A stretch of 64,000 nt of DNA from the NCBI GenBank assembly GCA_963781585.1, contig CAWAGQ010000009.1, forward strand, positions 91,566 to 155,565. The letters are read 5' to 3'. A program made the translations under genes and the position numbers. Source of the DNA: an uncultured Gemmatimonadaceae bacterium. Lineage in GTDB: Bacteria; Gemmatimonadota; Gemmatimonadetes; Gemmatimonadales; Gemmatimonadaceae. Below are positions 1-64,000 of this stretch, piece by piece. Position 1 is the stretch's first letter, and every line of letters begins with the position of its first letter. The notes under the pieces were generated by a model. That model saw only the letters and a list, made by a program, of their open reading frames with translations, made no database searches and had not been told where the DNA came from.

Positions 1-17
1 ACTCGGCGCGCATTCGA

Positions 18-428
18 ATGGTACTTCAGATGGACGCTTCCGGAGCTATGATGACGGACGAAATGGGAATCCTCCGCGTGGATGTGACAATCGAGAACCA
101 GCTGCGACCGGGCGAGAGCCGGGTTCTCCGCGGAGTCATGGTCGATACCGGGGCGGAACTATCCTGGGCTCCAGCCGATGTCCTGGAGGCGCTTGGCATC
201 GCTCGCGTGAAACGCATCGCATTCCAGCAGGCGGACGGGACCGTCCTCGACCGGTGGGTTGGCTTCGCCGTGCTGCACGCCGAGGGGGCCGTCACCGTTG
301 ACGAGATCGTCTTTGGCGCGCCTGACGACCTGGTGCTGCTCGGCGCACGCACGTTGGAAGGGATGAACCTGAAGATCGACCTCACCGCAAAGCGGTTGGT
401 GGCCGGCGGACCCATGATGGCCGCCTAA
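18..428 (+). CDS. Retropepsin-like (clan AA) aspartyl protease
   Basis: VDTGAELSW catalytic DTG motif and LLGARTLEG C-terminal motif; paralog at 17688-18077; true start may be ATG at 48-63. Confidence 0.75.
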   Translation: MVLQMDASGAMMTDEMGILRVDVTIENQLRPGESRVLRGVMVDTGAELSWAPADVLEALGIARVKRIAFQQADGTVLDRWVGFAVLHAEGAVTVDEIVFGAPDDLVLLGARTLEGMNLKIDLTAKRLVAGGPMMAA

Positions 429-1222
429 CGCCGCGGCGCCACCCAGTGCTTCGCGGTCGTCCAGGTCGCTGGTGAGAAGAGCCCCGTATCGATCGCCACA
501 TCGACCTTCCAGTCCGCATACTGCTCCGCCTGACGACGCACGCCGTTGACGGACATCGCGATCTGCGTCGCCAGCCATCCCTTCCCAACGGCCACGTATC
601 CGTCGAGGTGAATGTCCATCGGCGGGGTGGTGGGAGACGGCTGGAGGATCATCCGTACTACGACGTCGCGTTGCGCGTCGATCCAGATCTGTGGCGAGGT
701 CGTGTCCGTCGCGGTCGCGACACCGATGATCCATACGCGGCGGCCCCGCCACGTTCCCGGCGTCACCCGGCTCATGTCTACTCCAGTAGGTGTCAGCTCG
801 CGCACCGTCTCGTCCACCGGCTGCAGATACACGCCCTCGATGAGCGGGAGGAACTCGTTGCCGCCCGCGCGCGACGTGGCCAGCTTCCCGTCGCGCACCC
901 GATAGGTCGAATCAGCGCTGAAGAGCACGCCATTGCCGAGTGACGGCTCGCCGATGTCGATCCGGAGCCAGGTGCCATGGTCGGGCGTGTGGCGGAGGGT
1001 CTCGTACCAAGTCTCGACAGTGTCAGTGCCATTTGGCTGGCGCAGCGTGGTCGTCTGCCGGAAGATGAGTGTGCGGTACCACTGCCCCTGATAGGCATCG
1101 TGCATGCGCTGCAGCACCTCGGCGCCGGAACGCGGTACATCCGCCTGGGCGTCGAGGCGTGCGGCCACGATGGAGAGGCCGGCAACCCAGATCGCGGCGA
1201 TACGTCGAGACGGGAGATGCAT
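425..1222 (-). CDS. Conserved hypothetical secreted protein
   Basis: ORF 425..1507; probable start MHLPSRR at 1222 with a signal peptide ending ARLDA/QA. Confidence 0.65.
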   Translation of the reverse strand: MHLPSRRIAAIWVAGLSIVAARLDAQADVPRSGAEVLQRMHDAYQGQWYRTLIFRQTTTLRQPNGTDTVETWYETLRHTPDHGTWLRIDIGEPSLGNGVLFSADSTYRVRDGKLATSRAGGNEFLPLIEGVYLQPVDETVRELTPTGVDMSRVTPGTWRGRRVWIIGVATATDTTSPQIWIDAQRDVVVRMILQPSPTTPPMDIHLDGYVAVGKGWLATQIAMSVNGVRRQAEQYADWKVDVAIDTGLFSPATWTTAKHWVAPRR

Positions 1223-1658
1223 GGTCGATAGTCCGTCGGTGGGAGAAACGAGTCGCGTGTCAGGGACGAACACCGCGGCACGAGGTCGGCCCGGAGACGG
1301 GAGAAGAGTCGTTGCGCGGACGGAGCGCGCGCCAGACCCAGGCACATCACCGATGCTCTGGTCGGCTGCTGTGGGAGATCCGGCCGCCGGCCTTCCGCAC
1401 CACGGCGACGGAGAGTAGTTCCTCCAGGCCGTATTCGCCACCATGTGGCCCGGCGGTCCCGACGGGCTTGGCTGACGTCGTGGCAGACGCGTCGGGCATT
1501 GGCGCAACGCCCGATCGCGACCCGACTACGCATCATCCCCGGCCAGTCGCAAGTCGTACCACATTGAACGATTCGACCCCCGCAATTGTCCACATAGTAC
1601 GAACATTTCGCTTCCCGTTTCCCGTCGCCCCGCACTCCTCCCGTCCCCTCGCGCCATC

Positions 1659-4109
1659 ATGGACACGCTCCTGAAGGACCTGCGCTACGGGCTGCGCCGG
1701 GTGCGCAAGAGCCCTGGTTTCTCCACCATCGTCGTGCTCACGCTGGCGCTCGGCATCGGCGCCAACACGGCGATCTTCACCGTGGTCAACACGGTGCTGC
1801 TCCGTCCGTTTCCCTACCGGAACCCGGAGAGGCTCGTCACCATCGATCACTTCTATCCGTCGCTGAACAATCTCGAGGCGGGGGCATCGGCCCCCGGATT
1901 CCGCGACCTGCGCGACAAGGGAGAGATTTTCGACGGCGTGTTCGTGGAGTCGGGATGGGGGCCGGCGCTGACCGGGATGGGGGAGGCGCGCCGCCTGACC
2001 GGTGTCCGCGTCTCGGCGCAGTACTTCAGCACGCTGGGGGTGAGTCCGGCGCGGGGTCGAGCGCTTCTCCCCGAAGAGGACCAGCCCGGTCACAACAAGT
2101 TCGTGGTGATCTCGAACGGGCTCTGGCAGCGCGAGTTCGGCGGGGATGCGAGCACCGTAGGCCGCTCGATACTCCTCGACAACGAACAGTACCAGATCGT
2201 GGGCGTGATGCCGCCGGGGTTTCAGGATTTCTTCCGTCCCAACAGCGAGATCTGGTCGCCCATCGCACTGCCACCGGCGGCGTTCTCGGACGACCGCCGC
2301 ACCAACGAGAACATGTCGCTGATCGCGCGGCTCAAACCGGGCGTGAGTATCGAGCAGGCACACGCGCGCATGACGGCGTTCGCCGACCAGCTCAAGCAGC
2401 AATACCCGAACAATTACGGGCGCACCTGGACCCTCAAGGTGGCCACGCTCACCGAGAAGAAGAGTGGGCGCATCAAGCCGGCGCTGCTGGTGCTGCTCGG
2501 AGCGGTTGGCTTTGTGCTCCTCATTGCCTGCGCCAACGTCGCCAATCTGCTGCTGGCGCGGGCGGCCGCGCGTCTCAAGGAGGTCGCGATCCGGTCGGCG
2601 TTAGGCGCGAGCCGCCGCGTCCTGGTACGCCAGTTGCTGGTGGAGAGCCTGCTGCTGGCCCTGATCGGCGGAACGTTGGGCGTGGGGCTGGCGTGGGCCG
2701 GAGTGAAGGGTGTGGTGGCGCTTCAGCCGGCCAACGTGCCGCGCGTCGACCAGCTCGGCCTGGACGGCACGGTGCTCGGCTTCGCGCTCCTGGTCACGCT
2801 GGTGACAGGCCTGCTCTTCGGGATGGTCCCGGCGTTGCAGACGTCGCGCGGGAACCTGCAGGAGACGCTCAAGGAAGGCGGACGGACGTCGTCGGCCGAC
2901 CGGAGCGGCCATCGGCTGCGGCAGGCACTGGTGGTGGCCGAGATGGCGCTGGCGCTGACGCTGCTGGCGGGAGCTGGACTGCTGGTGAAGAGCTTTGCAC
3001 GCCTGGCCGGCGTGAATCCCGGATTCGATCCCGATCGCCTGCTGACCTTCAACGTGGGGCTGGCCGCGGCGAAGTACCCGAGCGACACAGCGCAGCGGGG
3101 ATTCTGGAATGCCGCTCTGCCGCGGATCGCCGCGGTGCCCGGGGTGCAGGGCGTCGCGGTCACGTCGACGCTCCCGTTCAGCGGGAACTGGTCCACCGGT
3201 AGCTTCTCGGTGGAAGGGTATCAGCCGGCCAAGGGCCAGCCGGGTCCGTGGGGCGACTTGCGCGTCGTCAATGCCGATTTCTTCAAGGCGATGCGAGTTC
3301 CCCTGCTCAAGGGCCGCGCGTTCGACCCCGGCGACGACGAGCGTGCACCGGTGCGGGCGATCGTCGACGAGGAAGCGGTCCGGCGGTTCTGGCCCGACGT
3401 CGATCCGATCGGCAAGCGGATCACCTTCGGCAACGCCGAGGATACCAGCGCCCATTGGATCACGGTGGTGGGGGTGGTGGGTCATACCAAGCACGAGGGA
3501 CTCGACGCCGAGAACCGGTTGCAGGTCTACTTCCCGATGGCGCAGGCCGCGTCGCTCGGGGCCGGCACGCGCTTCATGTCGTTGGCCGTGCGCACCACCG
3601 GCGATCCGCTGCGCGCGCTTCCTGCCGTGTCGGCCGCGATTCACGAGATCGACCGGGATGTGCCGGTATCGAACACGTCGTCGATGGACGACCTGATCGC
3701 GAATTCGATGGGTCAGCGGCGGTTTGCGATGCTCCTGCTGGTGCTTTTTTCGGCGCTCGCGCTCACGCTGGCCTCGATCGGGATCTACGGCGTGATGTCG
3801 TTCTCGGTCACCCAGCGCGCGCACGAGCTCGGCGTTCGCATGACCCTGGGGGCCACCCGCCGCGACGTGCTCGCGCTCGTTATGCGGAACGGGATGATCC
3901 TGGCCCTGCTGGGGGTGGCGATCGGCATCGCCGGGGCGATCGCGATGCGGCGGGTGATCGCCAACCAGTTGTTCGCGGTGCGGCCGGACGATCCGGCCAC
4001 GCTGGTGGTGGTGGCGGTCACGCTGATGGTGGTGGCCGCGGCCGCGATCTTCATCCCCGCGTTACGGGCAACGCGGGTGGATCCGGTGGTGGCGTTGCGG
4101 GAGGAATAG
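1659..4109 (+). CDS. ABC transporter permease, ADOP / MacB-FtsX duplicated type
   Basis: LKDLRYGLR..TLALGIGANTAIF, LLIACANVANLLLAR, RATRVDPVVALREE motifs; 816 aa. Confidence 0.92.
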   Translation: MDTLLKDLRYGLRRVRKSPGFSTIVVLTLALGIGANTAIFTVVNTVLLRPFPYRNPERLVTIDHFYPSLNNLEAGASAPGFRDLRDKGEIFDGVFVESGWGPALTGMGEARRLTGVRVSAQYFSTLGVSPARGRALLPEEDQPGHNKFVVISNGLWQREFGGDASTVGRSILLDNEQYQIVGVMPPGFQDFFRPNSEIWSPIALPPAAFSDDRRTNENMSLIARLKPGVSIEQAHARMTAFADQLKQQYPNNYGRTWTLKVATLTEKKSGRIKPALLVLLGAVGFVLLIACANVANLLLARAAARLKEVAIRSALGASRRVLVRQLLVESLLLALIGGTLGVGLAWAGVKGVVALQPANVPRVDQLGLDGTVLGFALLVTLVTGLLFGMVPALQTSRGNLQETLKEGGRTSSADRSGHRLRQALVVAEMALALTLLAGAGLLVKSFARLAGVNPGFDPDRLLTFNVGLAAAKYPSDTAQRGFWNAALPRIAAVPGVQGVAVTSTLPFSGNWSTGSFSVEGYQPAKGQPGPWGDLRVVNADFFKAMRVPLLKGRAFDPGDDERAPVRAIVDEEAVRRFWPDVDPIGKRITFGNAEDTSAHWITVVGVVGHTKHEGLDAENRLQVYFPMAQAASLGAGTRFMSLAVRTTGDPLRALPAVSAAIHEIDRDVPVSNTSSMDDLIANSMGQRRFAMLLLVLFSALALTLASIGIYGVMSFSVTQRAHELGVRMTLGATRRDVLALVMRNGMILALLGVAIGIAGAIAMRRVIANQLFAVRPDDPATLVVVAVTLMVVAAAAIFIPALRATRVDPVVALREE

Positions 4110-4138
4110 CGGGCGGGCGATCGCACGCCGGGGGCACC

Positions 4139-4167
4139 TTGACGTAGTCTCATATGAGACACATATT
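4139..4167 (+). promoter_or_regulatory. Putative sigma70 promoter with palindromic operator for the Xre/RES operon
   Basis: TTGACG-17-CATATT; perfect 14-bp palindrome GTCTCATATGAGAC at 4147-4160 in the spacer. Confidence 0.6.
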
Positions 4168-4175
4168 GTATCCAT

Positions 4176-4628
4176 ATGAAACGCTCCCCCGTATCGGTCA
4201 GACCGGACCAGGTGGCCCGCATCCTGGGAGGCGAACGCGTCCTCGGCCGACGCATCCGCACCCTCGAACAACTGCGGCGCGCTGTGGAAGCGGGACTCCC
4301 GGTCGCCGCGTTGTCTCGCGTGGCTGAGCACGTCGCCAGCTACGACGTCGATGCTGCAACCGTCAAGTACCGCATCGTGCCCAAGGCGACGCTGCACCGC
4401 CGGGACACCCGGCTGACCCTCGAAGAGAGCGAACGACTGGAGCGGCTGGCACGAATCACCGCGTTCGCGGAGTCGGCGTGGGAGGACGCCGCGCTGGCCC
4501 ACGAGTTCCTCACCAACCCGCAGCCGCAGCTGGAGGGCATGCGGCCGATCGACCTGACGCGATCCGATCTGGGCGCCCGCCAGGTTGAACAGCTCCTGCT
4601 GAAGATCGAGTACGCCCTGCCGGTGTAG
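4176..4628 (+). CDS. Xre/MbcA/ParS-type antitoxin
   Basis: VPKATLHRR..LTLEESERLERLARI..FLTNPQPQLEGMRPIDL pattern; directly upstream of a RES toxin. Confidence 0.88.
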   Translation: MKRSPVSVRPDQVARILGGERVLGRRIRTLEQLRRAVEAGLPVAALSRVAEHVASYDVDAATVKYRIVPKATLHRRDTRLTLEESERLERLARITAFAESAWEDAALAHEFLTNPQPQLEGMRPIDLTRSDLGARQVEQLLLKIEYALPV

Positions 4629-4637
4629 CGCGCCACG

Positions 4638-5087
4638 ATGCTCGCATGGCGGGCGTGCAAGACGAAGTACCATCCGTACGATGGCTCCGGCGCCGAGGCC
4701 GCGGGCGGGCGGTGGAACTCCGCGGGACGAGCGGTGATCTACGGCGCCGACTCGTTCGCCGGCGCACTCCTCGAGATCCTCGCGCACAGCATCCGTCCCC
4801 GCACGCTCCCCGGACCCCATCATGCGGTCCGTCTCGACATTCCCGACGACCTCATCGAGCGACTCGACGAGGGTCAGCTTCGGCGATGGAGTGAACGGGG
4901 TTCACCCGAAGCCCGTGAATACGGCGACGACTGGCTCTACGCGTCACGTTCGGCGGTGCTGGTCGTCCCGGCGCTCCCGTCCCGGCCCATCGGGCGCGGT
5001 GTGCTGGTGAATCCGCAGCATCCCAACGCGGCACGAATCACAGTCGGCGCGCCGTTTCGCGTGCCGTGGGATGAGCGGCTCTTCTGA
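4638..5087 (+). CDS. RES domain toxin (NAD+ phosphorylase family)
   Basis: GSGAEAAGGRWNSAGRAVIY, SAVLVVP, VNPQHP, WDERLF motifs. Confidence 0.9.
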   Translation: MLAWRACKTKYHPYDGSGAEAAGGRWNSAGRAVIYGADSFAGALLEILAHSIRPRTLPGPHHAVRLDIPDDLIERLDEGQLRRWSERGSPEAREYGDDWLYASRSAVLVVPALPSRPIGRGVLVNPQHPNAARITVGAPFRVPWDERLF

Positions 5088-5250
5088 CACGAGACACCGA
5101 CTGCGGAGTGCGGCCAGTGGTTGCCTGAAGCCGGGGCTGCATGCTGGAATCGGGCCCCCAACAAGGTTGAGCGTCAGGCATTCTCGAAGTGCGTGCCTGC
5201 CTCCCTTGCTGCGCTGTCACGACTGCTCTCGACTACTGAATGTTGCAGGG

Positions 5251-7536
5251 TCAGAGCCGCACCTCCAGCGCCCGTCCCCGGAACTCTATCCGCGTGGCCG
5301 TCGCTGAACCTGCCATTCGCACATCGATCACCCGGGTGGCCGGCGGGAGAATTTGTGAGCCGGGCGCCAAGCCCAGCGTCAGCCGGCGCTCGGCGTCGTG
5401 CCAGTCCAACTGCATCTTCATCCAGCCGCCGCGGCGGTAGGCGAACGATTCCCCGTCGTCCTCGTAGAGAGCGGTCGTGCCGTCCGCACCCGGATACACG
5501 ACGAGTGTGAGCGGGGCCTCCACCGTCTCGTCCGTGTACTGCTTCACCGGGCCGAGTGGCACGATCGCCCCCGCGCGGACGTAGAGCGGCATCGTCGCCA
5601 GATCCACCGCCCGTTCGATCTCCCGTCCGCCATCGACCTGTTCCTCGGTCCAGTAGTCGAACCAGGTGCCGCGCGGCAGGTACAGACGACGGCTGTTCGC
5701 GCTCTTCTCCACCACCGGCGCCACGAGCAGGTCCCTCCCCCACAGGTACTGATCGCCGCGCGCCGCCGCCGCAGGGTCGTCCGGATAGTGCAGCCACAGC
5801 GCGCGCACGATCGGCATGCCTGACTCGTGCCCCTCGCGTACGACGGAGTAGGTGTACGGCAGCAACCGATAGCGCAACTCGAGGTACTTCCGGCAGATCG
5901 GCTCCACCTGCTCGTTATGCAGCTCGGCGGGATCGGGCTGGAAGCCCTGGGTCTCGGGGGGACCGCCGTCGCCCCCGTTCCAGCCCCACGGCAGATGCAG
6001 GTGCCAGTTGCGCCCGTGCGACCGGAACAGCGGACAGAACGCCGCGAACTGGAACCAGCGCACGAACAGCTCCCCGGTGAATTCCGGAGTCCCGTAGAAT
6101 CCGCCGATGTCGGTCCCCCAGTACGGCATCCCCGAGAGGCCGCAGTTGATGGTGACCGGGACGTGATTGCGCAACGTCTCCCAGAGCGAGAAGACGTCAC
6201 CCGACCAGAGAAACGCCGCATAACGAGCCATCCCGGCGTAGCCATTGCGATGCAGAGCGAACGGCCGTTCATCGGGCCGCCACTTTCGCGAACCCTCCCA
6301 GTACATGCGGATCCGCGTCAGGCGCGAGGGGGCGTCGTAGCCGTCGCCCTGGTCCGGCCACCAGCCGTCGATCCCGACGTCGAACAGCGGTTTGTGGACG
6401 GTCCAGTAGCACCCGACGTGACGCTCTGGCGGCCACCGGTTGTCGGGCGTCCGCCCACTCGGCTCCGGCGCGGGGCAGGGATCATTCACCGTCCCCGTCA
6501 TTCGCGACCCTTCAGTGACCACGTGGAGCACCACGCGATAGTGCAGCGCGTGCAGCTCGTCGATCTGCCGCCTGGGATCGGGAAAGTTCGCGGCATTGAA
6601 GGTGAACTCGCCGTTGTGCGTGTTCCAGCCAGACGGCGTGAAGTCGGTGCCCAGATAGATCAGCGCGTCGCACGGGAGTCGCTTGGCGCGCATCGTCTCG
6701 GCGACGGAGCGGATCTCGTCCGGGCCGGCCAGGGTGCGATGCGATTGGAGATAGCCGAGCGACCAGAGGGGCGGCATCTCCGGATAGCCCGTGATGTCGG
6801 CGAAGGCACGCATGATGCCCGCGGGGTCCGAGACCACGACGAAAATGTCGAGCGGGAGCGGCGCATCCGCCGGCGGCGTGAAGCGTCCGGCGGATGCGCC
6901 GGTAAGGTCGAAGGCGCCAAGCGGATGGTGGATGTAGATGGCCGTCCCGCCACGGATGAGCCATTGAATCGGGACCCGTCCGCCGTTGGTGCGCACCGCG
7001 TAGCCGCTCTCGCGGTCGGTGATCTGGCCGCTGCGCATCCGGTCGGTGCCGCCCGCGCGGTCGAACTGACGTCCGCCTTCGCCGAATCCCAGCAAGGGAC
7101 CATCACCCGCGAGCGAAAAGGTCAGCCCGCCGGTGTCGCGATCGATCGAGAGCGACTGTTGCGCTCCGGCAGCCGACCCGGGAGCTGCGAGCGGGCCGTA
7201 GATATGGATGGAGAGCGGATCCTCGTCGAGGTGCACGCGCAGATCGCCCGCGCGGATACCGGACGCCCGGGTCGCTGCCTGCACGCGCTGCGGGCGTCCC
7301 CAAACCGCCTGCACGAGCGCGCCGTCGTTCAGGCCGGCCTCCGTGGTAGCTGCGCGCGCTCGAATCGTCAGGCGCGTGGTCGTCGGATTCACCGACGAGA
7401 CGACCAGCTCGACCGGTTGTCCGGCGACGATCAGGTCATCGCGTCGACCACGGATGATCGTGTCGCCGAGCGCGACGCTCGCACCGGCTGCGCCGAGGCG
7501 CTTGAGGGCCTCACGACGAGAGAGCGGCGATGCCAT
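5251..7536 (-). CDS. Glycoside hydrolase family 31 with Tat signal
   Basis: SRREALK Tat motif; PPLWSLGY, DGWWPD, WSGD, GTDIGGF, ELFVRWFQF, YEDDG. Confidence 0.9.
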   Translation of the reverse strand: MASPLSRREALKRLGAAGASVALGDTIIRGRRDDLIVAGQPVELVVSSVNPTTTRLTIRARAATTEAGLNDGALVQAVWGRPQRVQAATRASGIRAGDLRVHLDEDPLSIHIYGPLAAPGSAAGAQQSLSIDRDTGGLTFSLAGDGPLLGFGEGGRQFDRAGGTDRMRSGQITDRESGYAVRTNGGRVPIQWLIRGGTAIYIHHPLGAFDLTGASAGRFTPPADAPLPLDIFVVVSDPAGIMRAFADITGYPEMPPLWSLGYLQSHRTLAGPDEIRSVAETMRAKRLPCDALIYLGTDFTPSGWNTHNGEFTFNAANFPDPRRQIDELHALHYRVVLHVVTEGSRMTGTVNDPCPAPEPSGRTPDNRWPPERHVGCYWTVHKPLFDVGIDGWWPDQGDGYDAPSRLTRIRMYWEGSRKWRPDERPFALHRNGYAGMARYAAFLWSGDVFSLWETLRNHVPVTINCGLSGMPYWGTDIGGFYGTPEFTGELFVRWFQFAAFCPLFRSHGRNWHLHLPWGWNGGDGGPPETQGFQPDPAELHNEQVEPICRKYLELRYRLLPYTYSVVREGHESGMPIVRALWLHYPDDPAAAARGDQYLWGRDLLVAPVVEKSANSRRLYLPRGTWFDYWTEEQVDGGREIERAVDLATMPLYVRAGAIVPLGPVKQYTDETVEAPLTLVVYPGADGTTALYEDDGESFAYRRGGWMKMQLDWHDAERRLTLGLAPGSQILPPATRVIDVRMAGSATATRIEFRGRALEVRL

Positions 7537-7644
7537 GCCTGAACGATCGCGCCCAGGCGAGCGCCCCGGAAGGTTGCGGCCATCGACGAAACGGTTCGGC
7601 GGCGTACGTTGTCGAACCCACAGCGCTCACCCGGAGCCCTCGCG

Positions 7645-10203
7645 ATGCCGCTGTCCGTTCCATCCCGCTTCGCCGCCTGGCGCGACCTCATCGTCCAGGA
7701 CACCCGCTACGCACTGCGCGGGTTTCGCCTGCGCCCGGGGTTCACCGCGATGGTCGTGCTCACGCTGTCGCTCGGGATCGGCGCCAACGCGACGATGTTC
7801 GGCATTCTCGACCGGCTCCTCCTGCGCGCTCCCGCGTACATCGTTAATCCCGACCGCGTGGTCCAGATCCATTCCCACTGGATGGGCAGCACGGGGATGG
7901 AGAGCTCGCAGCCGTACGTGGTCTACAAGGACATGCGCGCTGGCGTCTCTGATTTCCAGGATGTCGCCGTCTCCACACCGACGACGCTCATCGACCGTGC
8001 GTACTATCCGCTGGGACGCGGCACGAACGCGGGTCGCGTCGCCGGCGCGCAGGTCACCCCGAGCTACTTTCCGCTGCTGGGGGTGCGCCCGTGGCGCGGT
8101 CGATTCTTCCAGGAAGACGAAGCGGGCGAGCAGAACCCGCAGAAGCTCGTCGTCCTTGGTTACGGATTCTGGCAACGGCAGTTCGGCGGACGTGACGACG
8201 CCATCGGCCGGAGCATCGAGCTCGGCGCCGACCAGTACACGATCGTTGGCGTCGCCCCGAAGGGGTTTACCGGGACGCAGCTGAGCGACGTGGACGTGTG
8301 GATTCCGATCGCGGCTGCCGATGGCCTGCGGTTCGCCAAAGGACAGGACTGGAACACCACACGCAACTCGCAGTGGCTGTACATCTTCGCGCGCCTCAAG
8401 CCCGGCGTGACGCTCGAGCACGCCCGTGCGGAGGCCACCGCCGCGTTCCGTCACGGCGAGGAGATCCGGGTCGCGGAATTGAAGGGCCGGAGCACCTGGA
8501 GTCCCGATTCCGAAGAGGTCTTCCTCGGCTCGATCATTCCCGGGCGGGGCCTCAACGGGTTCGGAATTTCGGGCACGTCGAGCGAGTTGCGGGTCTCGAA
8601 ACTGCTGGGGGGCGTGGCGATCCTGGTGCTCCTGATCGCCTGCGCCAATGTCGCCAATCTGCTGCTGGTGCGCGGGCTCACCCGGCGCCGCGAGATCGCG
8701 GTCCGCCTCGCGCTCGGCATCACCCAGCGCCGGCTGATCGGCCAGCTGGTCCTCGAGGGGATCCTGCTGTCGATCTTCGGCGCGTCAGGCGCGCTGGCCT
8801 GCGCCCAGGCGAGCGCGGGATTCATCCGGGTGCTGCTGCTTGGCGACGCGTCGTGGTCGGGGAGCGCGATCGACGGGCGGGTACTGGCGTTCACCGCGGC
8901 GGTCGCGCTGGTCACCGGGCTGCTCACGTCGCTGCTCCCGGCGTGGCAGTCGAGCCGCCCCGCGCTCACCTCCGCGCTCAAGGCGGGGGTGCGTGAGGGA
9001 GGCATGTCGCGGTCGCGGACGCGCACCGGATTGCTGGTGGGACAGGCGGCGCTGGCGATCGTGCTCCTCGCCGGCGCGGGACTGTTCGTGCGCAGTCTGC
9101 GGAAGGTCGCCGATCTGCCGCTGGGGATCGACATCGACCGGGTTCTGGTTGCCCACATCGAGCACGCCAGCGTGGGAATGAGCAACGCTGAGGCGCGCGA
9201 GGTCTATCGACACTTCACCGAGCGTGCGCACCAGGTGCCCGGAGTCTCGGCGGCGGCTACGTCGATCGGTCTGTCGTTCGGGCTCGGGTGGAGTACACGC
9301 CTCTCGGTGCCCGGCCGCCCGAAGCCCGAGGTGACGAACAACCCCAGCCAGTACGCGGTCACGCCCGAGTACTTCCAGGTGATGGGGATCCGCCTGCGCA
9401 CCGGTCGGCTGTTCACCGAGGCCGACCGCGCCGGCGCTCAGCCGGTCGCGATCATCAACGAGACCACGGCGAAGACCTTCTGGGGCTCGGCGGATCCCGT
9501 TGGCAATTGCCTGAAGGTGGGAGCGGACACTATGCCCTGCACCACGGTGGTGGGGGTCGTGTCGGACGCCCGGCGCCAGCAACTGATCGAGAAACCGGTG
9601 TCGCAGCTCTACCGGCCGCTCGATCAGCTTCCGGCATCGGTGACCAACTCCACCGTCTCGTTCTTCGGGTACACGATGATCGCGCGTACCACGCGCGACC
9701 CGGCGACGCTGCGCGAGCCGTTGCGCCGCGCGCTCCAGAGCACGGCCGCCGACATCCCGTATGTGGAGGTGGCCCCGTTACGCGATCACCTGGGGCGCCA
9801 GACCCGCACCTGGACGCTGGGGGCCACGATGTTCAGCGCGTTCGGCGGGCTGGCGCTGGTGCTGTCGATGATCGGACTGTACAGCGTGGTGGCGTTCACG
9901 CTCGCGCAGCGGCTGCATGAATTCGGCGTGCGGTTGGCGTTAGGCGCCACCGGCGCAGACCTGCTGCGCCTGACGCTGGTCCGCGGAGTGATGCCGGCAG
10001 TGGCCGGGATCCTGGTCGGCGTGGCGCTGGCGCTGCTGGGGAGCGGGCTGGTGGCGGGCTTGCTGTTCGAACTCTCGCCGCGGGACCCGGCCGTGTTCGC
10101 GGCAGTCAGCATCCTGCTGCTGGCGGCCGCGGTGGTGGCGAGCCTGGTGCCGGCGCTGCGGGCCCGGAAGGTGGATCCGATGATCGCGCTGCGCGCGGAC
10201 TGA
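7645..10203 (+). CDS. ABC transporter permease, ADOP type
   Basis: QDTRYALR, LGIGANATMF, LLIACANVANLLL, VDPMIALRAD; start uncertain (7609 or 7645). Confidence 0.9.
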   Translation: MPLSVPSRFAAWRDLIVQDTRYALRGFRLRPGFTAMVVLTLSLGIGANATMFGILDRLLLRAPAYIVNPDRVVQIHSHWMGSTGMESSQPYVVYKDMRAGVSDFQDVAVSTPTTLIDRAYYPLGRGTNAGRVAGAQVTPSYFPLLGVRPWRGRFFQEDEAGEQNPQKLVVLGYGFWQRQFGGRDDAIGRSIELGADQYTIVGVAPKGFTGTQLSDVDVWIPIAAADGLRFAKGQDWNTTRNSQWLYIFARLKPGVTLEHARAEATAAFRHGEEIRVAELKGRSTWSPDSEEVFLGSIIPGRGLNGFGISGTSSELRVSKLLGGVAILVLLIACANVANLLLVRGLTRRREIAVRLALGITQRRLIGQLVLEGILLSIFGASGALACAQASAGFIRVLLLGDASWSGSAIDGRVLAFTAAVALVTGLLTSLLPAWQSSRPALTSALKAGVREGGMSRSRTRTGLLVGQAALAIVLLAGAGLFVRSLRKVADLPLGIDIDRVLVAHIEHASVGMSNAEAREVYRHFTERAHQVPGVSAAATSIGLSFGLGWSTRLSVPGRPKPEVTNNPSQYAVTPEYFQVMGIRLRTGRLFTEADRAGAQPVAIINETTAKTFWGSADPVGNCLKVGADTMPCTTVVGVVSDARRQQLIEKPVSQLYRPLDQLPASVTNSTVSFFGYTMIARTTRDPATLREPLRRALQSTAADIPYVEVAPLRDHLGRQTRTWTLGATMFSAFGGLALVLSMIGLYSVVAFTLAQRLHEFGVRLALGATGADLLRLTLVRGVMPAVAGILVGVALALLGSGLVAGLLFELSPRDPAVFAAVSILLLAAAVVASLVPALRARKVDPMIALRAD

Positions 10204-10206
10204 TAC

Positions 10207-11958
10207 TCAGGGCCGTGTCGACGGAACCGTCACGCGCGAGGTGTCGTTGAACGCGCGCGGCGCTTTCGGGCACGTGGGCGCCCACCCCATCTCATCCAGG
10301 TTGCCGCCACGACCACCACCGCCACCACGCGCGCCCGCCGGATAGAGCTCGCCCTGCAGCTGGGCGCGCCCGCCGGCGGCGCCACGCCCGCCGCGTCCCC
10401 CGCCGCCCCCGCCTCGGCCGCCGCGCCCCGTCGTGAGATCGGCGCGATCGCGCTTGATGAAATCCGGATCGTCCGACGCGAGATAGGCGAGCATCGCCAC
10501 GATCGTCGCGTTCCCCTTGAGATCATCGAACACGATCTTGTCGAAGCTGTCGCGGTTGGTGTGGTGCGTATATGTGCCGTAGTCCCAGTTGAGCGAGCTG
10601 AGGCCGAAGCCCGGCACGCCGTAGCAGTCGAACGACGCGTTGTCGGTACCGCCGGTGGCCGGTCCACCCACCCCCGAATACCGTATCTGGTCCTGGAAGA
10701 CCTGCGGCAGCTTCGACAGCCAGCGCTCCATGTGCGCCCCCGCGTCAGGCAGCCCCACGCCCGAGGTGCTCTGGATCCGCCCCGTGCCGTTGTCCTGATT
10801 GAACAGCGCCTGAAGCTTCCGCAGGATCTCCGGGTGATCGTACGTCCACGCACGCGAGCCGATCAGTCCCTGCTCTTCTCCCGGCCAGTGCCCCACCATG
10901 ATCGTGCGCTTGGGATTGGGATACGCGGTCTTGAGCAGCCGCATCGCCTCCATCATCGTGATGGTTCCGGTGCCGTTGTCGGTGGCGCCCTGCGAGCCGT
11001 CCCACGAATCGAAGTGCGCGGACAGCATGACGTACTCGTCAGGCGTCGTTGTGCCCTTGATTGTTCCAATGGTGTTGAACACCGGCACGTCGCCGAGGGC
11101 CTGGGCGTCGGCGTTGACCCGCAGCTGCGGGCCCTGCCGCCGTTCGGTCAGCCGATAGAGCAGGCCGTAGTCCTCGCAGCTCATGGCGATGCCCAGCCCG
11201 CGCGTATTCCTGGTGTCGTAGACGGTGAACGTGCCCCAGGCTTCGCCCAGAGCGTTGGCGAAGTTCGAGATGATCACCCCCGCCGCGCCGGCGTTGTCGA
11301 GCTGCACGCCGAGGGCACCGGTGGGATTGCCGGCGGAGACGGGGAATCCGGTGGCTCGGATCCGCGCGTTCCAGTCGTTCACCAGCCGCACGACCGCGGT
11401 GTCCATCCGCGCCTTCGATTCCGGCGTCGCCATCGCCTGCCATTCCTCCTCGGGCCGGCAGGTGGGATACGCCGGCGAGATGAGGACGAACCTGCCCCTG
11501 GCGTTAGGGAGCCAGCGCGCGAACTCGGCGCTGTCCTTCACCGGCGGGAGGATGACGGTGGCGCCGGTGACGTCCCTGCCGCCGGTGCCCGGGCTGTCGC
11601 CGAGGATGGTGGCCTCGAGCGTGCGGACGCGCGGCGCGACCAGGTCGATGTGGCTGTAGCCGCGCCGCCAGCCGCGCCAGGTGCCGTACTGCTCGGTGTG
11701 GGCCTCGATGCCCCAGCTCCGGTACATCTTCATGACCCAGTCGCTGGCCGCCTTCACGTTAGGCGTTCCGGACAGGCGCGGGCCGATCGAATCGAACAGC
11801 GTCTGCGACAGGTCCCAGGTGCGCGAGCTGTCCATCCCCAGCGTCCAGATGCGGTTGAGTACCGGATCGCTGGTGGGCCGGGACTGGGCGCGGAGCGCGA
11901 GCGGCAGCGCCGCGAGGAAGGCCGCGGCGCCGGTGAGGGTCCGGATGCAACGGGTCAT
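10207..11958 (-). CDS. M28/M20 family metallopeptidase, secreted
   Basis: SAHFDSWD, GATDNGTG, GEEQGLIGS, HHTNRD; start MTRCIR with signal peptide; Gly/Arg-rich C-terminal tail. Confidence 0.88.
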   Translation of the reverse strand: MTRCIRTLTGAAAFLAALPLALRAQSRPTSDPVLNRIWTLGMDSSRTWDLSQTLFDSIGPRLSGTPNVKAASDWVMKMYRSWGIEAHTEQYGTWRGWRRGYSHIDLVAPRVRTLEATILGDSPGTGGRDVTGATVILPPVKDSAEFARWLPNARGRFVLISPAYPTCRPEEEWQAMATPESKARMDTAVVRLVNDWNARIRATGFPVSAGNPTGALGVQLDNAGAAGVIISNFANALGEAWGTFTVYDTRNTRGLGIAMSCEDYGLLYRLTERRQGPQLRVNADAQALGDVPVFNTIGTIKGTTTPDEYVMLSAHFDSWDGSQGATDNGTGTITMMEAMRLLKTAYPNPKRTIMVGHWPGEEQGLIGSRAWTYDHPEILRKLQALFNQDNGTGRIQSTSGVGLPDAGAHMERWLSKLPQVFQDQIRYSGVGGPATGGTDNASFDCYGVPGFGLSSLNWDYGTYTHHTNRDSFDKIVFDDLKGNATIVAMLAYLASDDPDFIKRDRADLTTGRGGRGGGGGGRGGRGAAGGRAQLQGELYPAGARGGGGGRGGNLDEMGWAPTCPKAPRAFNDTSRVTVPSTRP

Positions 11959-12353
11959 GATGATCTCCCCTGCGAAACGGAGATCCTGAAGCCGTCGGGA
12001 TCGGTGAGGCTGAACGCCATCGGCCCCCACGGCAGCGGCGCGGGCTCGCTGTCGAGGGCAATGCCGGCGGCTTTGGCGCGATCGGCGATCGCCCGAAGAT
12101 CCTGTTTGGTCTCGATCCAGAACCGCAATCCTGCTCCCTTCACGCGATCGCGCCCCTTTGCACCGTCGTCCAGCCCGAGGCCGAGGCGCGCGCCGCCCGC
12201 CTTCAGCTCGCAAAAGGTCACCTTGCCGTTCTCCTCGTGGCGGCTTGCGACCTCGAATCCAAGGCCCTCGGTATAGAAGCGGAGGCTCTTCTCCACGTCG
12301 TTGACGGTGAGGGAGGCGAACATGCTCGACGCCGCGAGCGGCTCTCTGGTCAT
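11955..12353 (-). CDS. VOC/glyoxalase family protein
   Basis: LTVNDVEKSLRFYTEGLGF ... PWG..FSLTDPDGFRI. Confidence 0.85.
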   Translation of the reverse strand: MTREPLAASSMFASLTVNDVEKSLRFYTEGLGFEVASRHEENGKVTFCELKAGGARLGLGLDDGAKGRDRVKGAGLRFWIETKQDLRAIADRAKAAGIALDSEPAPLPWGPMAFSLTDPDGFRISVSQGRSS

Positions 12354-12489
12354 CCGGATCTCCTGAGCGGTTCTGGAAACAACCGCAAGGTCAAGGTGCC
12401 TCATGTCACTACGATCTGTCGGGCATCCGATCGGCCACTCCTCGATTCTGCGCGGCGGACGGGCGAGAGGCAACCGCCCGGGGCGCCCG

Positions 12490-12996
12490 CTAGGTTGGCG
12501 AGGACTGGGCCGCGAGCTCCCGGTGCCAGGAGTTCCGGAGCGGCTTTTCGAACGAGGAGCGGTACCCGGCGGCGGTGACGACCGACGTGTCGAAGACGGG
12601 GGTGTCACCACTCACCCGTCCGGGCGCCGCCAGATCGCGGAACCCCGCGCGATCGGTGCACCGGACCGCGCCACCACTGTCGCGCCAGAAGACCCGCCCG
12701 CCCCCGACCAGCGCGGTACCTAACGACGACTGGAGACCCTGGAGAATGCGGAACATCGCGTCGATCGAGCACCCGGAGGCGCCAGCCGTGGACTGGTCGA
12801 CGCCGATCGCGAGGAAATGGTCGTCGCGCCAGTCGCGGCCGCAGGTGAGTGGTTCGCCGTGCGCGTGCCACTGCCGCAGGTACTCATCCACCGCGGCCAG
12901 CATCGGCGCGGCGCGGTCGGCGTCCAGCGGATCCGTCGCGGCGAAGATCCAGACGCGGGCGTCGGACGGAAGGGAATCGAACGAGACGAGGGGCAT
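12490..12996 (-). CDS. Conserved hypothetical protein
   Basis: MPLVSFDSLPSDARVWIF..WHAHG..ASGCSID conserved-looking motifs. Confidence 0.7.
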   Translation of the reverse strand: MPLVSFDSLPSDARVWIFAATDPLDADRAAPMLAAVDEYLRQWHAHGEPLTCGRDWRDDHFLAIGVDQSTAGASGCSIDAMFRILQGLQSSLGTALVGGGRVFWRDSGGAVRCTDRAGFRDLAAPGRVSGDTPVFDTSVVTAAGYRSSFEKPLRNSWHRELAAQSSPT

Positions 12997-13068
12997 GGAA
13001 GGAATCCAGTTTTCAGTTCTCAGGTGGCAGTTCTCAGTTATCAGCAATCAGCAGTCGCCGCTTCATTG

Positions 13069-14061
13069 CTACTGCGCCGCGCCGGGCGCGGCGATCGCGC
13101 TCGTCACCTCGCCAGGCACCCCCGTGCCCACTACTTCCGGAGGTTCCAGCGTGGGCAGGAACGCGCTCTCGAGGGCACGGCGGCCAGCGTCCGATACCAG
13201 AAACGCCGCGAAGCGCTTTGCCAGTTCCGGATGCGGCGCGCGGCCGGGCACCGAAAACGCATAACGAATCGGCGCGCCGCGCAAGACGAGCGTATCATCC
13301 GGCGTCGAACCGCGCACCCGCACCACCGCCTCACGATATGACGCGCTGTCGGACTCGCTGCTCAGGTCGACCGCCTTCGGCAACTGAAGGTACGGGAGAC
13401 TGCTGGCGCGGGCCATCGACTCGTAGAACCACGCGTAGTCCAGTTCCCCCGCCTCCAGGAGCGCCACCAGCTCGACTTCCTTGGGCCGCATGTTGCGCGC
13501 CGGCGCCGCGCGCTTCAGCGCCGCCGCGAGCCCGGGCTGGTGGTAGTACCGCTCGGCGAGCTGGAAGACCATCAGGGTGCGATAGCCGGCCGGGTCGAGA
13601 TCGGGATCGCTCCGCCCGACCTGCACGTCCGGCTGCTGGAGTGCCTTCCACCATCCGTCAGCCGTAATCTGATCGGCGTGGCGCGACTTCCTCGTGTACG
13701 CGAGCACGAGACGGTTCTCCGCGAAACGCACGTACCACGTCGTCTGGCCGGGCATCAGGAGATCGGGAAAGACCTCCTGGTCCGCCAGCGCGACAACGTC
13801 CGGGATCTTCCCGAGCTCGGTCAGCTTTCGCGCCGTCTCGAGACTCCCGGCGTTCTCCAGCTGGTACGAGACGTGTTCGCGTACCACGAACTCGTCCAGC
13901 GCGGCGCGCATGGGACGGGCCAGACTGCCGGCGGTGTAGACGACGAGGGGCCCACCCCCGGACTGATTGGGCGCCTCGCGGGCGCGCCCACACGCGGCGA
14001 GCCCGATGGCCGTCCACGCGATGACCGCGTAGCGCACATCCGGCAGTCGGAACGCTGGCAT
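13069..14061 (-). CDS. Tungstate/molybdate ABC substrate-binding lipoprotein (WtpA/ModA-like)
   Basis: Lipobox LAAC; YTAGSL, AGSLETARK, GRSDPDLDPAGYRT, YESMA, GAPIRY. Confidence 0.8.
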   Translation of the reverse strand: MPAFRLPDVRYAVIAWTAIGLAACGRAREAPNQSGGGPLVVYTAGSLARPMRAALDEFVVREHVSYQLENAGSLETARKLTELGKIPDVVALADQEVFPDLLMPGQTTWYVRFAENRLVLAYTRKSRHADQITADGWWKALQQPDVQVGRSDPDLDPAGYRTLMVFQLAERYYHQPGLAAALKRAAPARNMRPKEVELVALLEAGELDYAWFYESMARASSLPYLQLPKAVDLSSESDSASYREAVVRVRGSTPDDTLVLRGAPIRYAFSVPGRAPHPELAKRFAAFLVSDAGRRALESAFLPTLEPPEVVGTGVPGEVTSAIAAPGAAQ

Positions 14062-14214
14062 GGTCGAACGATGCCCTGCTGGCGCGCAAAGGCCAAGTGC
14101 TTCGCGCCGGACACGTCGTCCGTGTCGGACGGAGCACCTCTGTCCGCGGCACCTCCCTTGTTGATGCTGTTGCCCCCAGGCCCGGGTCTGCACGTGCTTC
14201 GCCAGACGCAAACG

Positions 14215-14316
14215 CGAGTCCGACCCTAATTACGCCGGGGAGAGATGAATTCGAGTTCGACACCAATGAGGGAATTCGAGTCTGACCCTAATTACGCCTG
14301 ATTACGCTAATTACGC
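14215..14316 (+). repeat. Cluster of short REP-like repeats (TCGAGTYYGACMCYAAT x3) plus ATTACGC x3
   Basis: Copies at 14215, 14247, 14272; the same motif recurs at 20995 and 21049. Confidence 0.6.
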
Positions 14317-14430
14317 GGACGCCGATTGCGCGCGCCGTGCTGGTCGGAGCGTGCCCCAGGCGATAGAATCTGCGCGAGCCGAGCACGGCGCGAACCACAT
14401 TGCCCGATCCCACGGGGCACGGAGACCACG

Positions 14431-15666
14431 ATGGGCATGATCGCCGAGTGGAAGAACCTCGACCGCCGTCAGCGCAACGCCTTCGCCGCCAGCTTCCTCG
14501 GCTGGACGCTCGACGCCTTCGATTTCTTCCTGATGATCTTCATCCTCCGTGCGGTGGCGGCGGAGTTCGGGACCAGCGTGAAAGCGGTGTCGGTGGCGGT
14601 CACGCTCACGCTGGCGATGCGTCCGCTCGGAGCCCTGGTCTTCGGGATGCTGGCCGACCGCTTCGGGCGCCGCCCGATCCTGATGCTCGACGTGATGCTC
14701 TTCTCGATCCTCGAGCTTGCGTCGGCCTTCGCGCCCACACTCGCGACGCTGCTCATCCTGCGGGCGGCGTTCGGGTTCGCGATGGGTGGTGAGTGGGGGA
14801 TCGGGGCATCGCTCACCATGGAGACGATCCCGGCGCGCGCCCGCGGCATCGCGTCGGGCATTCTGCAGGAGGGGTACGCGTTCGGCTATCTCCTGGCGGC
14901 CATCGTGTACGGTCTCCTGTTCGACCGCATCGGCTGGCGCGGGATGTTCATGGTCGGCGTGCTGCCGGCCCTGCTGGTGCTCTACATCCGACGCAACGTG
15001 GAGGAATCGCCGGCGTGGCACCGCATGCAGCAGCGGCCGCGGCGGCCGCTCGCCGAGGTGTTGCGCGGACATGGCTTGCTGTTCGCCTACGTGGTAGTGC
15101 TGATGACGGCGTTCAATTTCTTCAGCCACGGCACTCAGGACCTGTATCCGACGTTCCTGCAGGCGCAGCGCGGGCTCCCCACGCACACCGTGAGTCTGAT
15201 CGCGATCATTGCGAACGTGGGGGCGATCATCGGCGGGATCGTGTTCGGGACGCTGTCGCAGCGAATCGGGCGGCGGCGTGCGATCATCTTCGCGACGCTG
15301 CTCGCGCTGCCGATCATTCCACTCTGGGGGTTCAGCACCAGCGTGGCGCTGCTCGCCTTGGGGGCGGTGCTGATGCAGATCTCGGTGCAGGGGGCGTGGG
15401 GGGTGATCCCGGCGCACCTGAACGAGCTGTCGCCTGACGAGGTGCGCGGGACGTTCCCCGGCTTTGCCTATCAGCTCGGCAATCTGCTGGCGTCCGCGAA
15501 CGCGACGCTCCAGGCCGGGTTCGCGGCCAGTCACGGCGGGAATTACGCGCTGGCGCTCGCGGTGGTGGCTGGGGCGTCAGCGGTGGTGATCGCGCTGCTT
15601 ACGGCGGTGGGGCGGGAGGCGCACGGAGTGGAGTTCGGCGTGGAGACGGCGGTTCCGGCCGAGTAG
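14431..15666 (+). CDS. MFS transporter, SHS (lactate/sialate:H+ symporter) family
   Basis: ASFLGWTLDAFDFF, DRFGRR, GFAMGGEWG, NFFSHGTQDLYPTFL. Confidence 0.9.
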   Translation: MGMIAEWKNLDRRQRNAFAASFLGWTLDAFDFFLMIFILRAVAAEFGTSVKAVSVAVTLTLAMRPLGALVFGMLADRFGRRPILMLDVMLFSILELASAFAPTLATLLILRAAFGFAMGGEWGIGASLTMETIPARARGIASGILQEGYAFGYLLAAIVYGLLFDRIGWRGMFMVGVLPALLVLYIRRNVEESPAWHRMQQRPRRPLAEVLRGHGLLFAYVVVLMTAFNFFSHGTQDLYPTFLQAQRGLPTHTVSLIAIIANVGAIIGGIVFGTLSQRIGRRRAIIFATLLALPIIPLWGFSTSVALLALGAVLMQISVQGAWGVIPAHLNELSPDEVRGTFPGFAYQLGNLLASANATLQAGFAASHGGNYALALAVVAGASAVVIALLTAVGREAHGVEFGVETAVPAE

Positions 15667-15797
15667 GTACGCGCTTGCTGACTGGAGACACGGCTTGCGC
15701 GGCGCCAGGGCACGCACCCAGCGATCCAGATTCGGATCACACCGTGGTCTTCCGACGCGCGATCGACCAGCCGCCAACGCAGCGAAGTAGTCTTGGG

Positions 15798-16607
15798 TCA
15801 CTTCGTCCAGATCAGGATGACGCCACATCCGCCGTTCAGCATCTGGTACTGCGGCGGCGCTTCGAGTGGACGGGCATAGACCTCCATGCCCGCCACGTGC
15901 GTCGGAATGATGAAATCATCCAGGTCTCTGGCGTAGCTCTCGGAGGGTTTGACACGATTCAGGTGATTCATGCGCTGCCCGTCGAGGTAGACTGCCATCG
16001 GGCAGCGGTTCGTGCCCGCCGGGGCCAGGCAGACATTGAGCGGGCACATGTCATTCGGCAGCGGCAGGACTCGCAGAACGCTGACGTTCGGTATGTCCTC
16101 CAGCATCTGGGTGAGCCTTCGCGGATTCCTGCGCTCGATGTCCTCGGCGGTGATGAAATGTCCGGAATTGATCCCCTTCTCACGGTCCGCCATCCGCTCG
16201 TAGAAGCCATGGAGAGCGAGCGCGAACGAGCGCGGCGTGGTCACTTCCTGGCCCTGAAGCTTCTGGGCCACCGGGATCAGGCTCATCGTAACCGTGGTGT
16301 CTGCGTGCAGCTCTAGCGTCAGCTGGCCCGGGCGGTAGCCCAGCCGTCGGAAGTCGAGCACCGCGCGACCGGCGGGCAGCTCCAGCTGGAAGTGCCCGGC
16401 GTCATCGGCGACCGTCCGACGGTTCCCGCCCACGAGCACATTGACGTATGGCACGGGGTGCTGTGCGGTATCAGTGACGGTGCCGGTGAAGTGGACCGGG
16501 CCGCCCTGGGCAGCGACGGGCGCCACCGTCGTTAGGCAGGCGAGGCCAAGCGCGACCATGCGTGGCGGACCACCGCCGGCGAAGGGTCGCACTTTCATCA
16601 GTCGCAT
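15798..16607 (-). CDS. Carboxypeptidase-regulatory-like domain + TonB plug-like domain protein (no barrel), paralog 1
   Basis: GTVTDT..PVPYVNV..RRLGY; GFYER; EVY..P..PPQY..CGVILIWTK. Confidence 0.75.
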   Translation of the reverse strand: MRLMKVRPFAGGGPPRMVALGLACLTTVAPVAAQGGPVHFTGTVTDTAQHPVPYVNVLVGGNRRTVADDAGHFQLELPAGRAVLDFRRLGYRPGQLTLELHADTTVTMSLIPVAQKLQGQEVTTPRSFALALHGFYERMADREKGINSGHFITAEDIERRNPRRLTQMLEDIPNVSVLRVLPLPNDMCPLNVCLAPAGTNRCPMAVYLDGQRMNHLNRVKPSESYARDLDDFIIPTHVAGMEVYARPLEAPPQYQMLNGGCGVILIWTK

Positions 16608-16621
16608 CGATCGTCTCCCCG

Positions 16622-17407
16622 TTACTTCGTCCAGATCAGAATCACCCCACAGGTACCATTCAGCAGCTGGTACTGGGGCGGCACCTCACCAGGATGAGCG
16701 TAAACCTCCATGCCGGCTACGTGCGTGGGGATGATGAAGTCATCGAGGTCCGTGACGTAATCGGCCGATGGATTCGCACTCGTCAGGCGATTCAGGCGCT
16801 GGCCGTCGAGGTACACGCCCATGGGACAGTGGTTCGTTCCAGTCGGTGCCAGGCAGAAGCCGAGAGGGCACATGTCGCCTGGTTTGGCCGCAACCCGAAG
16901 GATGAGGACACTCGGTATGTCCTCCAACACTTGCGTGAGCTTTCGCGGATTCCTGCGCTCGATGTCCTCACCGGTGATGAAGTGACCCGCACTGATGCCC
17001 TTCTCGCGGTCCGCCATTCGCTCGTAGAATCCGTGGAGCGCGAGCGCGAAGGAACGCGGCGTGGTCACTTCCTGCCCTTGGAGCTTCTGCGCCACCGGGA
17101 TCAGGTTCACCGCAATTATCGTGTCCGCGTGTAGCTCCAGCGTGAGCTGCTCCGGGCGGTAGCCCAGCCGTCGGAAGTCGAGCACGGCGCGACCGGCGGG
17201 CAGCTCGAGCTGGAAGTGCCCGGCGTCATCGGCGACGGTGCGGCGGCTCCCGCCCACGAGCACATTGACATACGGCACGGGATGGTGGGCGGTGTCGGTA
17301 ACGGTCCCGCCTACGTGTACCGGGGCATCCTGCGCAGCGACGGGCGTCGCCGTCGTTAGGCAGGCGGTGACAAGCGCGATGACGCCCGGCAATGTGCCGC
17401 GGGTCAT
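16622..17407 (-). CDS. Carboxypeptidase-regulatory-like + plug-like protein, tandem paralog 2
   Basis: Highly similar to 15798-16607 over most of its length. Confidence 0.75.
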   Translation of the reverse strand: MTRGTLPGVIALVTACLTTATPVAAQDAPVHVGGTVTDTAHHPVPYVNVLVGGSRRTVADDAGHFQLELPAGRAVLDFRRLGYRPEQLTLELHADTIIAVNLIPVAQKLQGQEVTTPRSFALALHGFYERMADREKGISAGHFITGEDIERRNPRKLTQVLEDIPSVLILRVAAKPGDMCPLGFCLAPTGTNHCPMGVYLDGQRLNRLTSANPSADYVTDLDDFIIPTHVAGMEVYAHPGEVPPQYQLLNGTCGVILIWTK

Positions 17408-17687
17408 CGATCCGGCCTCGTCAGTCGCATTAAACCGCCTCCACGCGGGCGATCACCCGTTTGCGCCATTCACCTGGCGTCGAACCTTGGGCGATGCGCC
17501 CTCGTGCCTCCACGTTACACGGTCCGGGGGGGGGGGGAGACAATAGGCGGAAGATTACGATTCGATTAGGGTTGCAGTTCCCCTGTTGCCACGCTGGCCG
17601 CATCGGCAGAGCCCGGCCGTGTCCGGACGTCGTCGATGACGTCGAACACCGAACGGCGATCCCTAGCGCGTCAGCCCTCGCCCATGG

Positions 17688-18077
17688 TCAGGCGCCGCAC
17701 GCCGCAGGCGCCGGCCCGGCATCGATGAGCACCCGTCGCACGGGATCGGGCCTCACATTGAGCCCCTCGAGCGACCGCGCGCCGAGCAGGACGAGATCAC
17801 CGGGTTCGCCGAACACCACTTCGTCGATCGTCCACCGTCCGCCAACGTGAATCCGCGCCTCGCCCGCCCACCGGGAAAGCGCCGACCCGTCCGCCTGACG
17901 AAAGTGCCACTCCTTGCGCCGCTCGATGCCGAGAGATTCGAGCACCGTGGCCGGAAACCATGACAACTCTGCCCCGGTATCCACCAGCGCCGACGAGACG
18001 ACGCGTCGCGTACGTGGCTCGAGAGGATTCTCGACTTCGACATCGATTCGGAATGATCCCATGTCGTCGCGTACCAT
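17688..18077 (-). CDS. Retropepsin-like aspartyl protease (paralog of 18-428)
   Basis: LVDTGAELSW, LLGARSLEG. Confidence 0.75.
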   Translation of the reverse strand: MVRDDMGSFRIDVEVENPLEPRTRRVVSSALVDTGAELSWFPATVLESLGIERRKEWHFRQADGSALSRWAGEARIHVGGRWTIDEVVFGEPGDLVLLGARSLEGLNVRPDPVRRVLIDAGPAPAACGA

Positions 18078-18177
18078 ACGTCCTCCGCACTCGCCGAGAG
18101 GTACGAATCCATTGCGTATCGTGTCAATTCCTTGCGGCGACCTGCCGGAGTCGTCGGCGTCGGTCCGCCCGGGTCCC

Positions 18178-19086
18178 TTAACCCTCGCCCAGCTCGTGCC
18201 GCAGCGCGCCCTTCAGATCCGGATGCGAGAACCGGAATCCGGACGCCAGCAACCGGCGCGGCAGAACCCGCTGTCCGCCCAAGACCGTCTCCTCGCCCAT
18301 CCGGCCGTAGAGCAGCTTCACCGCGAACGCCGGCACGGGCGCAATCGCCGGCCGGTGCAGCACCCGCGCGAGCACCCGAACGAACTCGGCGTTAGGCACC
18401 GGCGCCGGCGCGGTCACGTTCACCGCACCGCCTGACGACTCGTCGCGCACGAGGGCCTCGAGCGCCCGCACCGCGTCGGTCCGGCTGATCCAGCTGATCC
18501 ACTGCCGGCCGCTGCCGATGACGCCGCCCACCCCGAACTGGAAAATGGGAATGAGGCGCGCCAGGATGCTCCCCCCGGGATGGAGGATGACCCCGGAGCG
18601 CGCGCAGACCACCCGGATGCCCGCGTCGGACGCCGGACGCGTCGCCGCCTCCCAGCCATCCACCACCCCCGCGAGGAACCCCTTCCCCGCGCTGCTCGAT
18701 TCGTCCAGGTCCTCGTCGCCGCGGTCGCCGTAGAACCCCACCGCCGACATGTTCACCAGCACCCGCGGACGCGGGGAGAGCGACGCCATGGTCCGCGCCA
18801 GAAGGTCGGTCGGCTGCACGCGGCTCTCGACGATCCGCCGCCGCGCGTCGGCGCTCCACCGCTGGTCGATCCGCTCTCCGGCCAGGTTAATCGCCGCGTC
18901 GATCCCTTCAAGCTCCGCGCGATCGATCTCCCCGCTCCGGGGATCCCATTCCACGTCCACCGGCTGGGCGGGCCCGTGTCGGCCGATGGTGACGACCTCG
19001 TGGCCATGCGCTTCGAGGAGCAGCACGAGGGCCGAGCCCACGAACCCGCGGGCGCCGGCCACGGCGATGCGGATGCCCGTCGCCAT
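18178..19086 (-). CDS. TIGR01777 family NAD-dependent epimerase/oxidoreductase
   Basis: AGARGFVG, INLAGE, SAVGFYG, GSGRQWISWI, GQRVLPRRL. Confidence 0.9.
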   Translation of the reverse strand: MATGIRIAVAGARGFVGSALVLLLEAHGHEVVTIGRHGPAQPVDVEWDPRSGEIDRAELEGIDAAINLAGERIDQRWSADARRRIVESRVQPTDLLARTMASLSPRPRVLVNMSAVGFYGDRGDEDLDESSSAGKGFLAGVVDGWEAATRPASDAGIRVVCARSGVILHPGGSILARLIPIFQFGVGGVIGSGRQWISWISRTDAVRALEALVRDESSGGAVNVTAPAPVPNAEFVRVLARVLHRPAIAPVPAFAVKLLYGRMGEETVLGGQRVLPRRLLASGFRFSHPDLKGALRHELGEG

Positions 19087-19098
19087 GCGGCTGCCTCG

Positions 19099-19734
19099 TC
19101 AGGCGCGCCGGGCGCGCGGACGCGGGGTGAAATCGACCTCGAGGACGCGATACATGTACCACGACGCCACGGTGCGATACGGCGCCCACGGCGCGCCGAT
19201 CTTCTCGACCCGTGCCGGTGACGGCAGTTTCCGCAGCCCGTACGCCTTCTTCACGCCCTTCTGGATCCCGAGGTCGCCGTCGGGGAGGATGTCGGGCCGC
19301 CCGAGCCGGAACATCAGGAACATCTGCGCCGTCCACTTCCCGATCCCCTTCACCTGCACGAGTTGCGTCATCACGTCCTCGTCAGGCAGTTGGTGCAGCG
19401 CACCGACCTGCAGGGCGCCGCTCACCGCGCGCTGGGCGAGATCCCGCAGGTAGCCGATCTTCTGGCGCGACAGCCCCGCCGTGCGCAGCGGCTCGTCAGG
19501 CGTGTCCAGAAACGGGAGCGGATCGATCATGGGGCCGCCGAGCAGGTCACGCACCCGGCCCAAGATGGTGGCCGCCGCCTTCCCCGAGAGCTGCTGGTAC
19601 ACGATCGCCCGCACAAGGTAGTTGAAGTGCGTGCCGTCGGCGTGGGGCCGGAGTGTGCACGCACCCACTGTCGCGATGACGCGTGCCAGGACAGGGTCGA
19701 CGCGCTTCAGATGCTTGAGTGCCCGCTGATGCAT
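19099..19734 (-). CDS. alkA: DNA-3-methyladenine glycosylase (AlkA-like, HhH-GPD)
   Basis: IVYQQLSGKAA, VKGIGKWTAQMFLMF.LGRPD.LP.GD, WAPYRT. Confidence 0.88.
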   Translation of the reverse strand: MHQRALKHLKRVDPVLARVIATVGACTLRPHADGTHFNYLVRAIVYQQLSGKAAATILGRVRDLLGGPMIDPLPFLDTPDEPLRTAGLSRQKIGYLRDLAQRAVSGALQVGALHQLPDEDVMTQLVQVKGIGKWTAQMFLMFRLGRPDILPDGDLGIQKGVKKAYGLRKLPSPARVEKIGAPWAPYRTVASWYMYRVLEVDFTPRPRARRA

Positions 19735-19933
19735 GCGGGAACTCTAGCGTGGCGTCCGGAAAATTGCAGGTAATGCAGAGCGCGTGGGGGAAGGTGGTGC
19801 CCGCCCAGCGCGGGTGGAAGGTAGTGGTGCCCGCCCGAGCTCGAGTGGCCGGACCTTGATCCCCACCCCGCGGACGATCGCGCACGAGTGATCATCGGCG
19901 TCGCCGGCGCTCCGAGGCGCCGCGCCGAGACGG

Positions 19934-20695
19934 CTACCGCCCGCTGCCGGCTTCCTGCTGCTCCGCGTTCGCCGCTTCTTCGCGCCGACGCACGGCCGAC
20001 AGCGATGGGAGCCGCAGCTCGTACTCGACCACGTCACCCGACGGATCGCGCCTGATGTCGCCCTCGGCCGACCCATCCGCATGGGCCAGCGCGGCGCGGA
20101 CCGCGTGCAGCAGACTCCCTTCGCCGGAGAAGAGCAGCTGTCCTTTCGGACAGACGCCCCGCATGCTCAGGCAGACATCGTCACCGCGCATCTGGTACTC
20201 GAGCACAATGGGCTCCGCCCGCTCCGAGCGCCGCACGTTGCCGGCCACGCTCGCCAGCAGCACCAGCACGCATCGCAGCAGCGCCGACTGCCTGACGACG
20301 ATGGGCTCGGTGTCGGGGTCGCCGGTCACCTGGCACGCGACGTGGCGGAGGTCGCTGTGGTGCTCGTGCAGGCGCACCGCCTGCGGCAGGAGATCCTGCA
20401 ACCGCACCGCCTCGGGCACCGCGAGCGACTCGGCGGTGAGCGCGCGATAGAGATCCATCAGCTCGTGGAGGCGCGCCACTTCGCTTGCCATGCCGCTGGT
20501 GAAGCTCTCGTCCATCGATTGCTCATCGGCCAGCAGGATCATCGCCGCCTGGAGGCTCGAGACGCGATTGGTGAGCTGGTGGTTGAGCCCCTTGAGGACC
20601 TTCTCGGCGACGCGCAGCCACTGGTCACCCCAGTAGCGCGCGGGCGTGGGGCCTTCGATGAACAGGTCGCTGGCGATGAGTCGTTCGAATTCCAT
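19934..20695 (-). CDS. Hypothetical protein resembling a degenerate histidine-kinase core
   Basis: GLNHQLTNRV H-box-like motif; C-terminal YELRLPSL; no clear G boxes. Confidence 0.5.
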   Translation of the reverse strand: MEFERLIASDLFIEGPTPARYWGDQWLRVAEKVLKGLNHQLTNRVSSLQAAMILLADEQSMDESFTSGMASEVARLHELMDLYRALTAESLAVPEAVRLQDLLPQAVRLHEHHSDLRHVACQVTGDPDTEPIVVRQSALLRCVLVLLASVAGNVRRSERAEPIVLEYQMRGDDVCLSMRGVCPKGQLLFSGEGSLLHAVRAALAHADGSAEGDIRRDPSGDVVEYELRLPSLSAVRRREEAANAEQQEAGSGR

Positions 20696-20994
20696 GATCT
20701 TCCGGACTGAGAGGGGCGTTCGTGGTCCGCGCGAGGTCAAAGGCCATCGGCCAGAACCGAAGGTCATAGGCCAAAGGTCATGGGCCAGATGCCCACCCCC
20801 GCTGCCCCGCGTGTCCCCCCTACCTTGGTGCACCCTTGCACGGGGTGCCCCCGAGATTGGACGATCCACTTGTGCGCGGGGACACAAGGGAGAGGCCAAA
20901 GGGAACTGGTCATGGGCCATGGGCCATCTGCGACCGCGACGCTACCATTCGGGTCCACACCGCCGCTGTGCATCTGTCTCGCTGACATGCGCGA

Positions 20995-21063
20995 AATTCG
21001 AGTCCGACCCCAACTACCACTGATTACCGAACTTCTCATTCCCGCGAGATTCGAGTCTGACCC
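20995..21063 (+). repeat. REP-like repeat pair (ATTCGAGTCYGACCC)
   Basis: Same motif as the 14215-14293 cluster. Confidence 0.55.
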
Positions 21064-21088
21064 TCGTTTTCCGCCTCATTCTCCGAGC

Positions 21089-22597
21089 GTGAACTGCCGT
21101 TCCCGATCGATCGCCGCCCTCGCAGCCATCCTGCTCCCGGCCGTCAGCCTGGCCCAGAACGGATCGACCTCCAGCGGCGTGGACGCGGTCACAGCGGCGC
21201 TGATCCGGCACCACATCGAGGTCATCGCCGACGACTCGATGCTCGGCCGCGACACTCCGAGTCGCGGACTCGATCTGACCGCGCGGTACGTTGCCGCCAA
21301 CTTCCGGCGACTCGGCCTGAAGCCGGGCGGGGACAGCGGGACGTATCTCCAGCGCTACCGCATCTCGCCGCACAAGATCGACGTCACGCATTCCGCCGCG
21401 GTGTTTCGCGCGGGAGACGTGACCGCCACGGCGTCCTTCGCGCGCAACGCGCGGTATCTCGCCGGTCCTCGCCATGGACACCCGATCACCGGTCCGGCGG
21501 TTCTGCTGGCCGGTGCGCTCGACTCCGCGTTCATTGCCTCGACGGACCTCACGGGACGCGTCGTCCTCTTTGTGGCCGAGGTCGGCGTGCGAGCGTCGAA
21601 GACGAACGCCCTCTACGCGGCGATCGTCGCGCGGCGCCCGCGGGCCGTTGCCGTTGTCACCGATCGCAGCCCCGCGGCGTTCGCGTCGCTCGTCGCCAGC
21701 CAGGCCGGCGGCAACCCCGACGTCGATCTCGACGGGGACGACGCCCCCGTGGGCTTCGAGGCGCACCAGCGCGCGCTCGCCGGGGTCTTCGCCGCGCTGG
21801 GTTTGGACCCCGACGCGCTCCGCGCGTCCGAACGGCCGGTGCACCAGCCGCTCACCGATCTCACTGTGACGGTGACCCTCTCGGACGTGCCCGGCAGCGA
21901 CGCCTTCGCGCCTAACGCGGTCGGCATCATTCCCGGCACCGATCCGGCGCTGCGCAACGAGTACCTCGTCTTCTCGGCGCACATGGATCACCTGGGGACG
22001 CATCCGTCGTCCACCAGGGACAGCGTCTTCAACGGCGCCGACGACGACGCCTCGGGGACGAGCGCGGTGATGGCGCTGGCCGAGGCATTCGCGCGAATGC
22101 CCACCAGGCGATCGATCATCTTCCTCACCGTGAGCGGCGAGGAGAAAGGGCTCTGGGGAAGCCAGTGGTTCACCGCCCACCCGCCGGTGCCCATCGACCG
22201 GATCGTCGCCGACCTCAACCTCGACATGATCGGCCGCAACTGGAAGGACACGATCGCGGTGATCGGCCGCGAGCAGTCCGACCTCGGGGCGACGCTCGCG
22301 AGGGTGAACGCGGCGCATCCGGAGCTTGACATGCACGCGATCGACGACATCTGGCCGCAGGAGAACTTCTACTACCGGTCGGATCACTACAATTTCGCGC
22401 GGCGGGGTGTGCCGATTCTGTTCTTCTTCAACGGCACACACGCCGACTATCACCAGCCGAGCGACTCACCGGACAAGATCGACGCGGAGAAGGAGTCGCG
22501 TATCGTGAAGCTCGTGTACTACCTGGGGCAGGCGGTGGGGAACGCGGACGACCGGCCGAAGTGGGATGAAAGGGCGTACCGGCTGATCGTGAAGTAG
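21089..22597 (+). CDS. M28 family peptidase
   Basis: SAHMDHLG, NGADDDASG, GEEKGLWGS, NLDMIGR, RSDHY, DYHQPSD; start approximate. Confidence 0.9.
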   Translation: MNCRSRSIAALAAILLPAVSLAQNGSTSSGVDAVTAALIRHHIEVIADDSMLGRDTPSRGLDLTARYVAANFRRLGLKPGGDSGTYLQRYRISPHKIDVTHSAAVFRAGDVTATASFARNARYLAGPRHGHPITGPAVLLAGALDSAFIASTDLTGRVVLFVAEVGVRASKTNALYAAIVARRPRAVAVVTDRSPAAFASLVASQAGGNPDVDLDGDDAPVGFEAHQRALAGVFAALGLDPDALRASERPVHQPLTDLTVTVTLSDVPGSDAFAPNAVGIIPGTDPALRNEYLVFSAHMDHLGTHPSSTRDSVFNGADDDASGTSAVMALAEAFARMPTRRSIIFLTVSGEEKGLWGSQWFTAHPPVPIDRIVADLNLDMIGRNWKDTIAVIGREQSDLGATLARVNAAHPELDMHAIDDIWPQENFYYRSDHYNFARRGVPILFFFNGTHADYHQPSDSPDKIDAEKESRIVKLVYYLGQAVGNADDRPKWDERAYRLIVK

Positions 22598-22638
22598 GCC
22601 AGGGGCAAACCGGGACGAAGCTCCCGCCTGTGAACTGT

Positions 22639-23286
22639 CTATCGCATTGACGCCGGCAGCCGCCGAAGCAGCGCCCCGACCGCTTCGATCTCGTCGCCGT
22701 TCACGGTGTGGCCCATTCCAGGATAGATCCTCGTGTCGACCACGGCGCCCAGCCGCGTCAGCACCTCATCCGTCTCATGCAGGCGGTCGAGCGGGATGTG
22801 CGAGTCCACGTCGCTGCACCCGAGGAAGACCGGCGTGCCGTCGAGCGATCCCGGATAATCGCGCGGCGTGCCGTCGGGGCCGATGAGACCTCCGCTCAGT
22901 CCGATGATGGCCCCGTAGCGCCGCGCGTGTCGCGCCGCGTATTCCAGCGTGAGGCATGCGCCCTGGGAGAAACCGAGCAGGGCGGCGCGCTCGAGTGGAA
23001 TGCCGGCCCCCGTGATGACCTCCAGCGCGTCGTGAATCGCCTGGATGCCTGACGAGATCCCGGGCTCGTTGGACTCGATAGGCGCCATGAAGCGATTCGG
23101 GTACCACTGATTGCCGCCGGCCTGCGGCGCCAGATAGGCGATGCCGGGGACGTCGAAGACGCGCGTGAGCTCGAGGATCTTCTCCGCCGTGTCGCCGCGG
23201 CCGTGGACGAGGATGAGCGCGGCCCGCGCCCGATCGGGGGGCGGACCGGCGTACGCGAGCGGCTGGTTCTGGTGGGGTGGATGCAA
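22639..23286 (-). CDS. Phospholipase/carboxylesterase (alpha/beta hydrolase)
   Basis: HGRG, GFSQG, GCSDVDSHIP, GMGH. Confidence 0.88.
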   Translation of the reverse strand: MHPPHQNQPLAYAGPPPDRARAALILVHGRGDTAEKILELTRVFDVPGIAYLAPQAGGNQWYPNRFMAPIESNEPGISSGIQAIHDALEVITGAGIPLERAALLGFSQGACLTLEYAARHARRYGAIIGLSGGLIGPDGTPRDYPGSLDGTPVFLGCSDVDSHIPLDRLHETDEVLTRLGAVVDTRIYPGMGHTVNGDEIEAVGALLRRLPASMR

Positions 23287-23439
23287 AGGTCAGAGGCTAT
23301 AGGCCAGAGGCCATGGGGCATAGGCTACTGCTTGACACTGGATTGGGAAGGCTTCCGCCCGCGTCTGGCTGCCGCGTGCTGCGCGGGTTATCGTCGGGAA
23401 CCGATAACGCGCACCTTCACCTGTTCCGGAGTTCCGCTC

Positions 23440-23826
23440 ATGGCGACGCAACAGGGCGTCACGTTCTATCGCTGGAAGGAGGTCCCGCTGGAAACGGTGA
23501 CGCCGATGCTGGATCGCAAGCTCATCACCGGCGATCGGATGATGATCGCGCAGGTCTTCCTCAAGAAGGGCTGCATCGTGCCGAAGCATTCGCACGAGAA
23601 CGAGCAGCTCACCTACATCATCGACGGCGCGCTGCGGTTCTGGATCGGCGACGACGGGAGCGAGGTGATGGACGTGCATGCGGGGGAGGTCCTGCACATC
23701 CCGTCACACGTGCCGCACAAAGCCGAGGCGCTGGTGGATACGCTCGACGTGGACGTGTTCAGTCCGCCGCGTGCGGACTGGCTGAACAAGACCGACGACT
23801 ATCTGCGGGGAGGGGCGAAGAAGTAG
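23440..23826 (+). CDS. Cupin domain protein
   Basis: VPKHSHENEQLTY...GEVLHIPSHVPH...DVFSPPR. Confidence 0.88.
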   Translation: MATQQGVTFYRWKEVPLETVTPMLDRKLITGDRMMIAQVFLKKGCIVPKHSHENEQLTYIIDGALRFWIGDDGSEVMDVHAGEVLHIPSHVPHKAEALVDTLDVDVFSPPRADWLNKTDDYLRGGAKK

Positions 23827-23836
23827 GGCCTTTGGC

Positions 23837-24145
23837 CTATGATCTTTCTCTAAGCCGGTGTCTCGCTGCCGCGGTCACCCCCACCAGCACTCCCATCACG
23901 ATGAACCAGATCGCCATTCGCGTCTGCGCCACGTGGAGGTCCGTTCGAGATACGTAAGTGACTCCGTTCGGCGTGTGGTACGTCCCGCTGGCCAGCGCGC
24001 TCAGTGCGTGCCGCGCGAAGAAGAACAGGACCACCCCGAACGCGACGAGGATGAGGGCGGCGGCATCCCAGAAGCGGTCCGACGCGCGCACTCGGCGCGT
24101 TCCGGTGCGCGGCTCGATGGCGTTGAATGGGGAGGGCTCGGTCAT
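23837..24145 (-). CDS. Small membrane protein
   Basis: Two hydrophobic segments; coding-like composition. Confidence 0.55.
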   Translation of the reverse strand: MTEPSPFNAIEPRTGTRRVRASDRFWDAAALILVAFGVVLFFFARHALSALASGTYHTPNGVTYVSRTDLHVAQTRMAIWFIVMGVLVGVTAAARHRLRERS

Positions 24146-24383
24146 CCGGTGAGGGTTGCTGGTCTTTCGAGGACGGCCGGCCAAGCCGTCGCGTTTCGAT
24201 CCGGCACGCTGAGCGGGTCGGCCCGTCCCCCCTCAGGCCGGTGGTAGCGCCGCGGACAAGGTCGCGAGACGCCGATGTGACATCGCCGCACGAAATTGGA
24301 CGCGTTGTGCCGCGCCTCACATCCCGCCGGCGACGTGCGCCCCGCAGGGTTGCCGCCGGCGCCGCCGGATCGTCTTTATCCGG

Positions 24384-25490
24384 ATGTTTCCCGCCCTCTT
24401 CCGCCGCCCGCAAGTGGCCCGCGCGCTTGCATTTGTCGCCCTTCCCCTGGGTGCGATTCCGCTCGTCGGCATAGCCGTCGCGGGGCCGCTCCGCGCGGCG
24501 TTCGGCACGCCCGCGCATATCGAGGCGCCACACGCCGTGCTCGTGAACGTACCGGGCCACGGCACCGCCTCGGCGAACCTCTCCCTCGACTCGCTCGCCG
24601 GTCGGAGCGGCAATGTCCGCGTCCGGCTGCTCACGCGCGACGAGGTGGACTTCTATCCCGGGCTGACCGACCGCCTCGGCGAAGCGGTGCGCACGCCGGG
24701 GATCCGCACGGTCCCCTTCCGCACCGACGGGAGTCAGTTCGCGTTCATCACGCTCACGCCGTGGCATGACAAGCGGGGCACTTTCATCAATACGTACCAC
24801 GTGGGGTGGTGGCCGGGCGAACGGCAGCTGATGCCCGCCAACTACGACAACCCCGCCGGATTCATCGAGGTCCGGCCTAACGACGTGGACCTGCGGATCT
24901 CCACCCACTTCACGCTCCGCGACTTCATCACTCACGACCAGGACAACGTCTGGCCGAAGTACGTGGTGCTCCGCGAAGACCTGCTCGACAAGCTCGAGCT
25001 GGTGCTGGCCACGCTGGAAGCGCAAGGCGTCCAGACGCGGCACGTGGTCGTGCTCTCGGGATTCCGGTCGCCGCAGTACAACGCGCGCGCGGTGATCGAG
25101 GGGGCGGCCTACGCGAGCCGGCACCAGTACGGCGATGCCGCCGACGTGATCATCGACGCCGACGGCGACGGCCGGATGGACGACCTCAATCACGACGGCA
25201 TCGTGAACTTCCGCGATACCGACGTGATCAATCGCGCGGTCGAGCGCGTGGAGCGCGCCTATCCGGACCTGGTGGGCGGGCTCGGCCTCTATCAGGCGAC
25301 GGGCCCGCGCGGTCCATTCGCCCACATCGACGTGCGCGGCACCCGCGCCCGGTGGACGAACAGCGCGGCGGTAGCGCGCGCGCCGAGCGACCAGTGGAAC
25401 TTCAACTCGGGCTACAATGCCCAGAGCCCGGCCGTAGGCAAGTGCAAGGCCGAGGGCGCGTTCGCCGCGCTCTGTTCGTCGAATCGTTAG
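24384..25490 (+). CDS. Peptidase M15A / D-Ala-D-Ala carboxypeptidase family
   Basis: SGFRSPQYN, SRHQYGDAAD, HIDVRG. Confidence 0.85.
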   Translation: MFPALFRRPQVARALAFVALPLGAIPLVGIAVAGPLRAAFGTPAHIEAPHAVLVNVPGHGTASANLSLDSLAGRSGNVRVRLLTRDEVDFYPGLTDRLGEAVRTPGIRTVPFRTDGSQFAFITLTPWHDKRGTFINTYHVGWWPGERQLMPANYDNPAGFIEVRPNDVDLRISTHFTLRDFITHDQDNVWPKYVVLREDLLDKLELVLATLEAQGVQTRHVVVLSGFRSPQYNARAVIEGAAYASRHQYGDAADVIIDADGDGRMDDLNHDGIVNFRDTDVINRAVERVERAYPDLVGGLGLYQATGPRGPFAHIDVRGTRARWTNSAAVARAPSDQWNFNSGYNAQSPAVGKCKAEGAFAALCSSNR

Positions 25491-25716
25491 GCACCCACAC
25501 AAAACCCAGGCCTCACCGCCCCCGGGGTGACCTCCCCGGCGCGAGCTTTCGCCCGAGAGACGCGGGCGCGGGCATGCAGCGGAGCCAGCGGTCGCAGCCG
25601 GTCGCCATCGCCTCGCATCCGAAGGCGGCCGGGCCGTCCGTCGTCCGGCCGCGGCCGTCTTGTGACTCCGCGCGGGCGCGGTACATTGGCGGCACACGCT
25701 GCCTGTACGAGGCCCC

Positions 25717-26406
25717 ATGTCGCAGCTGTCACGGCGGTCGTTCGTGGGATGGCTCGGCGGCCTCGCCGCCGCATTCGGGCTCCGCGCCCGGTCGCCCGGC
25801 GGGGTCCTGACCGACAATGCGCTCGGCGTCCATCGTGACGACAGCGATGAGCCTCGCGAGCAGGGAGCCGGGCTCGACATAGCCACGCTCACCCGGATCG
25901 GCGAGGTCGTCCTCCCTTCCGAGCTCGGCGCGGCCGGCGTCGCTCGCGTGTGCCGCGCATTCTCGTCGTGGATCGCCCAGTACCGTCCCGGAGCGGAGCT
26001 GGTACATCCATATGGTAGTGCCGAGCTGCGGTTCGCCGGCCCGTCACCACTCCCGAGGTGGCGCGAGCAGATGGCGGCGCTCGATGCCGCTGGGCGAGAG
26101 GCTCACGGTCGCGCCTTCACGGCGCTCGCGAGAGACGAACGCGAAGCGCTGCTGCGGACGGCACTCGCGAACGAACGGATCGATCGCATGCCCTCGCCGC
26201 TGGGCGCCAACCACGTGGCGCTTGCGCTGGTGTCGTATTACTTCGACTCGGCGGAGGCAACCGACCTCTGCTATCGCGCCCAGATCGGACAGAACCAGTG
26301 CCGGCCCCTGGCGTTCTCCCCGCGCGAGCCGCTCCCTCTCGCCAACGGCGGCCGGGCGCCGGGCTTCAGTCGGGCCGGTGGAATCGATGAGGGCGCCGGA
26401 TCGTGA
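25717..26406 (+). CDS. Tat-exported gluconate-2-dehydrogenase subunit-3-like protein
   Basis: SRRSFV Tat motif; directly upstream of and overlapping the GMC oxidoreductase. Confidence 0.6.
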   Translation: MSQLSRRSFVGWLGGLAAAFGLRARSPGGVLTDNALGVHRDDSDEPREQGAGLDIATLTRIGEVVLPSELGAAGVARVCRAFSSWIAQYRPGAELVHPYGSAELRFAGPSPLPRWREQMAALDAAGREAHGRAFTALARDEREALLRTALANERIDRMPSPLGANHVALALVSYYFDSAEATDLCYRAQIGQNQCRPLAFSPREPLPLANGGRAPGFSRAGGIDEGAGS

Positions 26407-28006
26407 CCGCTCGCGTGATCGAGACTGACGTCTGCATCGTCGGCTCCGGAATCACTGCTGCCATGGTGGCCGAGAAACTCGCCGACGAGCGGAATGCCCA
26501 TATTCTGGTCGTCGAGGCCGGGTGACGAGATGCCGCCGCTGGCGGAGTGGTACAAGCTGCGCGAGCGGTCACTCGAGTACGGCGAGAGCCCGTGGCCGCA
26601 CGATCACATCGACGACATGCAGGCCGAGGGGCCCCTGCAGTCGCGATCGATGTGCGTGGGCGGCCTGGCCATGCACTGGGGCGGCGTGACCCCGCGGTTC
26701 AGTCCCGAGGATTTCAAGACCCAGTCGTTATGCGGCGTTGGCGCCGACTGGCCGATCAGCTACGACGACCTCGAGCCCCACTATCACGAGGCCGAAGTGC
26801 GTCTGGGCGTGGCCGGTGAGGCGGGTCCCGCGGACATCGATCCGCGACGCGATCCGTTCCCGATGCCGATGCTGCCGCTCACGTACAACCTCGAGAAGCT
26901 CAAGGGGTGGGCGGCGTCGGCGGGCATTCCGATGTGGAGCCAGCCGTCGGCGAAGAACTCGGTGCCCTATCGGGGACGGAGCCCCTGTTGCCGGAACGAC
27001 ACCTGCACGCCGATCTGTCCGGTGGGGGCGAAGTATTCGCCGGACGCCACGTGGCGAGCCCTCCGGTCGTCGGGGCGTGTGACGCTCATGACGCGCACAC
27101 TCGTGAGGCGCCTGACGCCGGCCGTCCGGCAGCGACCGGATCGAATCGGCGCAGGCCGTGCAGCGCGACCGGCCGGCCGAGCCGCTGGAGATCAGGGCGA
27201 AGACGTTTGTGGTGGCCGGCGGATATGTCTGGAGCTCCCACTTGCTGCTGCTGTCGACCAGCTCCCGGTTCCCCGATGGCCTCGCCAATCGCTCGGGGCT
27301 GGTCGGGAAGTATCTCACCGGCCACCGCAACGTGCAGGGGTACATCGCGCTCCCGATGAAGCTGTATCCGGGGATCAACGGGCAGCACTCGCTGGTGACC
27401 AGGCATTTCATGCGGAAACCGCGATACGACCGATATCTCCGGCACGACCTGCGGGTGTGGGAGTCGTCATCGGGGCGCGAGGCGCGTCTTCGCGACGACA
27501 CCGGCGCGCTGATGCTCGGCGACGCGATCCTCACCGATTGGCGCGAACGGACGCGCACGGGCGTGGCGCGCGTGCGCTGCTACTACGACGTGATCCCGGC
27601 GCGCGAGAGCGAGCTCACGCTGGATGCCGGGAAGAAGAATGCATGGGGCGATCCGCTTCCGAAGCTCTCGTGGCAGGATTCGGAGACGTCGCGCGACCTC
27701 AGGGCCTGGAGCGAGGAGCAGGTCCGGGCGCTCTTCGCGACGATGGCGCGCGCCGGAAACGGGCAGGTGCTGCGGACGGCGAGCGACCGGTTCCAGGATC
27801 ATCCGGCGGGCGGGTGCCGGATGGGGGACGACGCGGCAACCAGTGTGGTGGATTCACACGGCCGGAGCCACGATCATGAGAATCTGTTCGTGGTAGGGGC
27901 GCCGACGTCGGTGAGCGGAAGCTGCGCGAACGCGACGTTGACGTTCTGCGCGCTGTCGCTCCGCGCGGCGGGCGAGGTGGGGCGGGGGTACGGGGCCAAG
28001 GGATAG
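26403..28006 (+). pseudogene. GMC family oxidoreductase with two frameshifts (possibly assembly errors)
   Basis: GTG start, DVCIVGSG..VVEAG in one frame; shift near 26520 into the ORF with CRNDTCTPICPVGAKY; shift near 27130 into the ORF with NRSGLVGKYL, HPAGGCRMG, ENLFVVG. Confidence 0.8.
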
Positions 28007-28013
28007 GCATAGG

Positions 28014-28104
28014 AAAGGCCAAAGGCCATAGGCCAAAGGCCAAAGGCCAAAGGCCAAAGGCCAAAGGCCAAAGGCCAAAGGCCAAAGGCCAAAGGCCAAA
28101 GGCC
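28014..28104 (+). repeat. Heptamer tandem repeat (AAAGGCC)x13
   Basis: 13 consecutive units, one variant ATAGGCC; intergenic. Confidence 0.95.
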
Positions 28105-28157
28105 AAAGTCAGATGAATCACCGTTAACCATTGTCAACTGCCAACCGGCTCCTCACC

Positions 28158-29414
28158 ATGTTCATTCTCCCTGTCTGTCGCGCCGCTGCGGTGATGCTTG
28201 GCGCCGTCCTGATCGCGGCACCGACCGCGGCCCAATCGCCCACCATTGCCCTCACTGCCGCCCGGGTCGTCGATGGGGCCGGACACGTCATCCCGAACGG
28301 CGTGGTGCTCGTCACGGGCGACCGCATAACGAGCGTGGGGCCGCGTGCCAGGCAGAGCGGCACGGTGTACGACCTCGGCGACGCCACGATCATGCCCGGC
28401 CTGATCGACACCCACGACCACATCGTCTGGTACTTCAATGCCAAGGGGCGGTACCACACCGGCGATGACGGCGAGACTCCTGTTCAGGGAATGCTCGCCG
28501 CCGCGGGCAATGCGTGGGTCACGCTCATGGGCGGCGTCACCACGCTCCAGAGCCCCGGCGCCGCGCAGGACAAGGATCTTCGCGACGCGATCGCACGTGG
28601 CGAGATCCCCGGTCCCCGCATCCTCACGTCGCTCGGCTCGCTCAGCGAGCGGAGCGGGACGCCGGACCAGCTCCGCGAACGCATCCGCCAGTTCAAGGAG
28701 CGCGGGGCGGACTTCATCAAGCTGTTCGCGTCCAAGAGCATCCGGGACGGCGGCGACCAGACGATGACCGACGAACAGCTCCAGGCCGCCTGCGGCGAGG
28801 CCAAGTCGTTAGGACTGCGGACGCTCGTTCACGCCCACGCGGCGGCGGCGGTGAAGGCGGCGGTGCTTGCCGGGTGCACGTCGATCGAGCACGGCGTGTT
28901 CGTCACCCCCGAGGTGCTCCAGCTCATGGCGCAGCGCGGCACGTACTTCGACCCGCAGTGCGGGCTCGTCTTCCGGAACTACCTCGACAACCGCGCCAAG
29001 TACGAGGGCATCGGCAACTATAATGAAGAGGGCTTCGCGTACATGGAGAAGGCGATCCCCCTCGCCACCGAGGCGATCAGGAAGGCGCTCGCCATACCAG
29101 GCCTCAAGGTCATCTTCGGGACCGATGCCGTGGCCGGAGCGCATGGACGTAACGTGGAGGACCTCATCTGCCGCGTGAACGAGGCCGGACAGAAGCCGCT
29201 CGACGCGATCACGTCCGCCACCGGGCTCGCCGCCCAGTCGATGCAGCTCTCCGATTCACTCGGCACGCTGGCACCCAACAAGATTGCCGACATCATCGCG
29301 GTGGCTGGGAATCCGCTGGCCGATTTCACGGCGATGCGCCACGTGATGTTCGTGATGAAGGGCGGGATCATCTACAAGAACGTGAAGGCCGCGGACGCGA
29401 TGGGCGGGCGATGA
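28158..29414 (+). CDS. Amidohydrolase family protein
   Basis: MPGLIDTHDH, HAH, SIEHG, FGTDA, ADIIAV.GNPL. Confidence 0.88.
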   Translation: MFILPVCRAAAVMLGAVLIAAPTAAQSPTIALTAARVVDGAGHVIPNGVVLVTGDRITSVGPRARQSGTVYDLGDATIMPGLIDTHDHIVWYFNAKGRYHTGDDGETPVQGMLAAAGNAWVTLMGGVTTLQSPGAAQDKDLRDAIARGEIPGPRILTSLGSLSERSGTPDQLRERIRQFKERGADFIKLFASKSIRDGGDQTMTDEQLQAACGEAKSLGLRTLVHAHAAAAVKAAVLAGCTSIEHGVFVTPEVLQLMAQRGTYFDPQCGLVFRNYLDNRAKYEGIGNYNEEGFAYMEKAIPLATEAIRKALAIPGLKVIFGTDAVAGAHGRNVEDLICRVNEAGQKPLDAITSATGLAAQSMQLSDSLGTLAPNKIADIIAVAGNPLADFTAMRHVMFVMKGGIIYKNVKAADAMGGR

Positions 29415-31378
29415 GCATCTGGAGCGCGGTCGCGCCGCCGCTCGCGCTCGCCTGGCTCGCGGCGTGCGTCTTCGGCGCGCCGCTCCCCGCGCAGAGCACA
29501 TCGCCGCTGGTGGAGTGGCCCACCTATGGCGGCGACGCGGGCGGGATGAAGTACTCCCCGCTCACCGACGTCAATCGCGGTAACGTCGCGCGCCTGGCGC
29601 CGGCGTGGTCGTGGGCCACCGGCGAGAACGCCATCCGCGAGACCGACTCCACGCGCGCGGCGCGGCCGGGGAATTTCCAGGCCACGCCGCTCATGATCGA
29701 CGACACGCTCTACCTGAGCACGCCGTTCAACCGCGTGGTCGCATTGGATGCCAATACCGGTCGCGAGATCTGGAGCTACGATCCGGGGGCGTACCGCGCG
29801 GGCCAGCCGTCCAATGGGACGGGGCTGGTGCATCGCGGCGTCGCCGCGTGGACCGACGGACGTGAGCGCCGGATCTTCATGAACAGCCGGTGGCGGCTCA
29901 TCGCGCTCGACGCATCAACCGGAAGACCGATCGCCTCGTTCGGCACCAACGGCGAGATCGACCTCACCGCCAGGCTGCCGCGCCCGGTCAACAAGCTCCA
30001 TTACACCAACACGTCGCCGCCGGTGATCTGGGGCGATCTCGTGATCGTCGGCAACGGCGTGGGCGACCGCCTGACCTACCGCGACGATCCGCCGGGCGAC
30101 GTCCAGGCGTTCGACGTCCACACGGGCCGGCAAGCCTGGATCTTCCACACGGTGCCGAGGCCGGGCGAGTTCGGGAATGAGACGTGGGCGGATTCATCGT
30201 GGAATTTCACCGGGCACACCAACGTCTGGGCGCCGTTCACGGTGGACAGCGCGCGGGGGCTGGTCTTTCTGCCGGTGAGCACGCCCAGCAACGACTGGTA
30301 CGGAGGCCGTCGGCTGGGGGCCGGGCTGTTCGGGGAGTCGCTGGTCTGCCTCGACGCGCGGACGGGAAAGCGCGTCTGGCATTTCCAGGTGACCCATCAC
30401 GGGCTCTGGGACTACGACCTGCCAGCGCCGCCTAACGTCATAACGATCCGGCGCGGCGCCGAGCGGGTGGACGCGGTGGTCGCGCCCACCAAGCAGGGGT
30501 TCATCTTCGTCTTCGATCGGCTCACCGGGAAGCCGCTCTGGCCGGTGGAGGAGCGCGCGGTTCCGCGGAGCGACGTGCCGGGTGAGCAGGCGTGGCCCAC
30601 GCAGCCGTTTCCCACCAGGCCGCCGCCGGTGGCGCCGCAGGGGTTCACCGACGCCGACGTGGTCGATTTCACTCCGGCCATCCGCGACTCGGCGCTGGCC
30701 CTCGTCCACCTGTATCGCATGGGACCGGTTTTCACGCCGCCGTCGCTCGAAGGGACGATCGTCGTCCCGGGGGTGATCGGCGGTGTGGGCTGGGGCGGTG
30801 CGGCCTACGACCCTGAGACCAGCACCCTATACGTGAAGGCGTCGAATTCGCCAGCGTTCATGCGGCTGGTCAAGCGCGACGCGCCGTCGGATACGGTCGA
30901 CGCTGATTACATGCTCGACCTCGCGAACTCGTCGTTGAGCCTGCGTTTTCCCGCACCGCCGGGGGAACCATCGGGAGGACGAGTGCCGCCGCTTCCGATC
31001 ATCAAGCCGCCGTATGGCACGCTGACCGCGATCGATCTTGCCACCGGCACGTTCCGCTGGCAGGTGCCGGTGGGCGATACGCCGCAGCTGCGAGATCATC
31101 CCGCCCTGCGCGGGGTGACCCTTCCCAAGGCGTTAGGCGTGTCGGGGTCACCCGGAGCGATGGTCACACGCGGCGGACTCGTCTTCGTGTCCGGCGGAGG
31201 AAACGTACTCTACGCCATCGACGCGCAGAACGGGCATAACTTGTGGGAGTACGACTTGGGACAACGGGCCTACGCCAATCCGATGACGTACCGGACGCGC
31301 GCCGGCCGGCAGTTCGTGGTCATCGCCAGCGGCGCCGGGTCGAACGCGACCCTGCGCGCGTTCGCGCTGGCGCCGTAG
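29411..31378 (+). CDS. PQQ-dependent dehydrogenase (glucose/quinate family)
   Basis: WPTYGGD..KYSPL, FQATPL, HHGLWDYD, TKQGFIFVFDR, NPMTY. Confidence 0.9.
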   Translation: MSIWSAVAPPLALAWLAACVFGAPLPAQSTSPLVEWPTYGGDAGGMKYSPLTDVNRGNVARLAPAWSWATGENAIRETDSTRAARPGNFQATPLMIDDTLYLSTPFNRVVALDANTGREIWSYDPGAYRAGQPSNGTGLVHRGVAAWTDGRERRIFMNSRWRLIALDASTGRPIASFGTNGEIDLTARLPRPVNKLHYTNTSPPVIWGDLVIVGNGVGDRLTYRDDPPGDVQAFDVHTGRQAWIFHTVPRPGEFGNETWADSSWNFTGHTNVWAPFTVDSARGLVFLPVSTPSNDWYGGRRLGAGLFGESLVCLDARTGKRVWHFQVTHHGLWDYDLPAPPNVITIRRGAERVDAVVAPTKQGFIFVFDRLTGKPLWPVEERAVPRSDVPGEQAWPTQPFPTRPPPVAPQGFTDADVVDFTPAIRDSALALVHLYRMGPVFTPPSLEGTIVVPGVIGGVGWGGAAYDPETSTLYVKASNSPAFMRLVKRDAPSDTVDADYMLDLANSSLSLRFPAPPGEPSGGRVPPLPIIKPPYGTLTAIDLATGTFRWQVPVGDTPQLRDHPALRGVTLPKALGVSGSPGAMVTRGGLVFVSGGGNVLYAIDAQNGHNLWEYDLGQRAYANPMTYRTRAGRQFVVIASGAGSNATLRAFALAP

Positions 31379-31521
31379 CGCAAGCATCACGTGATCGGGA
31401 CGGACCCCGAGCGAAAGGGAGCGACCAGAACAGGCGAAGGGCGTCGGGTGGGCTGCCGCGTTGACTCCAAACCGTGGCATCGCCCGTACGGATGGCGTCG
31501 GCACCTCGAACAGGAGAATCC

Positions 31522-31776
31522 ATGGGACTCATCTGGATGTGCATCATCGGACTCGTCGTCGGTGCGATTGCGAAGTGGATCATGCCCGGCAAGGACCCGG
31601 GCGGGATATTCGTGACCATTCTGCTCGGCATCGGTGGTTCCTTCGTCGCGGGCTTCCTCGGTCGCCTCGTGGGGTGGTACAGCGCGGGCAGTGGCGCCGG
31701 GTTGATCGCGTCCGTGCTCGGCGCCATTCTCATCCTCTGGATCTATCGGAAGATGCAGGCGTCGAAGACGTCCTAG
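31522..31776 (+). CDS. GlsB/YeaQ/YmgE stress-response membrane protein
   Basis: IIGLVVGAIAKWIMPGKDPGG..TILLGIGGS; RBS AGGAGA. Confidence 0.9.
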   Translation: MGLIWMCIIGLVVGAIAKWIMPGKDPGGIFVTILLGIGGSFVAGFLGRLVGWYSAGSGAGLIASVLGAILILWIYRKMQASKTS

Positions 31777-31821
31777 CGCCGGTCGCGCATGGGACGTCCC
31801 CATTCGAACGGAGGATATCCC

Positions 31822-33186
31822 ATGCGCATTCCGGCCTCGCCGCGCGGGTCGCTCGCTGCCGCTCTGGCCGGGGCAGCGATTGTGGCCGTTTTCGTCGGGA
31901 CGCCATTGCTCGGCGCGCAAGCGCCCGCGCGGCAGACGCAGGCGGATGACTACACGCGCTACGAGCTGCTCGCGCCGGGGTCGGCCAGGTTCCGGATTCT
32001 GTATGAGGTAACGGCGACGACGCCGGGGGCCACGGCGTTCTTCAACGCCATTCGTCGTGGCAGCGTGGCGAGCGACGAGGCCGTGTACGATCGGATGACC
32101 GCCGCCAGGCTGCGGTTCGAGGTGGTGAACGGGACCGTGGCGCGCGCCGGTGGCGTGCGCGGCGCGGATTCCACGGGCGAGTACATCATGGTGCATCTCG
32201 CCCGACCGGTCCCCGACAGCGGCGAGGCGCGGCTCCTGATCGAGAAGACGTACGAGGACGCAACCAGTTACCTGGTCCGGGGCGACACGATCGTTTTCAC
32301 CCGCCCGTTAGGCATCAAGCGGAATGCGGTGGTGCTCCCGGCGGGGTACGAGCTCCTGAGCGTGAACTATCCGTCGCAGGTCCGCACCGAGCCGGACGGA
32401 AGGCTGGCGGTGAGCTTCATCAACACCAGCCCGGCGCAGGTGCCGTACACCGTTCGCGCGCGCTGTGCGAGGAGGGTGCCGGCGGGAGCGCCCTGTCCTG
32501 CGCCGGCGGCGCCTTCGGCCGGTCGCGGTGCCGGAGCCGCGGCGAGCGGCGCGTCGCCGCCAACCACCCCGGCGGCTCAACCGGGGAACGCGGCCGCGGC
32601 CACCCCGGAAACGCGGTCACGCGCATCCCGGCTTTCCGAGCGCGCGCATCAGGACCGGGAAATCGTCTACTTCCTGCAGCAGCCCGAGACCCACGCATTC
32701 GATCTCTATCACGACTACACCGAGTCGCGTCCGGGGGTGGACAAGTACATCAACGTGGTGCGGGCGGGGAGCGCGGTTTCGCGCCCGTCGGCGCGGATCC
32801 TCGATACCGGCGAGTCGCTGCCTCACGAGATCCTGCGCGGGGCGCAGATCACGGCCGCGAAGGTCGACATCGGTGAGCCGGTGACGCCGGGCAGCGAGGT
32901 GGTGGTGATCCGCTTCCCGGCGGTGAAGGCGGGTCAGTCGATCCGGCTGCGGATCAGCGAGACATATTCGGACGCGGCGCGCTACCGGCTCGAGGGCGAC
33001 GAGCTGGTGTGGGACCGGTCGTTCGGCCGTCCGGCGAACGCGATGGTGTTGCCGGCGGGGTGGTCGCTCACCAACTGCTCGATTCCGGCGACGGTGTCGA
33101 TGACCGAGGATGGGCGGGTGCGGCTCGACTTCATCAATCCGCGGAACGATGAGATTGCGGTGCTGGTGACGGCGCGGCGGCGGTGA
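31822..33186 (+). CDS. Secreted hypothetical protein with internal two-domain duplication
   Basis: Signal peptide; halves share Y.L..P....F...Y and R..G...NA.VLPAG..L, joined by a Pro/Ala linker. Confidence 0.75.
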   Translation: MRIPASPRGSLAAALAGAAIVAVFVGTPLLGAQAPARQTQADDYTRYELLAPGSARFRILYEVTATTPGATAFFNAIRRGSVASDEAVYDRMTAARLRFEVVNGTVARAGGVRGADSTGEYIMVHLARPVPDSGEARLLIEKTYEDATSYLVRGDTIVFTRPLGIKRNAVVLPAGYELLSVNYPSQVRTEPDGRLAVSFINTSPAQVPYTVRARCARRVPAGAPCPAPAAPSAGRGAGAAASGASPPTTPAAQPGNAAAATPETRSRASRLSERAHQDREIVYFLQQPETHAFDLYHDYTESRPGVDKYINVVRAGSAVSRPSARILDTGESLPHEILRGAQITAAKVDIGEPVTPGSEVVVIRFPAVKAGQSIRLRISETYSDAARYRLEGDELVWDRSFGRPANAMVLPAGWSLTNCSIPATVSMTEDGRVRLDFINPRNDEIAVLVTARRR

Positions 33187-33268
33187 GGGCCGCGGCTCAC
33201 GCTCCCGATGCGAACACCACAACACGCCATCGCTGGCGGTTGGGCGCAGGCGCGCGATGCTCCCGAAC

Positions 33269-34305
33269 TCACTGAGAGGGAAGCAGAAACCGTTCGAGAT
33301 GCTCCAGATCATCTGCGTCACGGCGCGCGACATAGACGTGGCCGGTGCCGAATCCAACGACCCGCGTGTTCGCAGGGAAGGTCACGCGCTGCACCAGTTG
33401 GCCCGAGTCGCCAATGACATCGTAGAGCGGACGCTTACCAGGCACGACGGTTCGTTTGACCCATAGTCTACCGTCCTCCGCGAACATGGCGGCCTTGTCG
33501 AGAAAGGGCGGAAGGAATGGCGGCCAGGACCGCGGCTCCCGGTACGGTGGCGTCTGGAGGGTCGCGGAAGAGCCACCATCCCGCTGGACACTCAGTGTTG
33601 GGCCGCGCTCGTTGCGCGCATCACGCCATTCCTGCTTCACTCGTTCGTCGACCTTTATCGGTAGAAACTGCATCGGACTCCCGTCATGACGCGCGCCGGT
33701 TGTCCCCACGATGTCCACCCGGTACGGTTCCGGTCGCACGATGGCTACACGACCATCGCGGCGAACGGCCCACAGCGTGGTCGCCGCAAATGGGGGCACC
33801 ACATAACCGGGAGCGGCCGCGACAATTCCTGAACCAATTACTCGACTTCCCGGTCCGAATCGGTTAGGAATGAACGCCACGGTATCGGCCTGGCAGGTCG
33901 AGGTCCAACGCTCGATGGCCGCAGAATCGGTCGCCAGTAGGCCCTCACGCTCACTCCTGGCAGTGGGCGCCGCCTCAGAATAAAGCCGACCCTTCGCGTC
34001 CGCTGCGACAAACACCGATGACCAGGTCGTCACTGCTCCGGGACAGTCGCGACCGCTGCGGTCCGGCAAGAATCCGCCCGCCGATCCCGTTAACTCACCC
34101 CGTTAGGCTGTACAGAAAAGCGGAGCCACTTCTCGAAGACACTTCCGTCTCCGAGTGCGCGGACTTGCGTGATGCGGGTGAACGATCCTTGGAACTCGGC
34201 TTCGACATGATCGACCTCGGCCGTCGGAGTCGACTGCGCCGCGACATCCTTCGTCAGCATCACCTCAAGAACGCCCAGGATCAGGGACGTGAGCATAATC
34301 CGCAT
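33269..34305 (-). pseudogene. Exported beta-propeller-like protein, split/internally deleted
   Basis: N-terminal part 34090-34305 (signal, FTRITQVRALGDG); C-terminal part with WPPFLPPF..DGRLWV..YDV..RDADDLEHLERF like the other cargo propellers. Confidence 0.6.
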
Positions 34306-34317
34306 CCGTTCTCTTTT

Positions 34318-35030
34318 TCACGTTCCTCCCTCCCCTGCTACGCGGCCACCGAACGGTGACTTGTCGGCAATAAGAGCCGTGATGACGCGAAGAACTTCGT
34401 CGCGTGATGGTGACGCACCGAACAGCCATCCATTGACAACGACCGTGGGCGTTGCATTGAGGCCCAGGCTGTCTGCCAGCGCAAGTCCTGCGTCAATTCG
34501 CGGCATTCGCGGCGGGTGATGCACGCAGTCGTTGAATGCTATGGTGTCCTTCATCCCGGCTTCTCGCGCAAACGAAGCCCATGATTTGAGACCGAGCGAA
34601 TCCTGCTTCTCAAAGACAATACCAATGAACGCGGCCAGCATCGATTGCTTGTCAGCACACTCAGCAGCCGTAGCAGCAGGCCGAGCGAACCGGTGAATCT
34701 TCAACGGAAAATGAACGAGGACGAGAGAGACATTCTGACCGAAGCCGCTCAGCACCTGGTGGGATGACCGTCTCATGGTAGTAGCGACATGGTGGGCACT
34801 CGAGATCCGTGAACTCCGCGACCTTCACCTTGGCTGCTCATTACGTACTTGAAGTCCGCTATTCACTATTGACATCCACAGTCGCGCCGGGAGTAGGCGC
34901 GGAGGAGGAATGCGAACTGTGGTGGTTTGCCCTGCGACCCTCGATCGCGACGCCGAAAGATAGGGCAAACTCACCACCGTGCCGGTCCAGGACTGACGGG
35001 ACACATGGATCCGCCCATTGTCGGGAAATG
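34318..35030 (-). pseudogene. DsbA/thioredoxin-fold protein, frameshifted
   Basis: AKVKVAEFTDLECPPCR (~34770-34830) out of frame with VHFPL...ATPTVVVNG; 5' end approximate. Confidence 0.7.
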
Positions 35031-35274
35031 ACATCGAGACTCGCCTCCGGCGTCCTGAACACGGTCTGCGAAAAGTCGACCAGGGAAAACCTGCGCGGCG
35101 GCGAGCGCCCCGAAGGCGCAACGACGGCCAGCCGGCCGAGGTAGCTGCTCGCCACGACGATGAGCTCCTGCTGCCGGGGGCAGGCGATTCTCGCGCTTAC
35201 AAAGGGTTGCGCCAGAGCCAGGTTCTAATCGACGCCTGGATCGGGGACGAGGTTCACAACGCGAGCAAATCGCT

Positions 35275-36720
35275 TCAGCAACTCAGCGAACGACGCGTGC
35301 CAACTGACCATCCACTCGCCATGCCCGCATCATAAGGCCTGCTATCAATACTTGATCGTTGTGTTGCCAGAATCTCCTTCACGACGTCACGTGCGCACTT
35401 CCAGACGAGGCCATGACCGGCATCTCTAATGATGAGCACGACGGCACGTGACAGCTCCCCCGCACTGCTAACCAGTTCGGCAGGCGTTATTGGATCCAGC
35501 TCACCGACCATAGCGATGATCGGAATGACCTTTTTCAAGGGGTGCCGAGGAGTGAAACCAACGCGAGGCCATGCACTACATGCTGCCAGCAAGTCAAGCA
35601 CGAAGGCGCGACTCCAAGACGCCGAGAGGTCTACGAGGCTCGTCTCCTTAGGCGTCGCGCGAATGTTCTCGCACAAAGTCGAAAGCACGGCGATACCGTT
35701 TTGCCTCGCCAGTTCTTCCCTTAAGTCATCGACCGCGATTTCTAGGGCTACTCTCGATCCTCCCTGCCTTGTCGATTCCAGCAGTCGCACAAATCGTGCT
35801 CGTGCCTGCGGATCGGCGAGCTGCTCCTGCAACAGCAGCGCAAGACCCCGAGCCGTGATCGTGACTACTGTGTCGCCACTCCGGCTACTCGTCCGCACAT
35901 GGACGACCATTGGTGACACCTGCAGGCGATCGAGCGCCATCTCGATTCCCTTGGAAAGAGTTTCATCGCCCAAGGTGCACGAACGGTCGACGGAACAGAG
36001 TTCTTGCATACGCATGACAGTGCGGCGCGTAGCGAAAGGCACCTGAGCAAGCCAGGGCGCAAGTGTTAGAGGCGAGTGAAGTACAAGTCCGCTGAGATGC
36101 TCCGGATATGCGGCACCATAAAGAAGCGCGGCACGCGCACCCGACGACAGGCCGTAGATAATGACGTGAGACAGACCGAGCCGCGTTCTCACGAGTTCCA
36201 GATCATCGGCCAGCGCTTGGCTTCCGTATTTCGATGCCTCGCTCGACGGACCGAGACTGTCACGACACGCTGCGACGCTTCGTGGGGCAAACCGCCGCGT
36301 TCCATCGAAATAGAGTTGACATCTCGCCCCACTCGAACGACCGGTGCCATACGAGTCGAACAGTACGAGATCGTGTCTGGCAAGGAGGTCTCCTAGCGCG
36401 GCCTCGGCAAACTCAAGTTCCTGGGTGCCGGCGAGCCCGGGGCCGCCTGGAAGAAAGACAATCGTCGGAGCATCGGGGTGTTCCTCGTCTGCTCTCCTGC
36501 GCATAACGAAAAACGAGTCAACCGCCTCCGGCCGACGTTTGGTCTCGTCGATACCATGGACGAAGAAACACTGGATGGCCGCGGCACGACCTGCCAACGA
36601 TGCAGGGCACTCTCCTGACCGCCCATCGCCGACAGGCGCGTCTAAACCCCGCATTCCTACGCTTGGGGCCAAGCTGAACAGTAGCCGAGCGATTCGGCTG
36701 ACGGCCGGACCAGACATCAT
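35275..36720 (-). CDS. Alpha/beta hydrolase, S33/TAP-like peptidase
   Basis: LPGGPG, GLSSG nucleophile elbow, GELDPITP, DAGHG triad. Confidence 0.75.
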   Translation of the reverse strand: MMSGPAVSRIARLLFSLAPSVGMRGLDAPVGDGRSGECPASLAGRAAAIQCFFVHGIDETKRRPEAVDSFFVMRRRADEEHPDAPTIVFLPGGPGLAGTQELEFAEAALGDLLARHDLVLFDSYGTGRSSGARCQLYFDGTRRFAPRSVAACRDSLGPSSEASKYGSQALADDLELVRTRLGLSHVIIYGLSSGARAALLYGAAYPEHLSGLVLHSPLTLAPWLAQVPFATRRTVMRMQELCSVDRSCTLGDETLSKGIEMALDRLQVSPMVVHVRTSSRSGDTVVTITARGLALLLQEQLADPQARARFVRLLESTRQGGSRVALEIAVDDLREELARQNGIAVLSTLCENIRATPKETSLVDLSASWSRAFVLDLLAACSAWPRVGFTPRHPLKKVIPIIAMVGELDPITPAELVSSAGELSRAVVLIIRDAGHGLVWKCARDVVKEILATQRSSIDSRPYDAGMASGWSVGTRRSLSC

Positions 36721-36812
36721 GCGGCCGGAACGAGTCCGTCGCCTGGATGGCTAGAGGTCAGCATGAGGCAGATGTCCGCCACGCGTCGGTTGCAGCCTTG
36801 GGGCCCGTGGGC

Positions 36813-37025
36813 TTACTGGTCGGCCGCTCGGCAGTTTTCATTCGTCACACACTCATTGATGCGCTCGAGACAGCAATCCACGCAGCAGTAACGTACACCT
36901 TCCACGGATATCTTGCAGCACTTGCCCCAGTTATCGTCTGCTTGTGCCACGTTGACTGAAACCAACCCGAGAATCGTAGCGGCCGCGACGTTGGCGGCAA
37001 GGACCAGAGTTCTCTGCCTCGTCAT
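36813..37025 (-). CDS. Small secreted Cys-rich peptide P1 (8 Cys)
   Basis: RBS AAGGAGG; signal peptide ending AQA; CC-x9-CC-x2-CC-x6-C-x5-C. Confidence 0.8.
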   Translation of the reverse strand: MTRQRTLVLAANVAAATILGLVSVNVAQADDNWGKCCKISVEGVRYCCVDCCLERINECVTNENCRAADQ

Positions 37026-37063
37026 CTGACTGCCTCCTTAGGTATGTCGAGTTGAGAGCGATG

Positions 37064-37288
37064 CTATTGCTCTTCGAGATTGCAGAATTCCGAAGAGGAA
37101 CATCTCGTGCCACCAGTAGAGCAGCACTGGTCGCAACAAAACTTCACGCTATCCACCGAGGTCTTGCAGCAGTCATACTTCTTCGGGCCGGTCTGCGCGT
37201 CGGCACCACTTGGCGCTTCCAGTCCAAGCATGAGGATCGTTGCGAAGGCAGCGTTGAGCATCAACAGAGCGGTACGCGTTCGTGACAT
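37064..37288 (-). CDS. Small secreted Cys-rich peptide P2 (8 Cys), same framework as P1
   Basis: RBS GAGGAGG before MSRTRT; signal ending ADA; CC-x9-CC-x2-CC-x6-C-x5-C. Confidence 0.8.
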   Translation of the reverse strand: MSRTRTALLMLNAAFATILMLGLEAPSGADAQTGPKKYDCCKTSVDSVKFCCDQCCSTGGTRCSSSEFCNLEEQ

Positions 37289-37342
37289 GAGTAGCCTCCT
37301 CTCTAATGACCGGGAATGCGGACAACTGTGCAATTCTCTTGA

Positions 37343-38551
37343 CTAGGGAACTGCGCTGCTACGTGTAACAAAAGCGGGCCATCGTGCGCCATCCTCGCTT
37401 TGCATGATGCCGATCAGCTCTGTCTCGGTGATCTCGATCGGCCTGAAGCCGCGTGGAATTCGGAGGTCTCGCTCCACGCTGTGTATGTCCAGAAGGGTCC
37501 ACGTGCGGCCGAAGCCGAGCGCATCGTCGCGAAGGCTGAAGTGCTCGAGCCACAAATCACCACGCCGACTGCATAACAACCTTACAAACCGTGGTTTCTC
37601 CAGGGGAAAATCACCTCGTTGTCGACCTAATATCTCCCGCCCTCGCTTGCGGGCTCCGACGGTGTCTCCTCTCGAGTCGCGCGCCTCATTCACAAGGAGC
37701 TCGCCGAGAAAGATTTCCAGCTCGTCGTCACTGAACAAGCCAGGGAGTGAATCGACACGCGGTATGGCTATCCGGTCGATCGTGTCTCCGCTCAGTCGCA
37801 GCTTGTACAGCATCGTGCCTAGTCCATCATAGACAGCCACTGAAGAGTCGGGGCAGACGTCCCAGAGAGGTAACGGCACTAGAGACGTGGCATCCTGGAG
37901 TACCCGTTGCCGGCCGCTGATGTCCCGAAAGCTTACTATCGTATCGCGCCAACCGGACGAGATATCGGCGACCATCAGTATGGGCCGAAGCAGATCGGCA
38001 TTCGTGCCCACGTTGCCGGGATGTTCTGCGAAGACCACCACCGACCCAATGAGCTTGGCGAGAAATGGATCGCCGAAACCTGTAGATTCCACGTCGGATC
38101 GCACATATCCCCTGACAACCGAGAGGGCGGCAACCGTTCTCGCTGTGCCAAAGGTGTCCACCGCGAGAACTTGCTTTCGCGCAACATCCCAGACGAAGGG
38201 CGGGCCGTCTCCGAGGGCACCACCAAGAAATCGCCAAGGTTTGAAGAAGTCGGTCGGCCCACGTCCATGCCGGCCGTTCTGGAACAACAAGTGCCCTGTG
38301 GAGTCGTATCGCTTGAGGTACGGCTCTGCATCGGCCAGTACCCACCATCCTCCGTCCGCGGAACGACGAATGTCGCGAGTGTCGAATGCACTTGAATCAA
38401 CTATGATGGCCCGAGCCGGCCCTAGCTCCTGAACTGTCAGGGCCAGCTCCTTCTGTCCAGTGCATGCAAGGAAGCATGACAACGTTAGGAGCATACGAGG
38501 ATCGGCACGGTTCTCCCGCATGGGCCCAGTACCGGTGTGAGGGCGCTTCAT
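37343..38551 (-). CDS. Exported beta-propeller-like (NHL/6-bladed) putative lipoprotein
   Basis: FLAC lipobox-like; GRHGRGPTDF; FPLEKPRF..GDLWLE. Confidence 0.65.
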   Translation of the reverse strand: MKRPHTGTGPMRENRADPRMLLTLSCFLACTGQKELALTVQELGPARAIIVDSSAFDTRDIRRSADGGWWVLADAEPYLKRYDSTGHLLFQNGRHGRGPTDFFKPWRFLGGALGDGPPFVWDVARKQVLAVDTFGTARTVAALSVVRGYVRSDVESTGFGDPFLAKLIGSVVVFAEHPGNVGTNADLLRPILMVADISSGWRDTIVSFRDISGRQRVLQDATSLVPLPLWDVCPDSSVAVYDGLGTMLYKLRLSGDTIDRIAIPRVDSLPGLFSDDELEIFLGELLVNEARDSRGDTVGARKRGREILGRQRGDFPLEKPRFVRLLCSRRGDLWLEHFSLRDDALGFGRTWTLLDIHSVERDLRIPRGFRPIEITETELIGIMQSEDGARWPAFVTRSSAVP

Positions 38552-39129
38552 CGCGCTGCCCGCAAGGTGCTGTCAACTGCTTCCAATCGCGATCCGTGAT
38601 CCATCAGCACGAGTTGTCCGCTGGGATTCACGAGATAGAGCCACGGCGTTCTCCCCGTCAGTGCGCGTTCCGCTGACTTCGGCGCGAAGTGCTGCACGGA
38701 TAGCAAGTCGGTTCGCCAGCCATGGGTGTCCCTAAACACCGATGCTTGCGCAGGAGCGTCTCGTGTCATTGCAATCGTCTGCAGACCTTCCTTGGGCGTC
38801 TGCAGCCACTGACTCCACTTCGGTGCCACTGCTTCGCAGTGTGCGCACGTCGACGAAAAGGCCAAGACGAGCGTCCACTTCGGAGAGTCCTGTAGACGCA
38901 CCGTATCGGGCCGCCCAATGCTGTCTTGGCCAACCAACGTCGCAATGGTGTCACCGATGATGAATGACCTAGGGCGCTCCACACCGGGATCCCGCCTCAC
39001 ATGATTTGAATAGACCGTCACGATTGCGATCATCTGGAGCGCGAGAAGGCCCCACAGGAGGCAGTTTGCTCTCCGCACCGGCAGGCTCCTTGGGCTTGAC
39101 CCGGGTATCTCAAGTGATCCCTGCATCAC
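38548..39129 (-). CDS. Membrane-anchored TlpA/peroxiredoxin-like thioredoxin-fold protein
   Basis: FSSTCAHC CxxC; RTPWLYLVNPSG; N-terminal TM segment. Confidence 0.75.
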   Translation of the reverse strand: MMQGSLEIPGSSPRSLPVRRANCLLWGLLALQMIAIVTVYSNHVRRDPGVERPRSFIIGDTIATLVGQDSIGRPDTVRLQDSPKWTLVLAFSSTCAHCEAVAPKWSQWLQTPKEGLQTIAMTRDAPAQASVFRDTHGWRTDLLSVQHFAPKSAERALTGRTPWLYLVNPSGQLVLMDHGSRLEAVDSTLRAAR

Positions 39130-39411
39130 GCTTCGCGATTCATCTTTCTTCTAATCGCCTAGTCTGGGGTGTCCAATGGGCCAGGGATCAGACCTGACAG
39201 CGCTGATGCAGCGTAGCCCGTCCCACGTCATTGATCGATGTCAGTGATGCCGTATGTCATTTCACGTGGACTATTCGCCTGTGGGTCAGACCTGCAACCT
39301 GTAGGATCAGATCAACTGGCGTGGTGATGTCCTTCGTTGGTCCCTATCAGGAATTCCCTGAATTACCAAGGACTACTCTTCCGGTTTGTCTGGCCTGGTG
39401 TGGACGCGCCG

Positions 39412-39458
39412 ATGGTAGGCTTCCCTCGATGCGCTGTCAATGAAATGTCCCACCGCGT
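39412..39458 (-). promoter_or_regulatory. Conserved cassette promoter/operator, copy A
   Basis: 23-bp invariant element running into TTGACA-17-TACCAT. Confidence 0.75.
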
Positions 39459-39593
39459 GACAACGGAGTCCGTCCGAACGCCGTGGGATCGCCGCGACGG
39501 GTGCGGCATCCGCACGAGGCGCAGGAGCAGCCCGTGAGGGAAGTCAGCCAGTCGGCAGTTCGCTCATGCTACACGCCACGCCTGTGGCGCTCA

Positions 39594-40407
39594 TCACTCG
39601 CGCCGCACCCACCACTCGATCGCCCTCCGGAGGCCGGCGTCGCCGCGCAACTCGCCGAACGAGACCCCGGCATGGCGATGCACGAAGTTCTGCAGCGCCG
39701 GTTCGCTCGAGAAAGCCGAGATCCCGGGCCACCTCGACCGCCGTGACCGAGCTGCGGGCACACGCGGCCCCGACATGAAGAAACCGCCCAGCATCGATCA
39801 CCTGGTGCGCATCCCGCCACCCGCGGCGCTGCACCTCCCGCAGCACCGTCCGGCGATTGACCGCAAACTGACCGGCCAGGCTTGCGGACCAAGGTTGTTG
39901 CGTGCGGGGCGGGCTCACGGCGAGCGGACGGTAGGCATTCCGTGCGCACCACGATTCCTCCGCACAGCCACGCGACCAGTGCGCGTATCGCAGCAGACCG
40001 GCGAGACTGGCGGGCAGGACGTGCCGGAGCCGCTGCATGACCTGATTGCGCAACTCAGCCTCTCCCGTCGCGGCCAGCCACAAGTCATCGATGGACGCGC
40101 CCGCGAGTTCGGTGATGCGGCCCGTGGACAGATCCTCACGCCCAATGCACAGGACCACGTGCGCGAGCGGGTACCGGTACCGGAAGGCGATCAGGTCGTC
40201 GCCGGACAGTCGGCCCCCGTCCGTGTGTGTCCCGACCAGCACCACCATACGTTCACCCACGAGCGTCGGGAACCCGGGCACTTCGTCCAGCCCGTGCACA
40301 ACGGCCACGGCCGCGGGCACACCGCGCAACGCTCGGCACACCTGTTGTCGGAGCAGCGGATCGCCGACGGCCACGCAGACGCGGGCAGGACGCGGATCGT
40401 GCCACAC
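39594..40407 (-). pseudogene. Receiver-like + AraC-type HTH regulator, copy 1 (frameshift near 39710)
   Basis: LAGQFAVNRRTVLRE..RFLH..VARDLGF / SEPALQNFVHRHAG; one extra base versus copy 2. Confidence 0.7.
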
Positions 40408-40414
40408 GCGCGCC

Positions 40415-40507
40415 TCACGAGCACCGTGGCTCTGTCGTGCCCCCCCCCACCCCACGCCGCGTCCCTCTCTGCTCCGAATCGTGCGCGAACGAACTGGTGT
40501 CCAACAT
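40415..40507 (-). other. Putative uORF/leader peptide (30 aa) before the AraC regulator
   Basis: GGAGG RBS; MLDTSSFAHDSEQ...; homologous uORFs at 48577-48672 and 53198-53278. Confidence 0.4.
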
Positions 40508-40531
40508 GCCTGCCTCCCACTGCGTCGCGCC

Positions 40532-40597
40532 CGGAGCTGGCGTGCGGCTCACTCGGCTGCGCTGGTTCCAAGATGTGGGTTCGGGCCCGCCGCGCAA
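40532..40597 (-). promoter_or_regulatory. Conserved promoter 2 + leader, copy 1
   Basis: TTGCGC-16-CATCTT followed by a conserved ~40-nt leader; three copies. Confidence 0.55.
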
Positions 40598-40920
40598 GCC
40601 ACCGCGTCGTCACATCCCTCACCGACCTGGACGGTGAAAGCCGCTGCGTCTGACCCGGCGTTCGCACCGTGCCCGGCCGCCGCAGTCTGCACATCCGGCG
40701 ATCGCCGAGTCACCGAGGTCGGGATCGAACGTCACCGCGGTTGCGATCGAACGTCACGATGACCCCGCGATTGCCCGAAGCTTGTTCCCCGCCGACTGCG
40801 GCAGGTGACCAGCGACGGAGTTGGAGCGCTGTCCGTTAGGCTTCGTCGTCGCGCCGTGCAACAGCAAGTTTTCCACGCTTTTTCAGCAGCCTGCTAGACG
40901 GCTCCGCATTCAGCCCCCTG

Positions 40921-41235
40921 GTGTCCCGCCGGCTACCGTCTGCACTGCCGCCCACACATCCCGGCGAGATGCTGCTCGAGGAATTTCTCAACCCTCTCGG
41001 CGTGTCGCAGTCAGCGTTCGCCATCCGACTCGGCGTTTCTTTCCCGCGACTCAACGAAGTCATCCGGGGCAAACGCAGCGTCACGCCCGACACGGCACTG
41101 CGCCTGGCCCGCGTGACGGGGATGAGTGCCGACTTCTGGCTTGGTCTGCAGCAGGACTGGGATCTCTGGCATGCGCTTCGCTCCAAGCGGGCGGCCGCCA
41201 TCGCGCGACTCGAGCCCCTGCCACGCTCGGGCTGA
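40921..41235 (+). CDS. higA: HigA antitoxin (orphan; higB lost)
   Basis: PTHPGEMLLEEFL..RSVTPDTALRLAR..FWLGLQ; near-identical to 49325-49651. Confidence 0.9.
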   Translation: MSRRLPSALPPTHPGEMLLEEFLNPLGVSQSAFAIRLGVSFPRLNEVIRGKRSVTPDTALRLARVTGMSADFWLGLQQDWDLWHALRSKRAAAIARLEPLPRSG

Positions 41236-41411
41236 CCACGATTGCACCGCGGCCCCAGGCAGGGCACCGTCATTTCGCAAGGCCGGAAGTCAGCCAGAAG
41301 GACCAGATGAGATTCTGATGGCGCTCCCACGTATCCGCGAAGACGCCGCCGCAGACTCACAGGCGGGACTTGCCGGGAGAATCGTGAGGCGCCCACACCG
41401 GGCCCCACGCA

Positions 41412-41802
41412 CTACAGCGGTTTTCGCGGGACGAGCACGCTTGCCGAGCTATCGGCGGGATGGCTCCCCCGCTGCCAGTCCCAGTCCAGGCCGGGTTTGA
41501 GCACGACGTACACCGCGTTGTTCGTCCCCAGGCCGGGCATCGACGTGTCCCAGCAGTTCACATACCGGATCTCCGCGATATCCCCGGCCCGGATCGACGC
41601 GAGAACGGAATCCACCAGATCGGGCTCCGGCGTGGGCTTCCGCGCGCGGCGGACGACGTGGACCGGGCCCCCCTGGGCCGCGCCAGCGAACTTGGCCATC
41701 CAAAGCACCCGCCGACCGTTGACCCAGACATTGTCGACCGCCTGCCCGGGACACCGTCCCTTGTCGCCGAGCATGTCGGGTCGGAGCTTGCGAAGCGCGT
41801 CG
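41412..41802 (-). pseudogene. 5'-truncated copy of the short carboxypeptidase-regulatory-like protein
   Basis: Matches the C-terminal ~130 codons of 49835-50743 and 59311-60234; homology stops near 41802. Confidence 0.8.
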
Positions 41803-41894
41803 CGCAGGAACAGAGCAGCGGCGTTGCCGCGTCGAGTACCCCGGCGCCGCGTTGACTGACGGTCATGACCGGACCTGCCCGACCCTCTACCGGC

Positions 41895-42350
41895 TCAGCG
41901 CCCACTGCCCACCGTGTCCCGCCTGACGTCCTGCATCCAATCGGCGCGGACGGGCGACTTCGTCGAGTCGCGACGAAAGCGGATGGCGATGGCCCATGGA
42001 CCTGGGGTGATGAACCGCATGTTCGCGTAGTAGCTGCCCAGCTCGGCGCCGGGCACGAGGGTGTCGGAATACGACGCCAGATCGAGACCGGTCGCGAACA
42101 GCGCGCCGCTACCACCTTCGATCGGCTCACCCGTCCTGGCGTCGCGGACAATGACCTTGTACCGCACCACATCCCGCACGTGCGGCGGCAGCGGCTCGGC
42201 CAGTACCCGAATCGAGAGATCGTCGGCGAACAGGATCGTGGAGTAGTCCGGTGACTCGGGAGCGCAGCACAGGGCGACCACTGCCAGAGGGAACACCAGC
42301 TGCGCGGCCAGGGAATTTGCCGGGGAGCGCCTGCGAGGGAGCCGCTTCAT
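41895..42350 (-). CDS. Hypothetical exported protein, possibly YtkA/FixH-like Ig fold
   Basis: Start MKRLP overlaps the upstream stop; YKVIVRD.RTGEPIE, G.YYA..RF..PGPWAIAI. Confidence 0.55.
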   Translation of the reverse strand: MKRLPRRRSPANSLAAQLVFPLAVVALCCAPESPDYSTILFADDLSIRVLAEPLPPHVRDVVRYKVIVRDARTGEPIEGGSGALFATGLDLASYSDTLVPGAELGSYYANMRFITPGPWAIAIRFRRDSTKSPVRADWMQDVRRDTVGSGR

Positions 42351-43486
42351 GGTGTCCACTTCCAGGCGTAGACCACCAGCTCCAGCCCTATTCCGCTTCT
42401 CGTCGCAACCAGAAGCGAGGCATGACGTGCGGCTGCGCGGACTTCGATCGATGACCCGGGTTGCGTCATGCTCATGAACCGCCCGAGAGTGTCGTATACC
42501 ACCAGCAGCCGGCGCTCCGATGCGGGATCCACAAGGGTCTGCGCCACGGCCCGGTCGAGAGCGACCGCGGGAAGTGCGTCCCAGGACCGAAACGTCTCGG
42601 CATACGCCTGGGTGCCGAAGGACAGCGCTCCCGTGGCGTGAGCGCGGCGGGCTCCGGCGCTGTCCAATCGCATCCAGCCAAAGGGCCACTGTGCGGAACT
42701 GAGAAGGATGCCACCGCGTCCGCGCGCGAGGACCAGGTGTGAAACGTTGTACGCCCTGTCGAAAAGGGCATCGAACGTCACCGCGAGCACTGGACGGCCG
42801 CCAAAGCGAAGCCGTTCAAGCTGCACGGGCTGGTCTCGAGAGGCGAGGAGGATCGTCCAGGAACCATCCGATTGGGCAGCACCGGCAATGCGGCGTCCTT
42901 CGTGCCGCATGTGCTGCGCGACACAAGATCCGTCGTCTCGGATGTGGAAGAGTGCCTGACGAGTGCTGTCCACGATCTCGACCAGGGAGGTACCGGGAAC
43001 GAACGAGGCGGCGGCAACGCCCTCCAGGCGGCCCTGGCAGAGTGCGCGGCCTGGATGCGTCCCTGCGCGCACGAGGTAGACTGCGGAGAGCGTCCAGTAG
43101 AGCAGCCCGGTATCCTCCGAAACGTCAGCGCCGGCGATCACCCGGTGCTCAATGGGCACCGTGAGGAGCTCGTTGAGCTCCAGCTCCTGATGCCGCGGGA
43201 CAACAGGCCGATAGGTGGGACCTTCACACCCTGTAATGACAGCGGCTGCCAAGGAGAGCACGATCGCCACTCGATAAGACTGACTGGGCGTCACCTTCGC
43301 AGTGCGCGACCACCGCGTGGGGCGGTGTTGCTCCTGGCCTGATAAGGGAGTACTGCTGCACAGATCATGGTTGGGGTCCTGCCTCTGCGCCTGGCAGTGA
43401 ATCACCGGTTCTCCATTCGGGACCAGACTACCCATGCCAAGCACGCAGCCGGGACGCAATTGAGGAATCGATCCGATCCACATCAC
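42347..43486 (-). CDS. Hypothetical lipoprotein, possibly a divergent beta-propeller
   Basis: VITGC lipobox (likely start GTG 43294); short beta-strand repeats such as LVVYDTLGRF. Confidence 0.5.
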   Translation of the reverse strand: MMWIGSIPQLRPGCVLGMGSLVPNGEPVIHCQAQRQDPNHDLCSSTPLSGQEQHRPTRWSRTAKVTPSQSYRVAIVLSLAAAVITGCEGPTYRPVVPRHQELELNELLTVPIEHRVIAGADVSEDTGLLYWTLSAVYLVRAGTHPGRALCQGRLEGVAAASFVPGTSLVEIVDSTRQALFHIRDDGSCVAQHMRHEGRRIAGAAQSDGSWTILLASRDQPVQLERLRFGGRPVLAVTFDALFDRAYNVSHLVLARGRGGILLSSAQWPFGWMRLDSAGARRAHATGALSFGTQAYAETFRSWDALPAVALDRAVAQTLVDPASERRLLVVYDTLGRFMSMTQPGSSIEVRAAARHASLLVATRSGIGLELVVYAWKWTP

Positions 43487-43597
43487 GTGTCCCAGCCTCC
43501 GGCAAATTGAGGGGCGAACGAGTCTGCTCGACCTTGGCTCGAGGAGAACACGAGCGCATCCGTCGAAAGGGCGTCTCCGGTAGGCGGGACCCCTATG

Positions 43598-44671
43598 CTA
43601 TGACCTGCCGACACGTGGGTAGACGCGAAACATCGCGATATGGTGTCGTCGGCGAACGTCTCTGTACGAGACAAGGACAAAATGATCGCTGACCTGTAGC
43701 AGCCTGACTCCCGCACCCAAGAAGGTGACATCGCCAAGCACCGTGCCAGCACTATCAACCAGGCGATAGACGGCCTTCTCCGCGAAGAAGGGCGAGACCC
43801 ACAGCCACAGGGTCCCGCTGGGTGTGGACTTGAGCGCATTGTACGGCGGCATGAACTTCGGTTTCGGAAAGCTCTCTAGGTAGTCCCTCTGCCGCGTCTT
43901 CCCCTTGACGCTGCCGAGCAGCAGGTTGATCGCGTCTGCGTACGCTTTGTCGCTAACTGGCCGCCCGGGGATGCCGGCCGGGATAGCGCCCTTCTTTTGG
44001 CCGTTCAAGGAATACACGTCCACAAAGGCAGACTCGCCGGTTCCCACGTAGAGCCCTTGGTCAAATACACCGAAAGTCGTTACCGTCCCGAGAGCACGGC
44101 GCTCGCCGAGCAGAAGACTGTCGAGCGATGCGATCCTGTCGCCGTTCCAGTCGAGGAGCATCAAAGTTGCGTATGTGCGGGCTTCGAGGCCGCCAAGTTG
44201 GAGAGACGGATTGTCCAGCCGACCTCTGATTACGGCCAAGAATCCTCTCGGGGAGCACGCCACGCCAATCGACCTCGCTGGGACACGGAACTCGCGGACG
44301 GCGAGTCCAGCGGAGTCAAAAACCGTGATCCGGGATAGACCCGGGTCCCATGCGAATAAGGAATCCGCATGACAAACTCCAACCCAGGTAAGTCGACGAA
44401 ACTCACCGAGTTCACTTCCCCCCTTCCCCACATGGTGAACCACGTTGCCCAAGGAGTCGTAGAAACTAAGGGACAGGGTCCGACTATCTGCAAAGACCAG
44501 CGCATTGCCGACGCGAGTGGCGTGACCTGCATCGACCGGCCCAATGTCCACTACAGCCAGCGAATCAATCGAGGGTCCTTTCGCCTCTAGCTTGAGACGC
44601 TCGGGGACTTCTCCGGAGCAGCTCGCCGAAACGATGAGAGGCCCCAACCAAAGCCACTGACGCAGAATCAT
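43598..44671 (-). CDS. Beta-propeller-like lipoprotein
   Basis: VSASC lipobox; VGKGGSELGEFRRL; RITVFDSAG; MPPY...GTLWL. Confidence 0.7.
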   Translation of the reverse strand: MILRQWLWLGPLIVSASCSGEVPERLKLEAKGPSIDSLAVVDIGPVDAGHATRVGNALVFADSRTLSLSFYDSLGNVVHHVGKGGSELGEFRRLTWVGVCHADSLFAWDPGLSRITVFDSAGLAVREFRVPARSIGVACSPRGFLAVIRGRLDNPSLQLGGLEARTYATLMLLDWNGDRIASLDSLLLGERRALGTVTTFGVFDQGLYVGTGESAFVDVYSLNGQKKGAIPAGIPGRPVSDKAYADAINLLLGSVKGKTRQRDYLESFPKPKFMPPYNALKSTPSGTLWLWVSPFFAEKAVYRLVDSAGTVLGDVTFLGAGVRLLQVSDHFVLVSYRDVRRRHHIAMFRVYPRVGRS

Positions 44672-45336
44672 TCACGGCTCCGCAGTCTGTTGGCACGAGC
44701 GGAATCCACTTTGCGTGCCACGATCTCTGCCAGGTCCGGCGGAAGTCCCGGATAAAGGTCACCATTTATCAGGATCGTGGGCGCTGAAGATGTTCCAAGC
44801 GCCTCTGCAGCAGCGACATCAGCCCGGAGCTCTCGGCTCGTTTCCTCATCTCCGAGGCACTCCGCAAAAGCGTTGGTGTCCGACACGCCGGCTGCCTGCG
44901 CCATGGTGGACCACGACACTCTGCCCAGATCAGCTGAGTGACCAAACAGAGCGCGACGCACCGCTTCAAACTTACCTGCGCGCCGTCCGCAAATCGCAGC
45001 CATCGCCGCGCCCACTGCGCCCGGCTTTAGAGGCAGATTACGCCTGACGACGACTAAATCCTTCCCGTACTTCGCAATCAAAGAATCGAGGCGCCCGTCC
45101 AGCAGCGCGCAAGCACCGCAGAGGTAATCAGAAAACACAACAATCGTAACCGATGCGCTCGACGCCCCGTCGCGGACGCCTTCACTTGCGTACGCACTCC
45201 AGTCGGCAACACGGCGCCAAGGTTCGATGCTAGTGCGCCCATCCTTGGTGCGACTCTGCCACACAGAGCGCGCACTCCAACCGACAGCTGCGGCGACCAC
45301 TGCTGCAGTAACGGCGTTACCGAGGCGATGATGCAT
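44668..45336 (-). CDS. DsbA/thioredoxin-fold protein
   Basis: VTIVVFSDYLCGAC; RNLPL; SAPTILING; N-terminal TM segment. Confidence 0.82.
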   Translation of the reverse strand: MHHRLGNAVTAAVVAAAVGWSARSVWQSRTKDGRTSIEPWRRVADWSAYASEGVRDGASSASVTIVVFSDYLCGACALLDGRLDSLIAKYGKDLVVVRRNLPLKPGAVGAAMAAICGRRAGKFEAVRRALFGHSADLGRVSWSTMAQAAGVSDTNAFAECLGDEETSRELRADVAAAEALGTSSAPTILINGDLYPGLPPDLAEIVARKVDSARANRLRSRE

Positions 45337-45401
45337 CACACACCACTCTCCGAACGATGCCGCCGACTCTGTGACGACAGGTGCACCGCGGGGGCTTTCA
45401 G

Positions 45402-45641
45402 CTATCGCTGAGGGGCAAGGCAGGTACCGTCCAGGTCCGCGCCACCGATCACGCACCATGGATTAGGGTAGCATTCGCAATTGCCACCTGTACACGAGAC
45501 GTCCTCACTACACGAACAAACCTCCATGCTGCAGCTGTATACCTTGGCTGGCGGTGGTTTGTAGGCAGCGAAGCCGGCAGTTGCCCCGATTACCAACGGC
45601 GCGACCGCCCACAGTATCTTCGTTCCTGCCGCAGTTCGCAC
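45402..45641 (-). CDS. Small secreted Cys-rich peptide P3 (8 Cys)
   Basis: RBS GGAGGGAG before GTG; hydrophobic leader; C-x4-CxC-x5-C-x4-CxC-xPNPW-C-x10-C. Confidence 0.78.
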   Translation of the reverse strand: MRTAAGTKILWAVAPLVIGATAGFAAYKPPPAKVYSCSMEVCSCSEDVSCTGGNCECYPNPWCVIGGADLDGTCLAPQR

Positions 45642-45688
45642 GTTTCTCCCTCCGAGAGTCATGAAGAATCACCGCCCTCAATGGGACA

Positions 45689-46810
45689 TCACTGGAGTAA
45701 CCGATACAGAACGACGGTCTCGACATCGTTTTCATCCTTTCGGACGCCGGCTGCATAGTCGTTCCCGATCTCAAACAGCCGCACGTGGGCAGGGCAAGCG
45801 AGCCGCGAGAGGACGTGGCCACGCTCGTCCATTCGAGCGTATGTCGAGGGATCTTCGGGGTCGAGACGATACTGTTCGACCCAGACCGTCCCGGCGAATC
45901 CAGGAAGCACACGCGAGAACGCCGGTGCCAACTCGCTCCGTCTTGACGCGTTGTAGATCCTCGCGGTCCGTGTACTGTCGGCTGCCGTTCGCGCCTTCGT
46001 CATGGCGAGGTCCCTCGCTCTGCCAAGCTCGGATTCAGACAACGAGAGTCGGCGGAACGGCGTGCTGACCCGCCGGACGAAGGAACCGCTGGCGTCGTAG
46101 ACGAGAAGCTCGTCGCTGTCAGGATTCCCAACCCAGATGCGACCGGCAGCTGCCAGCAACGCGCCCAGCGATCGCACGCGGTCAAGCGAAGGGCTGGAAC
46201 GTCCGCCACTGTTCGCTACGCCGGTCGCAAAGTACGGGAAGTACGGAAATCGACCAATGACCTGAACGTCGCCGTCCTGGGCTCGCCAAATGCCGGCGCT
46301 GGTGCTGTCCCAGAACGGCCCCACTCCTGCGTGAGCGGCCGGGCGTCCCACCGTCGCTACCAACCATGCGTCGCCTGTGATGTGCCCGATGACGATCATC
46401 CCTGGCGGACCGGCCCGAGGAGCAAAGGGCATTGTCGATACCTGCTTCCCAGGGACGTCGTATATTGTTATACGGGCAAGCTGCACATCATACAGCAGCA
46501 GCGAATCTCCTGAGCGCCCGTACCACCCGGGGGTCGAAAGTTCGCCGGGTCCACTGCCGGGCCTGCCGATCAGGCGTTCGAAGCGGCCCGCGGGAGAATA
46601 CAGACGGATTTCCGGTGGGGCCCCATTCACGACTGCAAGCTGCCCGCTGCCGAGTCGCGTGACGCCCCCGATAGCGTTGAGCTGCGCCATCGTATCGCTA
46701 ATAGAGCCGATTGTCAGAAGTGGCTGCAACACAGCCTGTTGCCCCCTCGCTACGGACGACAAAGGCATACTAGAGAGAAGCAACACTAGGGCCACGCGTC
46801 GAGAAAACAT
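45689..46810 (-). CDS. Exported beta-propeller-like (NHL/6-bladed) protein
   Basis: Signal peptide; IGRPGSGPGEL; PAFSRV..GTVWVE; RKDENDVETVVLYRL. Confidence 0.75.
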   Translation of the reverse strand: MFSRRVALVLLLSSMPLSSVARGQQAVLQPLLTIGSISDTMAQLNAIGGVTRLGSGQLAVVNGAPPEIRLYSPAGRFERLIGRPGSGPGELSTPGWYGRSGDSLLLYDVQLARITIYDVPGKQVSTMPFAPRAGPPGMIVIGHITGDAWLVATVGRPAAHAGVGPFWDSTSAGIWRAQDGDVQVIGRFPYFPYFATGVANSGGRSSPSLDRVRSLGALLAAAGRIWVGNPDSDELLVYDASGSFVRRVSTPFRRLSLSESELGRARDLAMTKARTAADSTRTARIYNASRRSELAPAFSRVLPGFAGTVWVEQYRLDPEDPSTYARMDERGHVLSRLACPAHVRLFEIGNDYAAGVRKDENDVETVVLYRLLQ

Positions 46811-47045
46811 CGCGATCTCAGCCTCGATGAAGGTGCATGCGTGCTAGCCGTCGCTCATTGGCCACCACAAGACGCCGCAATAACTAGCCCGTTCCACCCA
46901 GCACACACCGCCTTCGCCGTGCGTTGCGGGATCCCGTCATGGTCACAACGTTGATGGGCGATGCCCCTATGGGGACATTCCCAGCTCGTCCGCCCTTTGC
47001 AACGCTACCTCGAGCGAAAAGTGCTTGGGACCCGCTGACTGTTCC

Positions 47046-47270
47046 TCACTGCACAGGAGCGCAGTTCCCGGCAAGATCATGAGTCAGATAGCACCATGGA
47101 TTGGGCATACAAGCGCAGCTGCCGCCGCTGCACTGGTTGTTTTCATCGCAGATGCACCCGACATCACAGCTGAACAATGCGGCGCGTGCCGGACTGAAGA
47201 TCGCGTACGCTGCATTGAGCGCAACTATCGTCAGGGCTACACCCAAGATTCGGGTTCGACGGCTTTTCAT
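47046..47270 (-). CDS. Small secreted Cys-rich peptide P4 (8 Cys), same family as P3
   Basis: RBS GGAGG; signal ending ARA; C-x3-CxC-x5-C-x4-CxC-xPNPW-C-x9-C. Confidence 0.8.
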   Translation of the reverse strand: MKSRRTRILGVALTIVALNAAYAIFSPARAALFSCDVGCICDENNQCSGGSCACMPNPWCYLTHDLAGNCAPVQ

Positions 47271-47579
47271 TGGGACCTCCATCTCAACAAGCCAAAGGAA
47301 TTGCTGCCTCTCTCGTTCTGTCGTGCTGCTCTCCCTTCCCCTATTAACAGAATGCGTGCGTTACTTCATCGCCCCGCTCCGCAGCTGCCGCCAACGCAAC
47401 CTCCCTATCCCGTTGCGATGAGCCGCGGAGCGTCTGACTCGCGCGGTCCGCACTCTTCCGTCCACGGAGGATCTCGGCGACGCTCGCCTCCCGGAAAGGC
47501 TGTACCGACACCTGTACTTGGTCACTCACGTGCTGCTTCAGTGTCGTCCGTGCCGGACTCCTTCAGCAGCTGTGCGACG

Positions 47580-47626
47580 ATGGTATGCGCCCCCGGATGA
47601 ACTGTCAATGAAATGTCCCACCGCGT
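47580..47626 (-). promoter_or_regulatory. Conserved cassette promoter/operator, copy B
   Basis: 23-bp invariant element running into TTGACA-17-TACCAT. Confidence 0.75.
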
Positions 47627-47754
47627 GACAACATCGTCTGTCCGAAGGACGTCGGATCCCCGAGAGATGGGTGCGGCACGTGGACGAGTCGCAGGACCAG
47701 CTGGGGGGAGAAAGTCGGTAGCTGGCGTATGCTGGGCCGTGGCGGCGCTGCTCA

Positions 47755-48569
47755 TCACCGGCGCCGCACCCACCGCGCGATTGCCTTCCGGAGACCGGCT
47801 TCGCCGTGCAGCTCGCCGAAGGTGACGCCAGCGTGGCGATGCACGAAGTTCTGCAGCGCCGGTTCGCTCGGAAAGCCAAGATCCCGGGCCACCGCCACGG
47901 CGGTGACGATGCCGCGGGCACACGCGGCCCCGACATGCAGCAGCCGTCCGGCATCGATCAGGTGCTGCGCGTCGAGCCACCCGCGGCGCCGCACCTCTCG
48001 CAGCACGGTCCGGCGATCCACGGTGAACTGGCCAGCCAGGCTTGGGGCAGCAGGGTGTCCGCTGCGGGGCGGGCTCACTGCCAGCGGCGCCGGTAGGCAT
48101 TCCGTGCGCACCACGATTCCTCCGCACAGCCACGCGACCAGTGCGCGTATCGCAGCAGACCGGCGAGACTGGCGGGCAGGACGTGCTCGAGCCGCCGCAG
48201 CACCTGCTCGCGGAGATCCTCCTCGCCCGTCCCGGCCAGCCACAAGTCATCAATCGACGCGGTCGCGAATTCGGCGGCACGGCCCCTGGACAGAGGTTCA
48301 CGCCCGATACACAGCACCACGTGCGCGAGCGGATGCCGGTGCCGGAAGGCGATCAGCTCGTCGCCGGTCAGCCGGCCACGGTCCGTGTGTGTCCCGACCA
48401 GCACCACCAGACGTTCACTATCGAGCGTCGCGAGCCCGGGCACTTCGTCCAGCCCGTGCACGACGACCACGACCGCGGGCACACCGCGCAACGCTCGGCA
48501 CACCTGTTGCCGGAGCAGCGGATCGCCCACCGCGATGCAGACACGGGCAGGACGCGGATCGGACCACAC
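47755..48569 (-). pseudogene. Receiver-like + AraC-type HTH regulator, copy 2 (frameshift near 48090)
   Basis: Paralog of 39594-40407; two extra bases after NAYR split it into ORFs 48075.. and 47755.. Confidence 0.7.
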
Positions 48570-48576
48570 GGGCGCT

Positions 48577-48761
48577 TCACGAGCACCGTGGCTCTGTCGT
48601 CCTCCCCCCCCCCACCTTACGCCGCGTCCTCCCCTGCTCCGAATCGCGCGTGAACGAACCCTCATCCAGCATGGTGCCTCCCACTGCTTCGCGCCGGGAG
48701 CTGGCGTGCGGCACACTCGGCTGCGCTGGTTCCAAGATGTGGGTTCGAGCCCCGCGCGCAA
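48577..48761 (-). promoter_or_regulatory. Promoter 2 + leader + uORF (48577-48672), copy 2
   Basis: TTGCGC-16-CATCTT at 48734-48761; uORF MLDEGSFTRDSEQ...EPRCS. Confidence 0.5.
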
Positions 48762-48984
48762 GCCACCGCGTCGTCACATCCCTCACCGACCTGGACGGTG
48801 AAAGCCGCTGCGTCTGACCCGGCGTTCGCACCGTGCCCGGCCGCCGCAGTCTGCACATCCGGCGATCGCCGAGTCACCAAAGTCGGGATCGAACGTCACC
48901 GCGGTTGCGATCGAACGTCACGATGACCCCGCGATTGCCCGAAGCTTGTTCCCCGCCGACTGCGGCAGGTGACCAGCGACGGAG

Positions 48985-49013
48985 TTGGAGCGCTGCCCGT
49001 TATCCGTTATAAT
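48985..49013 (+). promoter_or_regulatory. higBA promoter
   Basis: TTGGAG-17-TATAAT, 7 nt before the GTG of higB. Confidence 0.55.
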
Positions 49014-49020
49014 ACGCGTC

Positions 49021-49314
49021 GTGATACGGTCGTTCGCGGATGCAGCGACGGAAGACCTGTTCAATGGCCTGGACACTCCGCGCGCGCGACGCGCCTGTCC
49101 TGCAGTTCTGTGGAGCGTGGTGAGACGCAAGCTGACGCAACTCAACCGGGTGCGGGACCTGGGAGAACTCGCGGCGCCTCCGGGAAATCGACTGCAACGG
49201 TTGCGAGGCGATCGCGCGGGTCAACACAGCATTCGCATCAATGATCAGTGCCGGGTGTGCTTCCGGTGGGAGGGGCAATATGCCCACGAAGTTGAGGTCA
49301 CGGACTACCACTAG
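49021..49314 (+). CDS. higB: HigB toxin (RelE/ParE superfamily)
   Basis: MIRSFAD..TEDLF, PPGNRL..LRGDRAGQHSIRINDQ.R.CF.W, VTDYH. Confidence 0.9.
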   Translation: MIRSFADAATEDLFNGLDTPRARRACPAVLWSVVRRKLTQLNRVRDLGELAAPPGNRLQRLRGDRAGQHSIRINDQCRVCFRWEGQYAHEVEVTDYH

Positions 49315-49324
49315 ACGACTCCGC

Positions 49325-49651
49325 ATGCAACCCCTGGTGTCTCGCCGGCTGCCGTCTGCACTGCCGCCCACGCATCCCGGCGAGATGCTGCTCGAGGAAT
49401 TTCTCTACCCTCTCGGCGTGTCGCAGTCAGCGTTCGCCATCCGACTCGGCGTTTCTTTCCCGCGACTCAACGAAATCATTCGGGGCAAACGCAGCGTCAC
49501 GCCCGACACGGCACTGCGCCTGGCCCGCGTGACGGGGATGAGCGCCGACTTCTGGCTTGGTCTGCAGCAGGACTGGGATCTCTGGCATGCGCTTCGCTCC
49601 AAGCGGGCGGCCGCCATCGCGCGACTCGAGCCCCTGCCACGCTCGGGCTGA
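49325..49651 (+). CDS. higA: HigA antitoxin
   Basis: PTHPGEMLLEEFL; HTH; downstream of higB. Confidence 0.9.
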   Translation: MQPLVSRRLPSALPPTHPGEMLLEEFLYPLGVSQSAFAIRLGVSFPRLNEIIRGKRSVTPDTALRLARVTGMSADFWLGLQQDWDLWHALRSKRAAAIARLEPLPRSG

Positions 49652-49834
49652 AGCCGAGGGTGCCGTGCGCTGTAATTTCTCACGAGCGACGGGTCGCTAG
49701 CGCTGGCGGGCTTTCCATAGAAGGTGAGGACGAGATTCTGGCAACGCTCCCACGTGTCCATACAGACGCCGCAGCGTACTCACGGCGGGACCTGCCGGGA
49801 GAAACCTGAGGCGCCCGCACCGGGCGCGACCGCA

Positions 49835-50743
49835 TTACAGCGGCTTTCGCGGAACGAGCACGCTTGCCGAGCTGTCGGCGGGATGGCTCCCCAGCCCCCA
49901 GTCCCAGTCCAGGCCGGGTTTGAGCACGATGTACACGGCGTTATTGGTCCCCAGGCCGGGCATCGACCTGTCCCAGCAGTTCACATACCGGATCTCCGCG
50001 ATATCCTCGGCCCGGACCGACGCGAGAACGGAATCCACCAGATCGGGCTCCGGCGTGGCTTTCCGCGCGCGGCGGACGACGTGGACCGGGCCCCCCTGGG
50101 CCGCGCCAGTGAACCTCGCCATCGAGAGCACGCGGCGACCGTTGACCCAGACGTTGTCGACCGGCTCGCTCGGACACCTCCCCTTGTCGCCGAGCATGTC
50201 GGGTCGAAGCTTCCGAAGCGCGTCGTAGGCATCGCGAATCGTGCGCCCCCTGGTGCTCGCGATCTCTGCCGAGTCCAGGAAGTAGTTCTTTCCGCGTGCC
50301 GAGGCCTCGACCCGGACTGATGGCAGCTCGTTCGGGGACGCAGGCGTGAGAATCAGATTGATGTTCACCGTGTCGCGCCCATCGCCGAAAAGGCTTGTCT
50401 CGACCGGCGCAAACCCGATCTTGCGCGCGAGAAGCGAGTACCTTCCCGAGTCGTGTGGGACCAGGAACGTGTAATGACCTTTGGCGTCGGTACTGCCGGT
50501 GAGCATGGCGCCAACGCCCTGCTTGACGATGAGCAGCGTTGTGGCGTCGAGGGGCGCCCCGTCACTGCCGGCGACGGTCACGTGAACCTGCCTCGGCACA
50601 GCCCCCTGCCCGACGATCGACCCGGGCAGCGCCGCGGCGAACACGGCTTGCAACGAGAACATCGCCGCTCGCCGGGCGAACCTGAAGGTCTGCGCGCGTC
50701 GTGTTCGATGCGAGTCTCGCACTATCGCGAACTGGCTGGCCAT
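49835..50743 (-). CDS. Short carboxypeptidase-regulatory-like domain protein with degenerate plug-like C-terminus
   Basis: TDAKGHY..ARKIGF..ELPSVRV; AYDALRKLRP; DIAEIRY; paralog of 59311-60234. Confidence 0.7.
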   Translation of the reverse strand: MASQFAIVRDSHRTRRAQTFRFARRAAMFSLQAVFAAALPGSIVGQGAVPRQVHVTVAGSDGAPLDATTLLIVKQGVGAMLTGSTDAKGHYTFLVPHDSGRYSLLARKIGFAPVETSLFGDGRDTVNINLILTPASPNELPSVRVEASARGKNYFLDSAEIASTRGRTIRDAYDALRKLRPDMLGDKGRCPSEPVDNVWVNGRRVLSMARFTGAAQGGPVHVVRRARKATPEPDLVDSVLASVRAEDIAEIRYVNCWDRSMPGLGTNNAVYIVLKPGLDWDWGLGSHPADSSASVLVPRKPL

Positions 50744-50796
50744 GCGTCCGGAATTGCGGGGAGCTCGGTAATGGCGAGTATGCGGTGCGCTCGCAC

Positions 50797-53193
50797 TCAC
50801 GGCGCCCGCGTCCACAATGCAATGGTGCCACACGCCGCACCCACGCCGCCGAAGCGCATCGGCGTGCTGGCCGGTCCCGCGTAGATCTCGATCGCCTCGA
50901 TCCCGTTGGGCGCAAAGTCGTCGATGTTCGGCGGATCCTGGCCCTTCCCCGGCTGGAAAATCACCGTGCCGTCAAGGTACACCTGGTAGTAACAGTGGCC
51001 CGAGCGATTGGCGGAACGCGTGCTCTCCAGAAAGACCGACCCGTCCGCCCGACGCGCCAATCGTACTCCGGGAACCGAACGGATAACACTGCTCAGGGGC
51101 CACTCCTCGTGCCTTGCCAGGTCGGCACGGGTCAGGAACCTGCCGCCCGCATTGGTCGCGCGCCGCTCCTCGAACCCGCGCATCTTGGAGGCTACCGGCG
51201 TGGTCGTCACCGCCACGCCCGGCAGCTCCGTGACAGCCAGCGTCAGGACGAACTCGCGGACAGAGTCGTTAGGCGCGGGGAGCGTGATGCGCTCGACAAC
51301 CGGCCGGTAGCCCACCTCGCGCACCACCACGGTGTACGTGCCGCGCGGCAGCATCGCAACAGCGAAGGTCCCGTCCACACTCGTCCGCACCGAACGCGAC
51401 TGTCCCAGAAGGAGCACCTCCGCCGAGGCGGCAGGACGCGCCATCGAGTCCCGTTTGAGGAGCACTCGGCCGCGGAGCGTAGTCGATCCGGTATGGGCCG
51501 AATTCAGGGCCAGCGTCACCTCGACCACGCTCGCAGTGTCGTCGTCCGCCAGGCTCTCCTCCACCCTCGTATCGCCGAGCGCCGCCCGCAGCCGCACCAT
51601 GTCCTGCCGCGGCGGGCGGCAGAACGTCACGATTCCTGCCTCGTCCGATTCGGTCTCCATGGTGGAGTCCCCGACGGCTGCGCTCACGAGGTTCCCCGAC
51701 GCTTGCATGGCAATCCGTCGCCACGACATCACGGCGCGCGCCCCACGCACAGGCGCCCTCGTGAGCGAGTCGACGAGATACCCGATGATGAGCTGCTGCC
51801 GATCACGCCGCGCGGTTTCGTTCCCGCAGAAGCGCGCGCGCAGCGTCCCCGCGCTCGCCACCGCCCAGTCGGCCACGGTCGCCTGGCCTCGCGACAGCAC
51901 GACCTCACGTTGCGCACCCTCGACGCTGAAGTGCGCGAGCCGCGGGTCGTCCGTGGTGAGGAGGTACCGCCCCGCCAGCGGCGTTTGCAGCCGATACCGG
52001 CCCGCGCTGTCGGTCGCCGCGCTGGCTGCACCACCGGCCAGCAGCAGCCGGGCGTTGGCGAGGGGTGTGCCGTGCAGGCTGTCGAACACCACTCCGGTCA
52101 GCGCCGGCGTGTCGGCCAGCGTCTCCCCAGCGCTCGGCAGGGCAGCCCAGCCCCCCTCCTCGCGGTAGCCGAGGAGACTGTCACGCGCCTGCACCGTGAA
52201 TCTCCCGACCCGCTCGGCGCCTACCCGCACCATCCGTGGCAGTCGGATGTACCATTGCCCCACAATCCACTGGCCGTTCGGCAGCGCCACGAACTCCAGG
52301 CGCCCGCCCGGCTGTCCGCCGTCCGCGCCTGCCGGGGTCCGCGTGTACGCGTAGTCCAGCAACCGCAGTTCGCTCGTCTGCCGATCGACCCAGAGCACGC
52401 CGGTGACGTCACTGACCTTCCGGCCCGGGGCCGGCTCGAACGATAACCCGATCAGCGTCTGCGCCCCCGCGACCTCTTTCATCCCGAAGCAGTGGTCTTG
52501 CGTGAAGCGCTCCGAGAGCAGGAGCGCCGCGTCCGGCGCGAAGTATGTGAGTTCGCCGTCCACTGGGTGGATGAAGCCGAGGCGTGAGAGTTCCTCCGCC
52601 GGCGCGGTCAGGAACGGCGATCCACCCTGGACTGATCTGGATCCAGTGGTTTCGGCCACCACGCGCAGCGCCTGGTCGAGCGTGCGGGTGTAGCGCCACA
52701 CTCTGATCGGAAGCGCCTGGGGCGCGGTCAGCACCGTCGCATCCAACGCCTTGCGCACTTCCGCCCAGAGCCGGGCTGCCAGGGTGCCGGCACTGGGGTC
52801 CAACTTGCAGGTGCGCCGCGCCCGGACGGCGACCCTCTCGAGCGTAAGCGGCCGCGGGACGAGCGCGATGCGCACCGTCTGGGGTTCCCCACGGAGCACC
52901 AGCACCGCCGAGCTGTCGGTGGCGTAGCCGATCCGTTCGGCGCGCACGCGGACTCGTGCGCCTAACGTGCCATGCAGGGTGGCACTCCCCTGTTCATTCG
53001 TGAGCGCGCCGGTGTGCCGCGACCCGTCGGCGAGTGTCAGCGAGACGATCGCGCCTACCAAGGGCGCGTCGGAGTCGTGGTCGACCACTTCGACACGGAC
53101 GGCCTGGGCGCACAGTGGCTGCGCCTTAATCGCCACCATGAACGTGACGAGGAAAAGCCTGCGACAACCGTGGTTCATCGAGTTTGGGCACAC
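50797..53193 (-). CDS. Long multi-carboxypeptidase-regulatory-domain + TonB plug-like protein (no barrel)
   Basis: Repeated G.V.D...P...A/RIGY modules; GFEERR; IEAIEIY.GP.STP..FG..CGTI.LWTR. Confidence 0.75.
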   Translation of the reverse strand: MCPNSMNHGCRRLFLVTFMVAIKAQPLCAQAVRVEVVDHDSDAPLVGAIVSLTLADGSRHTGALTNEQGSATLHGTLGARVRVRAERIGYATDSSAVLVLRGEPQTVRIALVPRPLTLERVAVRARRTCKLDPSAGTLAARLWAEVRKALDATVLTAPQALPIRVWRYTRTLDQALRVVAETTGSRSVQGGSPFLTAPAEELSRLGFIHPVDGELTYFAPDAALLLSERFTQDHCFGMKEVAGAQTLIGLSFEPAPGRKVSDVTGVLWVDRQTSELRLLDYAYTRTPAGADGGQPGGRLEFVALPNGQWIVGQWYIRLPRMVRVGAERVGRFTVQARDSLLGYREEGGWAALPSAGETLADTPALTGVVFDSLHGTPLANARLLLAGGAASAATDSAGRYRLQTPLAGRYLLTTDDPRLAHFSVEGAQREVVLSRGQATVADWAVASAGTLRARFCGNETARRDRQQLIIGYLVDSLTRAPVRGARAVMSWRRIAMQASGNLVSAAVGDSTMETESDEAGIVTFCRPPRQDMVRLRAALGDTRVEESLADDDTASVVEVTLALNSAHTGSTTLRGRVLLKRDSMARPAASAEVLLLGQSRSVRTSVDGTFAVAMLPRGTYTVVVREVGYRPVVERITLPAPNDSVREFVLTLAVTELPGVAVTTTPVASKMRGFEERRATNAGGRFLTRADLARHEEWPLSSVIRSVPGVRLARRADGSVFLESTRSANRSGHCYYQVYLDGTVIFQPGKGQDPPNIDDFAPNGIEAIEIYAGPASTPMRFGGVGAACGTIALWTRAP

Positions 53194-53197
53194 GCTC

Positions 53198-53370
53198 CTA
53201 CCCAACGGCAGTTGTCTTCATTCGCCCCGAGCGTCTTCCCGGTTCCGAATGGTGCACGAACCAACGGGCGTCCGACATGGCGCCTCCCGCTGCTGCTGCG
53301 CGCCTGGAGCTGGCGTGCGGGTTACTCGGCTGCGGTCACTCCAAGATGTGGGTTCCATCGGCGTGCGCAA
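53198..53370 (-). promoter_or_regulatory. Promoter 2 + leader + uORF (53198-53278), copy 3
   Basis: TTGCGC-16-CATCTT at 53343-53370; leader as in copies 1/2; uORF MSDARWFVHHSEP... Confidence 0.5.
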
Positions 53371-53582
53371 GCCAGCACGTTGTCCACCTGCGCCCAGCCG
53401 AACGTCGCCGCGTGCGGTCGGCAAGACCGCTGGCGCAGATCGACGCGCGCGGTCTATCACCGTTGGCGGTTCTCGCTACATCGCTCAGCCGCCACATCCG
53501 AGAGAGCACCGAATCGACATTACACTGGCCTGATCCACTGCGAGAGTGTGGCAAGTGCGGCGGAAGGCGCCGCGTTGGTGGC

Positions 53583-54767
53583 TCACTGCCTGCGCACGCG
53601 ATAGAGCGCGACAGTCTCGGGACCATCCTGGGGCGCGATGCGCAACAGAAGATTCAGATTATCCGCGTGCAGCACACGGGAGTCAGCAGGCAGATTGATT
53701 CGACTGAGAACCTTGCCACTCATGTCGAGAACGAGCCAGGCCGCCGTGTTTGTCGAGCTTCTTTCAAAGGTCTCTATCCAGACGCGATCGAGTTCGTCAA
53801 CCACCAGGCGGCGCAGATAACGAACGCCGCTCGGCACTGGAGCTGACGCGTACACACGGGTGAGCAGTTGGCGAACCCGCGCGGTGGGCTCGTCCGCAAC
53901 TCGCGCGACTAGGGCGGCTGCGAACTCGGCCGACGTGACCCGATGAGGCGGGAGGGGAACGTTGACACGGCTCGAGTCGCGGGACATCAGCTGATAGATG
54001 GTGATCCAGGACGAGTCATTCCGCGCGACGACTGCGATGTGGGGACCGGCTGCGGCCAGCGTTGTCAGGCCGAGTGGAAGGTCACCATACCCACCGACCT
54101 CCCGTGAGACGTAGCGTTCCGTTCCCGGAAACACGCCGATGGTATCCGATCGCAGGAAGTCCTGATCGATGGATATCAGCAGACCCGGAGTTCGGAATAG
54201 TCCTGACTCTTTGGGCAACGCCCCCGGCGAATCGAAGAAGGCGATGATCCCCCCGTCCGTGCGGCAGGAGAGGGGCCGCAAGACCACAAAAGGCGTCGGC
54301 GCCTTGCGAACCAGTGCCACTTGTCCGGTGGAGTCGAAACGAGTCAGTCGCAACGCAGGCCCGTCGAACGCCGCAAACGCTTTCGGGCCACAGTCACCCA
54401 CCCAACTCAGCTCGCGAAATTCCCCCGGTCCGCTTCCGTTTCGGCCCACGACCCGAGTTATTCGCCCCGGCGAGCGGAAGAACCGAATGCTTCCTGTCGT
54501 CGCGTCTCCGACCGCAATCGTGCCATCGGCAGTGACGAAACCTCCCGTGACAACTCCAAACTGCTGGCTGGTGTCTTGCGACAAGCGGCCCAGAACCTGG
54601 ATCGGGGGTTCGACCAGTGTCCATTGCGAGACCTGGCGGTCTTGATGGGCAGGTCGGAGGGCCACGCACAGCAGCCCGGCTGCAAGCTTTCTCCTTGCCC
54701 TTACGAGCATGAGCAGCGTTGCCTGCTTTCGTTGGAGAGCAGAGTACACGAGAAGTTCCTGCCGCAT
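53583..54767 (-). CDS. Exported beta-propeller-like (NHL/6-bladed) protein
   Basis: VGRNGSGPGEFREL; LTRFDSTG; LVVDELDRVWIE; ETVALYRV. Confidence 0.75.
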   Translation of the reverse strand: MRQELLVYSALQRKQATLLMLVRARRKLAAGLLCVALRPAHQDRQVSQWTLVEPPIQVLGRLSQDTSQQFGVVTGGFVTADGTIAVGDATTGSIRFFRSPGRITRVVGRNGSGPGEFRELSWVGDCGPKAFAAFDGPALRLTRFDSTGQVALVRKAPTPFVVLRPLSCRTDGGIIAFFDSPGALPKESGLFRTPGLLISIDQDFLRSDTIGVFPGTERYVSREVGGYGDLPLGLTTLAAAGPHIAVVARNDSSWITIYQLMSRDSSRVNVPLPPHRVTSAEFAAALVARVADEPTARVRQLLTRVYASAPVPSGVRYLRRLVVDELDRVWIETFERSSTNTAAWLVLDMSGKVLSRINLPADSRVLHADNLNLLLRIAPQDGPETVALYRVRRQ

Positions 54768-54821
54768 AGAGCGTGCCTCCCAGTGCGGCAGGTCTATCGC
54801 GATCCGAGCCGAGCGGCCACA

Positions 54822-55040
54822 CTACTCACCGTAGCAAATGTACTTGTAGTTGGCGGCGGTACACGTCGCGGCGTACAGCTCAGGGACACACTCGCATATG
54901 AGGGCTCCCATCCGGACCTGGTTGGGACAGAGTGACCCCGAAAGAGGCGGGAGCGCCTCCGCCTGCGGTACTCGCACGGCGGCGATGGCCTCCAGCGTGA
55001 CCACTGCCGCCACCGCCAGCAAATTCGTTGGCATCACCAC
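54822..55040 (-). CDS. Small secreted Cys-rich peptide P5 (5 Cys)
   Basis: Hydrophobic leader ending AEA; C-x10-CxC-x8-C-x8-C; first ORF after promoter copy C. Confidence 0.62.
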   Translation of the reverse strand: MVMPTNLLAVAAVVTLEAIAAVRVPQAEALPPLSGSLCPNQVRMGALICECVPELYAATCTAANYKYICYGE

Positions 55041-55081
55041 CCATTACCCCTGGCGCTGCGTGGACTGGCGTGGCAGCGGTG

Positions 55082-55127
55082 ATGATAGTGCGTATCGGTG
55101 AGCCGTCAATGAAATGTCCCACCGCGT
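55082..55127 (-). promoter_or_regulatory. Conserved cassette promoter/operator, copy C
   Basis: 23-bp invariant element running into TTGACG-16-TATCAT. Confidence 0.72.
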
Positions 55128-55199
55128 CACATGAGGCACGGCGTACCGAAGGAGTCCCATGGCTCCGAGGAGCACGGCGAAGGGCGAGCGGCCGGCAAT

Positions 55200-55275
55200 G
55201 CAGTGTCACACCCGACACGGCACTGCGGCTGGCCCGTGTGAGGGGGATGAGCGCCGAGATCCGGCTTGGTCTGGC
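55200..55275 (+). pseudogene. higA fragment
   Basis: SVTPDTALRLARVRGMSAEIRLGL matches the middle of HigA. Confidence 0.7.
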
Positions 55276-55436
55276 GCAGTTGCGGATCGCCGCCCACTGC
55301 GAGCGGTGGTCCTGCCGATGACCCTGAATCTGCCGTACCTCGCGCTCCGGAAACTCCGGTGAAAACCGTTGGCGTCTGTTCGTCATGACTCCAACGTTTC
55401 AAGAGTTGGAGCCTCCAAGTTCCCCGGCGTGGTTCA
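55276..55436 (-). mobile_element. IS3-family (IS51-like) left-end remnant
   Basis: TGAACCACGCCGGGG..GGAGGCTCCAACTCTTGA terminal-repeat-like end, then the orfA start MTNRRQRFSPEF.ER.VR...SQWAAI; truncated. Confidence 0.65.
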
Positions 55437-55523
55437 GTTTTGGGCTTCATCGAGATCGATGCGGAACTGACCAAAGTCGTAGTACAGCGCTGGCACGTGT
55501 CCTGGTCAGGGGCGCTCAGCACT

Positions 55524-57944
55524 TCATGGGGCCCGCGTCCACAACACGATCGTCCCGCAGGCCGCACCGATGCCGCCGAAGCGCATGGGCGTGCTGGCTG
55601 GCCCCGCGTAGATCTCGATCGCCTCGATCCCGTTCGGCGCAAAGTCGTCGATATTCGGCGGATTCGGCGCCCTGTTCGGTTGATAGACCAGAGTTCCGTC
55701 GAGGTACACCTGGTAGTAGCAGGCGGTGCGCCTCTGTTCTTGGAAGCCTGCTACGCCCTCGGAGCGCGTGCTTTCCAGAAAGACCGTGTTGTCCGGTTGC
55801 CGCGCCAAGCGCGCGCCCGGCACCGAACGCAGCACGTCACTCAGGGGCCACTCCTCGTGCTTCGCCAGCTCGGCGCGCGTGATGAACCGGCCGCCGGCAT
55901 TGGTCAGCCGCCGCTCCTCGAAGCCCCGCATCTTGGACGACACCGCGGTCGCCGTGACCGCCACGCCCGGCAGCTCCAGGGCAATCGGCGTCAACACGAA
56001 CTCGCGCACGGAGTCCGCCGGCAGTGGGACCGTCACCCGCGCCAGCACCGGCCGGTAGCCGACGTCGCGCACCAGCACGGTGTACGTGCCGCGCGAAAGC
56101 GCGGCGAAGGCGAACGCACCGTCTGGCGTGGTGCGGGCCGACTTCAAGAGCCGGGGCAGCAGGACCTCCGCCGCCGCCGCTGGACGCGTCGCCGAATCGG
56201 TCTTGATGAGCACCCGCCCGCGCAACGTGGTCGATCCGGCCGCCGCGGTGCTCAGGGCCAGCCGCACCTCCACCACGCTCGCGGTGTCGTCGGCTGGGAC
56301 GCTCCGCTCCACACGCGCCCCGCCGAGTTCCGCCCGCAGCCGCACCACGTCCTGCCGCGGCGGCCGGCAAAACGTGACGATCCCCGCCTCGTCGGATTCC
56401 GTCTCCACGGTGGAGTCGCCGACCGCCGCGCTCACCAACCGCTCCGACGCCTGCACCGCCAGGCGCCGCCACGCCATCACCGCCCGCGCGCCGCTGACGG
56501 GCGCGCCCGAGGCCGAGTCGACAAGATGCCCGATGATGAGTTGCGGCCGGTCGCCCCGCCCCGTCTCCTTTCCGCAGAACCGCGCGCGCAACGTCGCCGC
56601 GCTGGCCACGGCCCAGTTGGCCACGGTCACCTCGCCGCGCGACAACACCACCTCGCGCTCGGCCCCCTCGGTGCTGAAGCGCGCGAGCCGCGGGTCGTCC
56701 GTCGTTAGGCGGTACCGCCCCGCCAGGACGCTGCGCAGCCGGTACCGGCCGGTGCTGTCGCTCACCGCGTCGGACACGCCACCGGCCAGGCTGAGGTGCG
56801 CGTTCGCGAGCGGCCCGCCGTGGAGGCTGTCGAACACGAGCCCGGTCAGCGTCGGCTGGTCGGCCGCCGCGGCTCCCCTCCTGGACTCCGTCGCAGCCCA
56901 GCCCCCTTCTTCGCGGTAGCCCAGGAGGCTGTCCCGGGCCGGCACGCTGAAGGCGCCGACGCGCGCGGCGCCCACCCGCGCCATCCGCGGCAGCCGGATG
57001 TACCAGCGTTCGACGATCCACTGCCCGTCAGGCAGCGCGGCGAACTCGAGGCGCCCGCCCGCCTGGCCGGGCTCCGCGCCCGCCGGCGGGCGGGTGTACG
57101 AATAGTCCATCCACCGCAGCTCGCCGGTCTGCCGATCGACCCACAGCACGCCGGTGACATCGCTGACTCGCCGACCGGGCGCCGGATCGAACGCCAGCCC
57201 GATCAGCGTCTGCGATCCCGGCACGTCCTTCACCCCAAAGCAGTGGTCCTGCGCGAATTGATCCGAGAGCAGGAGCGCCGCATCTGGCGCGAAATATGTG
57301 AGGTCGCCATCCACCGGGTGCGCGAAACCGAGACGAGACAGTTCTTCGGCCGGTGCCGTCGTGAACGGCGCCCCAGCGGGGACGGATCGCGTCGCGGTCG
57401 TCTCGGCCACAACCCGCAGCAACCGGTCGAGGATCCGCGTGTAGCGCCAGACGTCGATCGGGAGGCGTTGCGGGGCGGAGAGGACGGTGGCATCCAGCGC
57501 CTTGTGCACTTCGCCCCAGAGCCGCGCCACCACCGTACCAGTATTGGGGTCCATCCTGCACGTGCGTGTGGCGCGGACGGCGACTTTCTCCAGCAGCAGC
57601 GGCTGGGGCACCAGCGCGATCCGCACCGACTGCGGCTCCGCCGTGAGCTCGCGGGCCGCCGCGCTGTCAGTGGCGTAGCCGATCCGTTCGGCCCGCACCC
57701 GGATCCGTGCGCCTAACGTGCCATGCAGGGTGGCACTCCCCTGCTCGTTGGTCAGCGCGCCGGTGTGCCGCGACCCGTCCTCGAGGACGAGCGACACGAT
57801 CGCGCCCACCAGCGGCGCGCCCGACGCCCGATCGACCACCAGAACCCGGACGTCCTGCGCCAAAAGCGGCTGGCTCGCCATCACAACCATAAACGCAACG
57901 ACGGAAAGCTCGCCGCGAGCGAAATTCATCGCGCGTGGGCACAT
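55524..57944 (-). CDS. Long multi-carboxypeptidase-regulatory-domain + plug-like protein (paralog of 50797-53193)
   Basis: Collinear high similarity with 50797-53193. Confidence 0.75.
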   Translation of the reverse strand: MCPRAMNFARGELSVVAFMVVMASQPLLAQDVRVLVVDRASGAPLVGAIVSLVLEDGSRHTGALTNEQGSATLHGTLGARIRVRAERIGYATDSAAARELTAEPQSVRIALVPQPLLLEKVAVRATRTCRMDPNTGTVVARLWGEVHKALDATVLSAPQRLPIDVWRYTRILDRLLRVVAETTATRSVPAGAPFTTAPAEELSRLGFAHPVDGDLTYFAPDAALLLSDQFAQDHCFGVKDVPGSQTLIGLAFDPAPGRRVSDVTGVLWVDRQTGELRWMDYSYTRPPAGAEPGQAGGRLEFAALPDGQWIVERWYIRLPRMARVGAARVGAFSVPARDSLLGYREEGGWAATESRRGAAAADQPTLTGLVFDSLHGGPLANAHLSLAGGVSDAVSDSTGRYRLRSVLAGRYRLTTDDPRLARFSTEGAEREVVLSRGEVTVANWAVASAATLRARFCGKETGRGDRPQLIIGHLVDSASGAPVSGARAVMAWRRLAVQASERLVSAAVGDSTVETESDEAGIVTFCRPPRQDVVRLRAELGGARVERSVPADDTASVVEVRLALSTAAAGSTTLRGRVLIKTDSATRPAAAAEVLLPRLLKSARTTPDGAFAFAALSRGTYTVLVRDVGYRPVLARVTVPLPADSVREFVLTPIALELPGVAVTATAVSSKMRGFEERRLTNAGGRFITRAELAKHEEWPLSDVLRSVPGARLARQPDNTVFLESTRSEGVAGFQEQRRTACYYQVYLDGTLVYQPNRAPNPPNIDDFAPNGIEAIEIYAGPASTPMRFGGIGAACGTIVLWTRAP

Positions 57945-58090
57945 GCTCCGATCAATAACGGCGGGCTTGACTCGACCGGAGGAGCGACCTTGCCGCAATT
58001 CCTGTACGCATTTATGGGCCAGACTTGCGACCGGTAATCTCGGAGCGCCAAAAGCGAGCCGAGTCCGTTTACGGAGTGGAGCCACCCGAG

Positions 58091-58354
58091 TCATTCGGGG
58101 AGGCAGTCCACTCTCACCTCGACGGGTGAGCCACAACTCGGGTCGTTATACGGACAATCTTGAGCACGACTGTACCCCTGGCAGAAAGCCTGGCAGTCAT
58201 CGTCATACTCGTAATGATCGAGGCACATGATTGGGGGCGGAACGCATATAAAGCATTCGTAGGACCTGGCGGACAAGGGCGGTGCCCCTGCCAAGTCAAT
58301 GCTCCCCAGCATCACGACTGCCGCCGCAGATGAAAGCAGTCTTGTCTTCCACAT
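58091..58354 (-). CDS. Small secreted Cys-rich peptide P6 (8 Cys)
   Basis: RBS GAGG before MWKTRLL; signal ending LSA; mature RSYECFIC...VRVDCLPE with 8 Cys. Confidence 0.72.
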   Translation of the reverse strand: MWKTRLLSSAAAVVMLGSIDLAGAPPLSARSYECFICVPPPIMCLDHYEYDDDCQAFCQGYSRAQDCPYNDPSCGSPVEVRVDCLPE

Positions 58355-58731
58355 AGATGCCTCGCTTAGCAAGGAGTTGACTGCCGATGTTGACGAATTC
58401 GTAACCGCGGTGTGATACCTCCATGGGTTCCTCGATCTGGCCGGCCAGGCCACTCTTTTCCTGCGGCGCTTTGATCGGAGTGACTTCGCGATGAGTCGCC
58501 TACTTGATCGCTTTGGCTGAGACGCACAACGCTTTCTCCCAAAAACCTTGAACTCGTGTCCGGCTCTCCCACGCAAGTGCGAGCACGCCAGCTATGGCGC
58601 CCGCGATGCGCCGCTCACTAGCGCCGCCGAACCCATGACCGGTTCGGAGATCAGGCTGCGTGGCAGAATCCACCGGCAGTCAGTGGATTACCAAGTCGTG
58701 TTGGACTGCGTAAAGTTCCGTAACGGCGACC

Positions 58732-58778
58732 ATGATCGCGCCTTTCCGGTGGGCTGTCAATGAAATGTCCCACCGCGT
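58732..58778 (-). promoter_or_regulatory. Conserved cassette promoter/operator, copy D
   Basis: 23-bp invariant element running into TTGACA-17-GATCAT. Confidence 0.7.

Positions 58779-64000: not shown

Follow-up and report, generated by a model that had tools for sequence, protein, structure and literature searches.

What use would a bacterium have for two adjacent genes that each encode a tiny protein with eight cysteines in one and the same arrangement, and with which other proteins would such peptides work? The question is raised by two genes, called P1 and P2 here, in the 64,000-nucleotide stretch of DNA that was analysed (the window). They are as follows:

37064..37288, minus strand: P2, a 74-aa precursor counted from its ATG, with eight cysteines in a predicted mature part of 43 aa that has Gln as its first residue
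36813..37025, minus strand: P1, a 70-aa precursor with an ATG start and eight cysteines in a predicted mature part of 41 aa

Two tandem genes for cysteine-rich peptides

P2 is the upstream gene of the two, and P1 follows on the same strand after a gap of 38 nt. The open reading frame of P2 extends further upstream, to a TTG at 37333. A preliminary description of the locus had proposed two reading frames with a shared framework of CC-x9-CC-x2-CC-x6-C-x5-C, each preceded by a strong ribosome-binding site and each carrying an AxA signal site, and all of these points hold. The strings that it quoted are exact and both lie on the minus strand: P1 contains CCKISVEGVRYCCVDCCLERINECVTNENC and P2 contains CCKTSVDSVKFCCDQCCSTGGTRCSSSEFC, each with eight cysteines in that framework. 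The ribosome-binding site of P1 reads AAGGAGG and lies 7 nt 5′ of the ATG, while that of P2 reads GAGGAGG and lies 6 nt 5′ of the ATG. Residues 1–29 of P1 are signal-like, with Asn at position 12 and AQA at positions −3 to −1, which would place the cleavage site between AQA and DD; residues 1–31 of P2 are signal-like as well, again with Asn12, and the predicted site lies between ADA and QT.

P1 and P2 share 41% identity from end to end of their precursors, in the signal region too (M.R.RT..L..N.A.ATIL.L), and by this resemblance they are paralogs. Moreover, a degenerate DNA pattern for CC[KQE]x7[FY]CCx2CC had two matches in the window, namely P1 and P2, and not one match in any of 100 shuffles.

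The peptide family

An exhaustive HMMER search with a profile built from P1 and P2 against 1.84 billion representatives (E<=1e-3) gave 52 matches, of which 50 are proteins of 65–90 aa that share the build of P1 and P2. The two remaining matches, P0004 and P0048, are long repeat proteins that have nothing to do with the peptide family. Other routes led to no known relative. A word-indexed protein search with P1 returned the query itself only, and comparison of all 50 members with Pfam and NCBIfam gave no credible match, the best being single-member matches at E 0.001–0.1. A family-profile search of PDB sequences gave nothing below E 2.3, and the look-alikes of P2 in the ESM Atlas, with scores of at most 0.81, were all labelled “hypothetical protein”. 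The public names of family members are of the type “hypothetical protein [Gemmatimonadota bacterium]”, and the 16 proteins listed are all without a precomputed Pfam domain. Literature searches likewise yielded no description of the peptide family or of the three-gene module considered below. Judged by these searches, the eight-cysteine peptides are an unnamed and undescribed family.

Are the genes real? Among the ortholog pairs that could be compared, dN/dS was 0.06–0.46 in all ten informative ones; two other pairs gave no value, the copies in locus L071 being identical and P1 versus P2 being saturated. The peptide genes are real and have evolved under purifying selection, and because of these ratios they are taken to be translated, a point on which the preliminary description had made its reading depend.

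The range of the family was assessed by scanning one genome per species with the degenerate DNA pattern, which gave at least 121 loci. When the family HMM was applied to them, true members were found in 26 locus ids, corresponding to 25 distinct regions, among the matches listed. The other 95 of the 121 loci, again among the matches listed, held no family reading frame and represent chance or unrelated matches, many of them from Prochlorococcus. Of the 25 regions among the matches listed, 21 bear a Gemmatimonadota label, mostly Longimicrobiales. The four others among these matches are from Chromatiales (one), a single Bryobacterales MAG (two) and Bacillota (one); all four sit on short or MAG contigs, and the peptides on the Chromatiales and Bryobacterales contigs are near-identical to those of Gemmatimonadota records. 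Among the matches listed, then, the family is largely specific to Gemmatimonadota, and its range is a lower bound. Duplication of the peptide genes is seen in at least five genomes, represented by the window and by loci L016, L071, L017/L065 and L031/L074.

Precursor anatomy and cysteine pattern

An alignment of the 50 family members shows an N-terminal region with a median length of 30 residues, in which Lys or Arg occurs among the first ten positions in 49 of the 50 sequences. Ala occupies position −1 in 46, and a small or aliphatic residue (A/L/S/V/I/G/T) occupies position −3 in all 50. The family as a whole has the basic n-region, the hydrophobic h-region and the small residues at −3 and −1 of precursors handled by Sec and signal peptidase I, and by these rule-of-thumb sequence features the N-terminal region is consistent with a Sec signal that signal peptidase I would remove. 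One feature is unusual. In 48 of 50 members an Asn lies amid the hydrophobic core, and a near-invariant Asn at this place is atypical of ordinary Sec signals.

In the mature part, whose median length is 43.5 residues, Gln comes first in half of the family (25/50), and a pyroglutamate N-terminus is therefore possible in these members. The net charge of the mature part is negative in 45 peptides, zero in one and positive in four. A resemblance to defensins had been suggested for P1 and P2, but it is unsupported because defensin-like cationic peptides carry a net positive mature charge, whereas 45 of the 50 peptides here are net acidic. His is missing from 32 of the 50 mature sequences, and 37 have no Met.

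The cysteines form a fixed scaffold, with one qualification. The core CC-x9-CC-x2-CC is present in 43 of the 50 members, and Phe or Tyr stands directly before the second pair in 40 of 43 cases. The full spacing, which the preliminary description had called exactly conserved and had proposed as a pattern for finding relatives among small proteins, is indeed identical in P1 and P2, and the profile search did recover 50 proteins of the same build; family-wide, however, the x6/x5 tail is a minority form (10/50) and the commonest tail is x5/x5 (21/50). The same description had spoken of a fixed scaffold with variable loops. This is true of the C-terminal half only, where the loops after the third CC range from 3 to 9 residues and are hypervariable in sequence, with Trp as the commonest residue after that pair, because loop 1 follows a conserved motif, K-x-[ST]-[TV]-E-G-x-[KR]-[FY].

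The number of cysteines in the mature part is 8 in 45 members, 6 in two, 10 in two and 9 in one, and is thus even in 49 of 50. Both six-cysteine members, P0019 and P0039, are without the second Cys of pair 2 and the first Cys of pair 3 (FCxxxxC), and because both miss the same two residues, these are probably disulfide partners. The ten-cysteine members, P0034 and P0045, have an extra Cys in loop 1, two residues after pair 1, along with another in the C-terminal tail. Parity together with paired gain and loss points to disulfides.

Structure prediction was one of the checks that the preliminary description had proposed. The AlphaFold2 model of P1, made from the 50-row alignment, is of moderate confidence (mean pLDDT 79.1, pTM 0.43) and contains a signal helix, a beta-hairpin (34–39/45–52) carrying the first two CC pairs and a short helix at 62–67. 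Foldseek found nothing significant for this model in the PDB; the match that scored best, to carp granulin-1 and its stacked-hairpin N-terminal domain (1qgm; E 5.8, probability 0.12), is a lead only. The preliminary description had named a match to a described family as grounds for refutation, and neither Pfam and NCBIfam (50 members), nor PDB sequences, nor PDB folds supplied one.

A conserved three-gene module

On the same strand and directly upstream of P2 lie two further genes, a thioredoxin-like gene and then a propeller gene:

38548..39129, minus strand: 193-aa protein with a probable thioredoxin fold, an N-terminal membrane anchor and the motif CAHC (weak profile matches, 14-row alignment)
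37343..38551, minus strand: 402-aa lipoprotein with the lipobox FLAC and a predicted six-bladed NHL-type beta-propeller (AlphaFold2, Foldseek and profile)

The two genes overlap by 4 nt, and 54 nt separate the propeller gene from P2. This arrangement recurs elsewhere. Among the matches listed, a thioredoxin homolog adjoins the peptide gene in 15 of 17 loci including the window, that is, in 14 of the 16 other loci with flanks, while a homolog of the specific propeller stands beside the peptide gene in 12 of 17 loci including the window (11 of the 16 others). The loci without the specific propeller, among the matches listed, are L009, L010, L031, L027 and L043 (5/17); among these, L010 is a contig of just 4 kb and L043 breaks off at a contig end. 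The order of the genes varies between thioredoxin–propeller–peptide, peptide–thioredoxin–propeller and thioredoxin–peptide, and in each case the genes are adjacent. In L034, L038 and L074, the propeller gene and the peptide gene share 4 nt, and in the window and L016 a single propeller gene accompanies two peptide genes. The three-gene linkage is conserved among the matches listed. That the family has a thioredoxin-like enzyme and a propeller lipoprotein of its own as neighbours suggests a private disulfide-folding system for the peptides.

Other genes come and go around this core. Among the matches listed, an eight-TM membrane protein of no known family is found in eight loci and not in the window, an ECF sigma factor in six, and a PAS histidine kinase in four, with a LuxR-type regulator beside the kinase in L017. 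AraC-type regulators occur in L009, in L038 and in the window's repeat element. ABC and OEP genes are confined to the L017/L029 group among the matches listed. Radical-SAM, YcaO, lanthipeptide and MNIO enzymes were sought, and none was found, among 18 proteins of the window and 102 neighbour proteins from 12–13 other loci. The module lies in what appears to be accessory, mobile-prone DNA, as suggested by integrases near it in L016 and L017, by an IS1595 transposase in L029 and by the low GC of the stretch around it in the window (0.59 versus 0.68).

The thioredoxin-like partner

All 14 thioredoxin-like sequences that were aligned have a single N-terminal membrane helix containing a Gln. All 14 also have a CxxC or CxxS active site, and a thioredoxin fold is suggested by profile matches below the curated cut-offs. 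In Pfam, the window's protein scores 20.2 against a curated cut-off of 26 for AhpC-TSA (E 5.8e-4) and 17.3 against 23.5 for Thioredoxin; its best NCBIfam match is a TrbB-type isomerase (27.9 against a cut-off of 132, E 1.6e-6). The nearest solved sequences for the thioredoxin-like protein are PDI-type domains (PDI/TXNDC5), and these matches are weak (E 1e-4 to 1e-2).

The active site reads CAHC, CGHC, CEHC, CVHC, CAYC or CGFC in eight of the 14 sequences, while in the other six the second Cys is replaced by Ser (CAHS/CGFS); the first Cys is always kept. In the close relatives L034 and L066, the motifs differ in exactly this Cys/Ser residue. In oxidising and isomerising enzymes such as DsbA and PDI, the second Cys is typically preceded by a His, and CxxS forms keep isomerase or mixed-disulfide chemistry while losing oxidase activity. 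By this textbook motif chemistry, the CxHC and CxxS motifs would make the thioredoxin-like partner a disulfide isomerase or holder rather than a reductant.

The propeller lipoprotein

A lipobox is found in all 11 aligned homologs of the 402-aa protein, as are two further invariant cysteines, Cys233 (in PLWDxCPDG) and Cys327. Its AlphaFold2 model (pLDDT 74.9, pTM 0.77) includes a two-helix insert at about 275–314, and Foldseek matches it to six-bladed NHL domains (Thin, Brat and TRIM2/3) with E values down to 3e-10. Further matches are Drp35 and two Bacteroides proteins of unknown function, 3s9j and 4raa. The sequence profile agrees, matching the NHL repeats of TRIM2/3/71 at E 4e-18 to 2.5e-9, and as modelled the 402-aa protein is a six-bladed NHL beta-propeller. 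A word-indexed protein search with it returned the query itself only. A prediction of the complex between propeller residues 38–402 (11 rows) and mature P1 (50 rows) scored 0.02 against a mark of 0.32, a value that speaks neither for nor against binding. The window also contains propeller genes matching DUF5128, which are distant relatives of the 402-aa propeller.

What the module may do

How might these parts work together? The explanation that we favour, and to which we would give about an even chance, is that the peptides are Sec-exported miniproteins with four disulfides and that the thioredoxin-like protein and the propeller perform or assist their oxidative folding. The P1 and P2 precursors would leave the cytoplasm by Sec, and signal peptidase I would probably cleave after the A-x-A motif and thereby release acidic miniproteins of about 41–43 residues, in which the eight cysteines would form four disulfides. 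The two helpers are encoded together with the peptides, often probably with coupled translation. The anchored thioredoxin-fold protein, with a PDI/DsbA-like CxHC motif and a first Cys that is always kept, would carry out or assist this folding, and the NHL propeller lipoprotein would most likely serve as a peptide-binding platform or a stable partner. Export, cleavage, disulfide formation, protein contacts and redox direction are all inferred. Outside the cell, the finished peptide might serve in competition, signalling or inhibition. A bolder version, which we consider distinctly improbable, would have the peptide caught, while it is being exported, by a polar contact in the membrane between the Asn of its signal (48/50) and the Gln of the anchor (14/14) and then folded on the propeller, by chemistry with a single active-site Cys, into a four-disulfide knot; the module would in that case be a split, bacterial Trx–NHL machine with its client encoded adjacent to it.

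Other readings place the emphasis on the product rather than on its folding. The peptide could be a disulfide-locked small subunit or tight ligand of the propeller, the pair being the functional unit (an enzyme, a receptor or a toxin–immunity pair) and the thioredoxin-like protein serving only for maturation. We think this unlikely, and the evidence is divided. Among the matches listed, the specific propeller accompanies the peptide in 12 of 17 loci but is missing from the other five; its gene overlaps that of the peptide by 4 nt in L034, L038 and L074, yet one propeller is matched by two peptide genes in the window and in L016. The propeller has two invariant cysteines besides that of the lipobox, and there is a parallel to methylamine dehydrogenase (MADH), whose six disulfides are described as requiring MauD (10.64898/2026.03.05.709764). 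Against this parallel, the present propeller is a six-bladed one of the NHL type, and models of the MADH heavy subunit, the light subunit and MauD gave no match. It is also conceivable, if very unlikely in our estimation, that the peptide is a secreted antagonistic, bacteriocin-like molecule and that the propeller lipoprotein confers self-immunity. LanI-type lipoproteins act in this way, and some disulfide bacteriocins are accompanied by dedicated thiol-disulfide enzymes, as sublancin is by BdbA/B. The low-GC setting, the integrases or IS1595 transposase close by in L016, L017 and L029, the duplication of copies within genomes and the hypervariable C-terminal loops would all suit such a role, whereas the net acidity of 45 of the 50 peptides would not, nor would the lack of a conserved dedicated exporter, given that ABC and OEP genes occur in the L017/L029 group only, among the matches listed. 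This proposal concerns the end function of the peptide, and its chemistry is compatible with the four-disulfide folding explanation.

Two further readings assign the cysteines a different fate. The preliminary description had offered metal binding as its alternative, and a periplasmic, metallothionein-like peptide for copper, zinc or cadmium, with thiols kept reduced by the thioredoxin-like protein, would account for eight cysteines within about 30 residues, including CC and CCxxCC. TlpA-type membrane-anchored thioredoxins reduce the thiols of copper proteins, and the AhpC-TSA/TlpA-like Pfam match of the partner (E 5.8e-4, below cut-off) could be read in this light. Metal binding is nevertheless disfavoured, and we would be surprised to see it borne out, because 49 of the 50 members have an even number of cysteines, gains and losses of cysteines come in pairs, conserved aromatic residues stand beside them, His and Met are scarce (missing from 32 and 37 of the 50 mature peptides, respectively) and the partner's motif is CxHC or CxxS rather than CxPC. 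The scanned neighbours included no gene for a metal transporter or chaperone. Metallothionein-like binders are rich in Cys, with thiolate clusters, few aromatics and no disulfide parity; the family differs from them in its conserved Phe or Tyr, in the Trp common after pair 3 and in its even cysteine counts, and no Pfam match links the two. Similarly doubtful is the idea of a RiPP precursor, with an N-terminal leader and with cysteines modified (to thioether, thiooxazole or the like) by an unrecognised enzyme, perhaps the propeller. A conserved N-terminal region with Asn in 48 of 50 members could be such a leader, the peptide genes are present in tandem and in more than one copy, and another cysteine-rich core in the window has a similar N-terminus; that same N-terminal region, however, fits a Sec signal with a signal peptidase I site, and no known maturase family is represented among the 18 window and 102 neighbour proteins. 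The sole match to an NCBIfam model for targets of Cxxx-repeat rSAM enzymes (TIGR04117, one of 50 members, E 0.0011) is noise.

Relation to known systems

Disulfide-rich miniproteins on a fixed scaffold are a hallmark of animal venoms and of the defence peptides of plants and animals, and to our knowledge few bacterial ones come with folding machinery of their own. Like granulin/epithelin, the conotoxins and spider toxins, the peptides described here place repeated vicinal CC pairs on a predicted beta-hairpin, and, as in granulin and the other animal miniproteins, a short cysteine scaffold with variable loops comes after a signal peptide. They differ from these in their cysteine spacing and in being bacterial, acidic and provided with dedicated helper genes. 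None of the 50 members matched Granulin (PF00396) at E<=0.1, and with the weakness of the 1qgm fold match (E 5.8, probability 0.12) membership in that family was rejected.

Small, cysteine-rich precursors are also known from bacteria, in the form of bufferins, SCIFF and the Cxxx-repeat RiPPs. Bufferins are cysteine-containing peptides with a Sec signal, as is predicted here, and they are modified by MNIO enzymes; the hallmarks of such systems are an adjacent MNIO (DUF692) enzyme and a DUF2063 partner. No DUF692/MNIO or DUF2063 gene was present among the 120 scanned proteins, and a bufferin/MNIO assignment was discarded. An assignment to the radical-SAM cysteine-rich RiPPs (SCIFF, Cxxx-repeat) was discarded as well, the same 120 proteins including no radical-SAM enzyme and the peptides giving no credible match to a family model.

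The MADH system resembles the module in encoding together a small, disulfide-packed exported subunit, a beta-propeller (the heavy subunit, MauB) and a dedicated thioredoxin-fold protein. The differences are considerable. The window's propeller is a lipoprotein with six predicted NHL blades, the peptide is about one third of the size of MauA, and the module has no mauE, mauG or amicyanin and no conserved Trp pair for TTQ. No MauA, MauB or MauD match was found in Pfam or NCBIfam for the peptides, the propeller or the thioredoxin-like protein, and membership in the MADH system was rejected.

A second parallel is to NHLRC2 and SOQ1, which likewise pair a thioredoxin-like module with a six-bladed NHL propeller. 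According to two sources, SOQ1 has its Trx-like and NHL modules on the non-cytoplasmic side of the membrane, anchored by a helix; the active-site motif of NHLRC2/SOQ1 lies at the cleft between Trx and NHL, a proposed client site; and the clients of these proteins are still debated (PMC6107167, 10.1101/2021.03.16.435614). There, Trx and NHL are fused and the motif is CC(I/V)NC, whereas here they are encoded by separate genes with a 4-nt overlap and the motif is of the CAHC type or CxxS. Bacterial homologs of NHLRC2 are reported to have no conserved neighbouring genes (PMC6107167), in contrast to the module here with its linked candidate client. Searches of PDB sequences with the thioredoxin and propeller profiles (E<=1) brought up no NHLRC2 chain. 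With split genes, a motif other than CC(I/V)NC and no NHLRC2 match, the module was not assigned to the NHLRC2/SOQ1 family.

What is new, then, is an unnamed family of eight-cysteine peptides and the conserved module of three genes to which it belongs, in Gemmatimonadota, a phylum of which few members have been cultured. The process that we take to be involved is of a known kind, in which an exported peptide rich in disulfides has oxidative folding proteins dedicated to it. The peptides offer a new stable scaffold, and the module offers a genetically linked client for a pair of thioredoxin and NHL propeller. It may also be a case in which a signal peptide carries a recognition residue for a private oxidoreductase. 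If capture through Asn and Gln in the membrane were true, signal peptides could specify which private folding catalyst is used, and the module would lend itself well to studying how Trx–NHL proteins act on their clients.

Flanking genes and sequences

Downstream of P1 in the window, on the same strand, lie two genes whose products could also be thought to belong to the system:

35275..36720, minus strand: alpha/beta hydrolase of 481 aa, TAP-like, of the peptidase S33 type, 92 nt downstream of P1
34318..34776, minus strand: DsbA-like protein (Thioredoxin_4) of 152 aa, further downstream

Neither was accepted as a part of the module: among the matches listed, no homolog of the hydrolase stands beside the peptides in other loci, and the DsbA-like gene is not conserved with the module in other loci. 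A search of Rfam gave nothing in 33000–50000. Upstream of the thioredoxin-like gene there is a weak candidate for a promoter:

39412..39440, minus strand: promoter-like site, TTGACA-17-TACCAT

One such site was found against a mean of 1.0 in shuffled sequence, and it lies within the terminal part of a 2.2-kb repeated element. Elsewhere in the window, at 47046..47282, there is another cysteine-rich core, with an N-terminus that reads “LNAAYA” as compared with “LNAAFA”.

Polar Residues in Hydrophobic Segments and Variation of the Thioredoxin Motif

An asparagine occurs within the hydrophobic signal core of the peptides in 48 of the 50 family members, while a glutamine occurs within the single membrane helix of the thioredoxin in all 14 homologs, including that of the window (38548-39129) and those of other loci. 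Since both are buried polar residues encoded by genes lying side by side, the arrangement suggests a contact within the membrane, with the signal Asn of the peptide and the anchor Gln of the thioredoxin as the candidate pair. The thioredoxin motif itself is variable, and 6 of the 14 homologs carry Ser in place of the resolving Cys, including those of L010, L031, L038, and L071 (loci in other genomes from the degenerate DNA pattern scan). Two close relatives, L034 (9354-9938) and L066 (6528-7112), differ at exactly this residue (CGFS vs. CGFC).

A Membrane Protein Accompanying the Module

Among the matches listed, a conserved polytopic membrane protein of ~400 aa, with 5-8 hydrophobic segments, accompanies the module in eight loci, often alongside an ECF sigma factor. 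It matches no Pfam family and is not present in the window. Its positions within the loci are as follows:

L009: 7216-8409
L010: 331-1536
L027: 10149-11309
L031: 4388-5593
L037: 7496-8806
L038: 8738-9946
L066: 14457-16181
L074: 2473-3663

A Second Cassette and a Repeat in the Window

A second family of 8-Cys peptides parallels the P1/P2 module, in that its small ORFs lie among propeller and DsbA-like genes:

45402-45662, minus strand: small signal-bearing 8-Cys ORF, Cys spacing different from P1/P2
47046-47282, minus strand: small signal-bearing 8-Cys ORF, N-terminus LNAAYA, similar to LNAAFA of P2
43598-44671, 44668-45459, and 45689-46810: interspersed genes for two DUF5128-like six-bladed propellers and one DsbA-like protein

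Both ORFs share NPWC and the pattern C-x3/4-C-x-C-x5/6-C-x4-C-x-C-x5-C-x11-C.

The window also contains a direct repeat of ~2.2 kb (39406-41577 and 47574-50000; 80-98% identity; spacing ~8.2-8.4 kb), each copy of which terminates just upstream of a Cys-peptide cassette. Two HTH domains are encoded within it:

40921-41235: XRE-type HTH
47755-48243: AraC-type HTH

The reading frame of the copy at 39544-40455 may be disrupted. The region containing the module (34000-40000) has a GC content of 0.59-0.62, compared with ~0.68 in the flanks, and related loci are adjoined by integrases (L016 and L017) or an IS1595 transposase (L029).

Taxon Labels and Pattern Matches

On MAG contigs labelled Chromatiales (L010) and Bryobacterales (L029 and L118), the peptides and the genes for the thioredoxin are almost the same as in the Gemmatimonadota records L031 and L049, and this near-identity points to either mis-binning or recent transfer. 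The degenerate DNA pattern also occurred in at least ~35 Prochlorococcus/Synechococcaceae loci (among L002-L116), where no family ORF was found; these matches presumably fall in a conserved gene unrelated to the peptide family.

Other Genes in the Window

A full-length PQQ-dependent dehydrogenase propeller (29411-31378, plus strand; PF01011, E 1e-202) lies 6 kb from the module, and no link between the two was found. A fifth signal-bearing 8-Cys ORF (58091-58372, minus strand; 93 aa), for which a Pfam search gave no match, has yet another Cys spacing and adjoins CarboxypepD_reg/Plug-domain proteins.

Follow-up and report, generated by a model that had tools for sequence, protein, structure and literature searches.

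The class II promoters of the AraC/XylS family (the marbox promoters of MarA, SoxS and Rob, and those of RhaS, XylS and MelR) carry an asymmetric site of ~18-20 bp that abuts or overlaps the -35 hexamer, and MarA, SoxS and RhaS act from such overlapping positions. Activator-dependent promoters of this class rarely have a consensus TTGACA. In the window (the whole stretch of 64,000 nucleotides analysed, from an uncultured Gemmatimonadaceae bacterium), four cassettes are headed by a comparable arrangement: a 23-bp box, GTCAATGAAATGTCCCACCGCGT, runs into the -35 hexamer and reads GACA-N7-GACA, a pair of short elements spaced by one helical turn with an AT-rich center, and an AraC-type protein with two helix-turn-helix (HTH) motifs is encoded adjacent. 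The asymmetric 18 bp abutting the -35 are presumably a class II site. In contrast to the described promoters, the -35 here matches the consensus instead of being weak, the site shows no degeneracy, the sites number only four and share one locus, and the neighboring genes for the putative binding protein have broken frames in the assembly.

Architecture and occurrence of the box

The box is present exactly at 39436, 47604, 55105 and 58756 (plus-strand reading), as in the preliminary description, where it heads four minus-strand cassettes. The promoter regions (P1-P4) are all intergenic and oriented at the cassettes, and ORFs with ribosome-binding sites come next:

39412-39458, minus strand, P1, heads cassette 1: box 39436-39458, -35 TTGACA 39435-39440, 17-nt spacer, -10 TACCAT 39412-39417
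47580-47626, minus strand, P2, heads cassette 2: box 47604-47626, -35 TTGACA, 17-nt spacer, -10 TACCAT 47580-47585
55082-55127, minus strand, P3, heads cassette 3: box 55105-55127, -35 TTGACG, 16-nt spacer, -10 TATCAT 55082-55087
58732-58778, minus strand, P4, heads cassette 4: box 58756-58778, -35 TTGACA, 17-nt spacer, -10 GATCAT 58732-58737

Each site matches the sigma70 consensus at 10 of 12 positions, and at all four the hexamers are kept within the 16-18 nt spacing of sigma70-type promoters (17, 17, 16, and 17 nt) while the spacer itself drifts. P1-P4 are the top four among seven promoter-like matches between 38800 and 58790, where 1.9 are expected. Because TTGACA-N17-TAnnnT occurs 31 times genome-wide vs. 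3 in the reversed control (~10-fold enrichment), the consensus is taken to be in use here. P1-P4 look like genuine sigma70-type promoters, in agreement with the earlier proposal based on conserved boxes around a free spacer, and the box with its promoter is, judged from sequence, an ordinary, real cis-regulatory element.

No further sites occur in the window at up to 3 mismatches (0 expected by chance from 100 shuffles vs. 4 seen). The genome-wide scan suggested in the preliminary description, run on 5.7 Mb (G000; 5,715,271 bases in 17 contigs, a draft with 7.19% contamination), returns the same four sites when up to 3 mismatches are allowed, with no copies away from the four cassettes. In a second scan of the genome, 4 sites match perfectly, none has 1-4 mismatches, 3 have 5, 10 have 6 and 110 have 7, compared with 1, 5, and 48 sites at 5, 6, and 7 mismatches for the reversed sequence. 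Searches of 60 relatives, of genome G448, and of collections of genomes and metagenomes find no box. Among sequencing runs, one DNA run, soil run X1, is listed with matches to the locus, in the form of low-depth contigs that cover a small share of its DNA, and the listing includes no RNA run. The box is not palindromic. The four cassettes contain:

33269-39129, minus strand, cassette 1
38548-39129, minus strand, thioredoxin-like gene, membrane-anchored
cassette 1, minus strand, 402-aa protein of unknown type
37064-37288 and 36813-37025, minus strand, two Cys-rich signal-peptide ORFs
35275-36720, minus strand, alpha/beta hydrolase
34318-34776, minus strand, Thioredoxin_4
33269-34069, minus strand, 266-aa member of a multi-copy family
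41803-47282, minus strand, cassette 2
47046-47282, minus strand, first Cys-rich peptide
45689-46810, minus strand, 6-bladed propeller
45402-45662, minus strand, second Cys-rich peptide
44668-45459, minus strand, DsbA/Thioredoxin_4
43598-44671, minus strand, propeller
42347-43486, minus strand, 379-aa protein of unknown type
53583-55040, minus strand, cassette 3: Cys-rich peptide (54822-55040) and 394-aa propeller (53583-54767)
58091-58354, minus strand, cassette 4: 87-aa Cys-rich signal-peptide ORF

On contig C6 there is a protein copy of the cassette 3 propeller, at 74% identity, with neither the peptide gene nor the box, and the peptide ORF of cassette 4 runs into an 870-aa CarboxypepD_reg/Plug gene (55524-58136). 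The combination of Cys-rich secreted peptide, thiol-disulfide oxidoreductase and 6-bladed propeller is found at at least eight further loci in the genome; the box links four cassettes of this recurring gene set.

The core is identical at 23 of 23 positions across P1-P4. Ungapped identity is 20-42% over the 60 nt upstream (60% for the P1/P2 pair) and 27-44% over the 70 nt downstream, and gapped local alignments between units reach at most 73-86% over 50-125 nt. By simple arithmetic, 23 unchanged bases at 80% identity have a probability of ~0.006 per lineage. An intact core between drifted flanks therefore points to selection rather than chance. Since the 31-nt identical run ranks fourth within the P1/P2 pair, behind runs of 96, 37, and 37 nt, the case for selection rests on P3 and P4.

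The regulators adjacent to P1 and P2 are AraC-type proteins

P1 and P2 each lie ~130 nt downstream of a regulator gene, which bears out the earlier placement of two box copies just downstream of AraC genes, and the AraC-type DNA-binding domain is present:

39594-40407, minus strand, regulator copy 1: alpha/beta receiver-like N-domain and AraC-type two-HTH domain
47755-48569, minus strand, regulator copy 2: two extra bases (48089-48090) separate an N-domain ORF of 164 aa from an open frame with the complete HTH domain (110 aa)

Copy 1, compared with copy 2, has one extra base near 39710 that disrupts the frame within the second HTH. In copy 2, the stop TGA of the N-domain ORF (48075-48077) overlaps the GTG (48076-48078) of the HTH frame. 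Neither break falls within a homopolymer, and the two may be either assembly errors or true pseudogenes. Elsewhere in the window, at 26.4-28.0 kb, a gene for a GMC oxidoreductase is likewise split, over three frames.

Pfam HTH_18 matches the neighboring regulator at positions 1-76 of 80 (E 1.8e-5), below the curated cut-off of 33.6 bits for HTH_18/HTH_AraC (25.4 for the C-terminal part of copy 2, 14.6 for the frameshift-shortened copy 1, and 20.9 for a paralogue on contig C2). A profile of 42 family relatives matches copy 1 at E 5.3e-60; 37 of these relatives match HTH_18 (E up to 1e-3, best 5.1e-14), 10 match HTH_AraC, and one carries the source name "AraC-like DNA-binding protein". Residues 147-266 of the predicted model (pLDDT 69) align with the C-domain of YesN, CdpR and DNA-bound MarA (1bl0) at middling Z values of 7.4, 7.3, and 7.0. 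By homology to the two-HTH family and by the seven-helix fold, the neighboring regulators belong to the AraC/XylS type.

The domain order, a receiver-like alpha/beta N-domain followed by an AraC-type HTH domain, resembles that of YesN-type response regulators (3lsg). The N-domain fold is receiver-like or flavodoxin-like only at Z 7-10, and P-loop folds score about as well. In contrast to the YesN type, none of four proteins matches Pfam Response_reg (E up to 0.05), the regulators have no kinase gene next to them, and our reading of alignment and model places Gly or Ala at the usual phospho-acceptor position at the end of strand 3. A two-component response regulator is rejected, given the missing Response_reg match and the lack of a recognizable phospho-acceptor. 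The same pseudo-receiver/AraC family (profile E 4.2e-40) includes the regulator of a TPR-receptor/lipopeptide cassette on contig C4 (C4:313754-316224), where the gene trio is visible. Unlike on C4, the copies on C9, the contig of the window, adjoin higBA and peptide cassettes, and the TPR receptor and DYINPNA lipopeptide have no homologue on C9 (E 1e-6).

Operator model and competing readings

The four promoters probably combine a sigma70-type promoter with an 18-bp operator for a locus-specific factor, most likely the adjacent AraC-type regulator. Three elements of this model are inferred: where transcription starts, that the adjacent regulator binds the box, and that it activates rather than represses. 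With a start ~7 nt past the -10, the 23-mer would span about -53 to -31 and its last five bases, TTGAC, would therefore belong to the -35 hexamer. The preceding 18 bp (ACGCGGTGGGACATTTCA, about -53 to -36) would then serve as an asymmetric operator, recognized by a single sequence-specific DNA-binding protein that would place four otherwise unrelated cassettes under common control. The likeliest candidate is the receiver-like/AraC/XylS-type two-HTH protein encoded ~130 nt upstream of P1 and P2, which would act from a class II position overlapping the -35. As judged by comparison of the units, the module has demonstrably been duplicated. The four copies would stem from segmental duplication of a unit comprising surface-protein genes, higBA, regulator and promoter, later joined to different cargo and partly decayed, with box and -10 alone staying intact. 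The P3 and P4 units have lost the regulator gene yet kept the box, which fits a site used in trans. Such a mechanism would be of an ordinary type, one operator fused to one promoter and spread by segmental duplication. It would provide a concrete, testable cis-element and a candidate regulator for Gemmatimonadota, a little-studied phylum; searches of one paper library found nothing on DUF5128 or on promoters and transcription starts in Gemmatimonadota.

A less probable reading, though one with an appreciable chance, keeps the promoter and changes what acts on the box: either another factor, possibly an occluding repressor, or RNA polymerase alone, for which the AT-rich half, ACATTTCA, would be a UP-like element. 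The site could serve repression or work without any factor; at P1, P2 and P4 a consensus -35 is combined with a 17-nt spacer. This reading is also favored by the broken frames of both neighboring regulators and by the family paralogues on contigs C2, C6, C4, C16, C8 and C3 as other candidate binders. However, the closest paralogues are ~35% identical and no box resembling the 23-mer was found in the regions downstream of them, and a UP element would not need the GC-rich half, ACGCGGTGGG, which is equally invariant. The adjacent regulators moreover retain a dN/dS of 0.34-0.35 in the HTH part and share identical recognition-helix stretches (RRTVLREV and EPALQNFVHRH, the latter encoded by a 37-nt run identical between the copies), which argues for these proteins rather than another factor. 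That the box is a functionless relic of the segmental duplications, identical by chance or gene conversion, is very unlikely. The units are duplicated, and a 96-nt identical block common to both regulator genes indicates that conversion occurs here; however, the ends of the identity coincide among the four copies, between flanks that are near-random without gaps, whereas conversion tracts would take flanks along and have no common ends. The -10 boxes are also co-conserved at the correct spacing.

Least probable of all is a recombination or cassette-junction site (integron-, Xer- or inverton-like) that exchanges cargo and looks like a promoter only secondarily. The preliminary description had placed the box at a junction from high to low GC and suggested that it doubles as a cargo-exchange point. 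GC falls clearly at P1 (from 0.698 to 0.560, measured over 500 nt) and at P2 (from 0.704 to 0.600), but the step is small at P4 (0.640 to 0.592) and almost absent at P3 (0.646 to 0.632), and low GC is a property of this class of cargo genes at 10 of 12 other genome loci. Homology between P1 and P2 stops 6 nt past the -10, at 39406/47574, and in soil run X1 the match of one low-depth contig ends at 58740, within the P4 spacer, after which the contig continues into unlike sequence; both would suit an exchange point. Against this, the leaders of P1, P3, and P4 show weak homology that continues beyond the box. None of the 11 tyrosine recombinase (PF00589) matches in the genome lies on C9, and no recombinase or transposase family is present among 69 scanned ORFs. 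Inverted repeats in the four 800-900-nt regions around P1-P4 include none common to all and none at P3. With neither a palindromic box nor a copy in any other genome searched, the suggestion of an exchange point is not supported. Like an integron platform (attI/attC with a Pc promoter), the locus has unrelated cassettes in one orientation with a short repeat at their heads; unlike an integron, each cassette has its own promoter copy, and there is no integrase, no attC-like inverted repeat and no second box at the far cassette ends. An integron or other site-specific recombination array is rejected for want of a local recombinase and paired sites, and an invertible promoter for want of an inverted repeat common to the four sites.

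Sequences upstream of the regulators

The 9-mer core of the box, CCACCGCGT, recurs near the regulator promoters at 40599 and 48763 as earlier described, where it was taken as a hint of autoregulation. The window holds nine copies vs. 1.9 expected; four are inside the elements and two represent one duplicated site. The hint is not significant, being based on one duplicated 9-mer that is lost in a third homologous copy of the upstream region. The same upstream regions contain a short ORF:

40415-40507, minus strand, upstream ORF of 30 codons; ribosome-binding site GGGAGG, G9 tract at 40440-40448
48577-48672, homologue of the upstream ORF with a G10 tract (48604-48613)
53198-53278, remnant of the upstream ORF, ahead of an 802-aa gene

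The stop of the 30-codon ORF lies 7 nt ahead of the regulator GTG. A bolder, rather doubtful extension of the operator model would treat the promoter-operator module as a portable "plug-in" switch, repeatedly copied by the lineage ahead of unrelated cassettes for disulfide-rich secreted peptides so that the arsenal is switched as one. Phase variation of the master regulator itself would come from the G9/G10 tract of the upstream ORF, which would be translationally coupled to it, and the split copy 2 might still yield a free MarA-like HTH protein via the GTGA stop-start. The regulator family is widespread in Gemmatimonadota. The pairing of adjacent regulator and peptide cassette gains little from other genomes: at 28 of 29 regulator loci no Cys-rich ORF is seen in the ~1.4 kb downstream (less in two loci), which speaks against the operator model, while at locus L011 of G448 a Cys-rich signal-peptide ORF lies 109 nt past a family regulator, which speaks for it.

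An invariant element at four probable promoters

The 23-mer GTCAATGAAATGTCCCACCGCGT occurs exactly at 39436, 47604, 55105 and 58756 (+ strand); an exact match search agrees with the four identical copies read in the preliminary description. Each copy heads a cassette on the minus strand, its last five bases being the TTGAC of a -35 box and the preceding 18 bp a putative operator. Two copies of a regulator gene, with a product of roughly 270 aa, precede P1 and P2 by some 130 nt, and an HTH_18 match below the cut-off supports the placement of two elements just downstream of AraC genes.

39436, minus strand: P1, box and promoter of cassette 1
39594..40407, minus strand: regulator copy 1, near P1
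47604, minus strand: P2, box and promoter of cassette 2
47755..48569, minus strand: regulator copy 2, near P2
55105, minus strand: P3, box and promoter of cassette 3
58756, minus strand: P4, box and promoter of cassette 4

The genes of interest (about 33 to 62 kb) are all on the minus strand, where the element has the sequence ACGCGGTGGGACATTTCATTGAC(A/G); a spacer of 16-17 nt separates it from a -10 box (TACCAT, TACCAT, TATCAT or GATCAT). A consensus scan of 38800-58790 returns 7 promoter-like sites (1.9 expected), the best four of which are the four elements, each with 10/12 positions matched; the proposed order of TTGAC(A/G), spacer and -10 is present in all of them. TTGACA-N17-TAnnnT is found 31 times in the genome vs 3 times in the reversed control, and the classical consensus is therefore in use in this organism. 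In a four-way ungapped comparison the core is identical at 23/23 positions, whereas identity is 20-42% over the 60 nt upstream (P1/P2 pair, 60%) and 27-44% over the 70 nt downstream; further conserved columns are the -10 and a CGC right after it. If transcription starts about 7 nt past the -10, the 23-mer would span about -53 to -31.

Within the window no further copy occurs at up to three mismatches (0 expected by shuffling). The genome-wide scan suggested in the preliminary description, run on the 5.7-Mb draft (17 contigs, 93.5% complete, 7.19% contaminated; the window is the terminal part of the 155,565-base contig C9), finds only the same four copies, all at this locus. Allowing mismatches gives 4 copies at 0, none at 1-4, and 3, 10 and 110 at 5, 6 and 7 (1, 5 and 48 for the reversed 23-mer as control). 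The 23-mer is a closed set of four and not a degenerate family. Exact 20-mer scans of genome-contig and metagenome-contig collections gave 0 matches, the box motif was not found in 60 relatives (G008 among them) or in the genome G448, and a search for related loci by an alignment-derived pattern gave 77 and 409 pattern matches, 0 of them confirmed. The box is absent within 450 nt of each of ten other Cys-rich peptide genes in the genome, one of which has an unrelated TTGAC-type match. For the stretch 46000-55900 no RNA run is listed; the sole sequencing run with a share of it is the soil DNA run X1 (0.09 of sampled words), whose contigs there are of 150-250 nt and low depth, with no indel calls and no joints.

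Three other readings of the box were discarded: sigma54 (by eye, GG-N10-GA instead of GG-N10-GC), an ECF sigma factor (by eye, the conserved CGTC-like -10 is absent) and a terminator (only P1 has a flagged stem). Searches of the window for RNA families and tRNAs found none.

Duplicated units and their cargo

Self-comparison of the window reveals units related by segmental duplication.

Duplicated segments and short remnants in the window
39406-41802 vs 47574-50225: duplicated segment, 86-88% identity
49810-50793 vs 59286-60284: duplicated segment, 91% identity
50784-53198 vs 55509-57949: duplicated segment, 76% identity
40473-40611 (and 48624-48775) vs 53244-53384: short remnant
41072-41154 (and 49488-49570) vs 55197-55279: short remnant

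The ancestral unit was, in minus-strand order, a large CarboxypepD_reg/Plug gene, a smaller CarboxypepD_reg gene, higB-higA (itself on the + strand), the regulator, the promoter and cargo; in units 3 and 4 the regulator is gone and the box and -10 are retained. Local identity around the box between units is just 73-86% over 50-125 nt, and identity stops at the same bases in all four box copies, which argues for selection on the 23 bp and against chance or gene conversion. Within the P1/P2 pair alone, the 31-nt identical run is surpassed by three others in the regulator gene (96, 37 and 37 nt), so this argument rests on P3 and P4.

The ORFs of each cassette follow P1-P4, confirming that the element heads all four. 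P2, P3 and P4 each precede a small Cys-rich signal-peptide ORF (78, 72 and 87 aa), and P1 a membrane-anchored thioredoxin-like gene, with two Cys-rich peptide ORFs farther down cassette 1. Further cargo comprises Thioredoxin_4/DsbA-like proteins, 6-bladed propellers (weak DUF5128 match; nearest clusters are Gemmatimonadota hypothetical proteins) and an alpha/beta hydrolase. The three lead peptides of P2-P4 have no mutual relationship by BLASTP, the 78-aa peptide gave no homologue candidates in a database search, and NCBIfam holds no specific names for the cargo proteins. Keyword searches of one paper collection found nothing on DUF5128 or on promoters with transcription starts in Gemmatimonadota. 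Cys-rich signal-peptide ORFs, Thioredoxin_4/DsbA-like genes and 6-bladed propeller genes occur together at at least 8 other loci, on contigs C2 (about 34 kb), C5 (133-140 kb), C6 (34-39 and 228 kb), C7 (215-217 kb) and C10 (276-278 kb). Paralogues of the propellers and of the thioredoxins number in the dozens; the cassette 3 propeller is 74% identical to a protein encoded on C6, with DNA homology confined to that gene.

Two paralogues encoded on the minus strand at 50797-53205 (802 aa) and 55524-58136 (870 aa) have three CarboxypepD_reg domains and a TonB-receptor Plug at the extreme C-terminus, without a barrel after it; a weak match to an anammox S-layer family was also found. A CarboxypepD_reg protein of 332/338 aa comes after one of this pair and again at 59311-60327. 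Toxin-antitoxin-type genes are dense (4176-5087, 40921-41235, 48985-49651, 58778-59212, 60439-61375 and 62612-63609) and include Xre/RES, higB-higA, a DUF5615-like ORF, a FitA-like RHH gene with a DUF6036 nucleotidyltransferase, and Phd/PIN; higB-higA is represented by one full pair, one lone higA and one remnant (55197-55279). This density is typical of a variable island.

Interpretation of the element

An ordinary mechanism accounts best for the evidence: the element would be a sigma70-type promoter fused to an asymmetric 18-bp operator centred near -44, through which a single locus-specific factor acting in trans, most probably the adjacent AraC-type regulator, would co-regulate the four cassettes. 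A promoter plus operator is fairly probable; the combination of the adjacent regulator as binder and activation as direction would take somewhat over half of that probability. For the position of the box and the regulator, the class II sites of MarA, SoxS and RhaS are presumably the appropriate comparison. With a consensus -35, repression at the promoter is also conceivable, as is a promoter that needs no dedicated factor.

The preliminary description also saw in the box a possible point of cargo exchange. The P1/P2 homology, ending 6 nt past the -10, would agree with this, but weak leader similarity continues beyond the box in P1, P3 and P4, and P1 and P4 have in common TTGGTAAT, a hairpin and CCACGC(C)AG..TGATCT, reaching about +110. 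No recombinase gene was found on contig C9 and no flanking inverted repeats at the sites, and no cassette is bounded by a second box site. The high-to-low GC junction holds in part, the drop being weak at P4 and absent at P3, and low GC (61-65% vs 67% for the genome) recurs at 10/12 other loci of the same gene classes. Cargo exchange at the box is not supported. The hint of autoregulation, drawn from CCACCGCGT near the AraC promoters, is not significant: this core occurs 9 times in the window (1.9 expected), 4/9 inside the elements, 40599 and 48763 are one duplicated site, and a third homologous copy (53293-53384) reads GCCAGCACGT where the others have CCACCGCGT.

The leaders of P1 and P4 are about 275 and 375 nt long, with the similar region at 39300-39370 and 58640-58700 (minus strand). 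The hairpins after TTGGTAAT differ (TCAGG..CCTGA in P1, AATCCAC..GTGGATT in P4) and are followed by CCACGC(C)AG..TGATCT; the region may be a conserved leader element, and Rfam gives no match to it. One low-depth X1 contig matches to 58740, in the P4 spacer, beyond which come 102 nt of dissimilar sequence. Its source may be a strain with a different upstream junction or a different organism, or the contig may be chimeric.

The regulator family and the state of its two copies

The C-terminal 110 aa of the regulator match positions 1-76 of 80 of Pfam HTH_18 (E 1.8e-5; 25.4 bits, below the cut-off of 33.6). Single-protein searches with copy 1 gave 0 matches in 300 other genomes of the class (E 1e-8) and, among 5.8 billion clusters, only the protein cluster P0002 besides the window's own fragment. 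A profile search returned 706 representatives at E <=1e-3 and 27 at E <=1e-30, mostly of 260-300 aa and matched end to end; profile searches therefore place in a large family what single-sequence searches had made look like an orphan. HTH_18 matches 37 and HTH_AraC 10 of 42 aligned relatives (the C2 paralogue and 41 of 150 listed matches, selected for nearly complete length); one relative carries the source name 'AraC-like DNA-binding protein'. At E <=1e-15 the profile matched 280/401 sampled genomes, including all four of the unpublished G008, G083, G392 and G187 (276/397 without them); nothing else in the analysis depends on these four genomes.

In an AlphaFold prediction (pLDDT 69, from 5 sequences) the intact C2 paralogue has an alpha/beta N-domain of five strands and a C-domain of seven helices. 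Foldseek gave no match to this model at E <=0.001, and the weak ones (E 2e-3 and weaker) are led by response regulators. By VIA-align, the N-domain resembles receiver and P-loop-like folds (Z 7-10) and residues 147-266 the YesN C-domain, CdpR and MarA-DNA (a middling Z of 7.0-7.4). Response_reg has no match in the regulator proteins searched; by our reading of alignment and model, the phospho-acceptor position holds Gly or Ala. At the C2 and C6 paralogue loci no promoter-like site follows the regulator, and a MAFFT alignment of their intergenic DNA against the box is unconvincing.

In another genus of the same bacterial family, the locus L011 (G448:C101:24210-27166) has a member of the regulator family with an 82-aa Cys-rich signal-peptide ORF 109 nt on, the sole such case among 29 loci from other genomes; its intergenic DNA has no similarity to the 23-mer. 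On contig C4, a regulator-family gene adjoins TPR receptor and lipopeptide genes; neither the receptor nor the lipopeptide has a homologue on C9 at E 1e-6.

Both regulator copies of the window are frame-broken in the assembly, neither break lying in a homopolymer. Aligned to each other, the copies show two additional bases in copy 2 (48089-48090) and one in copy 1 (near 39710); as assembled, copy 1 has a second HTH without recognition helix, and the break in copy 2 separates its two domains. Between the copies, dN/dS drops from 0.67 for the N-part to 0.34-0.35 for the HTH part (small counts), the low HTH value extending to the stretch past the break of copy 1, and the recognition helices are identical. 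A GMC oxidoreductase gene (26380-28010, + strand) is split over three frames, which makes assembly indel errors a live alternative to pseudogenes. Together, dN/dS, helices and the split gene suggest that the regulators are recently functional or misassembled. The N-domain ORF of copy 2 ends in a TGA that overlaps a GTG in the HTH frame (GTGA, 48075-48078, minus strand), the layout of translationally coupled genes; a free HTH domain could therefore still be made, and a stand-alone MarA-like protein from copy 2 is conceivable.

The two copies share an identical block of 96 nt (39930-40025 and 48091-48186, minus strand; the rest is 82% identical), which terminates at the 2-nt indel. The conserved linker HVLPASLAGLLRYAHWSRGCAEESWCARNAY is encoded there, and the block has the appearance of recent gene conversion. 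Ahead of each copy lies an ORF of 30-31 codons with a strong ribosome-binding site (40415-40507 and 48577-48672, minus strand), containing a G9 (40440-40448) or G10 tract (48604-48613) and stopping 7 nt before the regulator GTG. The same leader without the G tract precedes the 802-aa surface-protein gene (remnant 53198-53278, minus strand), and G7 and G11 tracts lie upstream of the C2 and C6 paralogues, respectively. Phase variation by strand slippage, or coupled translation, is possible.
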